Shown one piece after another: positions 1 through 64,000 of a DNA stretch of 64,000 nucleotides. This DNA comes from a virus. Its lineage: Duplodnaviria; Caudoviricetes. The notes beneath the pieces were generated by a model, which worked only from the letters and a program-made list of their open reading frames with translations, did no database searches and was not told the origin of the DNA. The stretch is from the IMG/VR virus record IMGVR_UViG_3300027533_000013, positions 32,001-96,000 of that record; one strand, given 5' to 3'. The position numbers were made by a program, and so were the translations under genes. Positions within the stretch are counted from its first letter, which is position 1. Each line of letters opens with the position of its first letter.

Positions 1-10
1 TGAGGTAACC

Positions 11-187
11 ATGTGGGTCATCCGAAGCGAGAGAAAACCTAAGCGTGTGCGACCGGGGCGGAAGGAAGGATGGTATTGGGCGAATGAATTTGGATGGACG
101 TCCAAGGATCAAGCTGATCGATTCACCGAGGAACAAAAGGAAACATTCCTGCTACCCCGTGGTGGTGTCTGGGAGGAACTGCAATGA
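11..187 (+). CDS. small hypothetical protein (58 aa)
   Basis: GAGG RBS before ATG 11; MWVIRSERK...WEELQ; stop overlaps the next ATG (ATGA). Confidence 0.55.
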   Translation: MWVIRSERKPKRVRPGRKEGWYWANEFGWTSKDQADRFTEEQKETFLLPRGGVWEELQ

Positions 188-411
188 AATTTGTGGTGTA
201 TGAAATCTGGACGAGAGCTTCTATGGTGGATGCCGATGATACGACGGATGCCTTGAAGAAGTCACAACCGTCGCCGCGTGATGGATTGACCATGTGTAAT
301 TGGTATGCCGTGCCGTTGATGGAACCAATGAAATTGGAGCCATCACCATCGAAGACGTCGTATCTGTCGAAGGTGCAGTCAGAAGTGCCGAAGGAGCCGA
401 ACCCATCATGA
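184..411 (+). CDS. hypothetical protein
   Basis: 75 aa ORF; GGAGG RBS; ATGA overlaps with both neighbours. Confidence 0.6.
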   Translation: MKFVVYEIWTRASMVDADDTTDALKKSQPSPRDGLTMCNWYAVPLMEPMKLEPSPSKTSYLSKVQSEVPKEPNPS

Positions 412-620
412 ACCTTTTACTGACCGATGAAGAACGCCAACGGTTTGCGGATTGGTTGGAGATGAGTGCCGACTCCAATGAGCAAATCGCGGCCCAGATG
501 GAAAGGGTCGGAAGTCCACCGATGATGGCGGTGGCGAAGCTGAATCGTACGGAAGCAGCGGCCATGCGTGTGGTCTTGAGAAAACTCAGGACTACAGAGT
601 CCATGTCCATCAAGCCATAG
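408..620 (+). CDS. hypothetical protein
   Basis: Start chosen at MNLLLTDEE (ATGA overlap, AAGGAG upstream) inside track ORF 300..620. Confidence 0.6.
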   Translation: MNLLLTDEERQRFADWLEMSADSNEQIAAQMERVGSPPMMAVAKLNRTEAAAMRVVLRKLRTTESMSIKP

Positions 621-670
621 TTTGTCAAAACAGCCTTACTATCTTTTGGTGGGAAGGTCGCACAATCGAA

Positions 671-699
671 TTGCAATTGAGTGCAAAAATCCGTAGACT
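671..699 (+). promoter_or_regulatory. sigma70-like promoter for the portal operon, overlapped by the 14-bp palindrome
   Basis: TTGCAA-17 nt-TAGACT; TGCAATTGAGTGCA at 672-685 covers the -35 box. Confidence 0.5.
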
Positions 700-746
700 G
701 GGTCATCCTTGTGTACGACAGAATACCGCTTTGTCAAGGGTGATTC

Positions 747-2612
747 ATGCTCAAGTTGATTGGCGACCCGGTCCAGAAATCTGAACACCCCGAGCACAAG
801 ATAACCTTCATCCAGAAGGTGATTAAGGGTGAGACGTGGCTGGTGATGGCACACAGTGCCGTCGAGCTAGAGGACGAATGGTCCAGCCTCTACTTCACGT
901 CAGGCAGTCAGAACAACCTGTTCCTGATGCCGCCTTTCGAGCCGAATGTCTTGCTCAACCTTGTCCAGACCAACAATGTCCTGAACCAGTGCATCGAAGC
1001 GATGGAGGTGAACATCGATGGCACAGGGCATGAATTTGTCCCGGTGGATGAAGGGAAGGACATCGATAAGAAGGAAGAGAAGATCGCCAAGGCGTTCTTT
1101 GATGAGCCGTACCCGAACATCTCCATGGTCACCATCCGGCGCAAGTTGCGGCGGCAGATGGAGTCTGTAGGGTATGGGTTTATTGAAGTGCTTCGGAACA
1201 TGGCCGAGGACGTGGTGGGTCTTCGCAGTGTGGAGACGGCCCACATCCGGATGGTGAAACTAGACAAGCCCATCCAAGTCAAGAAGAAGGTGCAGCGGGA
1301 TGGCACAGAAGTCGAGCTACTGATCTGGGAACGTGAGCGTCGTTTTGCACAGACCGTCGCCCTGAAACAGCAAGTGTACTATCGGGAATTCGGAACCACC
1401 CGTCATATTAACCGTGACACTGGGGATTGGGAAGAAGAAGGCAAGAAGATCCCGCCTGAAAAGCGTGGGTCGGAGTTGCTCTGTCTGGGTATTAACCCCG
1501 ACGTGACCACTCCGTACTGGTTGCCACGATGGATTAACCAGTTACCATCAGTCATTGGCTCCAGAGCCGCCGAGGAACAGAACCTCCAGTTCTTGGATGC
1601 TGGTGGCCTGCCCCCAGCCATTGTGTTCATTCAGGGTGGCACACTCATCAAGGACACGTCCGACCAACTTCGCATGTATTTGTCGGGCCTCAACAAGAAC
1701 AAGAACCGGGCGGTGGTGGTCGAGGTCCAGTCATCGTCAGGTTCACTTGATGCGGCTGGCAAGGTCGATGTGAAGGTGGAGCGTTTCGGTTCTGCCCAGT
1801 CTCAGGATGCGATGTATACCCAGTATGATGAGTCCACTAAGGAGCACATCCGTATTGGCTTCAGACTCCCACCCCTGTTTCTGGGTTATGCGTCAGACTA
1901 CAACTTCGCCACCGCACAAGTGAGCTACATGGTGGCCGAGGCGCAGGTCTTTCTGCCAGAGCGTGCTGAGTTTGACGAGATGATCAACAAGACCATCATG
2001 AAGGAGCTAAAACTCAAGACGCTCCTGTTCAAGTCGAAGCCCATCACGCTGAAGGATGTGGAGACGCAGTTGAAAGCTCTTGAATTGTCGGCGGCACTGG
2101 CCACACGCGAGAGCTACCTGAAGGAAATCAACACAGTCAGTAGCATGGCACTGGAACTGGCTGAAGTGCCTGCTCAGGGTGTTGGTCCCGACAACGTGCC
2201 ACTCAAGAATACGCCTACGGCTGATGAACTGGATTCGGGTAAGTTGCCTGCATCCATGACGGAAGTGAAGCCGGGTGTGAAGCCAGAACCCAAGGAAACC
2301 ATCGAAGAAATGGGGAAGAAGGAAGAAGTCAAGTCCATGGCCCGAGCAAAGGCCAAGGCCATGTATACCTTCAAGGAGCGGAAGGCGGCAGGCGATCTAC
2401 TTGCGTTGACGCAGGACTATGCCATGTATCAGGGTCTGATGCCCACACTGGCACAGAAGCAGGAATTGACCGCTGAGCGTGCTGAGGAAATCAATGCTGA
2501 GGTCGAGTCGTTGCACCCCGAAGACCTGAGAGCGTTTAATAGCTTACTGGCTATGGTGGTGTTTGGGTCCGATGATGCGGACCTGTCGTCCATCGTTGCG
2601 GCGTCGAGGTAA
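747..2612 (+). CDS. phage portal protein (PBSX/XkdE-like)
   Basis: 621 aa; G.G.IEVLRN, YW.PRW, EEQNLQFLDAGG.P, IRIGFRLPPLFLG..DYNFATA motifs typical of portals; first gene of the head module. Confidence 0.9.
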   Translation: MLKLIGDPVQKSEHPEHKITFIQKVIKGETWLVMAHSAVELEDEWSSLYFTSGSQNNLFLMPPFEPNVLLNLVQTNNVLNQCIEAMEVNIDGTGHEFVPVDEGKDIDKKEEKIAKAFFDEPYPNISMVTIRRKLRRQMESVGYGFIEVLRNMAEDVVGLRSVETAHIRMVKLDKPIQVKKKVQRDGTEVELLIWERERRFAQTVALKQQVYYREFGTTRHINRDTGDWEEEGKKIPPEKRGSELLCLGINPDVTTPYWLPRWINQLPSVIGSRAAEEQNLQFLDAGGLPPAIVFIQGGTLIKDTSDQLRMYLSGLNKNKNRAVVVEVQSSSGSLDAAGKVDVKVERFGSAQSQDAMYTQYDESTKEHIRIGFRLPPLFLGYASDYNFATAQVSYMVAEAQVFLPERAEFDEMINKTIMKELKLKTLLFKSKPITLKDVETQLKALELSAALATRESYLKEINTVSSMALELAEVPAQGVGPDNVPLKNTPTADELDSGKLPASMTEVKPGVKPEPKETIEEMGKKEEVKSMARAKAKAMYTFKERKAAGDLLALTQDYAMYQGLMPTLAQKQELTAERAEEINAEVESLHPEDLRAFNSLLAMVVFGSDDADLSSIVAASR

Positions 2613-2614
2613 CC

Positions 2615-3715
2615 ATGGACTACGCCCGTATTCTCAAGTGGAGTCCTAACCAGTTGCGAAACCCCGCAGGGTCACCCGAGGGAGGACGATGGGCGAAGGG
2701 TCTTACCCCACAGGGGGAACGAGATCGATGGCATGGGAAGGATCAGGCGAAGGGTCGGAGACTTGGTACAACTGAGGCTGCTAGGACCATAGAATTTCAG
2801 AGGAATGAAGCTCCCACGTTTCCCAAGGGTACGAGCACTCAGCAACGTGAGTACATTGCAGGGCTGTCTCCGAAGGCGCAGCGACGTATTCGGGACGCTG
2901 AAAATAAAGTCATACAGGATGCAGCACTGGCCGAGATGAAAGCCAATATGGCGGTGTCAAAGTCCCCGCCACTGGATCGGACTCCGTCTGGTGAACACAG
3001 GAATACGCTCAGGACGCCCATCGTAGAACACTCAGAACACACACGGGAGTTGGGCGGCGGCATCAATGAATCCTTGGTGGTGGAAATTGATGGCAAAGAG
3101 TTTGTGTTCAAGCCGGTTGAGGGAGAAAAACATGGCGGGAGTGGTGAGGCGTCACTCGCAGAACGTGAAGTGATCGCATCTCGCATGGATGACGAACTGG
3201 GGTTCGACTTGGTGCCCATGACGGTGATGGGTGAAGTCGAAATCTCGGCCCCTAAATATCCAGAATATGACGAGACGCCTGTGAAAAGGATAGGCTCACT
3301 CCAAGAGTTTCAGGCAGGCGCAAGGAATTATGGCGTGGCGGATGTGAGTGGTCTGTCACGAAAAGATATCGGGAACATGGCGGTGCTCGATGCCCTTCTG
3401 GGAAATACTGACCGGCATACCGGTAATGCCATGGTGAAAGGTAATCAGTTAATTGCCATTGACCATGGTTACACGATGAGTGAAGTACGCGGCACCAACA
3501 GTTTAGCGGTCGATAATCTCAGACGAGATGATTTACCCACGAAATATCAGGGCGAATTAGCGGAGCGCATTGAGAAGATGGATGTAGCCCGTGTGCTTGA
3601 TGGGTCACATATTGGGAAGGCGGAACGAGCGTCCTTTGAGCGCCGGAGAAAAATCGTCATCAACCAGTTGCGTAAGGGAGAAATCCACCTGATTGGTGGA
3701 GCGTTATATGCGTGA
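2615..3715 (+). CDS. PI3/4-kinase/HipA-like kinase effector 1 with N-terminal tag
   Basis: GGGINES, VFKP..GE, REVIA, LGFDLVPMT, GSLQ, DALLGNTDRHTGN, AIDHG; N-terminus YARILKWSPNQLRNPAGSPEGGRW. Confidence 0.8.
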   Translation: MDYARILKWSPNQLRNPAGSPEGGRWAKGLTPQGERDRWHGKDQAKGRRLGTTEAARTIEFQRNEAPTFPKGTSTQQREYIAGLSPKAQRRIRDAENKVIQDAALAEMKANMAVSKSPPLDRTPSGEHRNTLRTPIVEHSEHTRELGGGINESLVVEIDGKEFVFKPVEGEKHGGSGEASLAEREVIASRMDDELGFDLVPMTVMGEVEISAPKYPEYDETPVKRIGSLQEFQAGARNYGVADVSGLSRKDIGNMAVLDALLGNTDRHTGNAMVKGNQLIAIDHGYTMSEVRGTNSLAVDNLRRDDLPTKYQGELAERIEKMDVARVLDGSHIGKAERASFERRRKIVINQLRKGEIHLIGGALYA

Positions 3716-3977
3716 ACTCACCATCTATAACTACAGCATGAAGCCCGAAGAAGTCTTGGGTAAGGTACGGCTGGTGGAGGGTGAAGTCACCATCACTGGA
3801 TTCCCACCACGGATGATGGCCGAGCTACAGGCAGGCATGCCTGATGCGAACACCGGCACCCGCATCATGCCGGATCAGGGCGTGGTGTTTTTCGAAGCGG
3901 TGCTGAATCGGTATACCGGAGCGTATGTCCGAGCCGTGGAGCGGAGCATGGCGGATGTATTGAAGTCCCATGGCTAA
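3708..3977 (+). CDS. putative immunity protein for kinase 1
   Basis: Overlaps the kinase stop; MRELTIYNYSMKPEEVLGKVRLVEG resembles ORFs 8151 and 9623; ends MADVLKSHG. Confidence 0.6.
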   Translation: MRELTIYNYSMKPEEVLGKVRLVEGEVTITGFPPRMMAELQAGMPDANTGTRIMPDQGVVFFEAVLNRYTGAYVRAVERSMADVLKSHG

Positions 3978-4452
3978 ATCCTTCACCGACGTGCTCAAGT
4001 GGGATGAGCATAAGCATCCCAGAGATAAACATGGGTTGTTCACGATGGGGACAGGCCCATTTGGGCACACGCCTGATGACCCCAAAAAAATCGTGCAGGT
4101 CTATGGGCTATCAGACTTTCCAGAGGATGCCCCGCCAGATCCCTTGGAGCCCAAGTATCAGACCGAGGAGAGAGCCGAGCAGGCTGAGCGGCGAAGCCAG
4201 CGAATTCATCTGACCCAAGAAAGTGATCCCAAGCTCCCACCTATGGGGTCGTTGACCACGAATACCGCCGCCAAGCAGCGGGGTATTGAGCGGCGGAAGA
4301 AGCGGAAGGAAAAAGCCGCACGGATGGCCGAAGCCAGACGAAAAGAAGGTGGCGTCGTCGGAGCGAAGCAGAGAGCCCTAGATTTCCGCATGGCGCAAGG
4401 CCGCGCACAGCAGAAAATTATCCGAGCTATCCGAGAGCGTAAAGACGACTAG
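3970..4452 (+). CDS. tagged basic internal head protein, function unknown
   Basis: N-terminus SFTDVLKWDEHKHPRDKHGLF; K/R-rich C-terminus. Confidence 0.6.
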   Translation: MAKSFTDVLKWDEHKHPRDKHGLFTMGTGPFGHTPDDPKKIVQVYGLSDFPEDAPPDPLEPKYQTEERAEQAERRSQRIHLTQESDPKLPPMGSLTTNTAAKQRGIERRKKRKEKAARMAEARRKEGGVVGAKQRALDFRMAQGRAQQKIIRAIRERKDD

Positions 4453-4454
4453 CC

Positions 4455-6092
4455 GTGGCGAAGACTGTAGACCTGAGAACGTATATCGCACTGGAGAGGG
4501 CGTTTCTTAGGCGTCTTCTGCGGACGTGGCGTATTCAGTCGGCTCCCATTTACCAGAAAATCACGCAAGCCTGTCTCGACCATAAATGGGATGAAGCCCG
4601 TCGATTGGTGCCCGATCTGGATATGGCTGAAGTCGGCACGGAAAACAAAGAGTGGATTACCTACATGCTCCTGTCGTGTGGCGTGTTCGGGGCCAACATG
4701 GTGGCGAGAGGTAAACCCTCCTTTGTGGGCGTGGGCACTTTCGATACCTTCCTGAAGCAGACCACCAACAACATGCTCCAGTATCTGGAGCACAACGCCA
4801 CCGCACAGATTCAGAAGGATGCTCTGCAATTGATTGCAGAGGATGAGGCCAAGACCAAAGCCATCAAGTTCGATGAGAGTAAACACCCACGAGATGGTAA
4901 AGGTAGGTTCGCTTACCATGGCACGTCCAATGAGTTGGCCGAGAAGATTCTGAAGGAAGGACTCAAGCCTCTCAGCGAGATGGATCGGAGTTCTCCCATA
5001 GGGAAAGGGTTTGCATCCACGAGTGAGAAAGTGGCGCTGAGTTATGCGGCGATGGCGTCGGATGATTCGGTGGACACTATTACAGTGTTTGTGTTCAAGC
5101 CAGAAGCCAGTCGTTACTTCCAGCCTGCCAACAAGCATGCTTTTGGGCCATCGGGTTCGTGGGCACAAGCGCGTAGCACAGAGATGTCGAGCACAGAGAC
5201 TGTGCCACCGGAATTGATTCACGAGGTGCGTCAGTATCGACTGGCTGATGTGGTCGAGGCACTAGGGCCGCAAGGTGGGAAACAGTATGCAGATTGGGAG
5301 TCTCCACTGGAGGATGTAGATCCAGTGAAGGTGGTCCGAAAAGAAGATCAGGTCATTTATGTGGCCTTTTTGACCACGTCTGGGCCTGTGTTAAAATGGG
5401 ATGCGTCGAAACACCCACGGGAACCCAAGGGAAGCGCCATAGGAGGGCAGTTCACCGAGGGAACCGTGCAGGAGGGTCCGGACTTTACCCGAGTGGCCAT
5501 CACGAGTCAGCGGCCAGAGGGTGATCCGGGGCACCAAGCGAACAAAGAGGTCTTCCAGCACATGCACGAGTTCCAGAGCCGTCTGGAGGCCCTACCGGGG
5601 GTTACCAGAGTCTCTGTGAAGCCGGGAGTCGGTGGGTGGGATGGTGGGTCGGAGTCCATGTGGCAAGTGTTCTACCGGGGCAACGGAGCCGCCAGACGGT
5701 TGGTGGCGCAGACGGCTAAGACGTTCAATCAGGATGCGGTGCTGGTCCTGAAGAAGTGTACGGGCAGTAATTGCCAGCCTGCGGTAGAATTGTCGTTCGC
5801 GGGTGGGGTGTCTCCGGTCGTCAGGGAAAAGGTCCATGCGGTGCTGGTGAAGAACGGCATCCAAGGGTGGACGTGGATGAAGCGGGGCGGAAAGACCCTA
5901 CTCCGGATGGTGTCGGTGCCCCAGTGGGGTGGCGTGGCTGAGAAGCACCAGAAGGCGACAGCCGCCGTCAGTCAGAAGTTACGAGAGGATGGGCTAGAGA
6001 ACCATCGTAGCGTGCATAAAGTGGCCGTATCGGTCATGGAGCGCGAGGGAGACAACAGCTATGACCGAATCATCGGACGAACAGGCACGTAA
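4455..6092 (+). CDS. MuF N-terminal half fused to an ADP-ribosyltransferase-like domain and a possible SAM-lyase-like domain
   Basis: Helical N-terminus; tag AIKFDESKHPRDGKGRF; ART motifs YHGTS..ILKEGLKP..FASTS..ALSYA..VPPELI; second tag VLKWDASKHPREPKGSAIGGQF; third domain GGWDGGSESMWQV..FNQDAVL. Confidence 0.6.
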   Translation: MAKTVDLRTYIALERAFLRRLLRTWRIQSAPIYQKITQACLDHKWDEARRLVPDLDMAEVGTENKEWITYMLLSCGVFGANMVARGKPSFVGVGTFDTFLKQTTNNMLQYLEHNATAQIQKDALQLIAEDEAKTKAIKFDESKHPRDGKGRFAYHGTSNELAEKILKEGLKPLSEMDRSSPIGKGFASTSEKVALSYAAMASDDSVDTITVFVFKPEASRYFQPANKHAFGPSGSWAQARSTEMSSTETVPPELIHEVRQYRLADVVEALGPQGGKQYADWESPLEDVDPVKVVRKEDQVIYVAFLTTSGPVLKWDASKHPREPKGSAIGGQFTEGTVQEGPDFTRVAITSQRPEGDPGHQANKEVFQHMHEFQSRLEALPGVTRVSVKPGVGGWDGGSESMWQVFYRGNGAARRLVAQTAKTFNQDAVLVLKKCTGSNCQPAVELSFAGGVSPVVREKVHAVLVKNGIQGWTWMKRGGKTLLRMVSVPQWGGVAEKHQKATAAVSQKLREDGLENHRSVHKVAVSVMEREGDNSYDRIIGRTGT

Positions 6093-6231
6093 GGAGTTGC
6101 GGGAAGCGTTGGCTCAGGAGCAGGCCACAGGTGAACCAGTGGATGACTCGTGGACCAATGACCTACCCAGTGATCCACTCCCCGAGGATGACGAGGACGT
6201 GTCGGCCACGTTCGTGAAGAAGCATACGTAG
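6061..6231 (+). CDS. small acidic protein (56 aa), candidate immunity/partner
   Basis: MTESSDEQARKELREAL...EDDEDVSATFVKKHT; GAGGGA RBS; overlaps the end of 4455..6092; too short for the ORF track. Confidence 0.5.
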   Translation: MTESSDEQARKELREALAQEQATGEPVDDSWTNDLPSDPLPEDDEDVSATFVKKHT

Positions 6232-6237
6232 GACACC

Positions 6238-8094
6238 ATGCCACCACTTACCCGGCAATTGATTGCAACTATCAAGTCTATGGTGCAGGGCTATGCCCAC
6301 GTCTTGAAGTGGAATCGCAACCAGCCGCGTGGCCCGAAGGGGTCAGCCACGGGTGGGCAGTGGATCAGTCAAGGGAGTCATGGGACCGGAGCGGCCAGCG
6401 CAATCGATGATAAATACGGCACGGCACCGGGGATGGAACGCTACGCCACCCATGGGGATCGTGGCGCAGGCTTTTCCACCATGGATCGAGCACGGGCTAT
6501 CGCAGGCCACACGCGGACACCCGACCCATCCTTCAAGCCTGTTCTGTTGAACGTCAAAGAAGGTGGCCGAGGATTTGTGAATCGTCCTCGTGGAGTGGGT
6601 GTTCCCGAACCACCACCGCCTGATCCACATCAGGAAGTCATTCAGGCCCTGAAGACCGACCGAGCGACAGACAGCCGCCCACTGGGGAATGCAGGCAATG
6701 CGAATGCCTCATGTGTGGTGACGTTGGTGGATGACAAGGGGGAGACCATCGAAGCCGTCTATAAACCCGAACGTGGTGAATCGTGGAGTTTGCGTTTTGC
6801 GAACCATGACATCAAGAAGATGGTCACCAACAAGGACTTTTCGTTGGCGGCTCGTGAAACCTTTGCGTATGAGGTGGATTCGGCACTGAAGCTGGAAATC
6901 GTGCCTGAAACCGTGCTCCGTGAGGTCGTAGACGAAACTAACATCGATATCAACACCAAGGCCAAAGGCGGAATGAACAGTGGTGATGGGCAGGGATACG
7001 ATTCAGACCAAGCCCGAGAGGATTATCGAGACTATCAGGAAAATGCCGAAGAAGACGCCAGAGAAAATGCCTATGAGGAAGCTGGCGACCAGATGGCTGA
7101 CCTATACCATGAGGCACAAAAAGAGCATGTTTCTGATATCCAAGAACGTGCCAAAGAGGTACAGGAAATCTGGGATGAGGAATATGAGGCGTTCAGAGAT
7201 CAGGATGCCCATGGAACACGTTCCGCCATGTTGGAACATCCCACGTTGCCCATGGGGTCTAAGGAACCCTTTGAGCGCAAGCCGGATGAAGGCAAACTGA
7301 ATCCCATCGAGTTTCTGGATGAAGCAAACGTCGATGTCACGGACTCTATGAACGAGGCCGAGGAAAACAAGGTCCGAGAACTTATCCGAGCGAAATTGAA
7401 GGACGGCTACAGCGGGTTCGATGAAGTCGATGAAGATGACGCGGAAGAACATCTGGACCGGGATAAATTCATCGAAGACCATGCGGACACCGAGGCCAGA
7501 ATCATTGACAGTATCGTAGCGAAAAACGTCCAGTCCTATACCGAGTGGCGTCACGACCATGGGTATAACACGTCAGGCACTGCTCCGAGCGGCAGTGGGA
7601 GTGGCAGTGGCCCTGATATGAATCCTGATGCGCCCCATCCTCAAGGGGGGTCGTTTCAGCACTACCGCAGTGATGCACGGAAAGACGGATACCTCAGTGC
7701 CAGTGGTGGAGCCAAGTTGGCGGTGCTGGACTACATGATCGGCACCATGGATCGTCACCCGAACAATTTGATGTACGACGGAACGGAACCTGTGGCTATC
7801 GACAACGGCTACAGTATGCCTGCGGTGCCTGACGGTGATCCGCCCGATGCTTTCACCTTCCGGTCGCATGGCGCGAGGGATTGGGCTAGTTCCGGCACAA
7901 TACCAGACGCCACCCGAACTGAGATACTCGATTCCATGTCGAAGACGAATTGGCAGGCCGTGATGGACCGCCACCCGAACATGAATGCACTGGAGCGGAA
8001 GGCATTTCTGGGCCGTGTCGAGAAGATGAAGACGGCGTTGGGCACTCCGGATGGCCTGAAAAACCTGTGGAGCGGTTTGAACAATATGTGGTAA
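6238..8094 (+). CDS. PI3/4-kinase/HipA-like kinase effector 2 with a large acidic insertion
   Basis: Tag GYAHVLKWNRNQPRGPKGSATGGQW; VYKPERGE, RETFAY, IVPETVLRE, PHPQGGS, LDYMIGTMDRHPNN, AIDNGYS. Confidence 0.8.
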   Translation: MPPLTRQLIATIKSMVQGYAHVLKWNRNQPRGPKGSATGGQWISQGSHGTGAASAIDDKYGTAPGMERYATHGDRGAGFSTMDRARAIAGHTRTPDPSFKPVLLNVKEGGRGFVNRPRGVGVPEPPPPDPHQEVIQALKTDRATDSRPLGNAGNANASCVVTLVDDKGETIEAVYKPERGESWSLRFANHDIKKMVTNKDFSLAARETFAYEVDSALKLEIVPETVLREVVDETNIDINTKAKGGMNSGDGQGYDSDQAREDYRDYQENAEEDARENAYEEAGDQMADLYHEAQKEHVSDIQERAKEVQEIWDEEYEAFRDQDAHGTRSAMLEHPTLPMGSKEPFERKPDEGKLNPIEFLDEANVDVTDSMNEAEENKVRELIRAKLKDGYSGFDEVDEDDAEEHLDRDKFIEDHADTEARIIDSIVAKNVQSYTEWRHDHGYNTSGTAPSGSGSGSGPDMNPDAPHPQGGSFQHYRSDARKDGYLSASGGAKLAVLDYMIGTMDRHPNNLMYDGTEPVAIDNGYSMPAVPDGDPPDAFTFRSHGARDWASSGTIPDATRTEILDSMSKTNWQAVMDRHPNMNALERKAFLGRVEKMKTALGTPDGLKNLWSGLNNMW

Positions 8095-8100
8095 CAGTAA

Positions 8101-8129
8101 TTGACAAATTGTTCAAATTGTGATACAGT
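8101..8129 (+). promoter_or_regulatory. sigma70-like promoter for the putative immunity gene 8151
   Basis: TTGACA-17-TACAGT with TG extended -10. Confidence 0.7.
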
Positions 8130-8150
8130 AATGGGTGGAGGATTCTAGTT

Positions 8151-8378
8151 ATGCACACCGAGATTTGGGATCATACGGGGGGAAGGTCGAGGGTGATGGC
8201 CATCGTCCGAGTGGATGGTGGAAAGCTCTCGATTGAAGAAAAAGAACCCATGCCGCCATCCTATCACAAGATGATCGAGATGACGCAGGCACGGATGCAC
8301 GGAGAACGAGCGTTTCTACGGCAGTTGGAAGTGGAATTTTCGGGGTCATACATCACGGCGACGTTCAAGAAAGACTGA
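8151..8378 (+). CDS. putative immunity protein for kinase 2
   Basis: GGAGG RBS; MHTEIWDHTGGRSRVMAIVRVDGGKL...FSGSYITA resembles ORFs 3708 and 9623. Confidence 0.6.
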   Translation: MHTEIWDHTGGRSRVMAIVRVDGGKLSIEEKEPMPPSYHKMIEMTQARMHGERAFLRQLEVEFSGSYITATFKKD

Positions 8379-8380
8379 CC

Positions 8381-9583
8381 ATGCTGATCTTCCAGCGGAA
8401 GCCTGTGCAATCAATTGCATACGTCTCCATCCTGAAGTGGGATCGGAACCAGCCCCGTGTCCCGAAAGGGTCACCAGAGAGTGGACGATGGACGCAGGGT
8501 GGTGTCAGTCAGGGTCTCGCCGCCACCACCATGGCCGGTCGAACGCCCAGAACGTCTACGTTCAAGCCGCCTGAGTATGGCTTTGGCAGTACGGAAGATC
8601 GTCGGATGGAAGCAGATAGGGCAAAAGCCGCAGGGTTTGCCACGATCATGAACGCCCCCATGGGCACGGGGTTTGCGAACCCACCACGTATCACCGGGCA
8701 ATCTTCGATGGTGAGGCGGTTGACGACGCCATCGAAAGCCCCGGTAGTATCGGCGGCACCAACTGGTTCGTCATTGAATTCGATGAGGACTGGCAACATC
8801 GCAGATTCTGAGGAAATCAATCCGGGGACACACGCCAATGAAACGTACAAAGTGACGTTGGAGGATGGGACCGTTGCCGCATTGAAGGCTGAATCAGGTG
8901 AACGCTGGGCCGCAGCCTTTTGGAATGACGATATTTCAAACTACGTCATCAACCGGGATCTGTCGCTGGGTGAGAGAGAAGCCATTGCCTTTGAAGTCTC
9001 AGAGGCGTTAGGACTGGATCTGGTGCCGGAGACGGTCCTCCGAGAACACATTGATGTTGTTAGTACCGGGCAACCTTTTGAGGGAGTGAACATCATGAAT
9101 GATGAGGCACCCCATCCACATGGAGGTAGTCTCACGAAGTGGGTGCCGGGTATTGATTCCGATGGTCAGAAAGCGACTCCACAAGAAATCCGAAGACTGG
9201 CAGTATTGGATTACGCTATGGGGCAGATGGATCGGCATCCCAACAATGTGTCCTTCGACGCTAATGGCAAGCTCCTCGCCATGGACAATGGTTACAGTCT
9301 TCCGGCTCCCATCTATGGTCATGATGAATTCACTTTCCGGTCGGCCACCACAAGAACGTGGAGGGAGTCAGCTAGTGACGACTTTCCAGAGGATGAACGG
9401 AAGCAAATGGCCGATGCGTTAGATAGGACGGACTGGACAGCGTTTGCTGATCGTCATTCGGGCATGAGCAGTCGAGAACGTGAAGCGTTTTTGGGTCGCA
9501 TTGAGAATCTGAAAGAAGCCATGAAGACCACCACGGGCTTGAAGGAACTGTGGAAGAACCAGACCCTGTATATGGACAATTGA
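8381..9583 (+). CDS. PI3/4-kinase/HipA-like kinase effector 3
   Basis: Tag AYVSILKWDRNQPRVPKGSPESGRW; ALKAESGE, REAIAF, LVPETVLRE, LDYAMGQMDRHPNN, AMDNGYS; close paralog of 6238..8094. Confidence 0.8.
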   Translation: MLIFQRKPVQSIAYVSILKWDRNQPRVPKGSPESGRWTQGGVSQGLAATTMAGRTPRTSTFKPPEYGFGSTEDRRMEADRAKAAGFATIMNAPMGTGFANPPRITGQSSMVRRLTTPSKAPVVSAAPTGSSLNSMRTGNIADSEEINPGTHANETYKVTLEDGTVAALKAESGERWAAAFWNDDISNYVINRDLSLGEREAIAFEVSEALGLDLVPETVLREHIDVVSTGQPFEGVNIMNDEAPHPHGGSLTKWVPGIDSDGQKATPQEIRRLAVLDYAMGQMDRHPNNVSFDANGKLLAMDNGYSLPAPIYGHDEFTFRSATTRTWRESASDDFPEDERKQMADALDRTDWTAFADRHSGMSSREREAFLGRIENLKEAMKTTTGLKELWKNQTLYMDN

Positions 9584-9601
9584 CAAATTATCTGATAGAC
9601 T
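9573..9601 (+). promoter_or_regulatory. sigma70-like promoter for the putative immunity gene 9623
   Basis: TGGACA-17-TAGACT with TG extension; a TTGACA also lies at 9580. Confidence 0.55.
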
Positions 9602-9622
9602 ACAGGGGCATGGAGGTGCTAG

Positions 9623-9868
9623 TTGTACGCAGAACTTATCAATTATTCGATGGACCCGCCTAAAGTGATCCGGACCATCCGGATCGTGGATGGGAAGCTC
9701 GTCCAGACGGGTGACATGTCTCCGGAGAAGAGACGGCATCTGGAGCAGGAATATCATCTGTTCAAGACCAAGCTGAACGGCAGCGATAAGGATTTCTTGG
9801 AGAATCGGTTGGACGTGGTATTTGCGAGTAACACGTATTACAAGCCGAAGTTTCACCCCGAGGAGTAA
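9623..9868 (+). CDS. putative immunity protein for kinase 3
   Basis: GGAGG RBS, TTG start; MYAELINYSMDPPKVIRTIRIVDGKL resembles ORF 3708. Confidence 0.6.
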   Translation: MYAELINYSMDPPKVIRTIRIVDGKLVQTGDMSPEKRRHLEQEYHLFKTKLNGSDKDFLENRLDVVFASNTYYKPKFHPEE

Positions 9869-9873
9869 TACCC

Positions 9874-11649
9874 GTGCTGCAATCGATTGCAGGATATGCG
9901 GCGGTGCTGAAGGGTGGCACCTATAGCTATGGGAATACCCAGATCCCTATTGCTCCTACCAGTGCAGCCGCGCTTAGTCTGAACATGGCCCGAGACGCCA
10001 TTCAGGATGACCATCTGGAGGGCGCAGGAAAGGACGTGGACCCCAACCACGTCACGGTGCGGTATGGCCTGTTGAACGAGAACCTCGACGCCCTGAGAGC
10101 CTTTCTTGCCAGTCAGAAGCCTTTTGAGGCGCGAGTCGAGGGGGTGGAGTTATTCCCTGCCTCAGAACACTCGGATGGAGCCGTGCCCGTGGTGGCGAGG
10201 ATCGTGTCACCCGAGTTGCACGCTATCGAGGCTGAGATTGGAAATTACGCAGATTTCAAGGAAAAGAGCTTCCCGGTTTACAAACCGCACTGCACATTGG
10301 CGTATTGTAAACCGGAGATTGCCGAGCGGTATCAAGAACTATTTGTCTATGGTTCGTTTGTGGTGCAGAGCATCACCATCAGCCATGCGTCAGGTGTGCA
10401 GGAAACCATCCCGTTCGGTATAACGAATAAGTTCGATGTAACGAAGAAAGATCCGGTCAGCGGACGTTATGTCACGCCGTTTGTGTCGTTCGATAAGCAA
10501 GGCGATGAGCAGCTACGTATGATTACCAGTCTCAACGCCAGCCGCTTGGCGACGTGGGGATTTACGGCTGAGGCCGAAGTGCTGGGGATGGCCCGGTATC
10601 GTCTGACCGCCGTGCTCGATGGTCGGACCAGTAAGTTCTGCCGCATGATTGATGGCCATATTTTTGATGTGGCTGATGCGCGTGAGAAGGTGATTGAAGC
10701 CCTGAACGTGCAAGACCCCAACGACCTTCGCGTCGTCCAACCATGGCCCAAGCAGGACAAAGCATCGATGGCCATGTACAGCGAGATGAATGCCCAAGAA
10801 CTGACTGACCGAGGGCTACACATCCCACCCTACCACCCGCACTGCCGCACGTTGTGCCGGTCGGTGGAGTCGAGCAAGGGGAAGACCACCGAGGTCACGG
10901 CCACGGTGCCTGATGGGACTGAGGTCTTTCAGCCTGTCACAGCGGCTGACCTAGCGGAGATCGGTGTGACAGCGACTCCTGAACAGGTGGCCGAGTGGAA
11001 CGCCAACATCGGCATGTCTCCGGTCGAGTTGATGACCAAGCTCACTGGAGGGCGTCCCCAAGAGGTGATGACACGAGGCGTTGGTTCGAAGCCGGTGGAG
11101 TTTCATCCCTCTGGGGATATCGGACTGAACGCCCGAGGGGTCACGGATGGGGTGGAATTCAAGCTGGGGGCGATACTGGACCCATTCACGGGTATCTTCT
11201 ACTTGACCCGTGCGGAGTTGGCTGAGGGCACGCCAAAGGCCGAGGCCGCGTTCCTGAAGCGTATGTTCAGTGCCATGCTGGACATGGGGAAGAAGTCCAC
11301 GGCATCCTCGATTGCGCTCAGCGTGGCCGGTAATGCGGCATACTACGCCAAGCTGGGATTTCTGCCTGACGAGTTGGAATGGGATGCTCTGCGGACGTAT
11401 TCACTGGGAGAGTTGGAAGCAGGAGTGTTGCAGCCGATGATGGCATCGCTGGCCCCGGCTGATGCGTTGCTGGTGAAGCAGCTACTACAAGATGGGTCAC
11501 CATCGGCCTTAGTTGCTCTGACCGAGCTACCGTTCACCTACGCAGGCAAGACCATCGGTGAGTGGATTCTCAGTGAGTCGTCAGGTATTTGGGCACTGGA
11601 TCTGGCCGATGATTTGATGGTAGCGCAGGCGAAAGCGTACCTCTCATGA
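9874..11649 (+). CDS. 2H phosphoesterase (Acb1-like) + MuF/SPP1 gp7 C-terminal half + GNAT-like domain
   Basis: Two HxT motifs (HVTVRYG at 10048, PHCTLAY at 10285); MuF motifs AVLDGRTSKFCRMIDG and PPYHPHCRT; C-terminal AAYYAKLGF. Confidence 0.75.
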   Translation: MLQSIAGYAAVLKGGTYSYGNTQIPIAPTSAAALSLNMARDAIQDDHLEGAGKDVDPNHVTVRYGLLNENLDALRAFLASQKPFEARVEGVELFPASEHSDGAVPVVARIVSPELHAIEAEIGNYADFKEKSFPVYKPHCTLAYCKPEIAERYQELFVYGSFVVQSITISHASGVQETIPFGITNKFDVTKKDPVSGRYVTPFVSFDKQGDEQLRMITSLNASRLATWGFTAEAEVLGMARYRLTAVLDGRTSKFCRMIDGHIFDVADAREKVIEALNVQDPNDLRVVQPWPKQDKASMAMYSEMNAQELTDRGLHIPPYHPHCRTLCRSVESSKGKTTEVTATVPDGTEVFQPVTAADLAEIGVTATPEQVAEWNANIGMSPVELMTKLTGGRPQEVMTRGVGSKPVEFHPSGDIGLNARGVTDGVEFKLGAILDPFTGIFYLTRAELAEGTPKAEAAFLKRMFSAMLDMGKKSTASSIALSVAGNAAYYAKLGFLPDELEWDALRTYSLGELEAGVLQPMMASLAPADALLVKQLLQDGSPSALVALTELPFTYAGKTIGEWILSESSGIWALDLADDLMVAQAKAYLS

Positions 11650-11792
11650 AGATGACCTTGAAACCGCTCAAGACAGACCATGCCACGCTAAAAATGGTGG
11701 TGTCGAAGCCTGTACCGAAGGCCAAGGCCCATCTCCAGTTGGTGACCAGACAGGGTGTGTCATCGGAACGAGCGAAGCAGTTACTGAGCTAG
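11646..11792 (+). CDS. small basic hypothetical protein (48 aa)
   Basis: ATGA overlap with 9874..11649; MKMTLKPLK...AKQLLS. Confidence 0.35.
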   Translation: MKMTLKPLKTDHATLKMVVSKPVPKAKAHLQLVTRQGVSSERAKQLLS

Positions 11793-11871
11793 GAAAATAG
11801 TTGTTGCGTTCTTGCGTTGTCCTGTAAAATAAGACCCCGTGCAACTGATTGCAATTGTGAGTCAGTAACCC

Positions 11872-12978
11872 ATGCCCCTGCATACGAGTCGATTCGTGTC
11901 CCGGTATGGACTCACACATGCCGCAGAGCCATCCAAACCCAAACTCCCCTTTGAATTAGTCCTGAAGTTCAACAAGTGCCACGCAGACAATTCCGGCCAA
12001 TTCTGTGACACGAGTGGTGGCACAGGTGGTAAAGAAAGTGGCGGCATAGGCGGTAAAGAAAAAGAGACTGCGAACTTCAAGAAAACTGTCCCGAAGGACG
12101 GTGAATATCCGGTAGGCACAGAACAAGACCCCATCATCAGGGCGTCAGTGAAACGTCGGTACATGGCGGGGGAAATTGAACTGGCCGACGAGCAAAAAGA
12201 ATTCTTTGGGATCGGGCCGGAAGTGAAGTTCAATTCCAAAGCGGCCAAGGTGACGAAACCCTCCGCGAAGCCATCCGACGTGAAGTCTGAGGACGGGCCG
12301 ACGCAAGTGTTCTTGGATGCCAGTACGCCGGAAGGTATCACCACGGCGCTGAAGGCCATGGGATGGAAAGATAAGAGCAAGGTTACGAACCGTGACGAAC
12401 TTTTCAAAATCGCGGAAAACAATGGGAAGATTGCGGAGAAAGGGCGTAAGCTCATTCTTGAGGCGTTGGAAAGTAGCCCCCGTGGGAAGGGAAAGGTCAA
12501 GGTAACGAAGGCGAGTGGGATTGATCAGAAGACGGCGGATAAGCTACAAGCCAACGTCAATCTCTTGCTGCACCCGACCATCCTGAAGCAGTTGAAGTCC
12601 AAGAGTACGAATCTGACGAGGGGCAGGTCGAGTGGAGATGCCCATTACTCACATTCTATTGAGGGTCAGATTACGTTTGGGCATGGGATGAATAAAAACG
12701 ATCAAGAAGCAATCTATGTTCATGAATTCGGGCATAGAATTGAAGTGTCAGTCAAAGGGTTGTTGGCGAAGGCAACCAAGGCCCGAGACAAAGCCGTCAG
12801 TGAGAACGAACCGTTGGTCAATGAATACTCCGAGAAAGTGTACGAGCATATTAAGGGCACAGAATATGTGTCGTCTGGATACGAGCACTACTTCCGCGAT
12901 CCCATTTCCTTTGCCGCCAAAGCCCCGAAACATTTTACGTTCATTCATCGGCTGGTGACGCGAGGGGAGTTGGTATAA
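11872..12978 (+). CDS. tagged zincin-like metallopeptidase effector
   Basis: Tag FELVLKFNKCHADNSGQFC; HEFGH at 12721 and downstream EYVSSGYEHYF. Confidence 0.7.
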   Translation: MPLHTSRFVSRYGLTHAAEPSKPKLPFELVLKFNKCHADNSGQFCDTSGGTGGKESGGIGGKEKETANFKKTVPKDGEYPVGTEQDPIIRASVKRRYMAGEIELADEQKEFFGIGPEVKFNSKAAKVTKPSAKPSDVKSEDGPTQVFLDASTPEGITTALKAMGWKDKSKVTNRDELFKIAENNGKIAEKGRKLILEALESSPRGKGKVKVTKASGIDQKTADKLQANVNLLLHPTILKQLKSKSTNLTRGRSSGDAHYSHSIEGQITFGHGMNKNDQEAIYVHEFGHRIEVSVKGLLAKATKARDKAVSENEPLVNEYSEKVYEHIKGTEYVSSGYEHYFRDPISFAAKAPKHFTFIHRLVTRGELV

Positions 12979-13244
12979 TGCAGGCGGTTATTAAGGTCGA
13001 GGGTGTCGAGGCGACATTCGATGGAGAGCGATGGGAGTGTCCCGATGCGACGTTAGCGGCGTTCCTGAATGCGTTTCGGTGGATGGGTTCTCGCCATAGC
13101 CAGTATGGTAGTGCTGGAAGCCATGCGGTGGCGGTGGCTGAAGAAATAGGAGCCGAAGTCGTTTCGGTGGAAGATACACCCACGGATAATGTCGATATCG
13201 TGAAGGGGTTGGGGGAGTCCGACGATGAGTCGGATGAGGAGTAG
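12978..13244 (+). CDS. small acidic protein, candidate immunity for the metallopeptidase
   Basis: TAATG overlap with the peptidase gene; 88 aa, acidic. Confidence 0.5.
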   Translation: MQAVIKVEGVEATFDGERWECPDATLAAFLNAFRWMGSRHSQYGSAGSHAVAVAEEIGAEVVSVEDTPTDNVDIVKGLGESDDESDEE

Positions 13245-13248
13245 TTTG

Positions 13249-14064
13249 ATGGCCATTGACACTCGCAAATCGCTGGTCAAGAAATACAATCCCAACCACG
13301 GAGTTGATGGGCGGTTTACATCAGGGTCCAGTGGGCTAGGAAACCGTCGTATTGGAGAGCGTGGCGGTGGCACCGCAGGGGCACCTGTGAAGGATGCGTT
13401 TGGCAGGTCGATGGGTTACCAAAGCCCCCATCCTCCAACGAAACAGACAGTAGCCGCCCACAGTCCACAGGCACAGCAAACCGCAGCCCACCTTCATGGC
13501 GCGTCAGACGGTGGTTCGGGTATCGTCAAAGATCGCGTCTTCATTCCCGGTGTGACGGATGAATTTGGGAGAACGGCTGAGGAACAAGCGGCAGCAAAGG
13601 TACCCAAGTTTCAGATTGAGAATCCGGCTGGACCGGGTTTTCAGTTCAGTAGCGCACAGCGACAGGCGAACGCTAGAGAGATGTTCGGAGCATCACCGTT
13701 GAAGCCAGATCCTTATGGTGAGACCGCCAGAAAACCAAACATTTTGGTGAGACCAGAACCGGCTGCGTTTGCGACCACGATGCGAACACCTAAGACGCCT
13801 GTGATGGCTGAGACGGCTCGCACACCAGCGACCACCAGACATGCCCCCAAAGAGGCCACGTTTCATGCGCCGTCCAAGGACATCAACGAGTATGTGAATA
13901 CTCAGCACATGAGGCGACTGGAAGGTGAATCATTGAGTGCGTATGTGGAGCGCCGAAACTCGTTGTTGAAAACTCAACGTGATCGTGAGGCGAAAGTAGC
14001 GAAGGCGAGAGCGAACGCCAGTGCTCCATTTCTCAGGGGACGGCCACCAGCATTCGTGAGGTAA
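13249..14064 (+). CDS. tagged low-complexity internal head protein
   Basis: GAGGAG RBS; SLVKKYNPNHGVDGRFTSG tag; Pro/Ala/Thr-rich. Confidence 0.6.
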   Translation: MAIDTRKSLVKKYNPNHGVDGRFTSGSSGLGNRRIGERGGGTAGAPVKDAFGRSMGYQSPHPPTKQTVAAHSPQAQQTAAHLHGASDGGSGIVKDRVFIPGVTDEFGRTAEEQAAAKVPKFQIENPAGPGFQFSSAQRQANAREMFGASPLKPDPYGETARKPNILVRPEPAAFATTMRTPKTPVMAETARTPATTRHAPKEATFHAPSKDINEYVNTQHMRRLEGESLSAYVERRNSLLKTQRDREAKVAKARANASAPFLRGRPPAFVR

Positions 14065-14068
14065 CCTT

Positions 14069-14344
14069 ATGCCGCTCACGAACGGGTTGTTGACGAGTCG
14101 TGCGGCTGCTCTGAAGGGTGAGGGCCATATTCACTCGGAGAAGTGGCATCGCTGTGTGGAGCACGTCAAGGCCAAGGGTGGTGGATACGATCCGTACGCC
14201 GTCTGCACCTTCAGCATTGGGTACAATGAGTCGGTCAACAAGGAACATCAGACGCCGGGGCCACATTCTTCACGAGACACCCGCAGATTCAAGCGGCGGA
14301 AAGAGCGTGCTGAAAAGTATGCCGACGTATTGAAATTCAAATAA
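14069..14344 (+). CDS. small basic protein (CxxxV..PYAVC) ending KYADVLKFK
   Basis: GAGG RBS; carries the YADVLK half of the tag at its C-terminus. Confidence 0.55.
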   Translation: MPLTNGLLTSRAAALKGEGHIHSEKWHRCVEHVKAKGGGYDPYAVCTFSIGYNESVNKEHQTPGPHSSRDTRRFKRRKERAEKYADVLKFK

Positions 14345-14364
14345 CCCAGCAATAGGAGCACACC

Positions 14365-14604
14365 GTGACTGATAAACCGACACAGCTACCCACCGATCCC
14401 GACGACGAATCCGCTTCGCCACCGGAAGAAGGTGGTGAACGTCCTGATCAGGGACTTCCCGGCAAACCCGGTGGCATTGGTGGTCCCGGTAGACCCGATC
14501 AGGGGTTGCCCGGTCGTGGCCCCGGTGGACCGGGAAGCATCGGTGGTCCGAAGCCGACGCATCCGATTGCGCCGACACCCGAACCGAAGAAAGACAAGCG
14601 GTAG
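14365..14604 (+). CDS. Pro/Gly-rich small protein with RPDQGLPG repeat
   Basis: AGGAG RBS, GTG start; two RPDQGLPG copies. Confidence 0.55.
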   Translation: MTDKPTQLPTDPDDESASPPEEGGERPDQGLPGKPGGIGGPGRPDQGLPGRGPGGPGSIGGPKPTHPIAPTPEPKKDKR

Positions 14605-14620
14605 GGAAATTCTCCTGACG

Positions 14621-14657
14621 GTTGGCAATTGATTGCACGAATGGATCAGTTGCCAAC
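14621..14657 (+). terminator. stem-loop containing the 14-bp palindrome
   Basis: GTTGGCAATTGATT...GATCAGTTGCCAAC inverted repeat between the cargo array and the protease locus; no clear U-tract. Confidence 0.35.
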
Positions 14658-14673
14658 CTGATTGGGGTGTAGA

Positions 14674-15207
14674 ATGTCCTTGGTACTGAAGTCCGAAGAA
14701 CAGCACATTGTCATGGGCGTTGCTCCGGGCTATTGGGTGTCGAATGATGGCCGAGTGTGGTCCACACGTCCATTGAACGGGCAGGGGCCATTATTGCCGT
14801 GGGAACAGCGCCGAGAGATGAAACCGATTGTTCAGCACAATCAATATCGAACGGTGGTGATTGATAGAAAGACCGTGGCAGTTCATGCACTTGTACTAAC
14901 GGCGTTTGTAGGCCCACGACCAGCCGGGAAGCAATGTCGCCATTTGGATGGTGACAAGTCGAATAACCGGCGAGACAATTTGATCTGGGGTACTTGTGTT
15001 GAGCAGTCAGAAGATCGGGCCAAACACGGCACTAAGTTAGTAGGGTCGAAGATAGGCACGGCGAAGTTGACTGAAGCGCAAGTGAAAGAAGCGCGGAGTA
15101 TGCGACCCACTTTTCCGCTTGATTACATTGCCAAGAAATTTGGAGTGACTAAGACCTGTATTTGGCATGCTGTTTCTGGTTCCGGCTCCAATTGGAGACA
15201 CGTATGA
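14674..15207 (+). mobile_element. HNH homing endonuclease (NUMOD4/HNH type) fused to the former 5' end of the prohead protease gene
   Basis: YWVSNDGRVWS, VHALVLTAFVGPRP, CRHLDGDKSNNRRDNLIWGT, AKLTE; N-terminus MSLVLKSEEQHIVMG resembles the protease start. Confidence 0.85.
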
Positions 15208-15794
15208 ACCGAAAACTCGTAATCAAACAGGACGGTGAACTTCAGATAGCGATGGGCGAAGTTTACGCCCCCAACCGTCCTGATGCACAGGGTGAGTACA
15301 TGACGGTGGTGGAAATTCGGAAAATGGCCCATGAGTTTATCCGCTCTGGTAAGATGAAGCAGATCGACTTGATGCACGGTAATAAGATTGTTGAGGGCGC
15401 GAGTGTTGTAGAGTCGTTCGTCTCGGACGCATCCGACACACGGTTCCTACCTGATTCATGGGTGATTGGTGTTCATATCCCCGACCCAACTTTGTGGTCG
15501 TCCATCAAGAAGGGCGAAATCAACGGTTTCAGCATGGAAGCTCTCGTGTCCCGACACGATACGGATGTGGAGATTGAAATTCCTCCGGTCGTGTCAGGGT
15601 TGACCAGTAAGGGTGATGACGGTCATGAGCATAAATTCTTCGTCACCTATGACGAAAAGGGACAGTTCAAGGGTGGATTGACGGATGTGGTCAATGGCCA
15701 TTCGCATACCATCGTGGCGGGGACGCATACCCAAGACAGTCAAGGTCATCGCCATCGATTTAGTTCTGTTGATAACGTCCGAATCTTGAGGTAG
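15204..15794 (+). CDS. XkdF-like prohead serine protease
   Basis: GEVYAPNRPDAQGEYMT..EIRKMAHEF..IDLMH, VVESFV, W..IKKGEINGFSME; His-rich C-terminus (HEH, HSH, HRH). Confidence 0.85.
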   Translation: MNRKLVIKQDGELQIAMGEVYAPNRPDAQGEYMTVVEIRKMAHEFIRSGKMKQIDLMHGNKIVEGASVVESFVSDASDTRFLPDSWVIGVHIPDPTLWSSIKKGEINGFSMEALVSRHDTDVEIEIPPVVSGLTSKGDDGHEHKFFVTYDEKGQFKGGLTDVVNGHSHTIVAGTHTQDSQGHRHRFSSVDNVRILR

Positions 15795-15798
15795 GATC

Positions 15799-16965
15799 AT
15801 GCCGATTTTTCGGACCAAGTTGAAACAGTTGCGTGATGCGGATGTGCGGTTTATTTCGTTGGTAGATCGAGCCGCCACACGTATTCCGTTCCGAGTGTTG
15901 AAGCGTGAGAAGGAGAACGAGATGGGTATTGATCTGACGCGAGTATTCAAGTCGGACGGAAAAGAGGTGGCGAAGCCTTTTGTGTCGGCAATCGTGGTCT
16001 TCGCCCAGAAAAACGAGGACGCCGCGAAACAAGTGCGGGACGCCATCGAGAAGCACGGGTTCCGCATTGATCGCGTTCAGAAAGCCGATGGCGACGAGAC
16101 GCTGGTCTTCGCCCAGACGGATGCTCCGAAAGAAGTCCAGCTTGTGCGACTGAGCGATCAGTCGTTGGTATCCGTCGCCAACTTTCAGATTCCCTCGGGA
16201 TGGATGGGTGACCAGATCGAGGAGCACGGGTTCTTCCCCGATCTGAAGCTGGCCACTCAGAATCTGTACGACGAGATGCTGAAGGTTGCCAAGTCGGACA
16301 CACCACAGGACCATGCTCAGGCCGCGTTGACCAGCTACGCCCAGTACATGGAGCAGATGATCACGCTCCCGGTGGAAGCGTTCCAGTTGGACGAGGCCAT
16401 TGCTGAAATCGTCAAGAAGTGCTCCTGCGAAGACAAGAAAGAGGACGAGGAGCCGGTGAAGGAAGACGTGAAGACGGAAGACGTGGTCAAGGCCGACAAA
16501 AAGAGTCCCAAGTTGCCGCCGAAACTGGCCGGTGAGTCGGAGGCCGAGAGGAAGAAGCGTCTCAAGTCCCATCCGCCGTCTGAGATGGCTCCGGCTGATG
16601 AGGAAGATGACCAGAAGGGTCCACCGGAAGAAGCCAGCCCCGAAGAGGATGAAACCAAGAAGGCTGACACCGGCATTCAGGACATTCTCGGCGCGTTGAA
16701 GGCACTGAACGATAGCACCACGGCGCAGTTCACCACGCTGACGACCAAGTTGGAAGGTGTCGTCACCGAACAGGCCAGCCAGAAGAAAGTGCTTGACGAC
16801 GTGGTACAGAAAGCTGACACTTTGGGAGCGACGTTGAAGGGTACGGTGGTTGCCCCCGTTGTCTCCGAAGATCGCCCCGCAGGACCAGCCCGTATGCGGG
16901 TGCAGAAGGACGATGATCCTCGGACGGGCAATTTCGACACCGCGTTTCTGCGTCGTCGTCGGTAA
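15799..16965 (+). CDS. capsid scaffolding protein
   Basis: Lies between protease and MCP; N-terminal VRFISLVDRAA motif; acidic coiled-coil; many VxKAD/VxKSD sites. Confidence 0.7.
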   Translation: MPIFRTKLKQLRDADVRFISLVDRAATRIPFRVLKREKENEMGIDLTRVFKSDGKEVAKPFVSAIVVFAQKNEDAAKQVRDAIEKHGFRIDRVQKADGDETLVFAQTDAPKEVQLVRLSDQSLVSVANFQIPSGWMGDQIEEHGFFPDLKLATQNLYDEMLKVAKSDTPQDHAQAALTSYAQYMEQMITLPVEAFQLDEAIAEIVKKCSCEDKKEDEEPVKEDVKTEDVVKADKKSPKLPPKLAGESEAERKKRLKSHPPSEMAPADEEDDQKGPPEEASPEEDETKKADTGIQDILGALKALNDSTTAQFTTLTTKLEGVVTEQASQKKVLDDVVQKADTLGATLKGTVVAPVVSEDRPAGPARMRVQKDDDPRTGNFDTAFLRRRR

Positions 16966-17006
16966 CGACCAGATCCACCATTCACCGTTTTGTAGTAGGA
17001 GATGAC

Positions 17007-17948
17007 ATGACGAATCAGGAAGTTATCCAAAAAGCGGATATGGCGCTTGCGGATCTGGCGACGGCTGGCAAGCTGAATCCGGAGCAGACCGACCGCTTCA
17101 TCCGTACGCTCATTGACCAGCCCACCCTGTTGGCTTCCATCCGGACGGTCGCCATGGGCGCACCGGAGATGAAGATCAACAAGATCGGCTTCGGCTCCCG
17201 AGTGCTGCGACCTGCGATCAGCGCCACCGCCATGGCTGATTCGGATCGCGTGAAGCCGGATCTTGGACAGGTGAACTTGGCGACGAAAGAAGTCATCGCT
17301 GAAGTCCATCTGCCCTACGACGTGATCGAGGACAACATCGAGAAGGGCAACATCAACGTGCCGTTGCAGACCGGCGCGGGTGGTCTGCACCAGACCATCG
17401 TGGACCTGTTGGCCGAGCGTGCCGCGCTCGACTTGGAAGAGCTTGGCATTCAGGGTGACACCGCAAACCTTGCGGACGCCTATCTGGCTCTTCAGGACGG
17501 CTATCTGAAGCTGGCCACCGCGAACGTGACCAACGTGGGTGGCGTGTTCGACAAGGCGGCGGTCAAAGCCGCACTGAAGACCATGCCGACCCGGTATCTC
17601 CGGAACCGCAGTGCCATGTCGCACTTCGTGTCCGTGGACAACGAGACGGAAATCCGTGACCAGTACGGTGCTCGTCAGACCGCACTCGGTGACGCACAGG
17701 TGCAGGGTCTGCTCCCGGTCTACATCTACGGTTCCAAGGTGACCCCGGTCGCCCTGATGCCGGGACCGCAGGGCCTGTTCACCGATCCGATGAATCTCAT
17801 CTTCGGGATTCAGCGGAACATCATGATCGAGTACGACAAGGACATTCGTGCCCGTGTGTTCATCATCGTGCTGACCTGCCGCATCGACTTCGCCATCGAG
17901 GAAGTCAACGCGGTGGTCAAGTACACGGGCATTACCGGAAGCCGGTAG
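17007..17948 (+). CDS. major capsid protein (HK97 fold, XkdG-like)
   Basis: GKLNPEQTDRFI, EDNIE, DLEELGIQGD, DGYLK, TDPMNLIFG; strong AGGAG RBS; followed by a terminator. Confidence 0.9.
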   Translation: MTNQEVIQKADMALADLATAGKLNPEQTDRFIRTLIDQPTLLASIRTVAMGAPEMKINKIGFGSRVLRPAISATAMADSDRVKPDLGQVNLATKEVIAEVHLPYDVIEDNIEKGNINVPLQTGAGGLHQTIVDLLAERAALDLEELGIQGDTANLADAYLALQDGYLKLATANVTNVGGVFDKAAVKAALKTMPTRYLRNRSAMSHFVSVDNETEIRDQYGARQTALGDAQVQGLLPVYIYGSKVTPVALMPGPQGLFTDPMNLIFGIQRNIMIEYDKDIRARVFIIVLTCRIDFAIEEVNAVVKYTGITGSR

Positions 17949-17967
17949 TCACCAGTCGTGAGGTTGC

Positions 17968-17999
17968 AAGGGACTCTTCCGCAAGGGGGAGTCCCTTTT
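17968..17999 (+). terminator. rho-independent terminator after MCP
   Basis: AAGGGACTCTTCC-GCAA-GGGGGAGTCCCTT followed by T residues. Confidence 0.75.
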
Positions 18000-18012
18000 G
18001 CACTTGATTGCA

Positions 18013-18303
18013 ATGACTGACGTACCGCTCAAACCAGACAAACCACCAAGGCCACCAAACCCTTCCCAGTACACCCAACTGGAGTTGGCCATCTATGATG
18101 TGTATACTGTCGGTCTGCTGTCGCCACCAGTGACGGGAGTCAAGGGGGTGCAGTATGTGAAGGGTGTGCGATATATCTTTTCCCCGGAAGAAGCGTTGGT
18201 GAAACTGGAAGAAATGGATCATGGACGTCCGGTGTGGAAGGTTCATGGAAAGCCACCGAAGCCGGAACCGACGCCTGTACGACTTCCCGCGTTCCTCACG
18301 TAA
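18013..18303 (+). CDS. virion-associated hypothetical protein, paralog of 18319..18702
   Basis: Shared LELA.Y..YT..Y.KG..Y.F...A...L.E.D.GRP.WK motif. Confidence 0.6.
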   Translation: MTDVPLKPDKPPRPPNPSQYTQLELAIYDVYTVGLLSPPVTGVKGVQYVKGVRYIFSPEEALVKLEEMDHGRPVWKVHGKPPKPEPTPVRLPAFLT

Positions 18304-18318
18304 TCAAGGAGTGATGTA

Positions 18319-18702
18319 ATGGCATTAAAGACAGAGAAGATTGAGAAATCACCAGAACCTGCGGTAAAGCCGGATACAACCGTGTTGGAATTGGCTTTGT
18401 ATACCCAGTACACGTGGCAGGGTGAGACGTACGAGAAGGGTAAACCCTACCGCTTCAGGACCGTGGACGCCATGCAGTTGCTGGCCGAGACAGACACCGG
18501 TCGTCCCATCTGGAAACTGTATCAGGCACCCAAGCCCAGAGTAGCACCCAAGAACGAGGTCGTGGATGCGACGGGTGTGCAGGCCGGGATTCCTGATGAA
18601 CCTGTCCATTTCTCTCCACCGAGAAAGCGCATTGAGGTGGGAGACGACAGCGAGATTCAAGACATTTTGGGGAAGACTGAGGGTGGAGATATCACGGTCT
18701 AG
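18319..18702 (+). CDS. virion-associated hypothetical protein
   Basis: AAGGAG RBS; follows MCP; paralog of the preceding ORF. Confidence 0.65.
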   Translation: MALKTEKIEKSPEPAVKPDTTVLELALYTQYTWQGETYEKGKPYRFRTVDAMQLLAETDTGRPIWKLYQAPKPRVAPKNEVVDATGVQAGIPDEPVHFSPPRKRIEVGDDSEIQDILGKTEGGDITV

Positions 18703-18705
18703 CCG

Positions 18706-19491
18706 ATGAGACGCCCACAGACGCCGCTGTTCGTGGATGTGCAGGATGTGATCCTGCGAATGGGTCTCAGTGCGGATCTGGCTGGGATTGAGGACGTAGT
18801 GTCGTCGGGCATCGTCTCGGCCCAGTTGCACGTTGAACGTGTGATTGATGGGAAGCTGTCTCGTCAGTCACAGGACTGTCGGTTTTTTATCGACTCCCAA
18901 GCCTTCTCAGGCATCGCTCCGGGTGGCCTGTATCGGTTGGAAGTGCCCAGTGGCTTGGTCCGACAAGACGTGCCGCAGACGGTGACGTTTTCGAACGACT
19001 ACGGCCCGTTCACCGCGCATTCAACTATCGATTCGACATTGATGAAGTTCGACTACAAGAAGGGGTATCTGTACGTCGATGCGGAGACGTACGGAGATAA
19101 CTACATCCGGATTCAGTGTGATACGGGGTTCGAAGATGGCACCCGACCCTACCCTGTTGATGACCTCACCGTATGGGCCGCTGACCAGCAGTACGCCATC
19201 GATGATGTGGTGGCCTATACCGGGATTGCCTACCGGTGTATCGGCGTCCCCCCAGTCGGTACGTTCCCCACGAATGCGGCATACTGGAAAGCCGAATTGG
19301 TTCCACAGGAGCCAATCCCCGATCCGATCTACGAAGCTATTATGTCGCTCGTTCCGATGGTGTTTAACGCGCAGCAGACCACGAAGCGCAGTAATGAGGC
19401 CAAGTCGCAGTACCAGACGTTGACTGACCATGCGAATCTGCTGTTGCAGCCGTACATGCGGACACAGGGATTCACCTTCAGGTCCATCTGA
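18706..19491 (+). CDS. head-tail adaptor/connector-like protein with inserted CBM5/12-like module
   Basis: Position; C-terminal IPDPIYEAI..LLQPYMR; internal WAADQQYAIDDVVAYTGIAYRC..PTNAAYW. Confidence 0.6.
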   Translation: MRRPQTPLFVDVQDVILRMGLSADLAGIEDVVSSGIVSAQLHVERVIDGKLSRQSQDCRFFIDSQAFSGIAPGGLYRLEVPSGLVRQDVPQTVTFSNDYGPFTAHSTIDSTLMKFDYKKGYLYVDAETYGDNYIRIQCDTGFEDGTRPYPVDDLTVWAADQQYAIDDVVAYTGIAYRCIGVPPVGTFPTNAAYWKAELVPQEPIPDPIYEAIMSLVPMVFNAQQTTKRSNEAKSQYQTLTDHANLLLQPYMRTQGFTFRSI

Positions 19492-19655
19492 TGCAGCCCA
19501 AGAACCAGAATCTCAGCAAAACGTCGGAGTCGGAGTCGAAAAACTCTGAGAAGCCAATTCCCGGAGATAAACCGGAGTCTATCGTGGAACCTCCTGCCGA
19601 GGTGACGAAGCAGAAGGCCGCGAAGCAGATCAAGAAGCAGAAGCTCAAGAAATGA
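19491..19655 (+). CDS. small Lys-rich hypothetical protein (54 aa)
   Basis: Fills the gap with TGATG and ATGA overlaps. Confidence 0.45.
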   Translation: MQPKNQNLSKTSESESKNSEKPIPGDKPESIVEPPAEVTKQKAAKQIKKQKLKK

Positions 19656-20155
19656 GACTGCTCACGGTGTCCGTCGTGGGTCAGCAGGGGTTGGAGAAAT
19701 CCATCCGTGGGCTGGGCGAAGCACTGGACACGGTGAAGATACTGGATGAGGGTGCTGCCGTCATCTACAACCGGCTACGGTCTCGATTCCTGATTGAACA
19801 AGCACCAGACGGAACGAAGTGGCCACCCTCGCAGGCCGCGCTTCGCAGGGCACGTAGTGGCCGAGGGGGTGGGACGCTGTTCGATACGGGCAAGTTGTTT
19901 CGTAGCATCCAGTTGTATGCCGAGAGCCAGCACACCCGAGCGATTGGCACGAACGTCACGTCGCCCCAAGGGTTCCCCTATGCGGAGAAGCATCAGTTTG
20001 GTATTGGCTTCCCGCAGCGTCAGTTCTTAGGGTTTGCGGCTGAGGATATGGACCTGATGGCCCAAGTCATCATTCGACGCATCGCACAGGGATTACAGCA
20101 AGGAGCCAATCAAGGGAGTATTGGTCGTGCTTCTCCCACGTCAGGATTGCTGTAA
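19652..20155 (+). CDS. phage virion morphogenesis protein (Mu gpG/tail completion family)
   Basis: RF..EQAPDGTKWPP..TLFDTGKLFRSI..IGTNV..YAEKHQFG..PQRQFLG. Confidence 0.85.
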   Translation: MRLLTVSVVGQQGLEKSIRGLGEALDTVKILDEGAAVIYNRLRSRFLIEQAPDGTKWPPSQAALRRARSGRGGGTLFDTGKLFRSIQLYAESQHTRAIGTNVTSPQGFPYAEKHQFGIGFPQRQFLGFAAEDMDLMAQVIIRRIAQGLQQGANQGSIGRASPTSGLL

Positions 20156-20661
20156 TGTCCAAACTCACTGAAGTGTTGGAGGAAGCTAGCACCCGACTCC
20201 TGACGTTGAACGCCCCACCGGTCAACCTGACGGGTAAGGTGGTGGTCGCCTACGATGAGAACGACTTGCTCGATGTGCTGAAGGGTGTCCGAGCGTATCC
20301 CGCTGTAGGCATCGTCTACGAAGGCATGCGGTCCATGTCTGAGGGTGGACCCACCGCGAAAGTGGGACTGTCTTGCGAGATTGTGCTGGCTTTTGTGTTG
20401 GTGGAGCGTGGAGACGAGATTCACGCCACGAACCAGAAGAAGGTCCGAGCGATTGAGTATCTGGACGCGATGCGGCTGATGTTCATGGGGAAGCGTAGCA
20501 CGGTGACTCAGCACTTCTGGCACTTTATGGTAGAAGCGCCAGCCGCGCTGAGGTCGGGTGCAGTGTGTTGGGTGCAGCGGTGGAGTCTGCCGACGCAGTT
20601 ACCCCATGAAGGCACAGCGACCAGTCCATCCCATCCATTTTTTCCCGCCAACTGTAAGTAG
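20155..20661 (+). CDS. putative tail terminator/completion protein
   Basis: Position after the morphogenesis gene; YPAVGIVYEG; size 168 aa. Confidence 0.5.
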   Translation: MSKLTEVLEEASTRLLTLNAPPVNLTGKVVVAYDENDLLDVLKGVRAYPAVGIVYEGMRSMSEGGPTAKVGLSCEIVLAFVLVERGDEIHATNQKKVRAIEYLDAMRLMFMGKRSTVTQHFWHFMVEAPAALRSGAVCWVQRWSLPTQLPHEGTATSPSHPFFPANCK

Positions 20662-20668
20662 CCCTCGT

Positions 20669-21346
20669 ATGCTCGTCTCCTGCATATTGCCGACGAAGAA
20701 TCGTGCGGCGTTCATCCCGCAGGCTATTCGTTGTTATCAGTCGCAGACGTACCCACATAAAGAGTTAGTCATCATCGACAACGGGAACGATGGGACCGAG
20801 GCACTGATTCCCCCAGATGATCCGTCGATCCGGTACGGTCGGGTGGCAGGGAAGCGGACCACGGGGGACATGCGGAATTTGTGTGCCAGATACGCCAAGG
20901 GAGAAATCATCTGCCATTTCGACTCGGATGATTGGTCAGCCCCGGAGCGTGTGACAGATCAGGTCACACGGCTTGGTGAGTTTGGGGTGTTGACGGGCTA
21001 TCACGACATGTTGTTCTATGACGTGCGGGATGGCAGGCTCTACCACTGGCATATGCGGTCGCCCAATTGGTTCGCACTGGGTACGTCGTTGTGCTACCGC
21101 AGGGACTGGTGGCGTGGTCATCCGTTTGTGTCGTTGCAGATTGGTGAGGATATTCGATTTTTCCGTCAGGCCGCACGTGAAGCCAAACGGTTTGTATCGT
21201 CGGTGTCTGGTGGCCATATGATGGTGGCGCGAGTGCATGACTATCAGACCAGTAAGAAGTCACTCACGAAGATGAGCTACACGCCTATGCCCCCAACCGA
21301 GTTACCATCGGCTTTCCCATGCGGTTCAACATTGTCAGCAATCTAG
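20669..21346 (+). CDS. glycosyltransferase family 2
   Basis: LVSCILPTKNR, QSQTYPHKELVIIDNG, RN..AKGEIICHFDSDDW, GED. Confidence 0.9.
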   Translation: MLVSCILPTKNRAAFIPQAIRCYQSQTYPHKELVIIDNGNDGTEALIPPDDPSIRYGRVAGKRTTGDMRNLCARYAKGEIICHFDSDDWSAPERVTDQVTRLGEFGVLTGYHDMLFYDVRDGRLYHWHMRSPNWFALGTSLCYRRDWWRGHPFVSLQIGEDIRFFRQAAREAKRFVSSVSGGHMMVARVHDYQTSKKSLTKMSYTPMPPTELPSAFPCGSTLSAI

Positions 21347-21350
21347 CCAC

Positions 21351-21938
21351 ATGCTGAAAATCTATCGGTCCAGCCGAGCGTTGAAAGGTGACTTGGTAGG
21401 GCGGCAGTTTGGTCGGCTGATTGTCAAAGCCAAGGTCGAAGAAGGTTGGCGATGCCAGTGTGTTTGTGGGGCCATGAAGACTGTGGCTGCAAGTAATTTG
21501 CGATCAGGGAACGTGGCGAGTTGTGGGTGTCTGCGGAAAGAAACGAGTGCTGCAAATGCTAAGGCTACGACTTTCAAACGAAAGGGTCAGAAGCGTCCAG
21601 CGGTTGCAAAGGTGGGATCGGCTTTTCGGATTGTGTTAGGCACCTATCGGCTGTCTGCGAAGACGCGGGGGCATACGTTTGAATTGTCCGAAGATGCTTT
21701 TAAGATACTAACGTCTGCGGTATGTTTCTATTGTGGCGCTTCACCTTCACGCGAGTCAAAGTCTTATGCAGGAGAGGTGTACCTGTTCAACGGCATTGAT
21801 CGCATGGACAATGCCTTGGGGTATACCGTCAGTAACAGTGTGCCGTGTTGCTGGACGTGTAATGAACTGAAGGGATCTGAAAATTCAAAGGAGTTTATCG
21901 CTCATATTCTCAAAATTGCGGGGCATTGTGCGATTTAA
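21351..21938 (+). mobile_element. HNH homing endonuclease inserted at the 5' end of a glycosyltransferase gene
   Basis: DLVGRQFGRL, WRCQCVCG, LRSGNVASCGC, CFYCG, NGIDRMDNALGYTVSNSVPCCWTCN. Confidence 0.85.
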
Positions 21939-22791
21939 TTACATATCCAACCTCAGCAATGGCGCGGGACTTCAGCGGAACTATGAACTGCTGAAGCAGG
22001 CATTGCAGGCCCGTGGGCACTCGGTGCATGGTGTGCAGTTCAACGCCAAGCCGTTGGTGGTGCCACCGGCTGACATCAATATCTTCGATGAGGTGGTGAC
22101 ACCTCTCGCTTTCCGAGCCGCCAAGGTCCAGTGGGCGATGCCACATCCCGAGTGGTGGTTTGGGATGTGGGATCAGTATCGCTGGGACAAGATTCTGGCA
22201 AAAACACACGACTGTGAGCGTATTTTCCAAGCGAAAGTGGGCAACCGATGCCAGTACCTTGGATGGGTGGCCAAAGACTTGGCCCGACCGGGCATCCCGA
22301 AGGAACGCAAATTCCTCCATGTATCTGGGAAATCCTCGTTCAAGAACACACAGGCCGTGATTTTCGGGTGTCATCAGGCCGGTGTCCCGTTGACCGTGGT
22401 TGGCGAAAAATCGGGTGGTGTTGCCCGAGTCTCCGAGCAAGAATTGATTCACTTGATGAATTCGCACTTTTGCCATGTCATGCCGTCCGCGTATGAGGGG
22501 TACGGTCATGTGCTGCATGAATCGCAGAGCACCGGGCAGATTCTGATCACGACTAATGCCCCACCGATGAATGAGATATGCCCCGCATTTTACGTGCCCA
22601 GTGTGGGGGTCAGACCGCACCACGCAGGAGTGTTGCATCAGGTATTACCGGGAGATGTGGCAAAAGCCGTGAAGTATGTCATGGCGATGGAACAGACCGA
22701 GATAGATCGGTTGAGTGCCGACGCCCGAACGTCATACGATGAAGATGTCAAACAGTTCAATGTGGCGTTGGATAAGTTGGTAAATCAGTGA
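21928..22791 (+). CDS. glycosyltransferase, GT-B (GT4-like)
   Basis: GTG start MRFNYISNLSNGAG; FLHVSGKS..K, PSAYEGYGHVLHE..G..LITTNAPPMNE. Confidence 0.8.
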   Translation: MRFNYISNLSNGAGLQRNYELLKQALQARGHSVHGVQFNAKPLVVPPADINIFDEVVTPLAFRAAKVQWAMPHPEWWFGMWDQYRWDKILAKTHDCERIFQAKVGNRCQYLGWVAKDLARPGIPKERKFLHVSGKSSFKNTQAVIFGCHQAGVPLTVVGEKSGGVARVSEQELIHLMNSHFCHVMPSAYEGYGHVLHESQSTGQILITTNAPPMNEICPAFYVPSVGVRPHHAGVLHQVLPGDVAKAVKYVMAMEQTEIDRLSADARTSYDEDVKQFNVALDKLVNQ

Positions 22792-23327
22792 CCTTCACAA
22801 ATTACGGACATGAAGTAGCCCTGTGGAATGTGTTGCAATCAATTGCATCGCAGCGGAAGGTGGCTGCTTATCTGGAGGTGGGGGTCCGCTACGGCAATTC
22901 ATTGGCGGTGGTGCTGTCTCAGCACTTCCCGTATCGGTTGGCGCTTTGTGATACGTGGGGTGGTGAGTATGGGGGCGAGTCGTTTGGTGGTCCGACGCAC
23001 ATCGAGCGTCTGTTGCGGGACTTGAAATACACCAATCCGACTACGTATCTCAGCGGTAATTCGCATGATCTGTTGAAGAAGGCTATCGGCCAGTTCGATT
23101 TGATTCTGGTGGATGGTGACCACAGTGCGGCGGGGGCCAGAGAGGATCTGGACGACTGTTGGCGACTGCTGATGCCGGATGGGCTGTTGGTGTTCGATGA
23201 CCTTAATCACCCGTCGCATCCCTATTTACTGACGGTATACCAAGATTTCGTAAAGACCGTCAATGCTACCGTGGTGCATGAAGATATGACCCCGATGGGT
23301 GTGGGCGTTCTGTGCAAGACCGCGTAA
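22788..23327 (+). CDS. class I SAM-dependent methyltransferase (Methyltransf_24-like)
   Basis: YLEVGVRYGNS, FDLILVDGDHS, L.PDGLLVFDD. Confidence 0.85.
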   Translation: MTFTNYGHEVALWNVLQSIASQRKVAAYLEVGVRYGNSLAVVLSQHFPYRLALCDTWGGEYGGESFGGPTHIERLLRDLKYTNPTTYLSGNSHDLLKKAIGQFDLILVDGDHSAAGAREDLDDCWRLLMPDGLLVFDDLNHPSHPYLLTVYQDFVKTVNATVVHEDMTPMGVGVLCKTA

Positions 23328-24112
23328 TCGTCCCAACGTATGACCGACCCGAGATGTTGTGGCTGTGTTTGGAGCATATTGCGCGTAGCCCAGATAGTAA
23401 ACACCTGTCGGTGATGGTGTATGCGGATGCACACGTTGGGCATACGACACCTCGGGAGGAAATTGAACAAGTCGTAGACAAGTTTCCTCACCTAAACATT
23501 CAAGTGGGCTTTCGTAATCCCCATCCGTTCCACGGGAACAGTTTCAACGTCTTGATGGCGTTCAAGGACGCTTTTTATGAGCCACAGGTGCGGTATGTCT
23601 TCATGATTGAAGACGACGTGATGGTTCATCCGCAGTTCTTTCAGTGGCATTGGACGGCACATGCGGCGAAGACGCTGGGATGCAGCATCGGCGTCATTAA
23701 AGAGCCACAATACGGCCCGTATGCGTCTCTCGGTGTGTGTTTTCGGCGGGAGATGCTGGGGTTGATTGTGCCGCACTGTCAGGTGGCGTACTTTCACAAT
23801 CTTCGGATGTATTGCAAGACACGGTTTGCCCCGTCAAAGTTTGATTGCGAGCAGGATGGGCTGTTCTGTCGTGTCTTGATCGGGCATTCGATTGCGTGGC
23901 CACCGATTCCCTATGCACAACATGTGGGGTGGTATGGTTACCACCGGAAGAAGAGTATTCGACCGGTTGGCACGTTAGCAGAACGCTATTATCAGGTAAA
24001 GCACGTATTGACCAGTGCCACGGCTTTGCGCCAGTGGGTGAAAGATTTTGGGGATATTAAGGTCTTGCAATTGAGTGCAACGAGTGGCACAGTATCTGGT
24101 GCAGCCGAGTAG
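23312..24112 (+). CDS. glycosyltransferase, GT-A fold
   Basis: VIVPTYDRPEML, VFMIEDDVMV, EQDG, QHVGWYG. Confidence 0.75.
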   Translation: MQDRVIVPTYDRPEMLWLCLEHIARSPDSKHLSVMVYADAHVGHTTPREEIEQVVDKFPHLNIQVGFRNPHPFHGNSFNVLMAFKDAFYEPQVRYVFMIEDDVMVHPQFFQWHWTAHAAKTLGCSIGVIKEPQYGPYASLGVCFRREMLGLIVPHCQVAYFHNLRMYCKTRFAPSKFDCEQDGLFCRVLIGHSIAWPPIPYAQHVGWYGYHRKKSIRPVGTLAERYYQVKHVLTSATALRQWVKDFGDIKVLQLSATSGTVSGAAE

Positions 24113-24138
24113 GTTGTCAGGTTCAAAGGAGAACGCTG

Positions 24139-24993
24139 ATGAGTATGGTAAATGCACGTAACTTGGGGTTTGGTGGTTCGGGCATTCCCGACACTTTGCC
24201 TCAAGCGATTGCCGAACTCCAAGGCATGAGACAGTCCGTCGTGGATGGAGCAGCGGCGGGTACGGTAATGGTCGTGCCGGGTATGGACCCTGAAGACCAT
24301 ATCGGTGCGGCTGTGGATCTGACGACCCCGGCATCGATTGACCCTTCAACACTGAGCGTGAAGGGGCGCAACGCTGAAGCCGTGATCACGTGTCTCACCA
24401 CCGCCGTGGACGGGAACACCGTGACGGTCAATGGTCGTGTATACACGTTCAAAGACGTCTACGTGCATCCCAGCTACAACACACCTCCCGGTGTGGTGCC
24501 CATCGACATTACGCCCAGCGGCAACGACGCCGAAGAGATGGCTGACAGGCTGGCCAAGGCCATCATGTCGGGTGATAGCAGCCTGACGGCCACCGTGGAA
24601 GCCGACACAGCCTCACCGCCAGCGATGACGAAGGTGCGCCTCAAGGTGCGTCAGCCCGGTACCGCAGGCAACGCCTACACGCTGACCGAGGTAGGCACCG
24701 CCGTGACGGTGTCGGGTGCCGTGTTCTCAGGCGGCACGGCAGAAGCTAGTGCAGGATTCGTCTGCACCGAGTCGCTGGCAGGCAAGAAAGTCCTTGTGAC
24801 GTGGTATGACCGTCATCCGGGAGTCGCCACTGCACCGCTGATGATGGAGTCGCAAGAAGTGGACGAAGAGGAAAGCCGTGTCTTGGGGAAAGTCGTATTC
24901 CGTGGCAAGCGTGAAGACGCCAAGGAAGACGAAGGTCGTGGTGACGACCGGAACGACAAACCCGGTCCCGGCAAGCCCAAAGTTGGCCGCTAG
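24139..24993 (+). CDS. virion structural/decoration protein
   Basis: AAGGAG RBS; DGNTVTVNGRVYTF and GTAGNAYTL..FSGG beta-rich module; precedes the tail tube. Confidence 0.55.
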   Translation: MSMVNARNLGFGGSGIPDTLPQAIAELQGMRQSVVDGAAAGTVMVVPGMDPEDHIGAAVDLTTPASIDPSTLSVKGRNAEAVITCLTTAVDGNTVTVNGRVYTFKDVYVHPSYNTPPGVVPIDITPSGNDAEEMADRLAKAIMSGDSSLTATVEADTASPPAMTKVRLKVRQPGTAGNAYTLTEVGTAVTVSGAVFSGGTAEASAGFVCTESLAGKKVLVTWYDRHPGVATAPLMMESQEVDEEESRVLGKVVFRGKREDAKEDEGRGDDRNDKPGPGKPKVGR

Positions 24994-25020
24994 CTTCAAA
25001 AGGCATAGAGGAGACACAGT

Positions 25021-25854
25021 ATGAGCACCTTTGATGCGGCCAACTGGTACTTCAGTGGCCAAGGCGTAATCATGGTGGGGCGTCGTGACCCCATCACGGG
25101 CAATCCGATTGGGTTGCGTCCCATCGGCAACTGTCCTGAGATGCGACTGGGCATCGCCACGACAGTCGTGAACCACAAGGGGTCACAGGACGGCCAGAGG
25201 GCCACTGACGCTCGACTCCAGACCGAAGTCAACGTGACGTGCTCCATCACCGTGGAGAACTGGAACGCGAAGAACCTTGCAGAGGCCACTCGCGGCGACG
25301 ACATTCTGATTCCGGCAGGGACGGCCACTGATGAAGACATCATGGGCTTCCCCGGTCGTGTCACGTCGCTCCGCTACATCGACGTGAGTGCGGTGGTGGT
25401 TGAGCAGTACGGCACGCCACTGACGATGTACACCGATGGCACCGTGCCGTGGGACTACAAGTTGAATCCGGCAGCGGGTTCCATCATGTTGAACGACGGT
25501 GTGGCGATGGACTTTGCTGAATTCCAACAGGCATCGCCCATCGACCCTGCCGGTGACCCACTTACGGTGACCTATCAGTACGCCGAGCAGTATCTCGTAT
25601 CGGCTATGACCCGTCCGATCACCGACAATTGGCTGCGGTTCGAAGGTCTGAACACCATCGAGTCGAACAGTCCAGTCATTGTGGACGTGTTCCGCTTCAG
25701 CAACGATCCGCTGAAGGAACTCGCCCTGTTGTCCGACACGTTCGGTCAGTTCGTGATCGAGGGTTCGGTTCTGAAGGACGATACGCGGCTGGCGGGTTCG
25801 AATTACTTCAGCATCAAGAAGTTGAAGTTCGCTCCTGACAACGCGGTCAACTAG
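25021..25854 (+). CDS. major tail (tube) protein
   Basis: YFSGQG..GNCPE, NLAEA, LRFEGLN, L.L.SD.FG..IEG.VL.D; precedes chaperones and tape measure. Confidence 0.85.
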   Translation: MSTFDAANWYFSGQGVIMVGRRDPITGNPIGLRPIGNCPEMRLGIATTVVNHKGSQDGQRATDARLQTEVNVTCSITVENWNAKNLAEATRGDDILIPAGTATDEDIMGFPGRVTSLRYIDVSAVVVEQYGTPLTMYTDGTVPWDYKLNPAAGSIMLNDGVAMDFAEFQQASPIDPAGDPLTVTYQYAEQYLVSAMTRPITDNWLRFEGLNTIESNSPVIVDVFRFSNDPLKELALLSDTFGQFVIEGSVLKDDTRLAGSNYFSIKKLKFAPDNAVN

Positions 25855-25873
25855 GAACGATTCGTGCTCACAC

Positions 25874-25907
25874 GGGGTGGGTGGCAGGTGCCACCTACCC
25901 CATTTTT
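25874..25907 (+). terminator. rho-independent terminator after the tail tube gene
   Basis: GGGGTGGGTGGCA-GG-TGCCACCTACCCC followed by ATTTTT. Confidence 0.7.
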
Positions 25908-25934
25908 ATACTCGTCGGCCAACAAAGGAGTTGT

Positions 25935-26396
25935 ATGGCCAAGCAAACCGTTAAGATAGCGGACCTAGCTCAACTCGCACGACCCGTCGATATTTCTGAA
26001 GACCAGCAGATCATGGTGAGAGCTTTGAGTCTCCGTGAGATGGTGGGCTTGTTTATCGATTCTAGAGAAGTGTTTCTACCGTTGTATGCGGCAGGACTTG
26101 AAGGCAAGATGAGTACGGAAGAACTTGGTCCATTCTTGCTCACCGCGCCTGAAGTTGTCGCTAAGATTATTGCATTGGCTTCTGATGAACCGGATTCCGC
26201 CCCGGTTGTAGAGAAGCGTATGCCTGCGACCGTGCAATTGATTGCATTGTCCGAAATCTGGAAGGCGTCGGTACCCGACCCAAAAAAAGCGAGAGAGTTG
26301 TTATCCGAGGTGACAACTCTGTTGCAAAAGCTCAACGAAAAAGGCGAACAGTTGACCCAACCGATGCCTTCTCCGATGGCCTTGCAACCTCAGTAG
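25935..26396 (+). CDS. tail assembly chaperone (lambda G-like)
   Basis: AAGGAG RBS; position between tube and tape measure; slippery CCCAAAAAAAG at 26279-26289. Confidence 0.75.
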   Translation: MAKQTVKIADLAQLARPVDISEDQQIMVRALSLREMVGLFIDSREVFLPLYAAGLEGKMSTEELGPFLLTAPEVVAKIIALASDEPDSAPVVEKRMPATVQLIALSEIWKASVPDPKKARELLSEVTTLLQKLNEKGEQLTQPMPSPMALQPQ

Positions 26397-26593
26397 AAAT
26401 GCTGATCGCTCATGGGCATCGTCTTGCGGACATCTGGGGCTACTCGATGAGAGCGGTACAGGTGTACGCGGATCTGATTGTTGCTCGTCAGCAGAGTGAG
26501 TTGCATGCGTTGACGGTAGCGATTCGTCATTCGCAGGGGACTGACCAGAAGATATTTAAGCAGTTTCTGGAAAGTTTACAGGGAGACGACTAG
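26282..26593 (+). CDS. tail assembly chaperone -1 frameshift extension (lambda T-like)
   Basis: The -1 frame is open from the A-run through MLIAHGHRLADIWGYS to TAG 26593. Confidence 0.65.
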   Translation, partial: KKSERVVIRGDNSVAKAQRKRRTVDPTDAFSDGLATSVEMLIAHGHRLADIWGYSMRAVQVYADLIVARQQSELHALTVAIRHSQGTDQKIFKQFLESLQGDD

Positions 26594-29500
26594 ATGAGTA
26601 ACGGCTCGTCCTCCGCGATGGAACTGAAAGTTCTGATCAGTGTGTTGCAGAATGGCACGGCTCTGCAAACGATGCTGGGTCAGGTCAATCAACTTTCTCA
26701 AGCTCTTTCGGCACTCCAACTCAAAGCAGCCACGGCAGGCGTAGCAGCGGGGGGTATTGGTGGGGGCACTGGGAACACCGCAGCGGCAATAGCCGCAGCC
26801 AATGCCTTAGCGGCAGCGTCAGGTAATGCAGCGGCTGGAATTACTGGGGCAGGGGCGGCGGCAGCGGCTGCGGCTCCTAAGATGTTGACACTTGAACAAG
26901 CCGTCAATAAAACGTGGAGAGCTATACAGTTTTTAGCTGGAGGGTTTTTAGCTTACCAGAGTGTTCGGTTTATAAAAAACATTGCAGATGTTGCTGCAAG
27001 AACAGAAGTTCTGAATACCGTATTGCACGTGGTGGCCCTCAATGCCGGGTATACGGAACAACAGATCGATAAAGTGTCCCGAGGTGTCCAGCGTTTGGGC
27101 ATCACTGCACAGTCAGCCAATCAATCGCTGACGCAGTTCCTGCAAGCCGGGTTGAAAATCGAATTCGCAGAACAATTGGCCCGAGCGTCACAGGATTTGG
27201 CCGTTGTTTCTGGGATGGACTCGTCGCAGACCTTCCAACGGTTGCTGGTCAACATTCAGCAGTTGGATACGTTGGGCCTGCGGCATATGGGCATCATTGT
27301 TTCCCGCACAGAAGCCGAAGCGAAGTTCGCAAATTCGTTGAAGACGTCAGTCAATGCTCTGTCACAGCGGCAAAAACAGGAATCCTTGATGATCGCTGTC
27401 ATCGAGAAGGCCCGTGGGCTGGAAGGAGCCTACGAAGCCGCGATGGGGAACGTCGGCAAGCAGTTGACGTCGTTGACTCGGTATACACAAGACTTGCGGA
27501 GTGAAATTGGTAAGCATCTGTTGCCAGCGTATTCCGCCATCATCTCGGAACTGTCGTTGTTTTTGTCCAAGATGCAGGATCTGGCGATTGCTAGTAGTAC
27601 CAATATGGATTGGGCTGAAAGGCTAGCCACGGTTACACGAACACTGGCGCATTGGTTTTTTCAGGTTGTCGAAGTCATCATCAAGTACCGTCAAGCTATT
27701 TACACCTTGGTTGCCGCGTACGGAGCGTACTGGGCTATTGTGACGGGTCGAGCGATCTGGGCACATCTCATTACGGTCGTTACAACGCTGACGACGAGCG
27801 TGCTCAGTTCGGCTGAAGCTATTGTGAAAGCGACACGAGCGACCTACGCTTGGATTGCCGCGTTGCAATTGTTACGAGGTGCTCAAGCGACTAATGCTGT
27901 CACACAGACTGGGCAATTTCTGTTGTTTCCCATTGAAAAAGAAACTCGGTTGGTTACCGGTATTAAGTCGGTAGTGGGGTGGCTGAAGACACTCGGTCTG
28001 TGGTTACTTGAAGCCAGTCGAATTTCGTTGGTGCTACGTGCGGCATGGGCGGGTCTTGTTCCAATTGTTGCAGGATTGGGACTCCCATTGATTGGATGGA
28101 TCGCTGGCATAGTTGCGGCAGTAACAGCATTTGGAGCGTTTACCGTTGCTCTGGTGAAGTTCACATCGGTCGGAACGATGGTGTCTTCGGTCATCGATAA
28201 GCTCAGGAATGCTTTTAGTGCGCTGACGAGGATTGGTATTGGTGACAAGACATGGGAGGTGTTGACGAACGCGGCAAACACTTTTAGTGATTCCATCACG
28301 CAACTGAAGATCAATATGGAAGCTCTGTTCAGGGTAATGGAGCAACTGCCCGGTAATCCTGTCAATAAGGTGAAACTTGGGCTGTCCATTATTGATCTGG
28401 CGATAGACGTAGAAATCGCCAAAATCAAGAAATTGATCGAGTGGCTTGAAAAGCTCGGCATTATTAAGGTCAAGGCTCCAGCCCCCGGAGAACGTAGTGA
28501 GGAATCTCTACGGCTGGAGCAGCAACTGAATGATAAAACGGCTGAATTGGCAGAAGCCAAAGAAGCTGAGGAACTTGCCAAAACGGCATTCGGAGCGGCT
28601 AATAAAGCCGGTAAATATTCAGAAATCAAGCGCACCGAAGAAGAACTAAAGAAGTTGTCCGAGGAAGTGAAGAGGTTGCTCAAGCAACGGGACGACCTCG
28701 TTGAAAAAAGTAGACAAACCGATCCTGAAGCCTTAGCAGCATCGGAAGCCCATGCCAGACGGTCGAAGTTTGAACAAGATTTGAACACTCTTGTTTCAGC
28801 GTCGAATGACGCCAAGACGAAGTTGTTGAAGGTCAATATTCTAGATGGCCTTATCACGACGAAAGAATTTGACGAGAAGCGTGGGCAATTGAAAGTGATA
28901 CTTGATGCCCTCGATAAGCTCCGAACTAGCGCGGCTCGTGCGGCAGGTATGGGGCGTACTGGGGCAGATGGAAGATTTGTCGCGCCACCGGGACAACCCG
29001 GCCTTACAACTCTCTCTGATGATTTACGAGGATTACGTGATCAGGCTTTGGCTAGTATTGAAGGAGCCAAAGTCATGTCGGGTGCTCCAGGCCTCATTTC
29101 AGATTTGAAGGGTTTTGATGAGGAGATGGCGAGGATACGACGCACCGTTACGTTGACGCCCAAAGATGAACAGTTGTTGCAGAATTTGGAACAGGTAGCA
29201 CGTCTGAGGGCAGAAGAAGGTGAACGCTCCGTATTGGCTCCGCTGACTGCGATTCGTAAAGCACGTTTTGAGGCTGTTGAGAAACAGTTGAGGAGCAGTC
29301 TGGAAGAACAGTTAGATATCCAAAAGAATGCGAATGAACAAGCGGAGACGATCAATAAAGAGTCACTAGAGCGTGGGTTGCTGTCCGTTCAGGAGTACTA
29401 CAACCGACGACGTCGAGCAGCCAGCGATGCGTATGGCATCGAATTGATGTTGGCGACTCAGAACGTCGAGGCGATGAAACGGAGAGTCGTTCAAGTTCGT

Positions 29501-30901
29501 GGTCAGGATGAACCAACACGAATTGCGGCACGGGAAGCTCTTGCAGAAGCTGAGCAACAACGTCGTCAGGTAGTAAACCAAAGAGCCACGTCAGTTACTG
29601 CGTTTGACGCGGAAGAACGTAACGCGATTTTGGCGTTTGATCGTAAGCGAACCGATGCAGCATTGGCGTCTGCTTCTGCCTATGGGAGTGAAACAGAAGC
29701 TCTGAATGCGTTGAATAATCAGTATCTGTTGCGGGTAGAGGCACTTGGTGGAGACATAGAAGCTGAGAGGATCGCTAAGGCCGAGTTGGTGTTGAACACG
29801 TTGAAGACGCAAATAGAGTTTGAAGAGCGAAGAACACAAGCTGAAATTGAGGCTACGAAAGCCAAATCGGCGTATTTGGACGTGTCACAGGCTGAAGTGG
29901 ATCTTGCCAAGCAAAGAATTGCCATTGGAGAAAAACTCGGTGCTCTCACCACGTATGAAGCGATGCAGGCGAGGAATGCACTGACTAACAGACAGATAGA
30001 GATTGATACGGCAAAAAAGGCTGGCAAAGAAGACGAATTAGCGCAGAAACGCCTGCAAGTGAAACAGGCGCAAGCGAATATCGACAAATTGATAACTGCT
30101 GGGTTTGCCGCTGACAACGAATTTATGCTGAAAGCGAACGCTGCATTGCGGCAGGCGCAGGCAGAAGTGTTGGGCTTGGAAACCGCTGTGCTCGGGCTGC
30201 AAGGGACCATTGAAGAAGGTCGAGCGGGTATTGAGAGCTATGGTCAGACACTCAAAGAAGATTTTGTAAAGGGGTTCTCTGACGCATTGACGCAGACCAT
30301 TACTGATTTCAAGAAGGCCGGGGACGCATGGATCAATTTGGGTAGGAGTATTTCGAACCAGATTGTCGATGTCTTTATGACCGCGTTCACTCAACGCTTG
30401 TTCGCCAAGATAGGTCTGTTTAAGTTTGTCGATGCGTTAATGAATCGTATTTTCGGAGGTGGTGGGGGTGGGGGTAAGTCGGGTGGACTTGGACTTCCGG
30501 GTGTCGTACCTACACCCTTCCTTGCTGGAGGTGGTCCAGTCAATGGCCCCGGCACAGGCACGAGCGATTCGATCCCGGCCATGGTGTCAGCCGGTGAGCA
30601 CATCATGCCTGCGTCGAAAGCCGCCAAGTGGATGCCCGTGTTGGAAGGTATCCGACTGGGCAGGATCACACCGGCCTTTGCACTGGGTGGCGTGGTGGCG
30701 TTGCAATCAATTGCCGCAGGACCAGTCATCCCAAGACGGTATGCCGGTGGTGGGATGGTTATGACCGATGCTGGCGCGTCAGCCGTGGTACCGGGTGCGA
30801 CCAACGGCAACATGACCATTGCGCTTCATCCTGACGCCCTGAACATGACGATGCGAGACTGGTTGGAGCATGAAGTCGTGCGTCAGCACGGGAGACGGTG
30901 A
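26594..30901 (+). CDS. tape measure protein
   Basis: 1435 aa, Ala-rich helical, hydrophobic middle section; C-terminal AGGGPVNGPGTGTSDSIPAMVSAGE. Confidence 0.9.
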   Translation: MSNGSSSAMELKVLISVLQNGTALQTMLGQVNQLSQALSALQLKAATAGVAAGGIGGGTGNTAAAIAAANALAAASGNAAAGITGAGAAAAAAAPKMLTLEQAVNKTWRAIQFLAGGFLAYQSVRFIKNIADVAARTEVLNTVLHVVALNAGYTEQQIDKVSRGVQRLGITAQSANQSLTQFLQAGLKIEFAEQLARASQDLAVVSGMDSSQTFQRLLVNIQQLDTLGLRHMGIIVSRTEAEAKFANSLKTSVNALSQRQKQESLMIAVIEKARGLEGAYEAAMGNVGKQLTSLTRYTQDLRSEIGKHLLPAYSAIISELSLFLSKMQDLAIASSTNMDWAERLATVTRTLAHWFFQVVEVIIKYRQAIYTLVAAYGAYWAIVTGRAIWAHLITVVTTLTTSVLSSAEAIVKATRATYAWIAALQLLRGAQATNAVTQTGQFLLFPIEKETRLVTGIKSVVGWLKTLGLWLLEASRISLVLRAAWAGLVPIVAGLGLPLIGWIAGIVAAVTAFGAFTVALVKFTSVGTMVSSVIDKLRNAFSALTRIGIGDKTWEVLTNAANTFSDSITQLKINMEALFRVMEQLPGNPVNKVKLGLSIIDLAIDVEIAKIKKLIEWLEKLGIIKVKAPAPGERSEESLRLEQQLNDKTAELAEAKEAEELAKTAFGAANKAGKYSEIKRTEEELKKLSEEVKRLLKQRDDLVEKSRQTDPEALAASEAHARRSKFEQDLNTLVSASNDAKTKLLKVNILDGLITTKEFDEKRGQLKVILDALDKLRTSAARAAGMGRTGADGRFVAPPGQPGLTTLSDDLRGLRDQALASIEGAKVMSGAPGLISDLKGFDEEMARIRRTVTLTPKDEQLLQNLEQVARLRAEEGERSVLAPLTAIRKARFEAVEKQLRSSLEEQLDIQKNANEQAETINKESLERGLLSVQEYYNRRRRAASDAYGIELMLATQNVEAMKRRVVQVRGQDEPTRIAAREALAEAEQQRRQVVNQRATSVTAFDAEERNAILAFDRKRTDAALASASAYGSETEALNALNNQYLLRVEALGGDIEAERIAKAELVLNTLKTQIEFEERRTQAEIEATKAKSAYLDVSQAEVDLAKQRIAIGEKLGALTTYEAMQARNALTNRQIEIDTAKKAGKEDELAQKRLQVKQAQANIDKLITAGFAADNEFMLKANAALRQAQAEVLGLETAVLGLQGTIEEGRAGIESYGQTLKEDFVKGFSDALTQTITDFKKAGDAWINLGRSISNQIVDVFMTAFTQRLFAKIGLFKFVDALMNRIFGGGGGGGKSGGLGLPGVVPTPFLAGGGPVNGPGTGTSDSIPAMVSAGEHIMPASKAAKWMPVLEGIRLGRITPAFALGGVVALQSIAAGPVIPRRYAGGGMVMTDAGASAVVPGATNGNMTIALHPDALNMTMRDWLEHEVVRQHGRR

Positions 30902-31302
30902 TGGCGAGACTTCAATTCAGTAACACGCTCCGCAACGCCCGAGTCAATCAGGTAGAAGCCACGCTGGGCACGTCACCCAAGCTCCGTATTCTGGCTGGAG
31001 TGATTCCTGCGAATGTGGCGGCGGCAGAGACAGGTCTGTTGCTCTGTGAGATGACGTTACCGTCGAACTGGTTGACCAGTGGATCGAGTGGAGCCGTCTC
31101 AAAGTCTGGGACGTGGTCTGGAGTGGCAGAGGCCGGAGGCATCGCCACACATTTCCGGCTACTCAAGAGTGACGACACGGTGCATGCTCAGGGTGATGTG
31201 GGCCTGTCAGGCAGTGTTTCGATGGTGCTCAGTCAAGTAGACATAGATGAAGGTACCACTGTCACGGTGACCACTTTCACGTTGACGGACGGCAACGGAT
31301 GA
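30901..31302 (+). CDS. tail-associated structural protein
   Basis: RNAR..G...LRI..G..PA..GIATHFRL..QGDVG, a motif common in phage structural proteins. Confidence 0.55.
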   Translation: MARLQFSNTLRNARVNQVEATLGTSPKLRILAGVIPANVAAAETGLLLCEMTLPSNWLTSGSSGAVSKSGTWSGVAEAGGIATHFRLLKSDDTVHAQGDVGLSGSVSMVLSQVDIDEGTTVTVTTFTLTDGNG

Positions 31303-31568
31303 ATCTTGACCAGACGATCTGCTCGGCTGTTGCGGTGGTCGTTACCCCGCAAATTTTCAACATTACAGGCCAAATGTTGGACAATGGCGGGTGCATTCTG
31401 TGCTTTATTGGGGAACCTCACAAGACAATTGATTGGCGACTTCTGGAAGGGCATGCGACCCTGACGCCTTTCACCACGTTTACTGACAAGCTCGGTCGGT
31501 GCTCGTGTCGGGTGGATGCTCAGGGTTTTGTAGAAACCCTTGTGATTGGTGCGGCTTACGTACTCTGA
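31299..31568 (+). CDS. hypothetical tail protein (Ig-like fragment)
   Basis: ATGA/TGATG overlaps; TFTDKLGRC is similar to TKTDADGYA in the next gene. Confidence 0.45.
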   Translation: MNLDQTICSAVAVVVTPQIFNITGQMLDNGGCILCFIGEPHKTIDWRLLEGHATLTPFTTFTDKLGRCSCRVDAQGFVETLVIGAAYVL

Positions 31569-32527
31569 TGGCACTTCGACTTCTCGCCACCTTCCCGTTC
31601 ATTGATGCCAGCGGCAACAAAGCCGCTGATATGACGGTGCAGTATTGGTATCCGGGGGTGGGGTTGCTGTGCTCTGGGCATTTTAGTCAGTATGAGTCGT
31701 CGGGTGTGCATTTGGTCACGTTAGATGGCGTCTGTCGCAGACGTATGACCCACAATCGGACGTGGAGTTGGTGGCCGTCGAGACAACGTCTGCTCTGGAT
31801 GAGTGGCGGATACGAGAGGATGTATGAACCCAAGGTCTTTGCCGTTCAGCAGACGCATCCTGATGACCACATGGAAGTGAATGATTCCATCGGGGCACAT
31901 TACATCAAGTTGTTAGATCGTCGGGTGTTTGTTAGCCTCGGAAGGATTCACCACATCGTACTGGGAGGCACGCAAGATGTGGTTGAGTCGGATTTGTTAC
32001 CGCTGACGAATCCTTCGGTGAGACCCGGTCGATCAGATACGGACATTTGGGTGCCGGGAACGGTGTTAGGGAATGGGGCCGGATGTTTCTACGATACAGA
32101 GATACGGAAGGTCGTATCTCCTGTCTACAACATCGGCATGCCGTGCGAAGCGTTGGTGTATGCCCCGGAATTTGGCGTGCTGGTGTCTGGTCATCAATTG
32201 GATGAGGATGAATCGCCACCTACGGGAGAACCGTGGACGTATTCTCTGAAGATTTGGGCACTGGAAGTGAATCCGACCCAGTTACTTCCGGTCGAAGTGT
32301 TTGACGGAGTGCCGAAGTCTGGACAGGTAATCACGTATCGCGTGCAGCTACTTGGCGATCAGGACGACCCAGCCGAAGGCGAGTTCGTGAACTGGTTCGT
32401 GGAGGGCAAGGGTTTGTTACTGGATGCCCAGACCAAAACCGATGCGGACGGGTATGCCATCGCTCGGGTGCAGTATCTCATCGGGGAGACGGGTGAATCG
32501 AAAGTGCTGGCGAGGGTCGCATGTTAA
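31568..32527 (+). CDS. tail-tip protein with C-terminal Ig-like domain
   Basis: Position; C-terminal GEFVNW..G.L....TKTDADGYA. Confidence 0.55.
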   Translation: MALRLLATFPFIDASGNKAADMTVQYWYPGVGLLCSGHFSQYESSGVHLVTLDGVCRRRMTHNRTWSWWPSRQRLLWMSGGYERMYEPKVFAVQQTHPDDHMEVNDSIGAHYIKLLDRRVFVSLGRIHHIVLGGTQDVVESDLLPLTNPSVRPGRSDTDIWVPGTVLGNGAGCFYDTEIRKVVSPVYNIGMPCEALVYAPEFGVLVSGHQLDEDESPPTGEPWTYSLKIWALEVNPTQLLPVEVFDGVPKSGQVITYRVQLLGDQDDPAEGEFVNWFVEGKGLLLDAQTKTDADGYAIARVQYLIGETGESKVLARVAC

Positions 32528-34323
32528 TGGAAGTCTTTCGGACAGCCCCGATTCCGTACCGGGTGTTGGGGGAATATGATGACCCGACCATTCTCGGGGT
32601 GTATTACAAGCCGAATAAGCCACCTTTTGTTGAGAATTTGCATTGGTTTATTGGCATGGCGGTACCGAGAGCATTTACAGACTCACTGGATGAGAAGTAC
32701 GCGACTCCGCACAGTCCAGAAAGTATCTACCTGTGGGCGGTGATGAGTCAGCGGTCATGGCACCCAGCGGGGAACGCCATGTGGCGATTTGATGCGAAGA
32801 CCGGAGCACTCATCAAACGCATGTATCCACGGTCTGCCCCTCTTCTTCACTATCTCGTATTTCAAAACATGTATACGTCCCGTAGGGGGAGGATGTGGGC
32901 GGTTCATCTCTACGGTAGTTCGATGCGTGAAGTGTTCTTAGGAGCAACAGCCACGGCATCGGTGGGCGATGAACCCGCAGGGAGAGGTGACTCGTGGACC
33001 TACGGCACGGAGATTATTTCGGATAACCGATTCAATATCTCGGGGTTTGGTGCGGCGGCTATTGATGATATGGCGACGACTCCTCTTTTCTTGAGTGGTG
33101 ATTCAACAGGATCGTTGCGTGTATTTGAATGGAACAGTGGGAAGTTTTTGTATTCGATTGAGATGCCACGGGGCATCACAGCCGTCTGTTTAGAAGACGA
33201 GCAGCGTTGTTATGTAATGCTGAACGACCAGACATTGGTCTTGGTTGATTACTTCCGTGGCGAAATTTTGGGAGCGGTGAAGATTCCTTCGTTGTCAGGT
33301 GCGAAAGATGGCGATGCGTGGGGTGGAGCCACTATTGCGTGGGATTCATTGTACCGTCGAATTCTTGTGGCGTGTCAACTGCCCAATGATCCGGTCACTG
33401 GGCAGGGCCAGTCCTACATCCGGGGATTCCGACAGGTGCCGATTCCGGTGCGGTTGACGACACCGATTCCACTGAAAGCGCCACGACAGGGCCGTCAAAT
33501 TCCGGTGCTGGTGCAAGCCGTGGGAGACATGAACGAAGGCGTCGGCGGATACAACCTCAACGTCACGGTGCAAGGCTCCGGGATGTTGATGGGCACGCCT
33601 GTGTCTGACCACAACGGAAACACGATTATTCAAGTGTTGTGTTCACAGTACGACGTGTATGGTTACGGTTACGACATTGATTACAATTTGCCAGAACCAC
33701 CACCCGGTCCCGGCCCGATTATTCCAAACTTCGCCACCACCACACAGCAGATTGGTATTGGCATGTTCGATGACATGGTGGGACCACGCATCATTAGCTA
33801 TACCGAGGAATTGTCTTCCAACGTGAGAGCGATTTTCGTGGACGATAGTCAGATAGAAGACCTCGTTCCTTCTCTGGAGTTGTCAGGGACGATAGGGTGG
33901 CCCGTAGAGATATATCACGACGGGTATGGACTGGACCCTGACGATGTACCCGGAGGCACACGTGGATTGGTTTTTGCCTACCCCACCGAAGGTGCAGAGG
34001 TTTCGACCAGTCTTCAGATCGTTCGAGCGAACATGAACGCTCTTGCGAATGCTGATGTGCCCATGGACATTGCGGTTGCCGCCTACTGCCAGTACCGTGG
34101 CCCCGGAGATTACGCACTGACGGAACAGAAGGTCTTGGACATGATGGCCGGGGTCTGGGATCTGGCTAGAGAGTTTCACGTAGGGTCGTTGTGGCTGTTC
34201 TCGAAAGCCCGTTTCCATGGTGAGGTGTTGGTGGACGGGGTAGATTATTGGCAATCAATTGCAACAGCGGTGGAACGCATGAAAGCCGCATCGGCTGACT
34301 GGACTCATTTCCCGGCTGCATAA
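32521..34323 (+). CDS. tail-tip protein (beta-propeller-like + Ig-like + C-terminal possible glycosidase-like domain)
   Basis: SGDSTGSLRVFEW repeat-like strand; SDHNGNT; Pro linker followed by an alpha/beta domain. Confidence 0.5.
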   Translation: MLMEVFRTAPIPYRVLGEYDDPTILGVYYKPNKPPFVENLHWFIGMAVPRAFTDSLDEKYATPHSPESIYLWAVMSQRSWHPAGNAMWRFDAKTGALIKRMYPRSAPLLHYLVFQNMYTSRRGRMWAVHLYGSSMREVFLGATATASVGDEPAGRGDSWTYGTEIISDNRFNISGFGAAAIDDMATTPLFLSGDSTGSLRVFEWNSGKFLYSIEMPRGITAVCLEDEQRCYVMLNDQTLVLVDYFRGEILGAVKIPSLSGAKDGDAWGGATIAWDSLYRRILVACQLPNDPVTGQGQSYIRGFRQVPIPVRLTTPIPLKAPRQGRQIPVLVQAVGDMNEGVGGYNLNVTVQGSGMLMGTPVSDHNGNTIIQVLCSQYDVYGYGYDIDYNLPEPPPGPGPIIPNFATTTQQIGIGMFDDMVGPRIISYTEELSSNVRAIFVDDSQIEDLVPSLELSGTIGWPVEIYHDGYGLDPDDVPGGTRGLVFAYPTEGAEVSTSLQIVRANMNALANADVPMDIAVAAYCQYRGPGDYALTEQKVLDMMAGVWDLAREFHVGSLWLFSKARFHGEVLVDGVDYWQSIATAVERMKAASADWTHFPAA

Positions 34324-35595
34324 ATGGCTGATTACTACATCGCAGTCGGGCCGACAGGCCATGTGAGGGGGTCGATTGCCCCTGATCCACAGGTGGTCAT
34401 CTTTGATGATGACCCACCGATTGAGATGCCGACGCATACGAATGCGATTGCCATCAGTCCTGATGGGCTGACCGCGTTGGTGCGTGGTAACGACGACCGT
34501 ACGTATCGTGTGTTGCGGACACCACCCGTCGCGTCACCACCGGAACCACAGGTGATTGATCTCGATTCAGCGGTCGGCACATATGACGTGGGGTTCCATC
34601 CAATTACGGGGGTGGAATATTGGATTCACGCCATTAACGCCTACAAAGTTGGTGGCGTCGAGAAGCCGGTTCCTGTAGACCAGACTGGTGACTACATCTC
34701 CGGTCAAGGATGGGTGCAGATTTTTGATTCAGGAGCGCCGGGGTGGACGGATCAGGTTGGGCGGAAGGTATTGGAAGGGCATTCACTGACCCGGTGCGTT
34801 CAACTCGGTGACTGGGTCATCGGCATGGAGACTGACCCACGGGGTTGGATTCTGCTGATCAATACGAGCACTCATAAGACGTACATTGCATGGGAGAACT
34901 ACACGCCTATCGGCCCCAGCTTCGTGCTGCGTGGTGGCCAGCCGGTGGCAGGCATCACGTTCCCCGGTGTGGAAGTCACACTGTTCCATGCACTCGACGG
35001 TAGCGGAGAGACGGTAGGTGAGGGTAGTACGCCCACGACGCCGACACTCCCCAATTTCAATGTGAACTTGCCGGGGTTGGCGCAGTGGCACATCCGAGTG
35101 ATTGCGACCGCGATTATCTATGGACCGGACCCCAAGGATATTCCCGTCATTCCTCCGGACCCCAAGAAAACAGGCATCTTGACGGCAGGAGGACCAGTAC
35201 CGGGACAACCCGATCCGGGAAGTGGGACCAACACTTACGGCCCGAATGAAATGCCGAACATGAAATACATCTTGGATCAAGTGCTGGCGACCAAGACATG
35301 GAATTTTACGCAAGGCGAAGAATACGACATGACGCAGCCGAACGGTCGAGGGGCGTTCACCGCCACCGCTGTTACGGCGATGCACGATGTGGATGCTCGA
35401 TTTGGTCATTACTTGCGGAAACCGGGGTACAGCCAATACGTACCAAGTGGTGGGTCGGTAGATTCCGTATGTTTCAAGAACGATGACGGCACCACACAAG
35501 AAGGCGCGGTGATTGTCGCCAACACCATTCAATGGGTGGCGAAGGATCGTGCGCCACGTATTGCTGAAGGCGAACTTGATTCGTGGTTCTACTAG
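34324..35595 (+). CDS. tail-associated protein
   Basis: 423 aa, beta-rich with Pro/Thr linkers, in the tail module. Confidence 0.5.
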   Translation: MADYYIAVGPTGHVRGSIAPDPQVVIFDDDPPIEMPTHTNAIAISPDGLTALVRGNDDRTYRVLRTPPVASPPEPQVIDLDSAVGTYDVGFHPITGVEYWIHAINAYKVGGVEKPVPVDQTGDYISGQGWVQIFDSGAPGWTDQVGRKVLEGHSLTRCVQLGDWVIGMETDPRGWILLINTSTHKTYIAWENYTPIGPSFVLRGGQPVAGITFPGVEVTLFHALDGSGETVGEGSTPTTPTLPNFNVNLPGLAQWHIRVIATAIIYGPDPKDIPVIPPDPKKTGILTAGGPVPGQPDPGSGTNTYGPNEMPNMKYILDQVLATKTWNFTQGEEYDMTQPNGRGAFTATAVTAMHDVDARFGHYLRKPGYSQYVPSGGSVDSVCFKNDDGTTQEGAVIVANTIQWVAKDRAPRIAEGELDSWFY

Positions 35596-35603
35596 AGTAA
35601 ACC

Positions 35604-36962
35604 ATGCACCATCGCGCTTGTAACAACAAGGGTTTGAGGTTCGACAGTGAAGGGCACACTGTCCAATACTCTGGTACTGGTGCGCTTACGACGGCTTCGT
35701 ACACGATTCACGTAACGCCGATTTGCCCTGACATGTTCAACAACATTGTGGGGTTTGGGTCGGCTGAAGACCCTGATATTCCGGAGTCCTTTGGCACGTG
35801 GTTCATCATGACTCCCGGCCAACAGCCGGTGCGTCCCACGGGCATTACGTGGCGGGGTCCGTACCCCGGTCGGTTCGCCCCTGATGGTGGGTGGTATCAG
35901 GGTGGAGAGGGTGGAGATCGGTCGGTGTACTGGGTGTGGAAGAACGGTGAACTTCTTGGGCCGTTCCCATCCGGCACGAATGATATTGAAGGCATTGCGA
36001 ACTTCACAGCGGGTGGTCCCGCTGGCTACACGCCTGTGTGGCAGGACCGAGGGTCACCGATCACAGTAGACGGTTACCGGATCGTGAAGTGGGCGCAGGC
36101 GGGGACGTGGTTCGTTGGGCAGCAGGGTGGTGACCACAATGATCGGTTCATCGCCAAAGCTCCGAACGGGGTGTGGTATCTCATCACGAATGCGACGAGT
36201 CAGTTTTTCCACTGCGTGAAGCAACAAGAAGATGGGTCACTACTTGTCGCGTGGAACGGTGACCAAGAGTCGTTCCTGTCATCAAAGTCTAACTGGCAGG
36301 TATTGAGCCAAGGTCCGGTGGGAGAGCAACCCGACGCCCCAGCAGGACCAGTCGTTGAAGACCTGTGGCAAGGGTATGGGGGGTTTGGACACATCCCCGG
36401 TGTGAGAACACTGGAAAGTGAAGGCACGTTCGATATCGTGGAAGCGGCAGAGACGGTGGTCACGTTCTCGATGCACGTGAAACCAGCCATCTATTTGACC
36501 CGTGGGAACGGGCGTATCGTGCATCCCATTCTAGGGTCGTTTGATTACGAAGCGAAGCCGGATGAGTGGGTAAATCTGGATGAGGACATTATCATTCCGC
36601 CACTGTGGGCGTCGTCTCAGGGCTTAGTCAGTACGGCAAACACGTTGTGGCAGGGGCTGCTAAAAGACGTGGTCGTTGAGGAACGGTGGAAGTCGCTAGG
36701 TGGGTTGGCGATGCCCATCACGCAGTTACGGATGCTGATTGCCATCTGGACGATGCCACTGGACCCTGACGTGGGCTACGTGCAGTGGCGTCCGAATTAC
36801 GTGACTGACCGAGCATGGAAAGTTCTGCCGGTGAATCTGACAGTGGGTGGTCAGGGCATGACGTTCGATGACGTGATCAACTACAAAGATGAAGACGGTA
36901 ATCCGATTGGCTGGGTGACGGACCCCGTGACGTTGTCGATGAAGATCGTGGAGATTGTGTAA
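35604..36962 (+). CDS. tail protein with C-terminal distal-tail-like domain (copy 1)
   Basis: C-terminal GRIVHP.LG..YE.KPDEWVN.D..VEERWK domain shared with the next gene. Confidence 0.55.
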   Translation: MHHRACNNKGLRFDSEGHTVQYSGTGALTTASYTIHVTPICPDMFNNIVGFGSAEDPDIPESFGTWFIMTPGQQPVRPTGITWRGPYPGRFAPDGGWYQGGEGGDRSVYWVWKNGELLGPFPSGTNDIEGIANFTAGGPAGYTPVWQDRGSPITVDGYRIVKWAQAGTWFVGQQGGDHNDRFIAKAPNGVWYLITNATSQFFHCVKQQEDGSLLVAWNGDQESFLSSKSNWQVLSQGPVGEQPDAPAGPVVEDLWQGYGGFGHIPGVRTLESEGTFDIVEAAETVVTFSMHVKPAIYLTRGNGRIVHPILGSFDYEAKPDEWVNLDEDIIIPPLWASSQGLVSTANTLWQGLLKDVVVEERWKSLGGLAMPITQLRMLIAIWTMPLDPDVGYVQWRPNYVTDRAWKVLPVNLTVGGQGMTFDDVINYKDEDGNPIGWVTDPVTLSMKIVEIV

Positions 36963-38434
36963 TGCCCTACCTGAACAAGTACGGTGAATGGTGTGCAGGT
37001 ATCGGCAGTGTTGGTGTGTCGTGGGGATCGGTGACTGGAATAGGCACGGTAATCTGGCCCACGGGTGGTGGTGCTCACTGGCTCGATGATGACACGGTGA
37101 TCGCCCAAAATTGCCCCGGTGGGGTCTGTGGTATTTGGTCGTATAACGTGCGCCTTAGTTCAGAAGTCCTAATCTCGGACAAGGGAGCTAACGACCTGAG
37201 TGCAAAATCAGGCGTGTGGGCTGCGTGGCTTGGTGGTAATCCTGCCTATGGTGTGTTTAGTTCAACGGGTAAGTTGTTGCCGAAGGCGGGTCTGTCGGTA
37301 ACGAGCGTGGGTTCAGACGGATCGATTGCTATCAAGAGAAGCTATCAGGGCATTGGTAATTGGGACGTTCATGAAATGACCGGAGCGGTGTGGCTGCTGA
37401 CCGGTGGGGATGCGTCCTCCATTCATTTGCTAGGCTCACGGAAAGCCTCGTGGATTGAAGGTGGTTTCCCAAAGGTGACGGACCTTGTTCCGAGGCCGAA
37501 TCCGAGAGCCACTCCGATTTACTGGCTCCGCATGTTGGAGACGCCGAACGGATGGTGGTGTCTTTACAACGTAGGTAATGACACGGTGTTGCATCCCGTG
37601 GCCTCAGCAGAGGGGTATATCGTGGCGCAAGGCAATGCCTTTCAGCCCGACCTGATGCTGTATGCCCCGAACGTCATTCGTGTCGTGTATTCGCTCACGG
37701 CTGGAGAACGTCCTGAAGATATTGTCGTTCTCGACGTTGATTTGGCGGCACCACGTATAGTGGTCGCCAGTTCACCGTTACCTTTCGTACCGGGGTTACC
37801 ACCCCCCTCTAGTATTAGTGTGGGAGGCCCCGGAATTTTAAGTCCACGTCAAAGAATTCCTATCGTGCCGAGTGGCTCGATGTTGATGACGAGCATGGGA
37901 GAATTTGGTGTGGCCGGGTTATCCGAGGAATTGTTGGTGGCACCAGATGAAGTGTTCCCGACGTTTCCAGTGGAGACAGGTAAAGGGCGTCTCGTACATC
38001 CATCGTTGGGGATGTATGAGTATGAAGTCAAACCTGATGAGTGGGTGAACATCGATGCGGATGCGATTGTGCCCCCGGTCTGGGCGTCGAGTCGGACGCT
38101 GACTGGTGCGGCCAACGTGCTCTGGCCCGGTAATTTGCGTGATGTGGTGGTGGAAGAACGATGGAAAGGCGAGGGTGGAATCTCGATGCCCATCGAGCAG
38201 CTTCGCATGCTATTGTCTTTCTGGACCACCCAGCCTGACCCTGAAGAAGCCTATGTGGAATGGTATCCGACCTATATCACACGGGTCTCATTCAAGGTGC
38301 TTCTGATCGGATTGACTGCCGGAGGACAGAACATTGTGCTCGATGATGTGGTGAACTACCGTGACCTCCGTGGACCTGATGGTTGGGTGACGGCTCCTGT
38401 GGTGTTACAACTTCGACTGGTGGGACGACTGTAA
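36962..38434 (+). CDS. tail protein with C-terminal distal-tail-like domain (copy 2)
   Basis: GRLVHPSLGMYEYEVKPDEWVNID..VEERWK; N-terminus differs from copy 1. Confidence 0.55.
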   Translation: MPYLNKYGEWCAGIGSVGVSWGSVTGIGTVIWPTGGGAHWLDDDTVIAQNCPGGVCGIWSYNVRLSSEVLISDKGANDLSAKSGVWAAWLGGNPAYGVFSSTGKLLPKAGLSVTSVGSDGSIAIKRSYQGIGNWDVHEMTGAVWLLTGGDASSIHLLGSRKASWIEGGFPKVTDLVPRPNPRATPIYWLRMLETPNGWWCLYNVGNDTVLHPVASAEGYIVAQGNAFQPDLMLYAPNVIRVVYSLTAGERPEDIVVLDVDLAAPRIVVASSPLPFVPGLPPPSSISVGGPGILSPRQRIPIVPSGSMLMTSMGEFGVAGLSEELLVAPDEVFPTFPVETGKGRLVHPSLGMYEYEVKPDEWVNIDADAIVPPVWASSRTLTGAANVLWPGNLRDVVVEERWKGEGGISMPIEQLRMLLSFWTTQPDPEEAYVEWYPTYITRVSFKVLLIGLTAGGQNIVLDDVVNYRDLRGPDGWVTAPVVLQLRLVGRL

Positions 38435-40602
38435 TGGATTATCGCTGGCAACCGTGTCAGATGGATAGCAAGCGTGACGTTAGGGTGATCCTACACCCGA
38501 CCGCTTCCATCTGGGAGGTGCGGCGAGGTCTTGATCCGGGGTCTGATGACTCCGTGGACCTGTCGGAGTTTGTGACGCAAGGAACGCAGACGGCTTTTGA
38601 CGTCACGGTCACGCTCAAGTTTCGCCGTGAACTGTTTGGGACGGCTCAACCAGCCCCGAATCAGATACTGGAGATTCAGTTACAGCAGAAAGGTGTATGG
38701 AAGCCAGTTTGGCTGGGAATCGTGGACTCTTTGCATGGTTACACGTTGAGTCGTGGCGAACGCTCGATGCAATTGACTGCAAAAAGTAGGGACCAGCAAG
38801 ATATCTGGCGAAACACGAATCGGCTGACGCCGCTGTTTCCACAGTTGACGGAATTGACCTACATCGCTCAGCGAGTCGCACGTTCTGCGGAGATGAAGGG
38901 CGATGAAATTGTCCTGCCCCGAAGTTCGTACACCACGGCGCACACCAACACGCAGTTAGCCGACATGAATGCGTGGGATATGGTGTCGTCGGTGTTTACG
39001 GCACTGGGGTGGACGCCATTCATGGATGGTCAGGGACGACTCAGAGGTGCTGACCGAAATTTGCAAGGGCGTCGGCCTGATGTGGTGCTAGCCGATGAGC
39101 GGTTGATCAAGGTTGGTGGGCAGCGTCAACGACCCCCGAAATCTCGTGTGCGTGTGCTCTGGTTGAACCCCACCCTGAAGAAAGAAAAGAGACAGGGGCG
39201 ACTGTTGGGTAAGCCTGAGACCATCACGATGGGATGGTTTATTCCCTACTGGAAAAGAACCGTGTGGTTTTCGGACGACCACACGCAACGGGCTGAGAAC
39301 ACCTATCTCAATCGAGAGACGAGTTACAGTGTCAATGAGTTTGCAAGGGTATGGCTTAAATTTGATTTCGTAGAAGAGAACTGGATTCAACAGGAAGAAA
39401 ACAAAGGTAAGTTGTCGCTTATAAATTGGCAATTTATTCCTGCGTTGGCGACGTTTATTGCGATGATTAAAATCATCGGCAGTAAAAAAGATAATGTGGT
39501 AGGCATGATTAATCTTCCGGAAGAAGGAGCATTAGAAACTCCTGTTTTTGGTCCAGTGACAGGTGTTATTACTCCTACGCATCTAATGACTGAACCCTCT
39601 GCGATTGGGTCAAAGCTGGAAGCCGTACTGGTTGGGGCTTGGGCGATGATGACCATGACCATTGGCACCGGCACCTATGAAATTTGGGGTACACCCTATG
39701 ACTGGGTGCATGCACGGAACGTGTCGGAAGCCTTCGATAGTTCGGTGCCCATCTGGGTCGATAACGTCGTAGATATCGAATCCGATTTCATGGTGAATGA
39801 GGAACATGCCAAGACCACGGCGATTCGAGAGTTGATCTATCAGGCACGAGCCGCGAATAAATGGTCGGCCACGATTGTGGATGACCCTCGGATTGAATTT
39901 GGGGATATTCTTCAGTTCGATGATGGCAGCCAGTTGTATGTCGAGGACTTCTCTCGGTCATTGGAACGTGGTAGTCAAGCCGTCTTAGATGTGCAGGGAT
40001 TCCTGATTCCGGTTACGCAAGTGATCCCCGGTACGGGATTCATTGGGGCGACGATTAACCCACCAGAGATTGCGACTCCGGCCCCCGGTGGTGGCGGAAG
40101 TGAACCGGCTCCGGGACCGGGTGGCACGCCTGCCCCCGGTAATAAGGGCATTGGTCACAGACCGAATCCACCCACGGAACCGTTGACCAGTCTGAGTCAG
40201 GTCCACTGGATTGACCACGATATCTCCGGGTGGCCTGAAACCTATCCGTTGGAAGTGCATTTCCCACGTGAAGGTTCTATCACGTTGGAGCAACAAGGCA
40301 CGTCGAACTGGCCGCTGAATCCGGATGGTGGGGCAGGTAATGCGTGGATCTTCGTCTATCGTGACGGCCAATGGTATGCCGGAACGTGGGAGTGGATGCT
40401 GAAGAACCAGAAGACTAAATTCCGCGAGAACCTGATGGAGACGGGGGCCATTGCGAAGCCGCTGAAGGATTTCACGGTGCAGCCGGGTGAGGTGTATGGC
40501 TTCATGGTGAGTGGCGTGGCTCGATACGGTCCTAACAACATTCAGGAGCGTACGAGTTTGGCGTACCCGGTGACGTGGCCCGATACGGGGACACCGAGGT
40601 AG
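38434..40602 (+). CDS. baseplate hub/tail-tip protein
   Basis: WLGIVD, FMDGQGRL, DDPRIEFGDILQ hub-like motifs; Pro/Gly linker then a Trp-rich C-terminal domain. Confidence 0.6.
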   Translation: MDYRWQPCQMDSKRDVRVILHPTASIWEVRRGLDPGSDDSVDLSEFVTQGTQTAFDVTVTLKFRRELFGTAQPAPNQILEIQLQQKGVWKPVWLGIVDSLHGYTLSRGERSMQLTAKSRDQQDIWRNTNRLTPLFPQLTELTYIAQRVARSAEMKGDEIVLPRSSYTTAHTNTQLADMNAWDMVSSVFTALGWTPFMDGQGRLRGADRNLQGRRPDVVLADERLIKVGGQRQRPPKSRVRVLWLNPTLKKEKRQGRLLGKPETITMGWFIPYWKRTVWFSDDHTQRAENTYLNRETSYSVNEFARVWLKFDFVEENWIQQEENKGKLSLINWQFIPALATFIAMIKIIGSKKDNVVGMINLPEEGALETPVFGPVTGVITPTHLMTEPSAIGSKLEAVLVGAWAMMTMTIGTGTYEIWGTPYDWVHARNVSEAFDSSVPIWVDNVVDIESDFMVNEEHAKTTAIRELIYQARAANKWSATIVDDPRIEFGDILQFDDGSQLYVEDFSRSLERGSQAVLDVQGFLIPVTQVIPGTGFIGATINPPEIATPAPGGGGSEPAPGPGGTPAPGNKGIGHRPNPPTEPLTSLSQVHWIDHDISGWPETYPLEVHFPREGSITLEQQGTSNWPLNPDGGAGNAWIFVYRDGQWYAGTWEWMLKNQKTKFRENLMETGAIAKPLKDFTVQPGEVYGFMVSGVARYGPNNIQERTSLAYPVTWPDTGTPR

Positions 40603-40604
40603 TT

Positions 40605-41216
40605 ATGCCGGTATACACAGACCTTGCATCAGCCGAAGTCAAACGGCACGTCCGAAAGCTGTTTGGTATTACGATGACGCGCCCGACGCGACTCATCTCT
40701 GATGGCATGACGGACATTTGGGCCTGCGATGTTCAGATTAGTGAACGAGATCCTACGGGAAGAATTAAGCAGTATCTGAACACCAAAGATGACCAAGAGG
40801 ACGAAGATCCGGAAGATGACCTCATCACGGGCATACCGGGGCAACGCCCCGAGGATTGGCAACTTGATGACTCGTTACCCGGTCACATCGATACGACGCT
40901 TCGCAATGTGCAGATTGCGCGTAATAATGCTGATTTACTGTATGCCGATATTGGGGCCGCTGTTGTAGTTGAGCGGAGTGCCAGTGGAAACTGGCAAATC
41001 ACCGGATTTTCACAAGAGCGACCGGGCACCTACATCATGTACCCGGTGGATCTTGGGACGATGCTCATCGGTCCAGTCATTGATATTTCCATCGATACGC
41101 GCTTATTGACGCTGGCAGAGTTGGGTGAGACAGAACCTGAAGTCCATCCCTTCGGATCGCTACCTTTCGGAGCCAGTGCGATTTTTGAAGGTGGCGTGTT
41201 AGTTCGAATTGTGTAG
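40605..41216 (+). CDS. tail-associated protein
   Basis: GAGG RBS; follows the hub gene. Confidence 0.5.
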   Translation: MPVYTDLASAEVKRHVRKLFGITMTRPTRLISDGMTDIWACDVQISERDPTGRIKQYLNTKDDQEDEDPEDDLITGIPGQRPEDWQLDDSLPGHIDTTLRNVQIARNNADLLYADIGAAVVVERSASGNWQITGFSQERPGTYIMYPVDLGTMLIGPVIDISIDTRLLTLAELGETEPEVHPFGSLPFGASAIFEGGVLVRIV

Positions 41217-41224
41217 GAGCCAGC

Positions 41225-42328
41225 ATGGCTATTACGTTACGGACATTCGCCAGCGGAGACACCGATTACATTGCGAAGTTGAACGCCAATGTGTCGGCCA
41301 TCAAAGCCGCTATTGATGCGTTGCAAGGGCAAGCCGGTGCAGCCGGAGGCGTCAACGAGATTACGGTCGGCACGTTCTGGAACGCGCTGTTCAACAATGC
41401 CGACACGTTGATTGGTCCCGATAGTTACTGGCCCACGCAGGGAAGTTCCACGGTGAACGTGGCTCCCGGTGCGATGTATCTAGCGACAACTTTTACCCCG
41501 GTTCAAAAGACAACGCTCACGACGTTGAATTTTTCGGGTCAAACACCGGGCACCTATTACATTACGATCTCGTCAACAGGGCTTCCGACATTCAGTAGTG
41601 TGTTTGGTTCAGGAGCCGCCTACTCGGTGGAGTATGCCGGTGGGTCATTCGAAGGATTACCCATCCGTATTGCTCAGGTTCTTTTTGATGCCGCAGAATC
41701 TACAGCGGCACGAGAGAGTTTGACGTTAGGTGAGGTGGAATCCCCAGAGAGTGGAGAAAAGATTTTCCGGACGCTCGATGACCGTTTGGAATCCGCTGAA
41801 GAACTAGCGGCGGAAGCCAAGGTCAATGCCGATGAAGCACTTAGATTAGTCTACGAAGCAGGCATCGCACTAGAAGGAGCCATCCGGAAGGTTGGCTGCA
41901 CGGTGGACGGCACCGTGGGTGTCAAGGGTGCCATTCAGATTGACTTCGAAGGGGACATTATCGGGTGGAGCATCATCTCAGATGTGGCGGGAAGCATCGA
42001 GGTGGAAGTCTCAGTGGCCGCATCTGTGGACCCTCCGTTTGTTCCAACCATCCCAGACCCTGTAGCCGACAAGATTTCAGCGTCAGCCCCTGTGGCGTTG
42101 GTGAGTGCTCAATCCGCTGCACGAGACGAAGCTGGGGTAGAGACGTGGGATGTTCACGTCACGAAGTGGTCGGTGCTTCAGTTCAAGGTGGCCTCGGTTG
42201 GAGTTATCAACCGTGCGACGTTGTATCTCCGCATCCGAGAGACGTTACCGGTGCTCTTTACCGTGAGTCCTCCTGAGCTACCTGAATTTCCTGAGATACC
42301 GACAGAACCAAGTCCGCCCGAGGAGTAG
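41225..42328 (+). CDS. tail fibre/structural protein
   Basis: AGGAG RBS; FASGDTDYIAKLNAN; C-terminal G.IIGWSIISDVAGSI..DKISASAP module. Confidence 0.55.
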   Translation: MAITLRTFASGDTDYIAKLNANVSAIKAAIDALQGQAGAAGGVNEITVGTFWNALFNNADTLIGPDSYWPTQGSSTVNVAPGAMYLATTFTPVQKTTLTTLNFSGQTPGTYYITISSTGLPTFSSVFGSGAAYSVEYAGGSFEGLPIRIAQVLFDAAESTAARESLTLGEVESPESGEKIFRTLDDRLESAEELAAEAKVNADEALRLVYEAGIALEGAIRKVGCTVDGTVGVKGAIQIDFEGDIIGWSIISDVAGSIEVEVSVAASVDPPFVPTIPDPVADKISASAPVALVSAQSAARDEAGVETWDVHVTKWSVLQFKVASVGVINRATLYLRIRETLPVLFTVSPPELPEFPEIPTEPSPPEE

Positions 42329-42330
42329 TT

Positions 42331-43416
42331 ATGGCTTTGTTGTTCATGGATAGTTGGGATCATTACGACTTTGCAGCGTTGACGTCCAAATGGGCGTTTG
42401 GTGGAGGGGACAAAACAGACACTTCTGCTGTGGGGGCATTTGGGCGACGAAGCACGAATGGATTTAAGTATCGGTCGTCTGGCACGGTGTTTGTTGGAAA
42501 TGGTCACCTCTTAGAAAAACAATTGGTGTCGTCTGGTAATACGGCGATTGTCGGATACGCCTTCAAATGCGTAACACCGCTGTCAGATTCCGTGAATCAG
42601 TCGAACAGTGAAAGTTCAAGTACGGTGTTAGCGTCTATCCAGAATTTTGGGGTGACCCACGTCTGGTTACGATTGAATGCCGATGGTACGGTGTCAGCGA
42701 TGTATGGGTCTACCGTGTTGGAAACATCGCTCGTGGGTGTGACGCAGAACGTGTACACCTACATCGAAGTGAAGGTGGTAATCGCGGCTGCGTTGGCGGG
42801 ATCAGTCATCGTCAGGTTCAACGGGAGTGAAATCCTCAATGTGCCGGGTGTTACCACTCAAGTTGGCGCGAGTGCGACGTGGACCGGGGTGTACTTGAAG
42901 CAACGCAATGTGGCCGGTGGCCTGAATGAATGGCACATTGATGACTTCTACATGAGTGACGGCTCTGGAGCCGCCCCGTGGAATGACCTCTTAGGAGATT
43001 GCCGAGTGGATGCGGTGTTCCCCACCGCAGAGGGTGCGTCGTCTGACTGGACCCCGCTGACGGGCACGAACAATGCTGCGATGGTGAACGAAGCGGTGGC
43101 CGATGGTGACACGTCCTACGTGACCTCGGTGACCGCTGGGCACACGGACACCTACCCCGTCTCGGATACTCCCGTGGTTGGTGCCGCGCCTGCGGGAGTG
43201 CAGATATGCTTGTTTGTTCGAAAAGAAAGTGCGGGGTTGGCGAACTTAGCCCCCGTCGTTCGTCATGCCGGGATGAACTACCCGATTGCGGTTCCCAGTC
43301 CCGGCACATCTTACGGGATCAGTTATGCGATATTTCAAACGAATCCGGGGACGGATTTAGCGTGGACCGAAGCGGATTTCAACGCGGCTGAATTCGGTTT
43401 CACCCGAATGGCATAG
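42331..43416 (+). CDS. virion lectin-like structural protein (paralog A)
   Basis: MALLFMDSWDHY..YIEVKV..IDDFY..LGDCRVD..WTEADFNAAEFG. Confidence 0.6.
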   Translation: MALLFMDSWDHYDFAALTSKWAFGGGDKTDTSAVGAFGRRSTNGFKYRSSGTVFVGNGHLLEKQLVSSGNTAIVGYAFKCVTPLSDSVNQSNSESSSTVLASIQNFGVTHVWLRLNADGTVSAMYGSTVLETSLVGVTQNVYTYIEVKVVIAAALAGSVIVRFNGSEILNVPGVTTQVGASATWTGVYLKQRNVAGGLNEWHIDDFYMSDGSGAAPWNDLLGDCRVDAVFPTAEGASSDWTPLTGTNNAAMVNEAVADGDTSYVTSVTAGHTDTYPVSDTPVVGAAPAGVQICLFVRKESAGLANLAPVVRHAGMNYPIAVPSPGTSYGISYAIFQTNPGTDLAWTEADFNAAEFGFTRMA

Positions 43417-43424
43417 GAGTTGTT

Positions 43425-44537
43425 ATGGCCCTGTTGTGGATGGATTCGTTTGATCATTACGTCACGGCGGATATCGTCAAGAAATGGACCAATCTTGGCA
43501 CGCAGGGGTCTGGAACTACGACAATAGGGGCATTTGGGCGTCATAGCAGTCAAGGCATACGGCATGCCACAACGAGTGCTAATGCTTCTAGCAAGCCGAC
43601 GTTGAAAGTTGTGAGTCCTACCTCTCCCATTGCCATTGTGGGGTTTGGGTTTCAAACGAATTCGTTTGCTACCGCAGGGTCGGCCAGTGCTGGCACGATT
43701 GGCGTGTGGGACCGAGGTCAATCCGGTGGAAACGGGTGTGCGTGTCTCCTGTTCATTATGAACGGGAACCTTGTCCAAGGAGCTTTCACCCTCGTCAATG
43801 GGACGGGACAGATTCGATATTACCGGGCTGATGGCACACTGGTGTGGACTTCGACGGGTAGTCTCGGGATGAACGTGTTCCAATTTCTGGAATTCAAGAT
43901 CACATTGTCCCCCACGGTGGGGACGATAGATGTCATCAGAGATGGAGTCGCGCTCAGCGCCCCAGCCACAGGGTTGAATACGGGTCTGGCGGCAGCATGG
44001 TCTGGGTTCGTCTTAGGACGGTGTGAGTCTAACGTCTCTGTATCAATGAATTGGGATTTCGATGATGTGTATGTCTGCGATGGGGCTGGGAGTGCTCCGT
44101 GGAACACGTTCTTGGGAGATTGCCGAGTAGACGTGCGAGTGCCGACTGCTGAAGGTACGACCATTGGATGGACGCCGCTGTCTGGGTCTGATAATGCCCT
44201 GATGGTGGATGAAGCTCTGGACAATGGTGATACGGATTACAACGCCACATCTACATTGGATGCTATCGACACGTTTGTGGTGCAGGATGCCCCAATTCCC
44301 GGTGCCGCTATATACGGTGTGCAACATGTATTGAACATGAAAAAGGCCGATGCTGGAGTATGTACGGTGGCCCCCGTCATTCGCCATAGCACCACAGATT
44401 ACCCCGGAACCGCGTTGTCACCCAGTATGACCTATGCTCCTCTCACGCAGGTTCAGCCGACGAATCCGGGAACTGCCGCGCAATGGATTGAAGCTGATTT
44501 CAATGCGGCTGAGTTTGGATATAAGCGAGTGAGCTAA
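43425..44537 (+). CDS. virion lectin-like structural protein (paralog B)
   Basis: MALLWMDSFDHY..FLEFKI..FDDVY..LGDCRVD..WIEADFNAAEFG. Confidence 0.6.
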   Translation: MALLWMDSFDHYVTADIVKKWTNLGTQGSGTTTIGAFGRHSSQGIRHATTSANASSKPTLKVVSPTSPIAIVGFGFQTNSFATAGSASAGTIGVWDRGQSGGNGCACLLFIMNGNLVQGAFTLVNGTGQIRYYRADGTLVWTSTGSLGMNVFQFLEFKITLSPTVGTIDVIRDGVALSAPATGLNTGLAAAWSGFVLGRCESNVSVSMNWDFDDVYVCDGAGSAPWNTFLGDCRVDVRVPTAEGTTIGWTPLSGSDNALMVDEALDNGDTDYNATSTLDAIDTFVVQDAPIPGAAIYGVQHVLNMKKADAGVCTVAPVIRHSTTDYPGTALSPSMTYAPLTQVQPTNPGTAAQWIEADFNAAEFGYKRVS

Positions 44538-45535
44538 TGCCGCCTGCTGTAGTTGGAACCGTCTCACATCTCAACACCGGGAACAGCGAATCGACGTTGA
44601 CGATGGCGCATACGTCAACGGGTGATCCGTTGTACGTGTGTGCGTCGATTTCTGATCCGGCTGAGTCATACGGCACGATCACGTATGCAGGCATGCCCTT
44701 AGAACGTATTGGGCGGGTGACGGGCAGTTCGTTTTCACAGGAGTGGTGGTTTCTCCATAATCCCCCGGCAGGAACGGCGAATGTTGTTGTTACGTTGCTG
44801 TCTGGCTCGGATTGGTTGTCTATTTCCGCACGCAACGTGTCGGGTGGGGATCTTGACCTCTATGCGAAGAACCTAACCTCAGCGGCAGCAACCTCGACGG
44901 CTCCATCCGTGACCCTCGCCAGTGCTGTAGGCGATTTGGTACTCGACTTCCTCAGTCAGAACGCCAACAGCCAAGTCTTTACTCCCGGCGCAGGCCAGAC
45001 AGCGGACTGGGCGCAGTCTCTCACAGGTAATAACCATTACACCGCAGGTAGTAAAGAAGACGGTGCGGCATCGGTCACGATGTCGTATGGTCTGTCGATT
45101 TCAACCCCGTGGTTGTATTCCGCCATCTCGATTCCAGCGGCAGGCACCGCTGGACCTGTCGAGACGCGAGTTACGCAAGATGCGGTCGAAGTTCTCAGCC
45201 AGCCTGCGTTACCCGAAGTACGAGTTACACAAGACGCCATCGAACTGCTGAGTCAACCGACTTCAAATGCACGTATCTCGCAATACGCGGTGGAGATACT
45301 TCGTGGTGCCGTGGCTCAGGTGTGGATTACACAGGCGACGGTAGAAATCATTACCGTTCCACCCGTTGTAGCTCGTGTGTCACAACTGGCGGTGGAAGTA
45401 TTGAATTTCCCCATCGCTGAAGCCAGACTTTCGCAAGTTGCGGTTGAAGTGTTGTTGAGACTGCCTCCTGACCCGAGTGACCTGATAGGCCCGTGGATGG
45501 GGGATGGGATGGCATCTGGTATCTGGATCGAGTAG
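44537..45535 (+). CDS. virion structural protein with six C-terminal R[VI][TS]QxAVE[VI]L repeats
   Basis: Ser/Thr-rich beta domain; repeats at ~45166-45460. Confidence 0.6.
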   Translation: MPPAVVGTVSHLNTGNSESTLTMAHTSTGDPLYVCASISDPAESYGTITYAGMPLERIGRVTGSSFSQEWWFLHNPPAGTANVVVTLLSGSDWLSISARNVSGGDLDLYAKNLTSAAATSTAPSVTLASAVGDLVLDFLSQNANSQVFTPGAGQTADWAQSLTGNNHYTAGSKEDGAASVTMSYGLSISTPWLYSAISIPAAGTAGPVETRVTQDAVEVLSQPALPEVRVTQDAIELLSQPTSNARISQYAVEILRGAVAQVWITQATVEIITVPPVVARVSQLAVEVLNFPIAEARLSQVAVEVLLRLPPDPSDLIGPWMGDGMASGIWIE

Positions 45536-45564
45536 TGCAATCAATTGCAAAGGAGTGCGTACCC

Positions 45565-45966
45565 ATGTTGCAGCCACAGGCGATTGCCGAAACGTATGTG
45601 CCTCCGGCCCACTGTGTCGCCTTGACCCGGTACTTCTACCCGCCCTCAGAGCGGTCGGACGTGGTGCTGGCACGTCAGCTATTCAGGGCCGAGAAGGTCG
45701 TCTCTCAGGTCATCGTGAGGCCCCTACAGGCCCACCAGCGGGAAGCCCTACTGTGTCTGGTGTCCGATGTGGTGGCCGGGTTGGCTGCGGCTCCGGTACG
45801 GTTTGAAAAGAGTTTTCTGGTGTCGGCTATCAACAAGGGGATGTTCCAGATCGCATCGGCTGAATTTCATGTGTTCTGCTATGCGGACGGAAAGGTACAG
45901 ACCCGTCTCTGGGAAAAGAGACGGGCCGAGCGGTACCTCTTTGAGCGCGGGGAATTACTCTTCTAA
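45565..45966 (+). CDS. degenerate GH24 phage-lysozyme-like protein
   Basis: PL..HQREAL..L, SFLVSAINKG..ASAEF, GKV...L..RRAERYLF resemble the GH24 C-lobe; no catalytic E..D..T or TIGYG visible. Confidence 0.5.
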   Translation: MLQPQAIAETYVPPAHCVALTRYFYPPSERSDVVLARQLFRAEKVVSQVIVRPLQAHQREALLCLVSDVVAGLAAAPVRFEKSFLVSAINKGMFQIASAEFHVFCYADGKVQTRLWEKRRAERYLFERGELLF

Positions 45967-46275
45967 CGCTTGCTCGATGGCCGCGCACTCCTTTGTGTAG
46001 GCGGGGCCATAAATCTGAGGGAAGCCTTCCGGGGCTTCTGTGCAGACGACGACGGCTTGGTTACAGGCCAGACAGAAGTTGTTCCAGCGTCCAGCCGGAT
46101 CGTTGGGACGTTCGTGCCAGCCTGCGAGGTCGTGACCATGCTTGAATGCGGCCTTCTCCGCGTCACGCTTGCGTTCAGGTAGTTCACCGAACTGGTCGAT
46201 GGCCTCGTAGTGCTCGACAATGATCTTGCGCTTCGCCTTCACGATGTTCTTACGGCGAACAAACTTTAGTGCCAT
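45955..46275 (-). CDS. hypothetical protein (only clear minus-strand gene), H..CxxC
   Basis: AAGGAG RBS on the minus strand; has its own promoter. Confidence 0.7.
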   Translation of the reverse strand: MALKFVRRKNIVKAKRKIIVEHYEAIDQFGELPERKRDAEKAAFKHGHDLAGWHERPNDPAGRWNNFCLACNQAVVVCTEAPEGFPQIYGPAYTKECAAIEQALEE

Positions 46276-46316
46276 TTAGACTCCTTTAGGCTATGCTCAC
46301 TCCTTGAGCTTCATAG

Positions 46317-46345
46317 ATCATATCACAACGCCAACCGTTTGTCAA
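46317..46345 (-). promoter_or_regulatory. sigma70-like leftward promoter
   Basis: Minus strand TTGACA-17-TATGAT with TG extension. Confidence 0.7.
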
Positions 46346-46364
46346 ATTAGGCTCAAAACTTAAT

Positions 46365-46394
46365 TTGACAACGGGATAGGTCTGGTGCTACGCT
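46365..46394 (+). promoter_or_regulatory. sigma70-like rightward (early) promoter
   Basis: TTGACA-18-TACGCT with TG extension; divergent from the 46317 promoter. Confidence 0.6.
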
Positions 46395-46414
46395 ACAAGC
46401 CGCAATGGAGTGTG

Positions 46415-46660
46415 ATGGAAGACGAACCGCTACCTACGCTGTATAACGTCTGTCAGTTTTTCATGGACGGATCGTATGAATACGTCTGTCGATTTGTGCC
46501 CGTCGAGGAAGCGGCCAAGGCATTTGGCCACTACACACGGTCAGTCGGCGCACGAATTGGTTCGACGGTGCGCGTCATCATTACAGGGAGCGACGATTGC
46601 ATTTATGCGGAGTGGAAGTTTGGAGAAGGCTATACGTGGCCGAAGGAGTCGGTGAACTGA
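46415..46660 (+). CDS. hypothetical protein
   Basis: GGAG RBS before MEDEPLPT; inside track ORF 46385..46660. Confidence 0.6.
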   Translation: MEDEPLPTLYNVCQFFMDGSYEYVCRFVPVEEAAKAFGHYTRSVGARIGSTVRVIITGSDDCIYAEWKFGEGYTWPKESVN

Positions 46661-46661
46661 C

Positions 46662-47849
46662 GTGTTGACATTCGACGTGGCATTCAAAGCGCATCTGCCG
46701 TTTATCGGCATCCACACGGATGATCCGGTGAATGTGAAGACGGTGCTCCAATTTATGAGTGGTAAGGCATTCATGCCGTTGCCCACCGCCAAAAATGCCC
46801 CGATTGGGGACATGTATCTATGGTTCACGGAAGATATGACACAGGTGACCGTGGACATGTATCGGAAGCTCTGTGCGGCCACCGCGTCAGCGGTTGTCAT
46901 CAACCCAGACAAGTCGTCGTCACTGGTGTATGACACCGGCACGTTGCTGGTCCCGTCCGTGTTCCATATGGATTATCTGGCCCAGTTCGTGGAAAAGGAT
47001 CAGATCCCTGTTATTGCTCAGCAATTGAAGGGTTTGTCGCTGAAAACGGCTCAAGAGGTCGTGCAGTTGACGATGGCCCGAGTGCAGTCAATTGCACCGC
47101 AAGAGGTCCGGAAGACCCGGCAGATGATGGGTGGGGAGACCCCCGGTCTGACCCAGCTTGACACGGACTACGACTTCTACGAGTGGCCAGCCGCCCTACA
47201 GGAGTGGTTGAACCTGAATGATCCATACTTCCTTGATGTGAACACGCCACAGGTGTTGCAGCCCCGTGGCCTGTTGCTGGCCGGGGAGGCAGGCACGGGT
47301 AAGAGCATGGCGGCACGGGTGCTGGCGAAGCACTGGGACGTGCCCTTGTTCCGTCTGGATGTCTCGACCAGCCTGAACCGGTATCTCGGAGAATCCGAGA
47401 GCCGCATCGCCAGAAACCTGAACGTCATCGAGCAGAACGCGCCGTGTGTCTGGTTGCTGGACGAAGCCGAGAAGTTGTTCAACACGCAGGGCGACGAAGG
47501 CACGACTCAGCGTATCCTGAGTCAGATGCTCTGGTGGTTGCAGGAGCATCGGTCCAGAGTCCTGACCATCATGACGACCAACAATCTGGAGGTCATCCCG
47601 AAGGAGTTGTATCGAGCGGAGCGGCTGGATAAGGTGCTCCATCTCGAAAAGCTCTCCTTGTCGGCGGCGAAGCAGTTTGCCGCAAAAGTCTACGAATCGG
47701 TGGTGCAGTCGCCGCTACCGATCAAGAGACAGAAGGTGATCCGGGATTTGCTGGACAAGGGTGACAAGGGCACGTATGCTCACGCCGAAGTGCGGGTGCT
47801 GGTCTACGAGCTTGTGAAAAAGAGTGGGTGGTTGGACCCGGAGAAATGA
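46662..47849 (+). CDS. AAA+ ATPase (Ycf46-like)
   Basis: GLLLAGEAGTGKS, YLGESE, PCVWLLDEAEK, MTTN, R..RLD. Confidence 0.85.
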   Translation: MLTFDVAFKAHLPFIGIHTDDPVNVKTVLQFMSGKAFMPLPTAKNAPIGDMYLWFTEDMTQVTVDMYRKLCAATASAVVINPDKSSSLVYDTGTLLVPSVFHMDYLAQFVEKDQIPVIAQQLKGLSLKTAQEVVQLTMARVQSIAPQEVRKTRQMMGGETPGLTQLDTDYDFYEWPAALQEWLNLNDPYFLDVNTPQVLQPRGLLLAGEAGTGKSMAARVLAKHWDVPLFRLDVSTSLNRYLGESESRIARNLNVIEQNAPCVWLLDEAEKLFNTQGDEGTTQRILSQMLWWLQEHRSRVLTIMTTNNLEVIPKELYRAERLDKVLHLEKLSLSAAKQFAAKVYESVVQSPLPIKRQKVIRDLLDKGDKGTYAHAEVRVLVYELVKKSGWLDPEK

Positions 47850-48160
47850 CCATGAAAATGCCTGACGAATTGATTGCAGCAACCAAGAAAGCGTTGCGGA
47901 GTCTCGATGCGTCACATGTCTACGTGGGCATCGTCGGTAATCATCCCGTAGACGAGGCACGCATTCAATTTCTGATTGAGTTGGGGCACTGTGTGTTGAC
48001 CGGGAAGACGATTGTCATTCCGGTGCCCTATGGCATGGATGTGCCGCCGAAGTTGGCAGCGGTGGCAGATCGAATTGTCCGGTATGACCCGAACCGCATA
48101 GAGACGCTGGAGCACAATCTTGCGGTGGCCTTGACGGAGATGGGAATCAACCGGCAATGA
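47846..48160 (+). CDS. hypothetical protein, possibly nucleoside deoxyribosyltransferase-like fold
   Basis: IELGHCVLTGKTIVI resembles the E.G.A...GKP motif; weak. Confidence 0.4.
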   Translation: MTMKMPDELIAATKKALRSLDASHVYVGIVGNHPVDEARIQFLIELGHCVLTGKTIVIPVPYGMDVPPKLAAVADRIVRYDPNRIETLEHNLAVALTEMGINRQ

Positions 48161-48164
48161 CCAC

Positions 48165-48193
48165 TTGACAAACGAAATGCCCAGTGCTATTCT
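48165..48193 (+). promoter_or_regulatory. sigma70-like promoter
   Basis: TTGACA-17-TATTCT with TG extension. Confidence 0.7.
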
Positions 48194-48232
48194 ACTGACC
48201 GGGCAAATTAGCCCAGTCAATGGAGTGAAACG

Positions 48233-48883
48233 ATGAGTGAACTGTTACGTTACGTCGGAAGTCGCAACGAATATCTGGACATCGCTACCCGTGGCGGGGG
48301 TGTCACAGCCGAAGGTGTGTCGCCACCGGACGAATTCTTGGGCATCAGTGCGGACTACGCAATCCACCCGAAAGGTGTGGGGTGTCTGATTATCCGATTC
48401 GTGGTCCATGGCGCAGGTGCCAACCCGAAGAATTACAAGCATCTGACTTATCGGGAGTCGGCCAAGTTCTTGATCCGGGCCACGAAGACGACCGGAGCGG
48501 AACTGTTCAAGGGCTACCGGCTCAACAAGATCGCCATCCCTGTCTTCCAGCCGCCCGTGCGGCCACAGGAAGTGGAGAAGTTCGCGGAGAAGCTCAACGT
48601 ATGGGCGTTGGTGGAAGCGTGGATCGTGGAGACCGTGCAGGCCGAAGGATTTGTTCTGGTCGCCCCGGATCTTCAGAGTGTGCTTCGCCTGATGGTGTGT
48701 GGAGAATCCACCCCGGAAGATGCCGTCAAATCGGTGATTGAATTTCCGAACTTGAGTGCTCCGGAACAGCAAGCGTTCGCAAACTCACAGGCGCAGAAGC
48801 CTGAAGAGGACGAGGAAGATCCGGACAAGGAAGATCCGGACGAAGATGACGACGACGCGAAAGAAAAGGACTGGCTGAACTAA
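48233..48883 (+). CDS. hypothetical protein with acidic tail
   Basis: GGAG RBS; 216 aa. Confidence 0.65.
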   Translation: MSELLRYVGSRNEYLDIATRGGGVTAEGVSPPDEFLGISADYAIHPKGVGCLIIRFVVHGAGANPKNYKHLTYRESAKFLIRATKTTGAELFKGYRLNKIAIPVFQPPVRPQEVEKFAEKLNVWALVEAWIVETVQAEGFVLVAPDLQSVLRLMVCGESTPEDAVKSVIEFPNLSAPEQQAFANSQAQKPEEDEEDPDKEDPDEDDDDAKEKDWLN

Positions 48884-48886
48884 CCT

Positions 48887-49174
48887 ATGGCAACAGCAAC
48901 GGCTGAGAAAGCAGTAGCGCATTGCAAGTATTGTGGGAAGGAACAGGATATCGCAGGGATGACCAGTTTCGTGCGATTGTCCTGTAATCACACCATGATT
49001 GAGAAGGGCGAGTCTTTTTACAAGCTGGCGTTAGACACGGCGCGTTTGGATTACGCAGCCGCGAAAGAACGTCTGGCCCAGAAGCAGAAAGAACTGGCTG
49101 AGTTGGAGAAAGAAATCAACCAACTCAACCGAGTCATCATCGAGTTGGGTTGTTTACTAGGAGAGGGGGAGTGA
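48887..49174 (+). CDS. Zn-finger + coiled-coil protein
   Basis: CKYC..CNH followed by heptads. Confidence 0.55.
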   Translation: MATATAEKAVAHCKYCGKEQDIAGMTSFVRLSCNHTMIEKGESFYKLALDTARLDYAAAKERLAQKQKELAELEKEINQLNRVIIELGCLLGEGE

Positions 49175-49989
49175 TGGCACAGAAACTATCGCTGGCAGAT
49201 AGGCTGCTAGCGAAGCTCGGGAAGCTCGGTGTTTCCCAGCGAAAAGCAAAAGAGTTGGCCAAGGGTTTGGCACCTACGGCGGCTCGACAGACGGTCTCAG
49301 GCACGGTGACTGGCAAGCTGGAAGCCCGTCTTCTGAAGCTGGGACTGACTGAGCGGAAGGCCAAGGAGCTAGCCAAGGGTCTGGCTCCGCTGGTCAGGGC
49401 GTCCATCAAGGGCAAGGTCAAGAAGGCGGCGAAGACGCTGGACGACGTGTCTGATCAGGACGTGAACGAGACGGTAGACGAAGCGGTGGATGAGGCCGAG
49501 GATGCCGAACTGGACAAGGTGGCCCCGAGGGTAAACGGGCACCGTGTCAGGCTCGACCTACCGGTGGTGACCCGGTCCCAGTGGCAGCACGCGCCCACCA
49601 AGGGTGTCGAGTTGCTGAGGGTCATGGATGGCCTGTCCACCAGTCGGACCTACCTTGTGGCGTCTGTCAAGAGCGAGACGGGCATCGTGGCGGTACGCCA
49701 GTTGAACAGTGACTGGTATAACGTCAAGTTCTACCCGACGATGGCGTTCTGGAACAAGACGCGGCAGGAACTGACGGATCTGGGAGGTCAGGACTTCCTG
49801 TCTCGGGAGTGGTATGAGCGGTGCCATTGCAGTCCCCGTGCGTTGGAGCGGGTGCTGGGCCAGTTGGAAATCGATGGGAAGCCGAAGTCACGGATGACAC
49901 GACTCATCGACCGGTTCAAGACGGTGGCGGCGAAGCCATTGATCAGGGCGTTCGATTACCTGCACAAGCGGGTGTCCACCGCCGCGTAG
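49174..49989 (+). CDS. hypothetical protein with a duplicated basic helical repeat
   Basis: KLG[VL][ST][QE]RKAKELAKGLAP occurs twice. Confidence 0.6.
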   Translation: MAQKLSLADRLLAKLGKLGVSQRKAKELAKGLAPTAARQTVSGTVTGKLEARLLKLGLTERKAKELAKGLAPLVRASIKGKVKKAAKTLDDVSDQDVNETVDEAVDEAEDAELDKVAPRVNGHRVRLDLPVVTRSQWQHAPTKGVELLRVMDGLSTSRTYLVASVKSETGIVAVRQLNSDWYNVKFYPTMAFWNKTRQELTDLGGQDFLSREWYERCHCSPRALERVLGQLEIDGKPKSRMTRLIDRFKTVAAKPLIRAFDYLHKRVSTAA

Positions 49990-49993
49990 TTAT

Positions 49994-50103
49994 GTGGGGA
50001 TAGCTCAGAGTAGAGCACCGGATCGAAGTAACAGCAAGTAGGGTCATGAACCGAACGCTATGAAAACATCCGGAGGTCATAGGTCAACGCCCTATTCCCC
50101 ACT
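49994..50103 (+). tRNA. tRNA-like RNA (Phe-like) with a 46-nt expanded anticodon loop
   Basis: Acceptor GTGGGGA/TCCCCAC, D-arm GCTC/GAGC, anticodon stem CCGGA/TCCGG, AGGTC, T-stem ATAGG/CCTAT; non-canonical T-loop. Confidence 0.55.
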
Positions 50104-50165
50104 CTCCATCTCGGCGTGAGTCGCTGGGTAAGTACGGCCCATCCACTCACGGTAAGTACCGTCTG

Positions 50166-50197
50166 GCACCGAACGGTCGAGATTCGGTGCATTTTTC
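50166..50197 (+). terminator. rho-independent terminator
   Basis: GCACCGAA..TTCGGTGC followed by ATTTTT. Confidence 0.55.
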
Positions 50198-50370
50198 TGG
50201 AGTCTTATGGTTCTGGTCAAACCAAGACGATGCCGATTCTGTGGCAGTGTGTCATATCCACCCGCCACGTATATTCACCACAAGTCCAAGTGTCTGGTAA
50301 TGAAAAAGAAGGGCCGTAAGAGTGTCTTCACGGTGAGCGGTGGACGACCCGAGAGTGGCCGGAGGAAGTT

Positions 50371-50568
50371 TTGATGTTCTCCAAGATGCCGTTGAAGTGT
50401 TGCATCTGCGGTGTGGACTACGAAGCCTCTGTCACCGCCCGGTGGCAGAAGTTCACGGCGGGTGTGTGCGGCGAAGATTGTTTTGACGAGAAGAACTGGC
50501 GACGAACCCTGTCCATCATGGGGAAGACCTATTACCCACGTCCTGTGAGGAATAATGACCCAGCTTGA
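50371..50568 (+). CDS. small Cys-rich protein
   Basis: GGAGG RBS; CCIC..CGEDC. Confidence 0.5.
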   Translation: MMFSKMPLKCCICGVDYEASVTARWQKFTAGVCGEDCFDEKNWRRTLSIMGKTYYPRPVRNNDPA

Positions 50569-51460
50569 AGGTATGAAGGTGGCCGGGGATATTGTGGCGT
50601 GGGCACTGCTGTCTCGGATTATCGAAGTGTCGGCCCAGCCTAACGTATACTGGATCGCCAAGACTCGCGTGCAATGGATGGCCGAAACGGGCTTGACGCT
50701 CAAGCAATACAACCGGTGCATCCGGGTGCTGGAGAAGAAGAATCTGATTATCGTCAAAATTATGAAACACGAGGGCCTAACTATGACCCACGTGAGGATG
50801 GGACCATCCCATTGTTCCCAAAGGGAACAACCAAATCGATTCATTAAATACATTGATCACAGTAAAGAAGTATTAAAGAAAGAAAGTGATCAATGTATTG
50901 GCGATGCAAGCATCGCCAGAGCAGGAGAGTTAGTATCAATAGAGCACGGGGGTATAGAAGAAGGGAATAAGGAGAATAAAGAGAAGGAAGGGAATAAGGA
51001 GAATACGGGGTGGTTAATGAAAGCCACAGAAGTATTGAAGAACCATAAGGGTGGTGGAGTAGAAGGGAGTTTGGAGGCGTACTGGAAGTCCCGGTGTGCC
51101 CTCGTCTCCAATGAGTATCAGCGTCCCCTGACTGGGAAGGAGCGCGGACAATTGAAGCAGTTGTCCAAGTATTTGGGGATCGAGACGAAACCCGTGATTG
51201 CGTATGCGGTGGAGCACTGGTTGAAATTCAGCACGCACGCAGCCATTTCGGCGGGGACGGTAGGGGCTGAGAGCCCCCATATTGGATTTTTGTTGAAGTA
51301 CCATGCGGTGGCAATGAATTTGCTTCACCCTGTTGAGAAGCCACCGGTCGTGGCGGAACTACCCGTGCAATCAATTGCACCGGTCGCGGAGAAAGTGGAA
51401 GTCCATGCAATTTCTCTGAAGGAGTTGGAGGAAATGCTGGACGGACTGAAATCTCCGTGA
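50555..51460 (+). CDS. putative replication initiator (winged-HTH N-terminus)
   Basis: WIAKTRVQWMAETGLTLKQYNRCIRVLEKKNLI HTH; low-complexity linker; precedes loader and helicase. Confidence 0.65.
   Translation: MTQLEGMKVAGDIVAWALLSRIIEVSAQPNVYWIAKTRVQWMAETGLTLKQYNRCIRVLEKKNLIIVKIMKHEGLTMTHVRMGPSHCSQREQPNRFIKYIDHSKEVLKKESDQCIGDASIARAGELVSIEHGGIEEGNKENKEKEGNKENTGWLMKATEVLKNHKGGGVEGSLEAYWKSRCALVSNEYQRPLTGKERGQLKQLSKYLGIETKPVIAYAVEHWLKFSTHAAISAGTVGAESPHIGFLLKYHAVAMNLLHPVEKPPVVAELPVQSIAPVAEKVEVHAISLKELEEMLDGLKSP
50797..51005. repeat. candidate replication origin inside the initiator gene
   Basis: Inverted repeats TTGTTCCC/GGGAACAA (50812-50830) and TGGCGATGC/GCATCGCCA (50899-50918); AT-rich tract; GAAGGGAATAAGGAGAATA at 50960 and 50987. 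Confidence 0.45.
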
Positions 51461-52008
51461 AGGAGCCAAACGTGACCCTCGGAATGCTAGACGCGAAGGA
51501 GCATGATCGGATTATTGCCGACTTCGAACAGGTGTGTACCACGGCGGGGATTCAGGGCCATTTCATGTATGAATCCGCCAAGAAGTATTGTGGACCTATC
51601 GAGGTCGATTGGATCACCAAGTTCTGGGCCTACAAGGCACACGGGTGCCCCGGTCTGGTGCTGCATGGGGTGACCAAGCCGGATACACGCTGCCAGTCGA
51701 TTGCGGCGGCATTGGTGCGGAACTACGTCGATGCACGGGTGATTCCGTTGAACACGTTGATTGAGAGCATGATGAATGGTGGGACGGCCCCGGCACCCAC
51801 CGTGTTGCTCATCCCGAACCTTTACATGCTGGCGATGAGCAAGAACGTCCCGCCGTGGCGGATTCAGGTGATGTACGACCTGTTGCTGGAACGAGCCATC
51901 AAGAACAAGCCAACCGTGGTGTATGTGGAGGACGTGAAGGGATTGACGTCAATGTATGGCGCTCCGTTCGCGGATTTTCTCAGCCGGTTCACGCTGGTGG
52001 AAAAGTAA
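51457..52008 (+). CDS. DnaC/IstB-like helicase loader (degenerate Walker motifs)
   Basis: GLVLHG, VLLIPNL, YDLLLERAIKNKPTVV; lies between initiator and DnaB. Confidence 0.55.
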   Translation: MKEPNVTLGMLDAKEHDRIIADFEQVCTTAGIQGHFMYESAKKYCGPIEVDWITKFWAYKAHGCPGLVLHGVTKPDTRCQSIAAALVRNYVDARVIPLNTLIESMMNGGTAPAPTVLLIPNLYMLAMSKNVPPWRIQVMYDLLLERAIKNKPTVVYVEDVKGLTSMYGAPFADFLSRFTLVEK

Positions 52009-52463
52009 TGAATTTGGGGAATAAAAATGCGCTGAAACATGGAATGACGCGCACTTACACACATCGATCATGGCAGGCAATGAGAGCACGATGTTTGTGG
52101 AAGCCACCACTACATTCTTCACCAAGGAAACAGGTGATATTTGCCTTGTATTCCAAGTTGGGCATTTGTGAACGGTGGATGGTGTTCGCTAATTTTCTGG
52201 CTGACATGGGTGAGAGACCAGCGGGTGCCACGTTAGACCGCATTGACAATGAAAAGGGTTATGAACCGGGAAATTGTCGATGGGCGACTAATTCTCAACA
52301 ACAACGTAACAAACGGACCACAAAAATTTTGGAATTCGGGGGAAAGATGCAGTCTTTACCAGAATGGGCAGACGAAATTGGTGTGCGTAGAGATATCTTG
52401 ACCCACCGTTTACGTCTAGGCTGGAGTGTTGAACGCACCTTAACAACTCCTGTAGGAAAGTAG
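52008..52463 (+). mobile_element. HNH homing endonuclease
   Basis: KHGM..SWQAMRARC, ICERW..F.NFLADMGERP..TLDRIDNEKGYEPGNCRWAT..Q.RN. Confidence 0.85.
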
Positions 52464-52469
52464 GTTCAT

Positions 52470-53759
52470 TTGGCCTACGCACTCGGAACCAAAGTTGTCA
52501 AAAAATTGTGCGAAGAACAGAACCACATCGGGTGGCAGAAGGCCAAGCTGTCACCCGCCCTTTTTAAGCCCTACGAGCAGCCGCTGTTCGCATGGACCCA
52601 AGACCATCTGAAGCAACACCATGTCCTGCCCCATGTCGAGACACTGCAAGCGCAGTTCCCGGATGTGGGAGCTGTGGAGACGGTCGAACCATCGAGTTAC
52701 TACATCGCGTTGCTGGAGAATCAGTTTTACTACGATACGCTCAATAAAACCCAACTGAAGTCGCAAGAGATTCTGAAGGACGACCAGAACAACCATCTAC
52801 TGGCTGTTGAAACCTTGCGACATGGCATCCGAGAGATTACCGAACAGAAGTATCGCAGCCGCATACTGGATGTAGGAAAAGAAGCAGGACCACTTGTTCT
52901 GAAGGCGTACTACCAAGCCAACACCGTCGAGCATGTCGGGGCCTTTGGGTGGCCCTATATGGACCTGCAAAGCGGTGGGGTGATGCCGGGGGACGTGATC
53001 AGCTTCGTGGGGCGACCAGCCGTAGGCAAGACGTGGTTGACCCTCTGGACGGCTCTCCACAACTGGATGGTGCAGCAGTTGAACATTCTCTACGTGAGCA
53101 TGGAGATGATGACGCTGCCCATCGCGCAGCGAATCACGGCGCTCTACACCAAGCAGAACATCAACCAATTGAAGATGGGGGGCTACAGCACCCAGACCAT
53201 GGCGAAGTTCTACAAGGGATTGCAGGCGATGGTGAGTGAGAAGGCCAAGATGTATGTGGTGGATGGAAATCTGGCCACCAATGCGGAAGACCTGTTTGAG
53301 TTAGCGGCGATGCTGGAGTGTCGAGTCGTTTTCATTGATGGGGCCTACCTCCTACGCCACCGCAACATCCGACTAGATCGATTCAGTCGTGCCGCAGAGA
53401 ACGTGGAACTCATCAAGCGATTCTGCACCGATCAGGAGATGATGGCCTTCTGCTCGTGGCAGTTCAACCGTGAAGCGAGTAAGAAGCAGAAGAAGGGTGG
53501 CGGCGACCACGGAGACTTGGAAGATATCGGCTATTCAGATGCCATCGGGCAAATTAGTAGCATTGCCTTGTCACTCTTCCAAGAAGAATCGGTCGAGACG
53601 ATGAAGCACCGGAAGGTGCAAGTCATGAAGGGACGGAATGGAGAGGTTGGGCAGTTCCAGATTGCGTGGGACTTCTTGAACATGACGTTTCATCAAACCG
53701 ATCCCGCACCGGGTGTCACGAAAGATGACAACGAGAACCTGAAACTCCAATGGGTGTGA
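52470..53759 (+). CDS. dnaB: DnaB-like replicative helicase
   Basis: GRPAVGKT, YVSMEM, VFIDGAYL, QFNRE, IGYSDAIGQ, KGRNGE. Confidence 0.9.
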   Translation: MAYALGTKVVKKLCEEQNHIGWQKAKLSPALFKPYEQPLFAWTQDHLKQHHVLPHVETLQAQFPDVGAVETVEPSSYYIALLENQFYYDTLNKTQLKSQEILKDDQNNHLLAVETLRHGIREITEQKYRSRILDVGKEAGPLVLKAYYQANTVEHVGAFGWPYMDLQSGGVMPGDVISFVGRPAVGKTWLTLWTALHNWMVQQLNILYVSMEMMTLPIAQRITALYTKQNINQLKMGGYSTQTMAKFYKGLQAMVSEKAKMYVVDGNLATNAEDLFELAAMLECRVVFIDGAYLLRHRNIRLDRFSRAAENVELIKRFCTDQEMMAFCSWQFNREASKKQKKGGGDHGDLEDIGYSDAIGQISSIALSLFQEESVETMKHRKVQVMKGRNGEVGQFQIAWDFLNMTFHQTDPAPGVTKDDNENLKLQWV

Positions 53760-54163
53760 AGTTCAAGCCGAAGCCTACGAAGGGCACGCTCGTAATCACT
53801 CCAGCCGCCCAGAAGGCGTTGCACAAGGGCAAGCCGAAGACTGTGGCCGAGACGTTGGCCATGCTGGAGGCGATTTATTGGAAAGAGGTTGCGAGAGCGA
53901 AGACCGTCGCCCGACTACTGGCAGGACTACATGGCACGGTGACATCTCGTGAAGTGGTAGCCTATATGATTGCGGAAGGAACATTTACTCCCGGTCCTGA
54001 TACCGCAGAACACTGGATTAGTGCAGTGTGGCGAGAAAAGAGTCACGGACTCAAGGTGTGGGAAGACACGGGTGAGTGGCGATTCGGGAAATCAACTAAG
54101 ACACAAGGCGGTAAACGTAGTGGAAAGGTATGGAGACTGAGGAAACTACCGTGGATGACGTAG
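53750..54163 (+). CDS. hypothetical protein, possibly DNA-binding
   Basis: Basic 137 aa; overlaps the helicase stop. Confidence 0.5.
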   Translation: MGVKFKPKPTKGTLVITPAAQKALHKGKPKTVAETLAMLEAIYWKEVARAKTVARLLAGLHGTVTSREVVAYMIAEGTFTPGPDTAEHWISAVWREKSHGLKVWEDTGEWRFGKSTKTQGGKRSGKVWRLRKLPWMT

Positions 54164-54363
54164 ACACGGGTGAAAAAGAGGTAGATATGATCATGACCTG
54201 TCCGACGTGTGGGTTGGTGATTGTGGCGAAGGGGAAGCTGAACCCAAACGGCACGACCACCATGACCACGACGTGTTTCAAGTGTTTGCGGTTGTATACG
54301 GTGACGGTTGATTCACAGACGTTGCAACCCGTAGCACCGCTTGACAAACGACTGACTGGATGA
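54130..54363 (+). CDS. small Zn-ribbon protein
   Basis: CPTC..CFKC. Confidence 0.45.
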   Translation: METEETTVDDVDTGEKEVDMIMTCPTCGLVIVAKGKLNPNGTTTMTTTCFKCLRLYTVTVDSQTLQPVAPLDKRLTG

Positions 54364-54369
54364 TACCGT
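54341..54369 (+). promoter_or_regulatory. sigma70-like promoter
   Basis: TTGACA-17-TACCGT with TG extension. Confidence 0.6.
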
Positions 54370-54388
54370 AGCGACACCAAGGAGTGGC

Positions 54389-54829
54389 ATGTTTTCCAGA
54401 ACGATCTGTGATTGTCCTCAGTGTCAGAAGTGTTGCCATGTCCAACCCGGCCACCTCTTGCCGGGGCAGATGGAGAAGATTGCCGACTACCTGAAGCAGA
54501 CCATCGAGGAAGTGAAACAGTTCTTCTGGGCGTCACCGGGGGCGCTCGTGCAGAGTGCTAAGACCGGGATACAGTTTCGTATTGGCACTATCACGCCTAA
54601 GTTCGATAAGCACAAGAAAGCCTGTGTGTTCCTGAGTGATGAGGGCAAGTGCCGCATCCATGCCGAAGCCCCGTATGGATGTGCGTTCTTCGATGCGTGT
54701 AAGATGAGTGCGGCTGAAGGTCAGAAGCGTGCTGTGTGGGGGATGCAGCAGATTATGGTCGATGAGGACTACAAAGCACTTCGCAATAGTTTACCGTTTG
54801 CCGAGTCGTATCACCCCAAAGGCTACTAA
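54389..54829 (+). CDS. YkgJ/CxxCxxCC cysteine-cluster protein
   Basis: CPQCQKCC..CVFL...GKCRIH...PYGC. Confidence 0.75.
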   Translation: MFSRTICDCPQCQKCCHVQPGHLLPGQMEKIADYLKQTIEEVKQFFWASPGALVQSAKTGIQFRIGTITPKFDKHKKACVFLSDEGKCRIHAEAPYGCAFFDACKMSAAEGQKRAVWGMQQIMVDEDYKALRNSLPFAESYHPKGY

Positions 54830-54831
54830 CC

Positions 54832-55311
54832 ATGGCGTTGAAGATCATATCGAAGCTGGAAGTCTCTCCAGTCATCGAGCCGGTGGCGGAACCGCAGAAG
54901 GTGCTGGTTCAGACCCCGACCTCAAATGTCGAGGCGATGACGATGGAATACATCGAGCTATACCGGAAATACACCTATTTCGAAGTCAAGGACATGGTCA
55001 AACGGATGGACGATATCCGGAAGCAGTTACAGACCGTGGCCAACGAGACGATGGACGACAAGAAACCGGCCATCTTCACGTGTGCCGAGGGTGAGGTGGA
55101 ATTCTCGGAGCGAGGCACCAAGACCGAGGTGCCGAATCCGCTATTGCTGGTGAAAGTGTTGCTCGACAAGTTTGGGCCAGAAGCTACTGCTACTGCCGTG
55201 GATATCGCACTGGGACCATTGCGGAAGTTGCTCAGTGAGCACGAACTGAAGAACTACTTGACGGAAGTCCCCGGAGGGCGCACGCTGAAATCTGTACGTC
55301 CAATCGGCTAG
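54832..55311 (+). CDS. hypothetical protein
   Basis: 159 aa, coiled-coil N-terminal half. Confidence 0.6.
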   Translation: MALKIISKLEVSPVIEPVAEPQKVLVQTPTSNVEAMTMEYIELYRKYTYFEVKDMVKRMDDIRKQLQTVANETMDDKKPAIFTCAEGEVEFSERGTKTEVPNPLLLVKVLLDKFGPEATATAVDIALGPLRKLLSEHELKNYLTEVPGGRTLKSVRPIG

Positions 55312-55324
55312 CCAAGGAGGCACC

Positions 55325-55507
55325 GTGGGATTGCTGCAACTGATCATGATTTTGCTCGGGGTGGGGGCGTTGCTCTGGCTCGTGGAGACCGCACCATTCA
55401 TCTCGGCCACGATGAAGCCCATCATTCGGTGGGTGATCGTCGCCATCGTGATTTTGTGGCTCATTGCTTTGTTCGTCGGGGATATTCCGTTACCCATTCG
55501 GAGATGA
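55325..55507 (+). CDS. small two-TM membrane protein
   Basis: AAGGAGG RBS; two hydrophobic helices. Confidence 0.65.
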   Translation: MGLLQLIMILLGVGALLWLVETAPFISATMKPIIRWVIVAIVILWLIALFVGDIPLPIRR

Positions 55508-55740
55508 TGCAAGACGATGTCGCGATGGTGGGGTGGACGATTTATTATCGTCCACTCGACTTCCCTGACCACTTTGCCGTTCGCATGTGGATGGTGGGTG
55601 AGGGGTCAGAATTGATCTGGCGCAACATCGCGTGTGTGTGTCGGACGCTGGAGGAAGCCCGAGAACAAGTTCCGACTGGCACGGTCTGTATGCCGCGTGA
55701 AGACGAAGATGATCCCGTGATTGTGGAAAGCTGGATATGA
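55504..55740 (+). CDS. hypothetical protein
   Basis: WTIY..P.DFPDHFAVR..TLEEAR..P..R...DDPVIVESW. Confidence 0.6.
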   Translation: MMQDDVAMVGWTIYYRPLDFPDHFAVRMWMVGEGSELIWRNIACVCRTLEEAREQVPTGTVCMPREDEDDPVIVESWI

Positions 55741-55934
55741 CCCAACGGCAGAAGGATGCCGCCAAGGCGTGGTGGGCCGAACGGAAAGCTAAGGGATTGT
55801 TCGTGCCGAAGCGCACAAAAGCTGAGAAGCGTCAGCGAGAGAATGTGGCACAGATGGCGAGACACAAGGCCAATCCAGAAATTCGACGTGCGCGTGATCG
55901 AGCACGCTATCATCGAAAGAAACATGACGGCTGA
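55737..55934 (+). CDS. small basic hypothetical protein
   Basis: ATGA overlap; Arg/Lys-rich. Confidence 0.45.
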   Translation: MTQRQKDAAKAWWAERKAKGLFVPKRTKAEKRQRENVAQMARHKANPEIRRARDRARYHRKKHDG

Positions 55935-56880
55935 ACAGTGTGTGGCGTTTCTTGAAGCCCTGAGATGCACGCAGATACGGGTGAAGGACAACGGATGGGT
56001 GGAGGCTGCGTGCCCCTTGGCGAAATGGTTGCATAAGAAGCACGTCGATCACACCCCTTCGTTTGGATTGCAAGTCGCACCCGGTCAACGTAGCTGGTTC
56101 ATGTGTTTTGCGTGTCGGCAAGGGAGTGCCGAAGAATTGCTGTCCAGCATCGAGATGCACTCGCACATGAATGCGAAATACGACTTCGCACGGTGCCACC
56201 AGCTATTGCAAGACGAAGAATACGTGGTGCCACTTCCGGAGTATGGCGAGTTCGCCAGTGCGGCACAGGTGTTCGACCCGTGGCCACAATACTGGCTGGA
56301 CAGCTTTCAGAAAGCAGACTGGGTGATTGAGGCTATTCAGTATTTGACGCATCGAGGGGTGTCAGCTACCACGGTTCAGCAGTATGACCTGCGTTGGGAT
56401 ATGAAGCGACAGATGCTGGTGTGCCCGTACCGTGACGTGTTTGGGCGGCTGGCAGGAGCCCGAGGTCGTGCCGTGGGGGATGCCACCCTGAAACACTACG
56501 ACTATACGTGGCAGGGTAAGAACAACGCGAGACTTTGTTGGTACGGCGAAGAAGTCCTGAACCTGCCCGGTCCTGTCGTGGTGGTGGAAGGCCAGTTCGA
56601 CTTGTGGAAGACCGCCACGGTGTTCCCGAAGACCGTCGCTAACCTCACGGCGAAGCCCACGCTGGAGAAAATGAAGAAGCTCGGGGACTGTGGGATGGTG
56701 ATCCAGATTCCAGACCGTGATGAAGCGGGGAAGGAAAGCATGCACCGGTATGCCAAGCTCTGTGACCAGCTTGAACTGGAATACCGTCCTATCTGGCTTG
56801 ATGAGGGTGTGAAAGATCCGGATGAGTGCCATCCGGACTACCTGAAGGAGAGAATCCTGCAATCAATTGCAGTCACTTGA
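55924..56880 (+). CDS. DNA primase (Zn-finger + Toprim)
   Basis: CP..H..D..PSF..CFAC; YL..RG; VVVEGQFD; PDRDEAG; KDPDE. Confidence 0.85.
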   Translation: MTAEQCVAFLEALRCTQIRVKDNGWVEAACPLAKWLHKKHVDHTPSFGLQVAPGQRSWFMCFACRQGSAEELLSSIEMHSHMNAKYDFARCHQLLQDEEYVVPLPEYGEFASAAQVFDPWPQYWLDSFQKADWVIEAIQYLTHRGVSATTVQQYDLRWDMKRQMLVCPYRDVFGRLAGARGRAVGDATLKHYDYTWQGKNNARLCWYGEEVLNLPGPVVVVEGQFDLWKTATVFPKTVANLTAKPTLEKMKKLGDCGMVIQIPDRDEAGKESMHRYAKLCDQLELEYRPIWLDEGVKDPDECHPDYLKERILQSIAVT

Positions 56881-56905
56881 CAAACTGAGACGATGATGTT
56901 AAAGT
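56877..56905 (+). promoter_or_regulatory. sigma70-like promoter for the SSB gene, with the 14-bp palindrome 5 bp upstream
   Basis: TTGACA-17-TAAAGT with TG extension; TGCAATCAATTGCA at 56858-56871. Confidence 0.7.
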
Positions 56906-56949
56906 TCAAAGTTGATCCACCGCCGATCCAAGAAACTCAAGGAGAACCG

Positions 56950-57711
56950 ATGGCGTTCACATTCCTGAAGAAAGGCGCAGAAAGCGCCAAATTGGCTCAA
57001 AAAGCAGCCATGGAAGCCGAACAACGCAAGGCGGAACAAGGCAAGATGTTCCGGTTCTGGATGAAGGAAAAGGAAGAGGCCCGTATCACGTTTGTGGATG
57101 GTGACCTCAATGCTGACGGTCATCTGGTGCCACCCCGGTTTTACGAGCACGTGTTGTTTTTGAACGGATCGTGGAATAACCAGTTCGTTTGCCCCGAGAA
57201 GACCAACCCCGATAGCAACGATAAGTGCCCGATCTGTGAGTCGGGTGAACGTCCGTCACTGGTGGCCCTGTTTACCGTCATCGATCACCGTCAGATTCAA
57301 TCGAACAAGGACAAGACGAAGGTCTACAAGGACCAGAAGAAGTTGCTGGTCGCCAAGGCCCAGACCTACGAGATGCTGAACAAGCACGCGACGAAGCGTG
57401 GTGGCTTGGCCGGATGCACGTTTGATGCCTCTCGTGTGGGCGACAAGTCCGCATCGGTCGGTAGCATGTTCGAATTCGTAGAGAAGCACGATATCAAGGA
57501 ACTTCAGGCCATCTACATGATCGAGAAGATCGATCCGAAGACGAACCAAAAGACCAAGGTCACGAATTTCACGCCTGCGAACTACGATACCGAGATCATC
57601 TATCGTACGGGTGATGAACTTCGTAAATATCTGAAGGGAATTAACGACATCCCTTCTAGCGGATCACCAGCGGCTCCGGGTGGCGGTCCAGATTATTCGA
57701 AGGAGTTATAG
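56950..57711 (+). CDS. single-stranded DNA-binding protein (gp32-like)
   Basis: AAGGAG RBS; RFW, YEH..C..CPIC Zn site; located in the replication/recombination cluster. Confidence 0.65.
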   Translation: MAFTFLKKGAESAKLAQKAAMEAEQRKAEQGKMFRFWMKEKEEARITFVDGDLNADGHLVPPRFYEHVLFLNGSWNNQFVCPEKTNPDSNDKCPICESGERPSLVALFTVIDHRQIQSNKDKTKVYKDQKKLLVAKAQTYEMLNKHATKRGGLAGCTFDASRVGDKSASVGSMFEFVEKHDIKELQAIYMIEKIDPKTNQKTKVTNFTPANYDTEIIYRTGDELRKYLKGINDIPSSGSPAAPGGGPDYSKEL

Positions 57712-57714
57712 CTT

Positions 57715-59049
57715 GTGATTACCCAGCAAATACCGGTTCGAACGGGTGCAATGTCTACCTACCCCTATTCAGAGGGGTTGGAGAAAGCGTACACGTTCGA
57801 ATCGGCGTTTGATGGGGAGATCGTGTGTGGAGCCATCAAGCAGGGCAACATGTTGCTGGTGCCCCGTGAGAGCGTGCCCTACGCGATTCCTGAGAATGAC
57901 TACCGATCATACATTCCCGTGTCCGTGCCGGTGCCATGCACGTTCGTGCCCCGCAACGAGGAACAGCAGGCCCTGTATCTGAAGTCACTGAAGCTCCTAC
58001 AGGGCGGTCAGAGCCACATGTTCGAAGCACCCACCGGGTGGGGCAAGACGGTCGTCGGTGGGGCCATAGCAGCCGCCGTAGGCCAGCCGACGCTCATCGT
58101 GGTGACCAAGGAAGACTTGATGCACCAGTGGCGGGATTCACTGACTCAGGTGCTGGGTGTGCCCATGAGTATGGTGGGGCAGATTCAGGGAGATATTCAG
58201 GACTGGAAGGGGAAGCAGTTCGTCTTGGGGATGGTGCAGAGTCTGATGATCGAAGGCAAGTACCCACCCGAGATGTATCGGTATTTCGGATTCCAGATTC
58301 TGGATGAGTGCCATCAGATGGCGGCGGATTGCTTTGTGCGTGCCTGCCAGATGGTGTCAGCCAAGCTCCGACTCGGATTCAGTGCGACCCCGACACGGAA
58401 GGACGGGAAGACCAAGCTCCTGCACTGGCATATTGGCCAGATCATGGTCAAGGGCACGGTGATGACCGCGAAGCCCAAGATTTTGATTCGTCAGAGTAGC
58501 TGGTCCATTCCAAGACGCCGAGGTAAATACGGACAGCAGGGTCAACCGATTCCCCACTCGCCCGGTCGGATGATGCTGGTCAATAAGGCCATGGCCTCGT
58601 CGGACATTCGGAACATGGAAATCGTCAACTTCGTGCTACAAGCCTATAAACAAGGCCGTATCACGCTGGTTATGTCGGACCTGAGAGATAGCCACCTGAA
58701 CCGACTGTTTCAGATGTTGACAAATGAGGGCATACCGGGGGAAGATATAGGTTACTACGTCGGTGGAATGAGTAAGGCAGAATTGTCGCACACAAAGAAG
58801 CGACGTGTCGTCCTCGGGACGTATAAAATGTGCTCAACGGGCACGGATGTTCCTCACTGGGATACTTTGGTGATGGCGACTCCACGAGCCGATATTAAGC
58901 AATCTATTGGCCGAGTGCTACGTGCGGTAGACGGGAAGAAACAGCCAGTGATTTTCGATCTGGTTGACAAGAACGCCATTTTCCAAGGATTCCATTTGGC
59001 ACGTCTAAAGCAATACTACGCTTTGGGCGCGGAAGTGGTTAAGGTCTAG
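57715..59049 (+). CDS. superfamily 2 helicase (UvsW/XPB-like)
   Basis: APTGWGKT, LDECH, SATPTR, GTDVP, QSIGRVLR. Confidence 0.9.
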   Translation: MITQQIPVRTGAMSTYPYSEGLEKAYTFESAFDGEIVCGAIKQGNMLLVPRESVPYAIPENDYRSYIPVSVPVPCTFVPRNEEQQALYLKSLKLLQGGQSHMFEAPTGWGKTVVGGAIAAAVGQPTLIVVTKEDLMHQWRDSLTQVLGVPMSMVGQIQGDIQDWKGKQFVLGMVQSLMIEGKYPPEMYRYFGFQILDECHQMAADCFVRACQMVSAKLRLGFSATPTRKDGKTKLLHWHIGQIMVKGTVMTAKPKILIRQSSWSIPRRRGKYGQQGQPIPHSPGRMMLVNKAMASSDIRNMEIVNFVLQAYKQGRITLVMSDLRDSHLNRLFQMLTNEGIPGEDIGYYVGGMSKAELSHTKKRRVVLGTYKMCSTGTDVPHWDTLVMATPRADIKQSIGRVLRAVDGKKQPVIFDLVDKNAIFQGFHLARLKQYYALGAEVVKV

Positions 59050-59053
59050 GAGA

Positions 59054-59506
59054 ATGGGTATGGCACTGATTTGGAAGACTCAAGAAGTAGCTGAGCCGGT
59101 GAAGGCCGGGTTCAGTTGGGACGCATGGTATGCGAAGAACAAGACACGCCTGTCGGAGAAGCGTGCCAAGCGGTATCGTGAGGACGTAGGCTATCGGAAT
59201 GCGGCACTCGCCCGTAGTCGGGCACAGCGAGGCACGAAGAAGCCGACGCCTGCGGGTGACCACACGGTGTCGTTCAACGATGCCGCGCAGACGTTAGGCG
59301 TCACGGTGTGGGTGTTGCGTGAATGGCGACGGAAAGACTACTTCCCGGAGCCAACACGTCGAGATGGTCGTCTGTGGTTCGCGCCGTGGCAAGTTCACAA
59401 CCTGTCGTTTCTCGTGGACTACTTCGCCAAGCACGGATCGAGAGTGTCGGAGCAGACCCGTGCGGGATTGGAAGATATCGTTCGGTTGATCTATGCGAAT
59501 TGGTAG
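59054..59506 (+). CDS. HTH (MerR/excisionase-like) DNA-binding protein
   Basis: SFNDAAQTLGVTVWVLREWRRKDYFPEP..GRLWF. Confidence 0.7.
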   Translation: MGMALIWKTQEVAEPVKAGFSWDAWYAKNKTRLSEKRAKRYREDVGYRNAALARSRAQRGTKKPTPAGDHTVSFNDAAQTLGVTVWVLREWRRKDYFPEPTRRDGRLWFAPWQVHNLSFLVDYFAKHGSRVSEQTRAGLEDIVRLIYANW

Positions 59507-59509
59507 GGA

Positions 59510-59884
59510 GTGAACATGGCGTTGAAGGTTGGGAAAGTCGTGTTGGGGAATTCGCAGGCGAAGACTCAGGGGGCAGATTACACGAAGCATCTGACCACGA
59601 AACCGGTGACCGGGATGGTGACGTCATCCAAATCCGTCGCAGGCAAAGAGGTGGCAGCTTCTGCGTCTGAGACGAAGACGCTCCATCCCGGTGTGTTTTC
59701 GAACGGCATGTCCATCACGGTGGAAGGGGGCCGTGTCATCAATCTTGGGAACTACGAAACCGCCCGTATTGGTGTCACGATCACGGTGCCGTGCGATCCA
59801 AGCACACTGAACGAGGCATATAGTTTTGCCACAGAATGGGTGTCGTCAAAAATTGACGAGGCGGTTAAGCTGGCTAAAGAATGA
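59510..59884 (+). CDS. hypothetical phage protein
   Basis: INLGNYETARIGV motif common in phage replication regions. Confidence 0.6.
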   Translation: MNMALKVGKVVLGNSQAKTQGADYTKHLTTKPVTGMVTSSKSVAGKEVAASASETKTLHPGVFSNGMSITVEGGRVINLGNYETARIGVTITVPCDPSTLNEAYSFATEWVSSKIDEAVKLAKE

Positions 59885-59913
59885 TTGACAAATTGCTAGC
59901 CGTCTGGTAAGCT
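59885..59913 (+). promoter_or_regulatory. sigma70-like promoter for recA
   Basis: TTGACA-17-TAAGCT with TG extension. Confidence 0.7.
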
Positions 59914-59943
59914 ACGCGCTCTCGCCATCGCAAGGAGTGCTCA

Positions 59944-61134
59944 TTGGCCTTAGTCGTGAAATCGACGGTCCCTCTGAAGCCTGTACCCGTGGTGCCCAAG
60001 AAAGACAAGGGCAAAGTTCCACCGTCTGGCAACCTGATGGAAGTTCTTGCTGGAATACGCAAGGACAAAGGCGACAAGGTCGTTGTCGCTGGGAACAAGA
60101 TTCCGGTCGTGCGACGGATGCCGACTGGTATCTTCGAATTCGACTTCTATACCGGTGGTGGCTTCCCCTGTGGCCGCTACAGCATCGTCTACGGCCCTGA
60201 AAGTTCCAACAAGACCAACCTCTGCCTGAAGGCGGTAGCGAACGCCCAGAAGCAGCCTGCACCCTGTAACAAGGCCATCTGGGTCAACGTCGAACAGAGC
60301 TTCGACCCTGTCTGGGCTGAGAAGATGGGTGTCGATACCCAAGAATTACTGGTGGTGAATGCCGGATATGGAGAAGAAGCCATCGACTTGGTGGACGCGC
60401 TTGTCAGGGCTGAAGACGTGGCTATTGTTGTGGTCGATTCAATGGCTGGACTTATTGCCTCCAAGGAGATCGCGCAGTCGGTCGAAAACTACGACATCGG
60501 GACGTCGGCGCTCCTGATCAAACGCATGGTGAATAAACTCATGATTGCCTTTTGCGAATCGCAGAAGCGTGACCATGACCCGTGCGTCATCTTGATCAAT
60601 CAGACCCGGTTCAAGCCGGGAGTGATGTTCGGTGACCCCGAGACGATGCCCGGTGGTGAGGCCCAGAAGTTCCTGTCCAGTCTCAGAGTCCGTGTCTACG
60701 CCAAGAACATCATCGATAAGGGCACCAATACGCTGGTGTTCAAGGATACGTCTGCCATCATCAAGAAGGCCAAGGTGCCCGTCAGGGCGACCAGTTTTGA
60801 CTTCAAGCTGTGTGTCCATGCCCATGATGATTTGCAGGTAGGTGAGACAGACAGTTTCCACATGGTGAAGTCCTACCTACAGGCTCTCGCCTTCCTGTTG
60901 AAGACCCCCAAGGGGTACACCATCGGAAAGACCACGTTCCCGACGCTGACCGCGATGCAGGAACGGTATATGAAGGACAACAAGTTCAAGCTGCTTCTTC
61001 AGGGCATGGTCATCGATGCCTACAAAGATAAGTTGATGCTGGTGGAAGAAGCCGATTTTTCACCCAAGGAAGTGCAGCCGGGGACACCTGTGGGTGTGCA
61101 ACCAATTGCAAATGGAGAGGAAGATGCCCAATGA
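59944..61134 (+). CDS. recA: RecA/UvsX-like recombinase
   Basis: GGFPCGR..YGPESSNKT, VVDSMAGL, INQTR, FGDPETMPGG.AQKF. Confidence 0.9.
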   Translation: MALVVKSTVPLKPVPVVPKKDKGKVPPSGNLMEVLAGIRKDKGDKVVVAGNKIPVVRRMPTGIFEFDFYTGGGFPCGRYSIVYGPESSNKTNLCLKAVANAQKQPAPCNKAIWVNVEQSFDPVWAEKMGVDTQELLVVNAGYGEEAIDLVDALVRAEDVAIVVVDSMAGLIASKEIAQSVENYDIGTSALLIKRMVNKLMIAFCESQKRDHDPCVILINQTRFKPGVMFGDPETMPGGEAQKFLSSLRVRVYAKNIIDKGTNTLVFKDTSAIIKKAKVPVRATSFDFKLCVHAHDDLQVGETDSFHMVKSYLQALAFLLKTPKGYTIGKTTFPTLTAMQERYMKDNKFKLLLQGMVIDAYKDKLMLVEEADFSPKEVQPGTPVGVQPIANGEEDAQ

Positions 61135-61453
61135 TTTGCCAGAGATGGTCAATCTGAAAGAGATAACCGTTGAGGAATTCATGGAGGAATATCGGCGTCT
61201 TGGCCATGCTATTCAGACTGGTGTCGGTTATGAACACGAATACGGGTCACAGGATGGTACGCCCAAGCATTTGCGAACGGGACTGGCCAATGTGATGTCT
61301 GATTTGGGTTCCATCGGTCGGTTGTTGATTGCCAAGGGAGTCATCACCGAACAGGAGTATTTCCACGCCATTCTTGAGGGATTGAAACAAGAAGTGGCTG
61401 TCTACGAACAGAGGTTGGAAGCACGTCTCGGGGCCAAGATTACGCTTGCATAG
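61124..61453 (+). CDS. hypothetical protein
   Basis: HAIQTGV..TPKHLRTG..LLIAKGVITEQEY. Confidence 0.6.
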   Translation: MPNDLPEMVNLKEITVEEFMEEYRRLGHAIQTGVGYEHEYGSQDGTPKHLRTGLANVMSDLGSIGRLLIAKGVITEQEYFHAILEGLKQEVAVYEQRLEARLGAKITLA

Positions 61454-61461
61454 GAGAAGTC

Positions 61462-61821
61462 ATGAGACAGATTGACATGCACCACGACGGGCACGACCTG
61501 AATGAGTCCATCGTTATCGTCACGGACGATCCGGACCAGAGTGGTGCCGCCCACAACTACGACCTGTCCATCAAGGGCACGAAGGTGGGCCTGATTCAGT
61601 TCCAGAAGGGTCCACGCAACGAAGAAGGCTCGACACCCGGTGTGACGGAGGCTGCGGTCTTGGCCATCCTCATTGACCGTCTCCGTGGCTTTCAGGCGGG
61701 TCCGTATGCCTGTCGGGAGAACGCCATCCAACTCACGAAGCTGGAAGAGACGTTGATGTGGACGAAGGAACGAGCGCACGCACGAGCGAAGCGCGGTGTG
61801 CTGGGCAAGAATGTCAAGTAG
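61462..61821 (+). CDS. tad1: Thoeris anti-defence protein Tad1 (signal sponge)
   Basis: GAAHNY, IQFQKGPRNE..GV, DRLRGFQAGPYACRENA..LTKLEETLMW..R...RGVLG match the Tad1 family pattern as recalled. Confidence 0.8.
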   Translation: MRQIDMHHDGHDLNESIVIVTDDPDQSGAAHNYDLSIKGTKVGLIQFQKGPRNEEGSTPGVTEAAVLAILIDRLRGFQAGPYACRENAIQLTKLEETLMWTKERAHARAKRGVLGKNVK

Positions 61822-61829
61822 GAGTTACC

Positions 61830-62195
61830 GTGGACCTATCTTTTGATCAGCTACGTGCCGCCAACGTGGAGCGGTGTGAGACGGCGTTTCACTCGATTGA
61901 GGCGTGGGAGCCGTGGTCGTGGTCGAATGCGATGGCCGGAGAGTGTGGTGAAGCCTGTAATCTCACCAAGAAGATGCAACGCATCTGGCCTGCCAACCAA
62001 TACATTCTGAACTGGAATAAGACCGAGGACCAGCGGTTGGAAGAGTTGGCTGAACGTCTGGCTGGGGAGATTGCCGATGTGGTGATCTACGCGGATCTGT
62101 TGGCCGCACGTATTGGTAGGTCACTCGGTGAGTGTGTACGTCAGAAATTCAACGAGAAGTCCGAGGAGATTGGTAGCCCAATTCGATTGCCATGA
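61830..62195 (+). CDS. MazG-like nucleotide pyrophosphohydrolase
   Basis: AGECGEACNLTKK..LAGEIADVVIY..KFN. Confidence 0.8.
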   Translation: MDLSFDQLRAANVERCETAFHSIEAWEPWSWSNAMAGECGEACNLTKKMQRIWPANQYILNWNKTEDQRLEELAERLAGEIADVVIYADLLAARIGRSLGECVRQKFNEKSEEIGSPIRLP

Positions 62196-62560
62196 GCAGC
62201 AATCCGTATCTGAATCGGTTGGCCAACGCAGGGACTAATGCTCACGGGAAGAAGTCTGAGAAGCGGGTAGCCAAGTCCATGGGAGCCAGACTGCATCCGA
62301 ATTCAGGAGCGATGCGTGGGGCGAAGTCGGATGCGAGTCTCCCCAAGTTCCGGATGGAGATGAAAAGTTCGACCACGAAGACGGTGCCCATCGACATGGC
62401 GTGGCTCGTGAAGATCGCTCATGAAGCGTTGGCGCACAATCAAGCACCGGTCGTGGTGGTGTCCTTTGTGGACCCGAGAGGTGAACCCCGCATGAAGCAG
62501 TACGCGGAGTGGGTGATGATGCCCAAAGCCGTGTTTCAGGAGTTGACGCATGAAGACTGA
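62192..62560 (+). CDS. Holliday junction resolvase-like PD-(D/E)xK nuclease
   Basis: GKKSEKRVAK..PNSGA...KSD..MEMKS. Confidence 0.7.
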   Translation: MSSNPYLNRLANAGTNAHGKKSEKRVAKSMGARLHPNSGAMRGAKSDASLPKFRMEMKSSTTKTVPIDMAWLVKIAHEALAHNQAPVVVVSFVDPRGEPRMKQYAEWVMMPKAVFQELTHED

Positions 62561-62756
62561 ACTGCGAGTGGCTTCGCATACCATTGTTGGTGGAGCCATG
62601 GTGGTGGAGATTTGGCATGATGGAAAGTTCATCGGCCAAGTGACTGGTGCAGATGGGCCGGGAGTGCGGGTGATTTCGAAGTATCCGATGCTTCCACAGT
62701 GGCATGCGGATCAGGCGATCAAAGCGGTAGAAATCAAGATTGCTTCTGGTGATTAG
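62550..62756 (+). CDS. hypothetical protein
   Basis: AGGAG RBS; 68 aa. Confidence 0.5.
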   Translation: MKTELRVASHTIVGGAMVVEIWHDGKFIGQVTGADGPGVRVISKYPMLPQWHADQAIKAVEIKIASGD

Positions 62757-62758
62757 TT

Positions 62759-62977
62759 ATGCCGAAGACGAAGTATGCCACCCTCGTGTTCAGTGATGGA
62801 CGCCTACTGACCGTGACGGTAGCCGAGGAAGGGTGGCCACCGGTTATTGAACACACGGATATCAAGGCTACTGGGGCGACTCATCGTGATAAGACGCTGG
62901 TGGTCCGAGAGAAGGTCGTGAAGTTTCGTTACTACGGGTGTCAGTACGGTATTGGTGCCTATGTTGAGCAACCCTAA
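62759..62977 (+). CDS. hypothetical protein
   Basis: Tightly packed 72 aa ORF. Confidence 0.5.
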   Translation: MPKTKYATLVFSDGRLLTVTVAEEGWPPVIEHTDIKATGATHRDKTLVVREKVVKFRYYGCQYGIGAYVEQP

Positions 62978-63888
62978 TGTCGTCGTGGCTGTATAACGCT
63001 ATCCATCAAGCGACTTACCCCAAGCACTCCATCATCGGGGTATTGAAGCGTCAGTTGGGTGGCCAGCAACCCGGTCGCTCGATGAAGATCGTCCACGCAT
63101 CGGACGTGACCAAGGTGGATTTTTGTCCGAGACGGTGGGCACTGTTTGATCTGTTTGAGAAGGAAGCTCAGCCTCAGTATGTGGCGACGGCTATGGACGT
63201 GACCTACCAGATGGGATTCCATGCCGAGACATTGGTGGTCGAGGAATGGGCTGGAGATGCCGTGGTGGGCAACTGGAAGTGCCGCTGGTGTGATGAGCAG
63301 CGGTCAATGGTGCCCAAGCCCTCGGGCTACTGCAAGGTCGTGCCAGAGAGTGCCATCCCCATCAGGAGACACTGGTGGAAGCACCTTCAGATGGTGGTTG
63401 AGGCTCCTGAGTATGGGATTCAGGGTGGCGTCGATGCCCTGTTCAACATCGGTGCTCCGCAACTGACGATTACCGAAGTCAAGACCATGAATCCCACGGA
63501 GTTTGAGGCGATTGTGGCACCATTGCCTGAGCATCGACTCCGGACCAATCTCTACATGTGGATTCTGGCCAATTCCAAGCATCCGTTCAAAGACAAAATT
63601 AACGTGCAGGAAGCCCGTGTGCTGTATATTAGCCGGGGCTATGGAAAGCTGAACGCCGAGTGGAACGAGATTCTGCCGTTCAAAGAGTTTGTCGTCAAGC
63701 GGAATGACCTAGACCTGAATGAATTCCTGAAGAGAGCCAAAGCATTGAAGGTGTTTCGGGATCAAGGTCTGATGCCCAGCGGCATCTGTGCGACGGCATT
63801 GGACAAGATTGCTAAGAGTTGCAGTGTGTGTGCTCCCTGTTTCTCGGGTAAGTATTCGGCTGGTAAGTATCCGCCAAAGGTTGAGTGA
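62977..63888 (+). CDS. Cas4-like PD-(D/E)xK exonuclease
   Basis: HASD..FCPR, G..H, GGVDA, EVKT, LY; C-terminal C..CSVC..C. Confidence 0.75.
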   Translation: MSSWLYNAIHQATYPKHSIIGVLKRQLGGQQPGRSMKIVHASDVTKVDFCPRRWALFDLFEKEAQPQYVATAMDVTYQMGFHAETLVVEEWAGDAVVGNWKCRWCDEQRSMVPKPSGYCKVVPESAIPIRRHWWKHLQMVVEAPEYGIQGGVDALFNIGAPQLTITEVKTMNPTEFEAIVAPLPEHRLRTNLYMWILANSKHPFKDKINVQEARVLYISRGYGKLNAEWNEILPFKEFVVKRNDLDLNEFLKRAKALKVFRDQGLMPSGICATALDKIAKSCSVCAPCFSGKYSAGKYPPKVE

Positions 63889-64000
63889 TGATCTGGTTGC
63901 TCGTATTCGTGTCGGTGTTGGTCGTGGTGATTCTCGTCGTGGTGCTCTGGCTTCTCTATCGTTTTCATGAACTGGATGCGCTGATGCAGAAAGCATCGGT

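Follow-up and report, generated by a model that had tools for sequence, protein, structure and literature searches.

A palindromic repeat, TGCAA-N4-TTGCA, is evenly spaced along the genomes of a group of related phages and may form a docking lattice for a phage-encoded protein

Here we describe a dispersed 14-bp palindromic repeat of the general form TGCAA-N4-TTGCA, in which the arms are constant and the inner bases are specific to the phage lineage. The best explanation for these repeats, and one that we regard as evenly balanced between right and wrong, is that they constitute a genome-wide docking lattice for a two-fold-symmetric DNA-binding protein encoded by the phage. The putative reader would contact the constant arms, TGCAA and TTGCA, across the 4-bp centre, and selection would maintain about one site per 2-4 kb, intergenic where possible and otherwise genic in the one tolerable frame. 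Once bound, the protein would act on the entire phage chromosome, which it would organise, compact, partition or coat, much as in the parS-ParB, NBS-Noc and ram-RacA systems. A few sites may double as operators, for example at the portal-gene promoter (671-699), where binding would mask the -35 box. That the role is architectural and not transcriptional is a view to which we give somewhat less than an even chance.

The window, by which we mean the whole 64,000-nucleotide stretch analysed here, contains 8 exact copies of TGCAATYRATTGCA (0.00 expected). With up to two mismatches allowed there are 19 copies, every one with at most one mismatch, against 0.84 expected and a maximum of 4 in any shuffled sequence. 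The sequence-only reading of this DNA had counted about 20 copies, and the 19 recovered all lie where it had placed them, from 672 to 61110. The motif extends beyond the window over the whole 119,701-bp genome (G000), which holds 34-37 copies, 34 of them with at most one mismatch and 13 exact. The sites in the window, listed without strand, are as follows.

672..685, TGCAATTGAGTGCA: intergenic, 61 nt 5' of the portal gene
4825..4838, TGCAATTGATTGCA, exact: within the long ORF 4455-6092, overlapping an alternative start
6254..6267, GGCAATTGATTGCA: codons 6-10 of the kinase-like gene 6238-8094 (RQLIAT), with a counterpart in G003 at offset 0
8406..8419, TGCAATCAATTGCA, exact: 5' end of gene 8381-9583 (VQSIAY)
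9878..9891, TGCAATCGATTGCA, exact: codons 2-6 of the Mu-F-like head protein gene 9874-11649 (LQSIAG)
11840..11853, TGCAACTGATTGCA: intergenic, with the start codon at 11872 lying 18 nt 3'; counterparts in G001, G002 and G003
14624..14637, GGCAATTGATTGCA: intergenic, with the start codon at 14674 lying 36 nt 3'
17999..18012, TGCACTTGATTGCA: directly 3' of the capsid gene and a terminator-like hairpin
22834..22847, TGCAATCAATTGCA, exact: coding (LQSIAS), at the identical codon position in G001
24066..24079, TGCAATTGAGTGCA: 3' end of gene 23762-24112, with the next start 59 nt on
26233..26246, TGCAATTGATTGCA, exact: within the tail-chaperone gene (VQLIAL)
30702..30715, TGCAATCAATTGCC: tape-measure gene, relative position 0.95, kept in G001 and G003
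34250..34263, GGCAATCAATTGCA: 3' end of gene 32521-34323
38768..38781, TGCAATTGACTGCA: coding (MQLTAK), codon shared with G002 and G003
45536..45549, TGCAATCAATTGCA, exact: takes up the whole interval from a stop codon to the lysozyme RBS
47083..47096, TGCAGTCAATTGCA: within an AAA ATPase gene (VQSIAP), codon shared with G002 and G003
51366..51379, TGCAATCAATTGCA, exact: linker of the replication-initiator-like gene 50555-51460
56858..56871, TGCAATCAATTGCA, exact: 3' end of the primase gene, with a TTGACAAAC -35 box 5 nt on
61097..61110, TGCAACCAATTGCA: 3' end of the UvsX/RecA-like gene, codon shared with G003

Selection acts on the DNA itself, because orthologous sites persist even where no alignment of the surrounding protein is possible. 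The clearest case is the 51366 site, in a gene matching phrog_428 (E 5e-6), which persists in G001, G002 and G003 despite flanking protein sequence that cannot be aligned; likewise, the codon of the 26233 site is shared by all four close relatives, even G004 with its different flanking protein. The fraction of identical codons is 74% in the motif versus 50% in the flanks (p = 2e-4), and the earlier proposal of selection at the DNA level is borne out by this figure together with the 51366 site. Intergenic DNA is favoured: of 364 sites, 39% fall at least partly outside coding sequence, whereas non-coding DNA makes up 6-13%. Coding sites fall in the three frames in the ratio 164:38:17, and the favoured frame reads L-Q-S/L-I-A. 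Coding copies give LQSIA, VQSIA or VQLIA, in agreement with the LQSIA, VQSIA or QLIA noted before. Many sites lie deep within long genes.

Several sites do adjoin recognisable signals. The 672 site and the T that precedes it make up a TTGCAA -35 hexamer (671-676), followed after 17 bp by TAGACT (694-699), so that the -35 overlap claimed at 671 holds. Its position is kept in G001, G002, G003, G004 and HJ05, and the promoter layout with the -35 overlap is present in G000, G001, G002, G003 and HJ05. TTGCAA at the 24066 site could also be a -35 box, a TTGACA starts 5 nt after the 56858 site, as had been reported, and the TAAAAT said to precede the 11840 site is there. Of the stem-loops claimed at 14624 and 17999, the former is an imperfect longer inverted repeat around the site and the latter a GGGG..CCC-TTTT hairpin 5' of it. 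An RNA or single-strand hairpin element serving processing, translation or priming would be in keeping with the several sites that adjoin an RBS, 10-18 nt 5' of a start codon, but such adjacency is forced anyway by the tight intergenic gaps. Moreover, the stem of the motif is only 5 bp (-2.5 kcal/mol), its one-mismatch variants disrupt pairing and are never compensated, the central pair is mostly a mismatch (CA/TG), and the motif occurs in both orientations; we find this reading scarcely credible. A sigma-54 promoter was also considered and rejected: the -24/-12 elements have GG-N10-GC spacing, whereas GGCAAT-N2-ATTGC corresponds to GG-N9-GC, and most copies have TG, not GG.

In a second reading, the sites are transcriptional silencing or roadblock sites across the genome, like Cluster A stoperators, the dispersed C1 operators of phage P1 or KorB OB, and a repressor every ~3 kb would block initiation and read-through, for instance during phagemid lysogeny. 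Nearly all genes lie on one strand, the -35 overlap at the portal-upstream site recurs as described above, and the share of sites that are not fully coding also agrees with such a role. Furthermore, DLP5 and DLP3, both carriers of the motif, are temperate, DLP5 lysogenising as a phagemid (PMC7326821), and KorB acts as a repressor from palindromic sites at a distance (PMC11790492). However, a -10-like hexamer stands at promoter distance from only 2-4% of the sites, with the two strands alike, and the many sites deep within long genes are awkward for a silencer. Nor do the lineages agree on which way the inner asymmetry points, with TCAA : TTGA ratios of 13:12 in G000, 21:9 in DLP5 and 4:12 in G004. 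On balance we consider silencing unlikely.

The same asymmetry bears on the strict stoperator reading, one of three options offered earlier. Cluster A stoperators are asymmetric 13-14-bp sites that point in the direction of transcription and are recognised by a monomeric immunity repressor (PMC9283540, PMC4351075). They are tens of short conserved sites, intergenic and coding, that serve genome-wide control (PMC9283540, PMC6550527), and in number and dispersal the lattice resembles them. The lattice sites, however, are palindromic and have no consistent orientation. The strict reading is unsupported because stoperators are asymmetric and transcription-oriented, whereas the direction of the lattice asymmetry depends on lineage and is opposite in DLP5 and G004. 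A second option, recombination points, finds no support either, since gene-content breakpoints show no excess of sites (odds ratio 1.45, p = 0.63). The third, a parS-like or nucleoid-organising role, fits best because the sites are palindromic, evenly spaced, without consistent orientation and mostly off promoters.

The even spacing is pronounced. The coefficient of variation (CV) of the gaps in G000 is 0.42, against 0.96 expected, a value reached in none of 20,000 simulations, and across five genomes it ranges from 0.42 to 0.54 against the same 0.96 (P <= 1.5e-4 even with a gene-start null). When 11 genomes are pooled, gaps shorter than a quarter of the mean make up 3.7% (22% expected) and gaps longer than 2.5x the mean 0.8% (8% expected), at a typical density of about one site per 2-4 kb along the genome. 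Spacing of this coverage type, with very few long or very short gaps, would suit other DNA transactions too, in which no position could lie more than a few kb from a site: nicking, site-specific modification, Chi-like recombination-dependent replication or end protection, or lagging-strand priming. In favour of such transactions, the motif follows the PolA/DnaB/primase/UvsX/resolvase module and not the capsid lineage, DLP3 DNA is left uncut by 15 of 15 restriction enzymes and is thus modified somehow, and motif-linked nicks occur in other phages (PMC11780129). Against them, known nick motifs are asymmetric and found on one strand only (PMC11780129), and a palindrome nicked on each strand would leave the DNA broken. 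The 15 enzymes that fail on DLP3 DNA have differing sites, which points to general base modification not specific to a 14-mer, and the breakpoints show no enrichment. We judge this class of explanation improbable, a little more so than silencing. The nick-associated motifs of T5, tf and Rembedalsseter were compared and set aside; they are asymmetric and on one strand, and TGCAA-N4-TTGCA, being palindromic, is on both.

The lattice is a property of a whole group of phages. TGCAA-N4-TTGCA is present at about 16-55 copies in each of the 13 related genomes tested, eight of them cultured phages, and at 0-1 copies in each of three capsid-related controls, which constitute the entire negative set of this small sample. 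Among copies with exact arms, a spacer of 4 predominates in every genome where such copies are frequent. The cultured carriers comprise DLP5, DLP3, Summit, SIO-2-like Vibrio phages, PaMx31/SM1, Rhizobium phages and RcZahn, their hosts being Stenotrophomonas, Vibrio, Aeromonas, Pseudomonas, Rhizobium and Rhodobacter, and the GC content of the relatives runs from 39% to 63%. The inner bases follow phage lineage and not host class, and differ between the two Rhizobium phages.

Uncultured relatives probably infect Acidobacteria. One of them resides in an Acidobacteriaceae MAG (4.7 Mb), in which 21 of the 28 exact copies fall within the 48-kb phage part, at ~290x the motif density of the remainder. 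The 4.65 Mb of host sequence contain 7 copies, whose inner bases are unrelated and whose level is near that of a reversed-pattern control. Since this host chromosome is without the motif, the reader is probably phage-encoded. These few copies also count against the sites belonging to a conserved host protein, with the phage recruiting or titrating a LacI-family protein of the PurR/CytR type. The arms, GCAA...TTGC, match the PurR box and the inverted CytR octamers, and the cultured hosts are all Proteobacteria. The full host range, however, takes in Alpha- and Gammaproteobacteria and probably Acidobacteria, across the GC range given above, and the inner bases vary with phage lineage. No LacI-type HTH (PF00356) was found at E <= 1 in G000, DLP5, PG28, P11VFA, PaMx31 or HJ05. 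A host reader seems to us very improbable.

The proposal in the sequence-only reading that the sites serve a DNA-binding protein is supported, and a phage-encoded reader is likely. Two candidates can be named.

G000 97463-98251, ~1.5 kb beyond the window end: 262-aa protein, first candidate reader
59060..59506, + strand, between the SF2 helicase and UvsX genes: 148-aa MerR/RacA-type winged-HTH protein, second candidate reader

Each of the 13 motif genomes encodes a single orthologue of the 262-aa protein and none of the three controls does; the protein is encoded in 50 cultured-phage records. Every core gene of the replication module co-occurs with the motif equally, so that co-occurrence does not single it out. 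There was no Pfam or PDB match at the sequence level. In fold comparison, residues 56-163 matched ParB-parS (Z 7.1), KorB (6.4 and 6.1), Spo0J (6.3), SopB (4.9 and 4.7) and VirB (4.7); the unrelated Raf1 scored 6.8, which makes the ParB/KorB match middling for a helical domain. The segment best conserved across lineages, YRKAxYLIxIY, lies in an HTH-like unit. A six-frame search of G000 gave no ParB N-terminal CTPase domain (PF02195) at E <= 1, whereas the control genomes did give matches; therefore, ParB-style sliding or spreading cannot be assumed. Some relatives encode a separate ParB_N protein. We tentatively put this protein forward as the reader, at rather less than even confidence. The fuller proposal, that a protein resembling the ParB DNA-binding domain but without the CTPase module binds the lattice and folds, partitions or shields the genome, is a possibility that we hold still more loosely.

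The second candidate corresponds to the HTH protein flagged earlier at 59054..59506. Its MerR-type winged HTH is upheld by a MerR_1 match (E 0.0014), by PF13411 in most homologues and by an AF2 model (pLDDT 85.6) for which Foldseek returned NmlR, CueR, CarH and DNA-bound RacA; the HTH superimposes on the RacA DNA-binding domain with a TM of 0.73 on the RacA chain (rmsd 1.9 A). One orthologue was detected in 11 of the 13 motif genomes, and none in Y1_11 or RcZahn, both of which bear the motif. We consider it a doubtful reader. Another suggested binder, the minus-strand ORF 45955..46275, matched no Pfam or PHROGs family and has a detectable homologue in only one of the four close relatives.

No description of a TGCAA-N4-TTGCA lattice was found in the literature searched, and three known systems offer partial parallels. 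Cluster O mycobacteriophages carry 17-bp dyad repeats, TGTTCGGNNNCCGAACA (TGTTCGG-N3-CCGAACA), in more than 30 copies per genome, ~40% of them intergenic and others near 5' ends or in genes; these are mostly off promoters, have no meaningful orientation, do not lie at rearrangement junctions and are predicted to have a dimeric binder (PMC4351075). Both systems thus share >30 dispersed, dyad-symmetric copies, partly genic and mostly off promoters. Their arms differ (7-N3-7 against 5-N4-5), and they are unrelated in sequence, in host phylum and in the lineage of the phages. Cluster O repeats crowd towards one end of the genome, but TGCAA-N4-TTGCA is evenly spaced, with arms constant across many genera and hosts and with nameable candidate readers.

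ParB-parS, KorB-OB of RK2 and Noc-NBS likewise involve dispersed palindromes of 13-16 bp (14 bp here) on a replicon, read there by an HTH (PMC11790492), some of them far from promoters or within genes, and the 262-aa protein bears a weak fold-level resemblance to their DNA-binding domain (Z ~7, Raf1 6.8). The lattice sites are, however, far more numerous and regularly spaced, and G000 is without detectable PF02195, so that the clamp-loading and sliding of KorB (PMC11790492) are not supported here. In B. subtilis, RacA, a MerR-superfamily winged-HTH protein, organises and anchors the chromosome via ram sites, the 14-bp palindrome TGACG-CCGG-CGTCA in ~25 dispersed regions (PMC4914108). The ram site shares its length, 5-N4-5 layout and TG/CA ends with TGCAA-N4-TTGCA, but ram sites are GC-rich and clustered near the origin, whereas the lattice spans the genome evenly. 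RacA is also a host sporulation protein, and no orthologue of the phage MerR-like protein could be detected in two of the lineages that bear the motif.

Dispersed dyad repeats in phages had been described in detail once before, in Cluster O; here the same kind of lattice keeps its arms unchanged over many genera, hosts and GC contents, and the selection that maintains its even spacing is strong enough to mould protein sequences. If the architectural reading is true, it would show how large phages organise their own chromosomes, and the lattice is open to experiment, since it is present in culturable phages, its 14-mer is defined and two candidate readers are named. The motif also offers a simple means of recognising this phage group from sequence and of marking phage-host boundaries in assemblies, as in a 374-kb Acidobacteriaceae contig.

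The repeated element is a 14-bp palindrome of the general form TGCAA-N4-TTGCA, with constant arms and a 4-bp centre (TGCAATCAATTGCA is one form of it). Within the window, TGCAATYRATTGCA was found eight times as an exact match, against 0.00 in shuffled sequence, and 19 times with at most one mismatch, against 0.84, which confirms the repeat noted by an earlier, sequence-only reading. That reading had also placed copies within genes and at regulatory positions, and its coordinates and local contexts were all confirmed on direct inspection. Over the whole of G000, the complete 119,701-bp virus record (55% GC, with ~170 genes, nearly all on one strand), there are 13 exact copies, 34 at up to one mismatch and 37 under the slightly relaxed consensus [TG]GCAA[TC][CT][AG][AG]TTGC[AC].

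The sites form an evenly spaced, genome-wide lattice. In G000 the gaps between copies span 1.2-6.8 kb. Their CV is 0.42, where random placement would give 0.96, and none of 20,000 random-placement simulations reached this evenness. Spacing is likewise even in the four close relatives (G001-G004), and this holds under a null restricted to gene starts (P <= 1.5e-4). When 11 genomes were pooled, short gaps (less than a quarter of the mean) made up 3.7% rather than the expected 22%, and long gaps (more than 2.5 times the mean) 0.8% rather than 8%. With the generic pattern TGCAA-N4-TTGCA, spacing was significantly even in nine of the 11 genomes; the other two, G001 and G004, did reach significance when each was scanned with a consensus tuned to it.

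Cultured phages gave no megablast match to 12 kb of the window, and relatives of G000 were reached through proteins, among them the portal protein. The portal-derived relatives carry 25-39 sites each, and an exact 14-mer scan of viral contigs returned multi-copy contigs with GC contents from 39% to 63%, every one of those checked being kin of the G000 phage. DLP5, a cultured Stenotrophomonas phage, has 27 perfect copies of TGCAAT-NN-ATTGCA and 36 at up to one mismatch; three capsid-related controls (Bacillus BMBtp14, Clostridium Clo-PEP-1 and Streptomyces Sollertia) have 0-1 copies. Where exact-arm copies are frequent, a spacer of 4 always dominates among them (31:1 in DLP5, 30:1 in PaMx31). 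The Rhizobium phage P11VFA has 47 exact-arm copies at spacer 4 and a further 13 of the form TGCAA-N3-TTGCA; in no other genome is a second spacer frequent. The inner four bases are lineage-specific.

Inner four bases of the palindrome, by phage
TYRA: G000, DLP5 and Rhodobacter phage RcZahn
TTAA: Vibrio phages PG28 and KarBoss
CNNG: Rhizobium phage P11VFA
CYRG: Aeromonas phage HJ05
CAAA: Rhizobium phage Y1_11
RCGY: Pseudomonas phage PaMx31

CGACTCGTTC is another over-represented word, with 21 occurrences in G003 (L065-L070) and nine in G001 (L059-L064); it is not prominent in G000 and may be a separate regulatory repeat.

Motif strings, both full 14-mer variants and shorter cores, were absent from phage contexts in the literature searched, subscription-only papers lying outside it, and the repeat is not mentioned in the paper on phage DLP3 (PMC7326821). 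Among published elements, the Cluster O 17-bp repeat, the function of which is unknown, comes closest (PMC4351075). The new elements here are that the arms stay constant from host to host, that the repeat reaches into cultured phages and that two candidate readers can be named.

Of 364 sites, 39% lie at least partly outside coding sequence, compared with 6-13% non-coding DNA. Coding sites lie in the frame xTG-CAA-NNN-NTT-GCA 164 times and in the other two frames 38 and 17 times; one of these disfavoured frames can give a TGA stop, and both bring Cys codons. Many sites fall at the same codon in relatives and, among codons for the same amino acid, the identical codon is found in 74% of cases inside the motif versus 50% in the flanks (p = 2e-4). 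At site 51366, the motif is kept in a linker whose protein is unalignable. Motif placement thus shows DNA-level selection under coding constraint, and the earlier claim that selection acts on the DNA is borne out by the codon identity, the frame bias and site 51366. Sites turn over between relatives and also occur in accessory regions, so it is the density that is maintained and not only the individual sites.

Pairing is never restored in one-mismatch variants and, at the central step, CA/TG is far commoner than CG, with TA occurring almost never. The uncompensated variants and the central-step bias are what a protein that reads two half-sites would give, and do not suit a hairpin. We infer that a dimeric phage protein would dock at the lattice sites and act on the whole chromosome, in its organisation, compaction, partition or coating, and that a few of the sites would double as operators. 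In its behaviour the lattice is most like the parS/OB/NBS/ram systems; it differs from ParB systems in that no protein with a ParB N-domain was found in G000.

Several alternatives to such docking were weighed. The palindrome could act as an RNA element; a hairpin was rejected, with only -2.5 kcal/mol and its variants uncompensated. Genome-wide silencing through the sites is a second alternative, and stoperator-like repressor sites had been an option of the sequence-only reading. A local-strand heuristic being unreliable in GC-rich genomes, orientation was judged from raw counts, which lack a consistent bias; the lattice is not oriented like stoperators, and a strict reading as such sites is not supported. 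As a third alternative, the sites could serve a DNA transaction (nicking, modification, recombination or priming); they are not enriched at gene-content breakpoints, which speaks against the recombination points for cassette shuffling that had also been suggested. A promoter element was rejected as a rule, with -10-like hexamers at promoter distance in only 2-4% of sites and the strands equal. Promoter overlap is confined to a few sites and the one upstream of the portal gene, which forms TTGCAA-17/18-TAGACT/TATACT/TAAACT/TAGACC in G000, G001, G002, G003 and HJ05. A sigma-54 promoter was likewise rejected, the spacing as read straight from the sequence being one base short.

The motif might instead be read by a host factor. 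A relative with 72% identity in the 262-aa protein described below occupies one end of a 374-kb contig from an Acidobacteriaceae MAG (4.7 Mb), and 21 of the 28 exact motif matches of this MAG fall in the first 48 kb of that contig, ~2.2 kb apart. The remaining 4.65 Mb holds seven matches with unrelated inner bases (three for a reversed-pattern control), a density contrast of ~290-fold between the 48-kb phage part and the rest. In this one Acidobacteriaceae MAG, the motif is not a host motif. The lattice on the contig (C20 of G005; 374,533 bp; L245/L246) ends at ~48 kb, which marks either a phage-host junction, with a prophage that is integrated or partial, or a chimera of the assembly. Two paralogous phage proteins past the window end (G000 99260-99964 and 100076-100780) terminate in a PEP-CTERM sorting motif (E ~1e-6); they and the nearest relative found in a bacterial assembly, which is on an Acidobacteriaceae MAG contig (L246), offer a lead to the host of this uncultured phage group.

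Two phage proteins are putative readers, and we rank candidate B above candidate A.

59060-59506: candidate A, a MerR-type winged HTH protein, encoded between the SF2 helicase and UvsX genes
G000 97463-98251: candidate B, a 262-aa protein, ~1.5 kb past the window end

Candidate A had been proposed as a binder from an HTH at 59054..59506. The winged HTH assignment stood (Pfam MerR, E 0.0014; PF13411 in most homologues; atlas score 0.94), and the predicted model (pLDDT 85.6) has structural matches to NmlR, CueR, CarH and a RacA-DNA complex. RacA binds the 14-mer palindrome TGACGCCGGCGTCA in 25 chromosomal regions via its terminal TG/CA steps (PMC4914108). One orthologue is present in 11 of the 13 motif genomes (gp059 in DLP5) and none is detectable in motif-bearing Y1_11 and RcZahn. 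The recognition helix varies between lineages.

Candidate B occurs as a single orthologue in each of the 13 motif genomes, and the three controls lack it. In DLP5 it is gp066, and 50 phage records encode the protein. In its predicted model (pLDDT 72; 80-90 in the core), residues 56-163 match ParB-parS (Z 7.1), KorB (6.4 and 6.1), Spo0J (6.3), SopB and VirB, as well as the unrelated Raf1 (6.8); family profile searches against Pfam and PDB gave no match and no sequence-level link. Its best-conserved segment over all lineages, YRKAxYLIxIY, lies in an HTH-like unit, and several lineages carry Lys/Ala/Pro-rich N-terminal tails. Changes in the recognition segment do not obviously track those of the inner four bases across the lineages compared, which are too few to judge.

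Other readers were rejected: no phage-encoded LacI-type HTH was found in G000, DLP5, PG28, P11VFA, PaMx31 or HJ05 (E <= 1), the AAA ATPase proved to be an unfoldase of the Cdc48 type, not a DNA reader, and the region equivalent to the 'ParB-like' DLP5 gp002 is ART/PARP-like in G000. A weak PARP/ART-like match (E 5e-4) was seen for the long ORF at 4455-6092, which follows the portal region and corresponds to the N-terminus of gp002. The annotation of gp002 is 'ParB-like nuclease domain protein', but G000 gave no detectable ParB domain. Most conserved small proteins found no explanation in Pfam and PHROGs. Outside the window (G000 1606-1950 and 105087-105557) are a RapZ C-terminal-domain-like protein (E 9e-21), conserved in relatives, and, encoded upstream of the large terminase, a small protein with a weak AP2-domain match (E 5e-4).

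A C-AAAAAAA-G run at 26280-26300, close to where the tail assembly chaperone gene ends (25935-26396; next gene 26399-26593), looks like the usual tail-chaperone programmed frameshift site; it is kept in four of five genomes, G004 having CCAAAAAGGG. An extended -35 box, TTGACAAAC, recurs and is seen at 56877-56885; CTTGACAAAC occurs 10 times in G004 and also at G000 117443, which suggests an early sigma-70-type promoter family distinct from the palindrome. The variant TGCAATCGATTGCA at site 9878-9891 includes a ClaI site (ATCGAT). DLP3 DNA is reported to be resistant to ClaI and 14 other enzymes (PMC7326821), and the DNA of the phage group is therefore probably modified.

Follow-up and report, generated by a model that had tools for sequence, protein, structure and literature searches.

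A probable phage polyvalent-protein locus divided into genes, with a two-part peptide heading each enzyme module

Introduction

Polyvalent proteins, as described by Iyer, Burroughs, Anand, de Souza and Aravind, are phage polypeptides that each combine 2 to 15 unrelated effector domains, and their delivery through the capsid has been predicted (Iyer et al., 2017; PMC5512222). Small ORFs with polyvalent-type domains lie beside those that bear kinases (Iyer et al., 2017), and one polyvalent protein, phi24B gp47, has been detected in virions. Effectors are also found fused to the MuF head protein, as in the polymorphic toxins that join an N-terminal MuF domain to a C-terminal toxin and are followed by a small gene (Jamet et al., 2017; PMC5576092). 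In T4, IPI-III and Alt carry a capsid targeting sequence that directs them to the scaffolding core and that gp21 removes; it can be transferred to foreign proteins (PMC3012670). What, then, does a cargo protein look like once its chain has been divided into separate genes?

The locus described here belongs to an uncultivated tailed phage of 119,701 bp (IMG/VR record IMGVR_UViG_3300027533_000013). The window, meaning the whole stretch of 64,000 nucleotides that was analysed, covers positions 32,001 to 96,000 of that record; coordinates refer to the window, and all features lie on its + strand. In kind the locus is already known: it corresponds to the polyvalent-protein locus of Iyer et al. (2017), divided into genes, at least eight of them separately translated between the portal and prohead-protease genes. 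Judged from its sequence, the array most likely represents a polyvalent cargo protein in fragments, which would be loaded into the capsid and injected. A probability of roughly 0.55 is given to the complete reading, that of a cargo-effector locus in a phage of about 120 kb, with handle-guided packaging and kinases restrained by small partners.

Layout and Enzyme Content of the Locus

Sixteen closely spaced or overlapping ORFs fill positions 2615–14344, with the portal gene upstream and the XkdF prohead protease gene downstream. The initial annotation had recognised here about 12 kb of non-structural genes inside the head module and read them as a multi-enzyme payload; the block is as it described, and the reading as a multi-enzyme payload locus is supported. 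The portal itself (621 aa; 747–2612) is untagged, matches phrog_12 (E 4e-22) and, weakly, PF04860, and has 42 related loci at identities of 28–100%. Beyond the array, the protease gene (15204–15794) is followed by that of a scaffold-like protein (388 aa; 15799–16965; phrog_27672), whose N-terminus resembles the start of a protease-scaffold PHROG, and then by a major capsid candidate (313 aa; 17007–17948; phrog_1623, E 1e-96) that is 85–91% identical in relatives. This position, between the portal and the protease, scaffold and capsid genes, is that of polyvalent proteins.

Three of the proteins are kinases: kinase 1 (366 aa; 2615–3715), kinase 2 (618 aa with an acidic insert; 6238–8094), which has orthologs in all relatives, and kinase 3 (400 aa; 8381–9583). 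They match PI3_PI4_kinase (PF00454) at E 5e-9, 1e-7 and 1.5e-5 respectively, two of the three, including kinase 1, exceeding the Pfam cut-off. The ATP-binding lysine (K169), the catalytic loop (D284-R-H-x-x-N289) and the metal-binding D302-x-G304 of PI3/PI4 kinases, numbered here by kinase 3, are intact in all three and invariant in 10 sequences, and the best Foldseek match to the AF2 model of kinase 3 is PI4KII-alpha (E 2.7e-9). Of the name PI3/4K-HipA-like that they had first received, the PI4K part stands, whereas the fold is nearest PI4KII and not HipA. By description, this also sets them apart from the truncated Ser/Thr/Tyr-type kinase of polyvalent proteins (PMC5512222).

The 591-aa protein (9874–11649) comprises an N-terminal half-tag, a 2H domain (aa 56–150), a MuF core (aa 220–326) and a GNAT-like C-terminus. 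Its 2H domain has the two H-x-T/S motifs of the superfamily (HVT and HCT) and scores 38.5 bits against 2_5_RNA_ligase2 (PF13563; cut-off 27); membership of Acb1 was considered and rejected at 16.6 bits (cut-off 27; E 0.007). The MuF core reaches 24.3 bits, below its cut-off, with PHROG minor-head and head-morphogenesis matches at E ~1e-8, and the GNAT-like part is a structural lead only (Atlas TM 0.69 to a GNAT/MuF cluster). The 545-aa protein (4455–6092) is made of an N-module (aa 1–135), an ART-like module (PARP/ART E 5e-4 and Tpt1/KptA E 0.019, both leads; Atlas lead 0.76) and a SAM-lyase-like module (S-AdoMet_lyase E 0.04, below cut-off), and the three occur separately in relatives. A zincin-like protein (368 aa; 11872–12978) contains the HExxH sequence HEFGH and resembles lethal factor (ATLF E 0.004, below cut-off). 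Since their scores fall below cut-off, PARP/ART, SAM lyase, zincin and Acb1 are leads only. Among the domains first proposed, the three kinases and the 2H phosphoesterase-MuF protein are thus solid, while ART, HExxH peptidase, SAM lyase and GNAT are weak leads.

The remaining genes are small or of low complexity. A basic 160-aa protein (3970–4452), with no match in Pfam or PHROG, and a 279-aa protein (13225–14064) are both tagged and have homologs in relative G004. A 56-aa ORF (6061–6231) overlaps the end of the 545-aa gene, a 48-aa ORF of no known fold or family (11646–11792; kept in G001 and G004) follows the MuF gene, an 88-aa acidic ORF (12978–13244) has no homolog among relatives and stands outside the kinase-partner family discussed below, and a 91-aa ORF (14069–14344) closes the array.

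Zincin peptidase, ART, kinase, GNAT, and 2H fused to MuF, beside portal and packaging genes, are also the repertoire of polyvalent proteins (PMC5512222): here kinase and 2H exceed Pfam cut-offs, MuF, ART and zincin are below them and consistent, and GNAT is a structural lead. Unlike the chain described there, this one is spread over eight or more genes, each with one to three modules (three in the 545-aa and three in the 591-aa protein).

A Two-Part Tag Heads Each Enzyme Module

A tag of about 25 residues occurs nine times in the array and nowhere else in the genome (HMM of the nine copies, six frames). The copies score 31.9–62.7 bits, the next best match genome-wide 6.5 bits, and the matches lie at 2615, 3970, 4839, 5370, 6280, 8411, 10402, 11941 and 13255. 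This bears out the earlier observation of a short tag common to otherwise unrelated proteins; its placement at N-termini holds in part, for two copies are internal to the 545-aa protein and one to the 591-aa protein. The tag consists of a clade-specific [YF]-x-x-[VA]-L-K, followed by a widespread handle, [WFY]-[DN]-x-x-(K/Q)-(H)-P-R-x(3-8)-G-x-[FW]. The widespread form of the handle core is [WF]-D-x-x-K-H-P-R-x3-G-[KR]-F, and in this array it is mostly longer (...Q-P-R-x-P-x-G-S-x-x-G-G-x-W).

This two-part peptide heads every enzyme module, in a disordered stretch. In kinase 1 it occupies aa 3–26 (2621–2692; 53.8 bits), in kinase 2 positions 6280–6381 (60.3 bits), and in kinase 3 positions 8408–8509, within a disordered N-terminal region of 128 aa where the tag has a pLDDT of 30–40 in the AF2 model. 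In the 545-aa protein, one copy (4839–4940) precedes the ART-like module and another (5367–5468) separates it from the SAM-lyase-like module; the internal copy of the 591-aa protein lies at 10402–10503. The 368-aa protein carries a Cys-containing variant (N-K-C-H ... G-Q-F-C; 11938–12039) that recurs nine times in P0032. The 160-aa protein has its tag at aa 5–25 (45.8 bits) and the 279-aa protein at 13255–13356 (31.9 bits). Three half-tags complete the set, at the N-terminus of the 591-aa protein (GYAAVLKG) and at the C-termini of the 91-aa ORF (YADVLKFK-stop) and of a 94-aa ORF (ADVLK). The sequence QxIA upstream of several tags was rejected as part of the peptide, being a genome-wide DNA palindrome read in frame.

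Relatives Join the Same Modules

In relatives, the modules are joined in ORFs of 1135–1779 aa with 3–7 tags each. The tag occurs in these genomes in 71 distinct instances, without exception on the gene strand, and within 10-kb flanks on each side of the portal every significant match is downstream of it. Homology breakpoints fall within 25 aa of a tag in 38.5% of cases, as against 10.7% for random positions; alignment starts cluster from -13 to +1 of the anchor K, and alignment ends from +2 to +23. Because the relatives' giant ORFs contain up to seven tags and breakpoints cluster at these, the locus can be read as a dismembered phage polyvalent protein.

Individual rearrangements are visible as well. 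Other modules lie between the 2H and MuF parts of the 591-aa protein in G001 and G002. The homolog of the 91-aa ORF in G004 runs on through a full tag into a 216-aa protein, and the 56-aa ORF, kept in L003, L028 and G002, is fused in G001 to the N-terminus of a tagged 404-aa protein; these fusions identify both ORFs as module pieces. Truncated tags at 3948–3974 and 14315–14341 are traces of recombination at tags.

Junction peptides of this sort are familiar from polymorphic toxins, where VENN in CdiA and DPxGL in Rhs mark swappable C-terminal effectors and coincide with recombination breakpoints. The tag shares with them a short conserved peptide at the boundary of exchangeable modules, together with the breakpoints, and differs in its delivery machine, in being repeated many times per protein and in the absence of any evident autocleavage chemistry. 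Term searches of PMC5512222 found no such tag on polyvalent proteins; for MuF toxins, the words motif, linker and cleavage are absent from PMC5576092.

A separate observation concerns a second locus of tagged proteins in relatives, about 15 kb from the portal and beside the gene of a PEP-utilising enzyme. It counts against the main reading.

The Handle in Other Phages

The initial annotation had expected a profile of the tag to match in other phages beside the genes of portal, MuF or XkdF proteins, with variable enzymes after the tag, and so it does. At E <= 1e-3 the profile retrieves 1,114 cluster representatives, and single proteins have as many as 13 copies. Searched in IMG/VR as a DNA pattern, the core motif occurs in 113 stretches with the 3-residue spacing and in 9 with a 2-residue spacing; a search of genomes from many phyla gave 41. 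The segments upstream of the motif are portals in 22 of 35 cases, from four Pfam portal families, and those downstream include Topo IB, zeta toxin, ART, PBECR, LPD3, LPD13, NUDIX, kinase, XkdF and nuclease modules. In L125 the prohead protease is itself a tagged module, and in the cultured Pseudomonas phage Orimi01, gp4 runs from portal through motif to ART, with a MuF gene next. Gordonia phage Tardus is another cultured phage that bears the motif. No published description of the handle was found, nor any Pfam or NCBIfam model for it.

Stand-alone tagged ORFs are closely preceded by MuF, minor-capsid-2 or portal genes (18 matches, 47 ORFs) and followed by capsid, MuF or cement genes. An ATG or GTG lies 1–3 codons before the F of the handle in 17 of 30 stand-alone cases, against 1 of 37 internal ones, often preceded by a Shine-Dalgarno-like purine run. 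The handle marks the start of exchangeable modules: it follows portals or MuF domains, lies within giant proteins, or opens stand-alone proteins encoded beside portal or MuF genes. It accompanies portals of at least five families and capsids of several types, and a recognisable prohead protease is seen at few of these loci; no single conserved binding partner or protease is therefore evident. On modules fused to a portal an address tag would be superfluous, which counts against the handle as an address.

A functional parallel is the T4 capsid targeting sequence (PMC3012670), likewise a short N-terminal peptide shared by diverse injected anti-defence proteins. The comparison is one of working alone, since the two have no sequence similarity. 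The T4 sequence is removed by gp21, whereas the handle probably stays on its module. In many unrelated lineages of phages the handle is also found within proteins and behind portals.

Kinase Partners and Predicted Early-Type Promoters

Each kinase gene is followed by a small gene of a single family, to which the relatives' post-kinase ORFs also belong and which always follows a kinase. Partner 1 (3708–3977) is open from 3693, the homologous start being the ATG at 3708 that overlaps the kinase stop, and it ends in the half-tag ADVLK. Partner 2 (75 aa; 8151–8378; family HMM E 1e-33) has a GGAGG ribosome-binding site, and partner 3 (81 aa; 9623–9868; E 1e-27) has a TTG start after GGAGG. The AF2 model of partner 2 (pLDDT 96) consists of three strands, two helices and one strand. 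This fold has no clear match; HipS and the HipA N-subdomain are among its top 30 neighbours at Z 3.2–4.2, and the VIA-align scores for 7ab3_B (4.2) and 7vkb_B (4.0) lie in the range of chance matches. The pairs thus resemble the HipBST toxin-antitoxin system (PDB 7ab3) in coupling a small protein with a kinase, and differ in these noise-range scores, in the PI4KII-like kinase fold, in a reversed gene order and in having no HipB.

Predicted early-type sigma-70 promoters precede partner 2 (8101–8129; TTGACA, 17-nt spacer, TACAGT) and partner 3 (9573–9601; TGGACA, 17-nt spacer, TAGACT), and partner 1 has none of its own. In both, the last three spacer bases supply the TGn of an extended -10. The sites are conserved in relatives: such an extended -10 is kept together with GGAGG and, in most cases, a TTGACA -35 box in 9 of the 10 kinase-partner gaps examined. 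Taken as a whole, the promoter scan does not rise above chance; only the specific composite motif does, with 15 sites on the + strand genome-wide against 0.48 in shuffles, and only two inside the 50-kb structural block. As these predicted early promoters are embedded in a late operon, partners 2 and 3 would be made from host-type promoters before the kinases. The partner probably neutralises its kinase, either for self-protection or as a timer on the injected enzyme. Partners with early promoters are absent from the description of polyvalent proteins (PMC5512222).

The small downstream ORFs had at first been taken together as cognate immunity genes. They do not form one class: the partners are one family and the others differ. 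The proposal survives, as a hypothesis, for the three kinase partners only, the 56- and 91-aa ORFs being module pieces.

How the Tag May Act

Under the preferred reading, the handle would hold each module in the procapsid, and later direct its expulsion, by attaching to some conserved component located at the portal vertex or within it. The XkdF protease may separate or trim modules at the clade-specific part upstream, leaving the handle at a free N-terminus. A cut, if there is one, is more likely just before the handle; in ART modules cleavage behind the tag is improbable, as the tag's last residue abuts the catalytic HGT strand. Freed modules would exit together with the DNA to work in the next host. 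Besides the three PI4K-like kinases, this cargo would comprise a zincin, a GNAT-like domain, a possible SAM lyase, an ART-like enzyme and a 2H phosphodiesterase, the last of which could degrade nucleotide signals of immunity.

The tag might instead be a proteolytic junction for the prohead protease or the zincin, with modules entering the head by MuF or portal fusion or by passive trapping. Tags do sit at domain joints of giant ORFs and between portal and effector, portal-fused effectors need release prior to ejection, autoproteolysis of polyvalent proteins by zincin domains was predicted by Iyer et al. (2017; PMC5512222), and the XkdF protease is present in all relatives. This is nonetheless unlikely: stand-alone proteins begin 1–3 residues before the handle, so that there is nothing to remove, the separately translated genes of the window retain the full two-part tag, the zincin is not kept among close relatives, and the portal and capsid lineages that the handle accompanies are diverse, often with no protease seen in the vicinity; the tag's abutment on the ART strand points the same way. 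Might the handle work only after injection, as a docking peptide for a host factor or as an N-terminal aromatic that sets protein lifetime? Its position at the extreme N-terminus, its invariably aromatic first residue and its conservation in phages of many host phyla would suit such a role, which is quite improbable given a tight association with portal and MuF genes rather than early genes, its presence on a prohead protease active within the prohead during assembly (L125), and the lack of a known host partner. Clustered breakpoints and truncated tags would also fit a DNA-level recombination joint for cassette exchange, devoid of peptide function. That is hardly credible when different codons encode 64% of the residues that are identical between paired tags, the tags are only 70–78% identical as DNA, and the motif is kept across phyla that differ in base composition: what is conserved in the handle is the peptide, not the DNA.

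A last alternative retains the idea that the locus serves to kill competitors, as a MuF-type polymorphic toxin-immunity array with which lysogens would eliminate non-immune bacteria, each small ORF encoding an immunity protein. Precedent exists (Jamet et al., 2017; PMC5576092). Here, too, effectors are fused to a MuF head protein, small ORFs lie downstream, and the kinase-partner pairs have predicted promoters of their own that could run in a lysogen. Yet the MuF core is central in its protein, flanked by the N-terminal 2H and C-terminal GNAT-like parts, instead of N-terminal before a C-terminal toxin; many effectors here have no MuF fusion, and in relatives the 56- and 91-aa ORFs form part of module fusions. 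No integrase turned up among the 10 proteins scanned from the replication region, the genome is transcribed almost wholly from one strand and carries a replication module of its own, and terminal repeats are present in two relatives. With no temperate sign found, the phage looks virulent, killing of competitors is not favoured, and the toxin-immunity alternative is very unlikely.

The cargo reading can be extended, tentatively and against somewhat unfavourable odds, to a handle that acts as a portable capsid-loading and ejection signal across phage lineages, with early antidotes that switch off injected kinases in this clade. If true, the handle would be a general counterpart of the T4 capsid targeting sequence, and the antidotes a built-in timer on the injected kinases.

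The protease that such processing would involve belongs to the XkdF family (Peptidase_S78_2; PF14550, 79.4 bits against a cut-off of 24; phrog_15223, E 4e-65) and is conserved in all relatives at 76–78% identity. Its gene is intact despite an HNH endonuclease gene (14662–15207; PF13392, E 2e-11) inserted at its 5' end, the first 15 aa of which are a copy of the N-terminus of the relatives' protease.

Gene Content of the Locus

The window covers bases 32001-96000 of an IMG/VR virus record that is 119,701 bp long and rated complete by CheckV. The portal gene (window 747-2612, + strand; phrog_12, E 4e-22) is followed by an array of sixteen tightly packed + strand ORFs running to 14604. Beyond this array and an HNH gene come, also on the + strand, an XkdF-type prohead protease gene (PF14550, 79 bits), then one for a scaffold-like protein and one for a capsid protein (phrog_1623, E 1e-96). 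The initial annotation read 2615-14344 as a capsid-packaged effector array with immunity genes: the observation is confirmed, and the interpretation as a whole is partly supported.

The kinase, 2H phosphoesterase and MuF assignments hold. Three window proteins of 366, 618, and 400 aa (kinases 1, 2, and 3) belong here, with PI3_PI4_kinase matches at E 5e-9, 1e-7, and 1.5e-5. Across ten aligned kinase orthologs and paralogs the ATP-binding lysine does not vary, nor do the D-R-H-x-x-N loop and the D-x-G motif, and the AF2 model of the 400-aa kinase has type II PI4-kinases as its nearest structures (Foldseek E 2.7e-9). In the 591-aa protein, a complete MuF core and a GNAT-like tail accompany a 2H phosphoesterase that scores 38.5 bits and has HVT and HCT motifs; the tail is no more than a structural lead. 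PDB sequence searches with the 591-aa and 400-aa proteins gave no match. The other enzymatic calls are leads below the cut-off: ART-like (PARP E 5e-4; Tpt1 E 0.019), SAM lyase (E 0.04; Atlas 0.76) and a possible lethal-factor-like HExxH peptidase (E 0.004). A MuF gene split in two was also considered; it is not supported, as the 591-aa protein holds the full core and the N-module of the 545-aa protein, which precedes its ART-like and SAM-lyase-like modules, has no MuF match in Pfam or PHROGs.

A 79-aa Pro/Gly-rich untagged ORF (14365-14604) stands directly before the HNH and protease genes; in its place one relative, G002, has an untagged 223-aa Pro/Trp-rich protein with PGMPGWG repeats. Within 14662-15260, the protease gene has received an insertion at its 5′ end, the HNH endonuclease ORF. 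This ORF opens with 15 residues that repeat the N-terminus of the relatives' protease, and a second copy of that N-terminus opens the intact protease.

A Two-Part Tag Under Selection as Peptide

Unrelated proteins of the array had been proposed to share a short peptide. They do: an HMM of nine copies scores 32-63 bits at nine places in the window, and its best match elsewhere, in six frames of the whole genome, reaches 6.5 bits. Six copies are N-terminal and three internal, two of these in the 545-aa protein and one in the 591-aa protein. The consensus of 71 distinct instances from the window and nine relatives covers about 25 residues in two parts. The clade-specific part, [YF]xx[VA]LK, is numbered from the anchor K (position 0): L stands at -1, V or A at -2 and an aromatic residue at -5. 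The second part, hereafter the handle, reads [WFY]-[DN]-x-x-(K/Q)-(H)-P-R and, after a stretch of 3-8 residues, G-x-[FW]. In the AF2 model of the 400-aa kinase, pLDDT values of 30-40 show the tag and the next 85 or so residues to be disordered, so that the tag behaves as a short linear motif and not as a domain. Different codons encode 64% of the identical residues in tag pairs; selection thus acts on the peptide, and a recombination site working at the DNA level alone is rejected. A third part, “QxIA,” which precedes several tags, was discarded as well, being the in-frame reading of a genome-wide palindrome, TGCAAT-NN-ATTGCA.

The tag of the zincin, the possible HExxH peptidase (11938-12039), is a Cys-containing variant (N-x-C-H ... 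G-Q-F-C), also repeated nine times in a 2992-aa protein matched by the tag profile (P0032); this repetition raises the possibility that in this variant the handle binds metal. At 3948-4002 a DVLK piece occurs both at the end of the 94-aa ORF after kinase 1 (ADVLKSHG-stop) and at the start of an overlapping 160-aa gene (FTDVLKW), a doubling that looks like the scar of recombination at a tag.

A Dismembered Polyvalent-Protein Locus

In relatives whose portals are 65-100% identical, tags lie on the gene strand only, and in the 10 kb fetched to either side of the portal all significant matches are downstream of it. Most sit within giant ORFs (1135 aa with three tags, 1247 aa with two, 1779 aa with seven), in which the window modules reappear in other combinations. 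Separate ORFs, or ORFs with other modules in between, carry what are the three modules of the 545-aa protein and the 2H and MuF/GNAT parts of the 591-aa protein in the window. When all pairs are compared, a tag lies no more than 25 aa from 38.5% of the internal homology breakpoints but from only 10.7% of random positions; the usual start of an alignment is 1-13 residues ahead of the anchor K, and its usual end 2-23 residues past it.

Architecture, context and domain repertoire agree with those of phage-type polyvalent proteins as portrayed by Iyer et al. (2017; PMC5512222), where small ORFs with polyvalent-type domains are also placed beside kinase-bearing polyvalent proteins. The difference is that in the window the chain is divided among genes that hold one to three modules each. 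The locus is a dismembered polyvalent-protein locus, tagged gene by gene, with kinase partners that are predicted to be expressed early. The proposed multi-enzyme payload locus with a shared tag is supported in this form; the suggested killing of competitors is not favoured, as discussed below.

The relatives also have a second tagged-protein locus, about 15 kb upstream of the portal and adjoining a PPDK_N/PEP-utilising enzyme gene (G002:C1:78650-81700; G001:C1:39400-40200; 35.6-36.8 kb in G004). Its proteins include a 635-aa ART-like protein with two tags and others of 374 and 254 aa. The corresponding place in the window's own genome (G000:C1:16758-16931) has kept no more than the half-tag YSYVLKF, in an ORF of 57 aa.

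The Handle Across Phages

A degenerate DNA pattern for the handle, F-D-E-x-K-H-P-R-x3-G-[KR]-F, finds 113 stretches in IMG/VR, against nine for a control with 2-residue spacing, and 41 stretches in genomes of many phyla. By our own estimate, which assumes uniform base composition and a collection of about 1e11 bases, the chance probability is about 1e-13 per position, hence less than one expected match. In the contexts taken from 68 non-redundant ORFs, portals of four Pfam families precede the motif in 22 of 35 segments, and NUDIX, LPD1 and ParB domains in others. After it come topoisomerase IB, zeta toxin, ADP-ribosyltransferase, PBECR nucleases, LPD3 and LPD13, as well as NUDIX, kinase/HipA-like and XkdF protease domains; the genes downstream encode capsid, MuF, cement and DUF2213 proteins. 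Stand-alone motif ORFs lie just downstream of MuF, minor-capsid-2 or portal genes (18 matches among 47 ORFs). A start codon stands just 1-3 codons before the F in 17 of 30 such ORFs, often after a Shine-Dalgarno-like purine run, compared with one of 37 internal cases. The expectation that the tag would recur in other phages beside portal, MuF or XkdF genes, with variable enzymes, is thus borne out.

Among 1.84 billion proteins, the tag profile matches at least 1,114 cluster representatives (E ≤ 1e-3); the true number is higher, since so large a library leaves a lone copy short of significance. Lengths of 1,200-4,000 aa and as many as 13 copies characterise the top matches. In one case (L125) a prohead protease is itself a tagged module. 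Against GenBank phages, tblastn with one tag gave only E ≥ 0.8, and these hits, taken as leads, were then confirmed by reading the sequence. In gp4 of the cultured Pseudomonas phage Orimi01, whose host is P. syringae 7C, a portal is followed by the motif and an ADP-ribosyltransferase, with a MuF gene next. Gordonia phage Tardus, also cultured, has the motif in gp19. No Pfam or NCBIfam model covering the motif was found. Term searches of Iyer et al. (2017; PMC5512222) and Jamet et al. (2017; PMC5576092) found no description of a junction motif, and a literature search for the motif returned nothing relevant. The tag is widespread, and it appears to be without prior description in the literature searched.

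Kinase Partners

The 94-, 75-, and 81-aa ORFs that follow kinases 1, 2, and 3 belong to a single family, which also takes in the ORFs found after the kinases of relatives. It has only 24 homologs among 5.8 billion proteins, and the long contigs bearing them are phage-sized. The partner's AF2 model is confident (pLDDT 96); Foldseek finds no match for its fold, and a wide structural search gives Z 4.6 at best, with HipS and the HipA N-subdomain among the matches at Z 3.2-4.2, which is the noise range.

The regulatory evidence is stronger than the structural. A strong early-type composite promoter consists of TTGACAAA, a spacer of 14-15 bases and TGnTAnnnT. The genome has 15 copies on its + strand and one on the - strand, versus 0.48 in shuffles; sites in the window include 8101, 9573, 46365, 48165, 54341, 56877, and 59885. 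The sole two copies within the structural block of about 50 kb immediately precede the partner genes of kinases 2 and 3. Of ten kinase-partner gaps examined, nine (two in the window, seven in relatives) contain a GGAGG site and an extended -10 promoter, in most cases together with a TTGACA -35 box, and these are kept despite differing surrounding sequence; the partner of kinase 1 instead overlaps the kinase stop codon. These gap promoters indicate that the partners are probably made early by host RNA polymerase, ahead of the late-expressed kinases. Such timing is consistent with a neutraliser that serves either for self-protection or as a timer, and the pairing of predicted virion-delivered kinases with early partners suggests regulated, time-limited host manipulation. 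The proposal that the small coupled genes confer immunity may thus be kept, as a hypothesis, for the kinase partners. It does not suit the remaining small ORFs, of 56, 91, 48 and 88 aa, the first two of which are fused to tagged modules in relatives.

A divergent promoter pair (46345/46365) stands at the boundary between the structural and replication modules.

Possible Role of the Handle

Outside T4 and P1 it is not known, to our knowledge, how capsids are loaded with polyvalent proteins and other injected effectors, or how modules come to be exchanged. Judged from the sequences, the handle sets the N-terminal boundary of a module. Where that module is an ART, the catalytic HGT strand begins within three residues of the handle's last aromatic residue, which makes a cut downstream of it, and so its removal there, unlikely. 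Could the tag then be a mere joint between modules? Stand-alone genes in the window keep the entire two-part tag, even where it starts at residue 3; its retention in separately translated genes, together with the tagged protease at L125, argues that it is more than that.

We consider it slightly better than even (roughly 0.55) that the handle keeps its module within the procapsid and takes it out along with the DNA, the XkdF protease separating or trimming modules at [YF]xx[VA]LK, just before the handle. This enzyme is kept in all relatives, unlike the zincin. The main difficulties for this model are that the handle occurs with many portal and capsid lineages, with no common partner or protease visible, that portal fusions would need no address, and that the relatives' second tagged-protein locus lies about 15 kb away. 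Heading every module and present in cultured phages such as Orimi01, the conserved tag is a direct experimental handle that can be tested there, and it could be developed into a means of loading phage particles with proteins of choice.

Lifestyle and Genome-Wide Sites

Killing of competitors, as by MuF polymorphic toxins, had also been suggested. Those toxins belong to temperate phages, whereas no integrase was seen among the proteins scanned here. Nearly all genes are on one strand, a replication module (DnaB, primase, helicase, RecA) lies downstream of the structural block, and two relatives have direct terminal repeats; taken together, these features do not favour such a role. The promoters are of sigma-70 type and the ribosome-binding sites are GGAGG.

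The palindromic 14-mer TGCAAT-NN-ATTGCA has 44 window matches with at most two mismatches, where shuffles give 6.2 ± 2.8; for the 119.7-kb genome the count is 37 sites. Its window positions include 673, 4826, 6255, 8407, 9879, 11841, 14625, 18000, 22835, 26234, 30703, 34251, 45537, 51367, and 56859. Many sites are 5-75 nt from + strand gene starts, and the palindrome may be a regulator-binding or promoter-associated site.

Follow-up and report, generated by a model that had tools for sequence, protein, structure and literature searches.

The capsid-targeting sequence of phage T4, carried by IPI-III and Alt, comprises about 10 N-terminal residues, is removed whole by gp21 and is limited to its lineage. 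Encapsulin cargo-loading peptides, which mark cargo for the interior of an HK97-fold shell, are short, unstructured and usually C-terminal, on a flexible linker. Polyvalent proteins of phages have been proposed to be packed in the head, injected, and processed by zincin peptidases that they themselves contain (Iyer, Burroughs, Anand, de Souza, Aravind 2017, PMC5512222). Exchangeable toxin cassettes are delimited by pre-toxin junction motifs, namely VENN of CdiA, DPxGL of Rhs, and PT-TG (Zhang et al. 2012, PMC3482391), and in MuF polymorphic toxins of temperate phages, an N-terminal MuF domain is fused to a toxin at the C-terminus and an immunity gene lies next to the toxin gene (Jamet et al. 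2017, PMC5576092).

We analyzed an uncultured phage genome of 119.7 kb (~120 kb) from an IMG/VR record, known from sequence alone; features are given in coordinates of the window, the whole stretch of 64,000 nucleotides that was analyzed. Nearly all enzyme genes from the portal to the head protease open with one common short peptide (hereafter, the tag), in which a first half, [YF]xx[VI]LK, is followed by a second half; an arrow marks the junction. The genes from the portal to the major capsid protein are as follows.

747..2612, + strand: portal protein of 621 aa that lacks a tag and bounds the cargo array upstream (phrog_12 portal, E 4e-22; weak Pfam Phage_portal match)
2615..3715, + strand: PI3/4-kinase-like kinase 1, N-terminal tag (PF00454, E 5e-9); first half 2621-2638, second half 2639-2692 (+ strand, translated)
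3693..3977, + strand: small ORF of 94 aa, first half alone at the C-terminus (translated); no match in family searches
3970..4452, + strand: 160-aa protein with basic C-terminal part, N-terminal tag (translated)
4455..6092, + strand: polyprotein, 545 aa, two tags (weak PARP match, AF2, homology breakpoints, fold search)
6238..8094, + strand: PI3/4-kinase-like kinase 2, tag 6292-6363 (PF00454, E 1e-7)
8381..9583, + strand: PI3/4-kinase-like kinase 3, tag 8420-8491 (PF00454, E 1.5e-5; paralogue of kinases 1 and 2)
9874..11649, + strand: 2H phosphoesterase, MuF (SPP1 gp7-like) and C-terminal region (PF13563, E 1.5e-9; PF04233, E 5.6e-5; TIGR01641)
11872..12978, + strand: zincin-like metallopeptidase, HEFGH, NPxH-type tag 11950-12003 (weak match to PF07737, the anthrax lethal factor domain family, E 4e-3, below the Pfam cut-off)
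13225..14064, + strand: 279-aa protein, NPxH-type tag 13270-13317 (translated); no known family matched
14069..14344, + strand: Cys/His-rich 91-aa domain ending in YADVLKFK, a truncated junction (sequence; comparison with relatives)
15204..15794, + strand: XkdF-type prohead serine protease, Peptidase_S78_2 (PF14550, E 3e-22)
15799..16965, + strand: scaffold-like protein (position and composition; no family match), conserved IPFRVLK↓REKE at aa 29-39 (15883-15915)
17007..17948, + strand: major capsid protein of 313 aa, which bounds the head module downstream (73% nucleotide identity to the major capsid gene of Stenotrophomonas phage DLP5); first-half motif absent

Small ORFs follow the kinase genes.

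The array resembles polyvalent proteins (PMC5512222) in its repertoire, shared with motif bearers elsewhere (ART-PolyVal, 2H, MuF, zincin, PBECR, LPD, topoisomerase IB, and Zeta), and array and motif bearers alike adjoin portal, MuF, and terminase genes. The array is flanked by the portal (747-2612) on one side and by the protease and capsid genes (15204-17948) on the other. Of the characteristic domains, PF13563 and PF04233 are present, and the PARP and ATLF matches are below the Pfam cut-off. At least two effector domains per polypeptide are found in ORFs 4455-6092 (N-domain, ART-like module, and C-domain) and 9874-11649 (2H, MuF, and C-terminal region), and the proteins of relatives reach 1746 aa. 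Unlike the giant polyvalent proteins, most modules here are separate genes, each tagged; no junction motif was found in the main text of PMC5512222. A possible parallel with MuF toxins (PMC5576092, where no junction motif was found either) is a MuF anchor accompanied by variable domains and by small neighbor genes that are candidate immunity genes. Here, however, the MuF gene is interrupted by 5.5 kb of tagged modules, and the MuF domain of ORF 9874..11649 is located mid-protein, not at the N-terminus. The N-terminus of this ORF has the first half only, and a degenerate tag (10426-10470) separates its 2H and MuF parts.

Tag instances in the head module

Ten instances had been listed in the initial annotation, and all translate exactly as given there.

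2621-2692, + strand: YARILK↓WSPNQLRNPAGSPEGGRW (translated)
3982-4041, + strand: FTDVLK↓WDEHKHPRDKHGLF (translated)
4860-4910, + strand: AIK↓FDESKHPRDGKGRF (translated)
5385-5453, + strand: PVLK↓WDASKHPREPKGSAIGGQF (translated)
6292-6363, + strand: YAHVLK↓WNRNQPRGPKGSATGGQW (translated)
8420-8491, + strand: YVSILK↓WDRNQPRVPKGSPESGRW (translated)
9895-9912, + strand: YAAVLK, first half alone (translated)
10426-10470, + strand: NK↓FDVTKKDPVSGRY (translated)
11950-12003, + strand: FELVLK↓FNKCHADNSGQF (translated)
13270-13317, + strand: SLVKK↓YNPNHGVDGRF (translated)

Two small ORFs, as also described, end in the first half alone, with MADVLKSHG (3948-3977) and YADVLKFK (14318-14344) before their stop codons. 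The bearers had been called unrelated; the tag is indeed common to different families, but the three kinases are paralogues. The instance at 3982-4041 is the top match to the consensus (profile score 41.6 bits), and those at 10426, 11950, and 13270 belong to a divergent type, NP[YN]H[DG]xxG[RK]F, which the related phage L018 has at its own domain boundaries.

In a six-frame regular-expression scan of the whole 119.7-kb genome, the combined motif occurred only at 2.6-13.3 kb of the window, between the portal and the prohead protease, and in every case in frame with an ORF of the + strand, so the tag is not a chance occurrence. Equal frequency in non-virion proteins, named beforehand as an observation that would count against the tag, was not seen, the rest of the genome being free of the motif. 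The tripeptide [VI]LK is found 12 times in the 4546 aa that the head-module ORFs encode, compared with 19 times in 29265 aa elsewhere. A profile of the motif, run on the present window and on related-phage loci retrieved by means of the portal, gave 112 matches at E<0.01, all on the + strand (0 on the - strand) and all downstream of the portal gene.

The first half is located within the first 32 residues of eight genes between the portal and the protease, with as few as 7-13 residues before the Lys in the clade. Similar peptides begin the protease itself (homologues of ~196 aa), MNRKLVIK↓QDGE, and the proteases of relatives, LV[IL]K↓[SQ][ED]; in the scaffold-like protein, the first-half motif is at aa 31-35 and recurs in L018 and in phage DLP5 (FRITK↓SDKE). 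As with the T4 signal, a short N-terminal peptide is common to unrelated, presumably head-internal proteins (the eight genes, plus the LVIK of the protease) and ends at a presumed prohead-protease site. The conserved part here, in contrast, follows the presumed cut and would remain on the cargo, and the second half spans many phyla instead of one lineage. A T4-type signal in the sequence sense was rejected: by direct reading, the tag has no likeness to MKTYQEFIAE and ends in [VI]LK, not in a Glu-specific cut site.

The tag would be comparable to encapsulin peptides in being short, unstructured, and terminal, with a flexible linker, but it is N-terminal and has a different consensus. Such a likeness, like that to the T4 signal, fits a second half that serves as an uncut docking peptide, a capsid-loading signal recognized by the scaffold, capsid interior, portal, or MuF, with the polyproteins staying whole. 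Consistent with docking, the tag is N-terminal, predicted to be unstructured, followed by a flexible linker, and restricted to head modules; separate genes all retain it although they need no separating cut; and in a hand reading of the profile matches, the [YF]xx[VI]LK form appears stricter on N-terminal tags (~11/16) than on internal ones (~3/13). We nevertheless consider docking without cleavage unlikely. Modules fused to portal, MuF, or protease-capsid anchors are tagged before every domain, whereas one signal suffices for loading, and no conserved receptor is evident, given that head proteins vary between the bearers. Effectors fused to a portal could not exit the head unless cut off, and proteins of 5000-7000 aa with 17-20 tags would be hard to eject whole.

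Module boundaries and the two halves of the tag

The polyprotein 4455..6092 comprises a helical N-domain (aa 1-136) that corresponds to the N-terminal portion of a MuF-type head protein, tag 1 (4860-4910), an ART/PARP-like module, tag 2 (5385-5453), and a C-domain (aa 345-540) that is double ferredoxin-like by fold search. In the AF2 model, the N-domain helix extends to aa 136, and pLDDT is 31-36 in tag 2 and 80-95 in the C-domain from aa 345 onward; the tag is thus predicted to be unstructured and placed between domains. Among 35 homologues, homology breakpoints coincide with the tags (HSPs stop at q150-164 and begin at q312-319), and relatives have different modules behind the same N-domain. 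One homologue, P0115, has a natural deletion that joins tag 1 to tag 2, so that its N-domain and C-domain meet precisely at TKA↓VLKWDAS. The proposed position of the tag at each domain boundary of the polyprotein therefore holds, as both tags lie between folded parts and the homology of relatives breaks there.

In these respects, the tag resembles the pre-toxin motifs (PMC3482391), which are likewise short and conserved, bound swappable modules, and coincide with recombination breakpoints and with processing, the latter presumed here. It differs from them in sequence, in being repeated before every domain and not only the last, and in its chiefly phage-head context. There is no Pfam model for the tag, and PT-VENN, PT-TG, and PT-HINT are absent from the window proteins and from the top 25 families of 79 motif-bearing ORFs.

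These breakpoints and swaps, together with a junction that is unusually uniform within one protein, would also be expected if the tag were a mere recombination joint, a conserved linker that permits in-frame module swaps and is otherwise biochemically inert. Nucleotide identity among the tags of this phage, however, is only 24-78% over 45 nt (median ~40%), and in non-paralogous pairs this identity follows amino-acid identity without excess, which gives no sign of selection on the DNA itself. The amino-acid core is kept across phyla despite differing codons, such that a degenerate pattern was required to detect it; this suggests selection on the peptide and makes a pure recombination joint very improbable.

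The bipartite peptide had been taken for a single conserved unit, a view that does not survive comparison with relatives: the second half alone is widespread, and the two separable halves meet at K↓[WF], a true module boundary. By sequence comparison, the first half is specific to the present clade, with a Lys before the aromatic residue in 61 of the 77 clade instances versus 4 of 75 elsewhere. It stays with the upstream part, being retained at the C-terminus of the 14069-14344 domain, where the downstream module was lost; this domain ends in [VI]LKF[KT] and a stop codon in four lineages and runs on into a full tag and module in L138 and L152. The P side of other phages is likewise uniform but of their own kind, as in L180, where [VI]ADAE↓ occurs five times. 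Copies within one protein show elevated sameness between P4 and about P15'; this includes variable P' positions, so gene conversion or duplication could account for uniformity on the P side with no protease exerting selection. Lys at P1 is not associated with distant S78_2-type proteases, and the link between protease and P side is accordingly drawn from the present clade.

Distribution of the second half

The second half has the consensus [WF]-[DE]-[EP]-x-[KQ]-[HQ]-P-R-x3(8)-G-x-[FW] and matches 1146 representative clusters (E<=1e-3); the highest copy number, 20, is reached in a protein of 7334 aa. Copies are spaced by a median of 244 aa and never occupy a C-terminal position; the first copy is at most 40 aa from the start in half of the proteins, and in 95% of the 234 proteins measured, the sequence beyond the last copy is 136 aa or longer. 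Many prophage ORFs begin M(x0-2)WDE.KHPR, with the second half straight after the start Met. These starts and the extent of downstream sequence bear out the suggestion that the second half is the N-terminal leader of the downstream module. DNA binding, which had also been suggested, finds no such backing: the charge of the motif is nearly neutral, and nothing else points to it.

An exact DNA pattern for WDEx[KQ]HPRxxxGxF, searched in one-genome-per-species contigs from many phyla and selecting intact motifs only, gave 81 protein matches in 75 stretches against ~0.5 expected; IMG/VR holds at least 103 stretches with the second-half pattern. The near-invariant core is present in Proteobacteria, Firmicutes, Actinobacteria, Planctomycetes, candidate phyla, and one archaeal bin, and often precedes a Gly-rich linker. 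Families of the motif-bearing ORFs include Phage_portal_3 (14/79), PBECR1, LPD3, and DUF2213; MuF is their commonest neighbor, with terminase and portal also nearby, and motif-bearing homologues carry PF18760, PF03496, PF01028, and PF06414. In fusions, the second half follows MuF and lambda-, Mu-, and portal_3-type portals (at least four portal families), and the tag flanks S78 and S78_2 proteases. The non-phage cases, 10 of the 79, include Desulfovibrio-group Rhs toxins, with the motif right after DPxGL, and two Microbacterium AbiEii toxins. The junction peptide had no match in Pfam, NCBIfam, PDB, or the papers searched.

Conservation across phyla, whatever the head proteins, would be accounted for if the leader acted after delivery, in the target cell, by binding a universally conserved bacterial factor or by leading the threading or refolding of unfolded modules. 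The near-invariant core, the presence of the motif in Rhs C-terminal and AbiEii toxins, and its association with at least four portal families are in line with such a role. It nonetheless appears distinctly unlikely: the tagged domains include peptidoglycan hydrolases (Pesticin-like, NlpC/P60, M23, and GH108), whose site of action is outside the cytoplasm, there are few non-phage cases, in a search that picks intact motifs only, no solved structure includes the motif, and no partner was found.

A proposed cleavable joint of capsid cargo

Each tag may mark a joint at which the XkdF-type protease cuts K↓W/F to free a capsid-cargo module that has the second half as its N-terminal leader; we give this reading a probability of about 0.45. 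In its favor are the confinement of the motif to the head module, the placement of the second half at module starts and native N-termini, its head-gene context, the homology breakpoints at K↓W, the lineage-specific P side with its counterparts in the protease and the scaffold-like protein, and the predicted lack of structure between domains; an effector fused to a portal would also have to be severed before leaving the head. The portal-to-protease array would then be a set of head-packaged effector modules (three PI3/4-kinase-like proteins, ART-like, 2H phosphoesterase, MuF, zincin, and uncharacterized proteins), each opening with the bipartite joint. The P side, [YF]xx[VI]LK, would be the lineage-specific recognition site of the prohead protease of this phage and may double as a procapsid-targeting signal. 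The cargo could enter the procapsid fused to an anchor (the MuF N-domain here, the portal or protease in other phages) or, alternatively, by its N-terminal peptide. The protease would then cut after the Lys, and each freed module would exit with the DNA, led by the P' side, a widespread unstructured leader that would be owned by the downstream module and act at or near a free N-terminus.

The leader accompanies no fewer than four families of portal and two of protease, which counts against this reading, since a single virion receptor or a single protease that recognizes the P' side is hard to picture. Self-cleavage of the motif would explain this independence from protease family: two of the three variants (FDPNQPR and NPYHD) contain [DN]-P-x-[HQ], resembling the N↓PTH loop at which FlhB/YscU cleaves itself and the GD↓PH site of mucins. 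This resemblance, limited to the variants, leaves self-cleavage a long shot, as the commonest variant, WDExKHPR, lacks a [DN]-P bond, the peptide is predicted to be unstructured whereas known self-cleaving loops lie inside folded domains, and genes that start with M-WDE require no cut.

Further observations argue against the cleavable-joint reading. The motif also occurs in the Rhs and AbiEii toxins, contexts without a capsid, and some relatives are mostly untagged: L028 lacks the tag before most domains, with one copy, and the portal-adjacent MuF protein of phage DLP5 has none.

Under the cleavable-joint reading, the array would represent a phage arsenal of the polyvalent-protein kind, here mainly split into separate genes. 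The junction peptide is probably an undescribed boundary and leader signal of proteins carried inside the capsid.

Gene layout and occurrence of the tag

The window covers bases 32001-96000 of an IMG/VR record (119.7 kb) that is rated complete, and its capsid gene shares 73% DNA identity with that of Stenotrophomonas phage DLP5. The genes are on the + strand, and those relevant here are arranged as follows.

Genes of the head region in the window
747-2612, + strand: portal (phrog_12)
Between portal and protease: three paralogous PI3/4-kinase-like genes, a basic 160-aa protein, a 545-aa polyprotein (4455-6092) with an ART/PARP-like middle, a 2H-phosphoesterase-MuF protein, a zincin-like peptidase, a 279-aa protein without a known family, and several small ORFs
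15204-15794, + strand: XkdF-type prohead protease (PF14550; homologues of about 196 aa)
15799-16965, + strand: scaffold-like protein
17007-17948, + strand: capsid protein

Proteins encoded between portal and protease share a bipartite peptide tag, with a first half (P side), [YF]xx[VI]LK, and a second half (P' side), [WF][DE][EP]x[KQ][HQ]PRx3(8)Gx[FW], that meet at K|[WF]. All instances listed in the initial annotation, which had described the tag on otherwise unrelated proteins, translate exactly as given there, and a six-frame scan of the whole genome confined the combined motif to 2.6-13.3 kb of the window, always in frame with + strand genes. In the 42 loci of related phages fetched with the portal as the query, together with the window, a profile built from the tag instances produced 112 matches (E<0.01), every one of them on the + strand. 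These matches are all located downstream of the portal, at N-termini and within polyproteins of up to 1746 aa. Relatives with portal identity of 54% or less carry no tag or a single one. The tags of this genome are only 24-78% identical to one another at the nucleotide level, so the conserved entity is the peptide, not the DNA. DNA-level repeats were rejected as the main cause of the tag, given this range and the lack of any excess over amino acid identity.

Several other features of the region were observed. An HNH/NUMOD4 endonuclease ORF (14662-15239) opens with MSLVLKSEEQHIVMG, which matches the N-termini of the relatives' protease genes, and the protease proper then restarts with MNRKLVIKQDGELQIAMG. 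This looks like a homing endonuclease that entered the protease gene at its 5' end, the target end having been duplicated and having diverged. Rfam search of window positions 1-20000 detected no RNA families, including group I introns. Between the endonuclease and a truncated Cys/His-rich domain (14069-14344) lies a 79-aa Pro/Gly-rich ORF (14365-14604) with repeated GLPG.PGG..GPG; in a related locus, L018, the equivalent position is occupied by a Thr/Pro-rich ORF. Small ORFs of 75-94 aa adjoin the kinase genes (8151-8378 after kinase 2 and 9623-9868 after kinase 3, and also 3693-3977 and 12978-13244). The first two have co-located homologues in relatives that share a C-terminal FSG[ST]Y..A.F motif. 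None of these small ORFs matched a family; they may encode immunity or chaperone partners of the kinases.

Tags as boundaries of exchangeable modules

The 35 homologues of the 545-aa polyprotein have a common N-domain and then diverge. The aligned segments end at residues 150-164, just past tag 1, or begin at residues 312-319, just ahead of tag 2. In one homologue (P0078), the match spans precisely the stretch between tag 1 and tag 2; in another (P0115), the ART module is missing, and the N-domain is fused directly to the C-domain at ..TKA|VLKWDAS... AF2 modeling of the polyprotein revealed a helix extending to residue 136, low confidence over tag 2 (pLDDT 31-36), and a double ferredoxin-like domain, predicted with confidence, that begins at residue 345; the motif modeled alone has no secondary structure (mean pLDDT 68). 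The latter domain (5487-6092, aa 345-540; ACT-like) starts with FT.V.ITSQRP and weakly matches the family and the structure of phage SAM lyase; relatives encode it as a tagged gene of its own or as a part of polyproteins.

In DLP5 (L167 1892-3232), the homologous helical N-domain and MuF are contiguous in a single N-domain-MuF-ParB protein; in this phage, the N-domain (4455-4860, in the polyprotein) is apart from MuF (10470-11100, in the 2H-MuF protein). From this comparison, about 5.5 kb of tagged modules seems to have been inserted into, and to have split, an ancestral MuF head gene. The tag could, in principle, be a mere recombination joint located where modules meet, which, with the peptide conserved in preference to the DNA, we consider highly improbable.

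Distribution and context of the second half

A profile built from 77 instances in the clade of this phage was compared to a set of 5.8 billion proteins and matched 136 of these (E<=0.01), with up to 7 copies each. The domains in these proteins include ART-PolyVal, MuF, 2H, ADPrib_exo_Tox, topoisomerase IB, GNAT, Zeta toxin, and portal. Among 1.84 billion representatives, 1146 proteins were matched at E<=1e-3 and 232 at E<=1e-10, with as many as 20 copies in a 7334-aa protein and 17 in a 5313-aa protein. In the 234 proteins in which spacing was measured, the copies are separated by a median of 244 aa, half of the proteins have their first copy no more than 40 residues from the start, and in 95% the last copy is followed by 136 residues or more; thus, the peptide heads a domain and never trails one. 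A role of this leader after delivery appears distinctly unlikely.

Search of a one-genome-per-species collection with an exact degenerate DNA pattern for WDEx[KQ]HPRxxxGxF yielded 81 protein matches in 75 stretches, against a calculated chance expectation of about 0.5 (4.5e-13 per position). The sources include Desulfovibrio, Neisseria, Mannheimia, Acinetobacter, Microbacterium, Frankia, Clostridia, Melainabacteria, Planctomycetes, Elusimicrobia, Bacteroidetes, a candidate-phylum bin, and an archaeal bin; the counterpart of a motif-bearing bin labelled E. coli is absent from complete E. coli genomes. The same pattern was found in at least 103 stretches of IMG/VR. In many matched ORFs, WDE.KHPR directly follows an M, MS, MT, or MAN start, and a Gly-rich stretch is usually located downstream. 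No model in Pfam, NCBIfam, or PHROG covers the peptide, and none of the PDB chains searched with a profile contains the motif. We found no paper naming it: the main texts of papers on polyvalent proteins, MuF toxins, polymorphic toxins, and NAD-ADPr are silent, and a preprint on the phi24B virion contains nothing bearing on it.

Among 79 motif-bearing ORFs, 14 encode Phage_portal_3 portals, with the tag after an acidic C-terminal tail; 9 contain PBECR1, 6 LPD3, and 4 DUF2213 (papers on which do not state whether it is a protease), and others contain Zeta, ART, topoisomerase IB, or peptidoglycan hydrolase domains. The commonest neighbour is MuF (14 of 119), along with terminase, portal, and cement proteins. 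A universal partnership with MuF is not supported: MuF itself bears a degenerate tag and was found in only 18 of the 75 loci, although the fetched stretches (8 kb) are short. Searches of phage and plasmid collections using tblastn with 22-25-aa motif queries retrieved only 8, 4, and 1 weak records, too insensitive a result to assess distribution, and led to three records, from two isolates and one prophage sequence, in which a portal-tag-effector fusion is followed by MuF.

Portal-tag-effector fusions
Xanthomonas phage PhiXhv-5: portal-tag-effector
Pseudomonas phage Orimi01: portal-tag-ART
Helicobacter prophage: portal-tag-LPD3

In further fusions, tags follow lambda-type portals, Mu-type portals, and MuF, or flank S78 and S78_2 proteases, one of which is fused to a capsid protein.

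The exceptions are eight Rhs/YD-shell proteins of the Desulfovibrio group, in which the leader comes right after a DPxGL site. In the Rhs/YD-shell loci of Desulfovibrio and Nitratidesulfovibrio (L051, L058, L069, L072, L088, L092, L101, L104, and L125), DPxGL is the self-cleavage site, and the leader precedes Pesticin-like, NlpC/P60, and other C-terminal toxins. Two AbiEii nucleotidyltransferase toxins of Microbacterium also start with the leader (L052 589-1080 and L056 6230-7183); an AbiEi-type gene lies upstream of one, and no capsid is evident in the context of these toxins.

A variant leader, NPYHDxxG[RK]FT, is located at the boundaries in L018, and instances of this NPxH type occur in the window at 11968 and 13285. 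In DLP5, a 57-aa ORF between protease and scaffold (gp004; L167 3883-4053) starts with MSDDAKVQKANPYRGAGGKF, an NPxH-type leader on a tiny protein; DLP5 is the closest isolate, and its variant of the tag is weak. The shared core is [RH]-D-x-x-G-x-[FWY].

The first half and a putative cleavage site

In 61 of the 77 clade instances, the residue ahead of the aromatic one is Lys; elsewhere this holds for 4 of 75, the position being otherwise occupied by Glu, Asp, Gly, Ala, or the start Met. Other phages have uniform upstream residues of their own, such as [VI]ADAE, which occurs five times in L180, and sameness within a protein is elevated from P4 to about P15', declining beyond. The first half is specific to this clade, and K|W/F is the point at which the two halves part. 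S78_2-type proteases in general show no link to Lys at P1 outside this clade.

In the window, the density of [VI]LK is fourfold higher in head-module ORFs than elsewhere. A motif like the first half recurs at the protease N-terminus in this clade, as LV[IL]K with S/Q and then an acidic residue behind it, and in the scaffold-like protein (aa 31-35); the 2H-MuF protein has a first half without a second. The Cys/His-rich domain at 14069-14344 ends with YADVLKFK*. Its homologues stop just past LKF in four lineages, whereas in L138 and L152 a complete tag and another module follow, indicating that this ORF is an upstream domain that has retained its own part of the joint.

The locus falls within the known class of head-packaged polyvalent effectors; the novelty is the joint. 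The initial annotation had proposed a packaging or cleavage signal followed by a new N-terminus, and a version of that proposal is the reading we favour, with a probability of roughly 0.45. The lineage-specific P side would be the site for the prohead protease, perhaps doubling as a procapsid signal; the bond ahead of the aromatic residue would be cut; and the widespread P' side would remain at the N-terminus of each released module as its leader. We favour this model because the halves are separable, some genes natively start at the aromatic residue, every domain is preceded by a tag even in portal-anchored fusions, and the protease and scaffold-like protein bear first-half-like motifs. It is weakened by the co-occurrence of the leader with several portal and protease families and by the few non-capsid toxins that also bear it. 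A tag acting only as a docking signal, with no cut, seems unlikely, and the chance that it cleaves itself is close to negligible.

Phage proteins injected with the DNA, such as anti-defence enzymes, host-takeover factors, and toxins, are hard to spot from sequence. A short conserved peptide ahead of each injected module would be a simple means of recognizing, at the sequence level, which proteins uncultured phages inject, would set exact domain limits within giant polyvalent proteins, and would be a candidate handle to load foreign proteins into phage heads. It is conceivable, if doubtful, that WDEx[KQ]HPRx3GxF alone is a portable, near-universal tailed-phage signal sufficing for capsid loading, processing, and delivery of any domain; if so, the injected proteome of uncultured phages would be readable from sequence alone. 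The locus also illustrates how such arsenals evolve: at the tag, modules are gained, lost, or separated into genes of their own, a process that seems to have taken place here within the ancestral MuF head gene.
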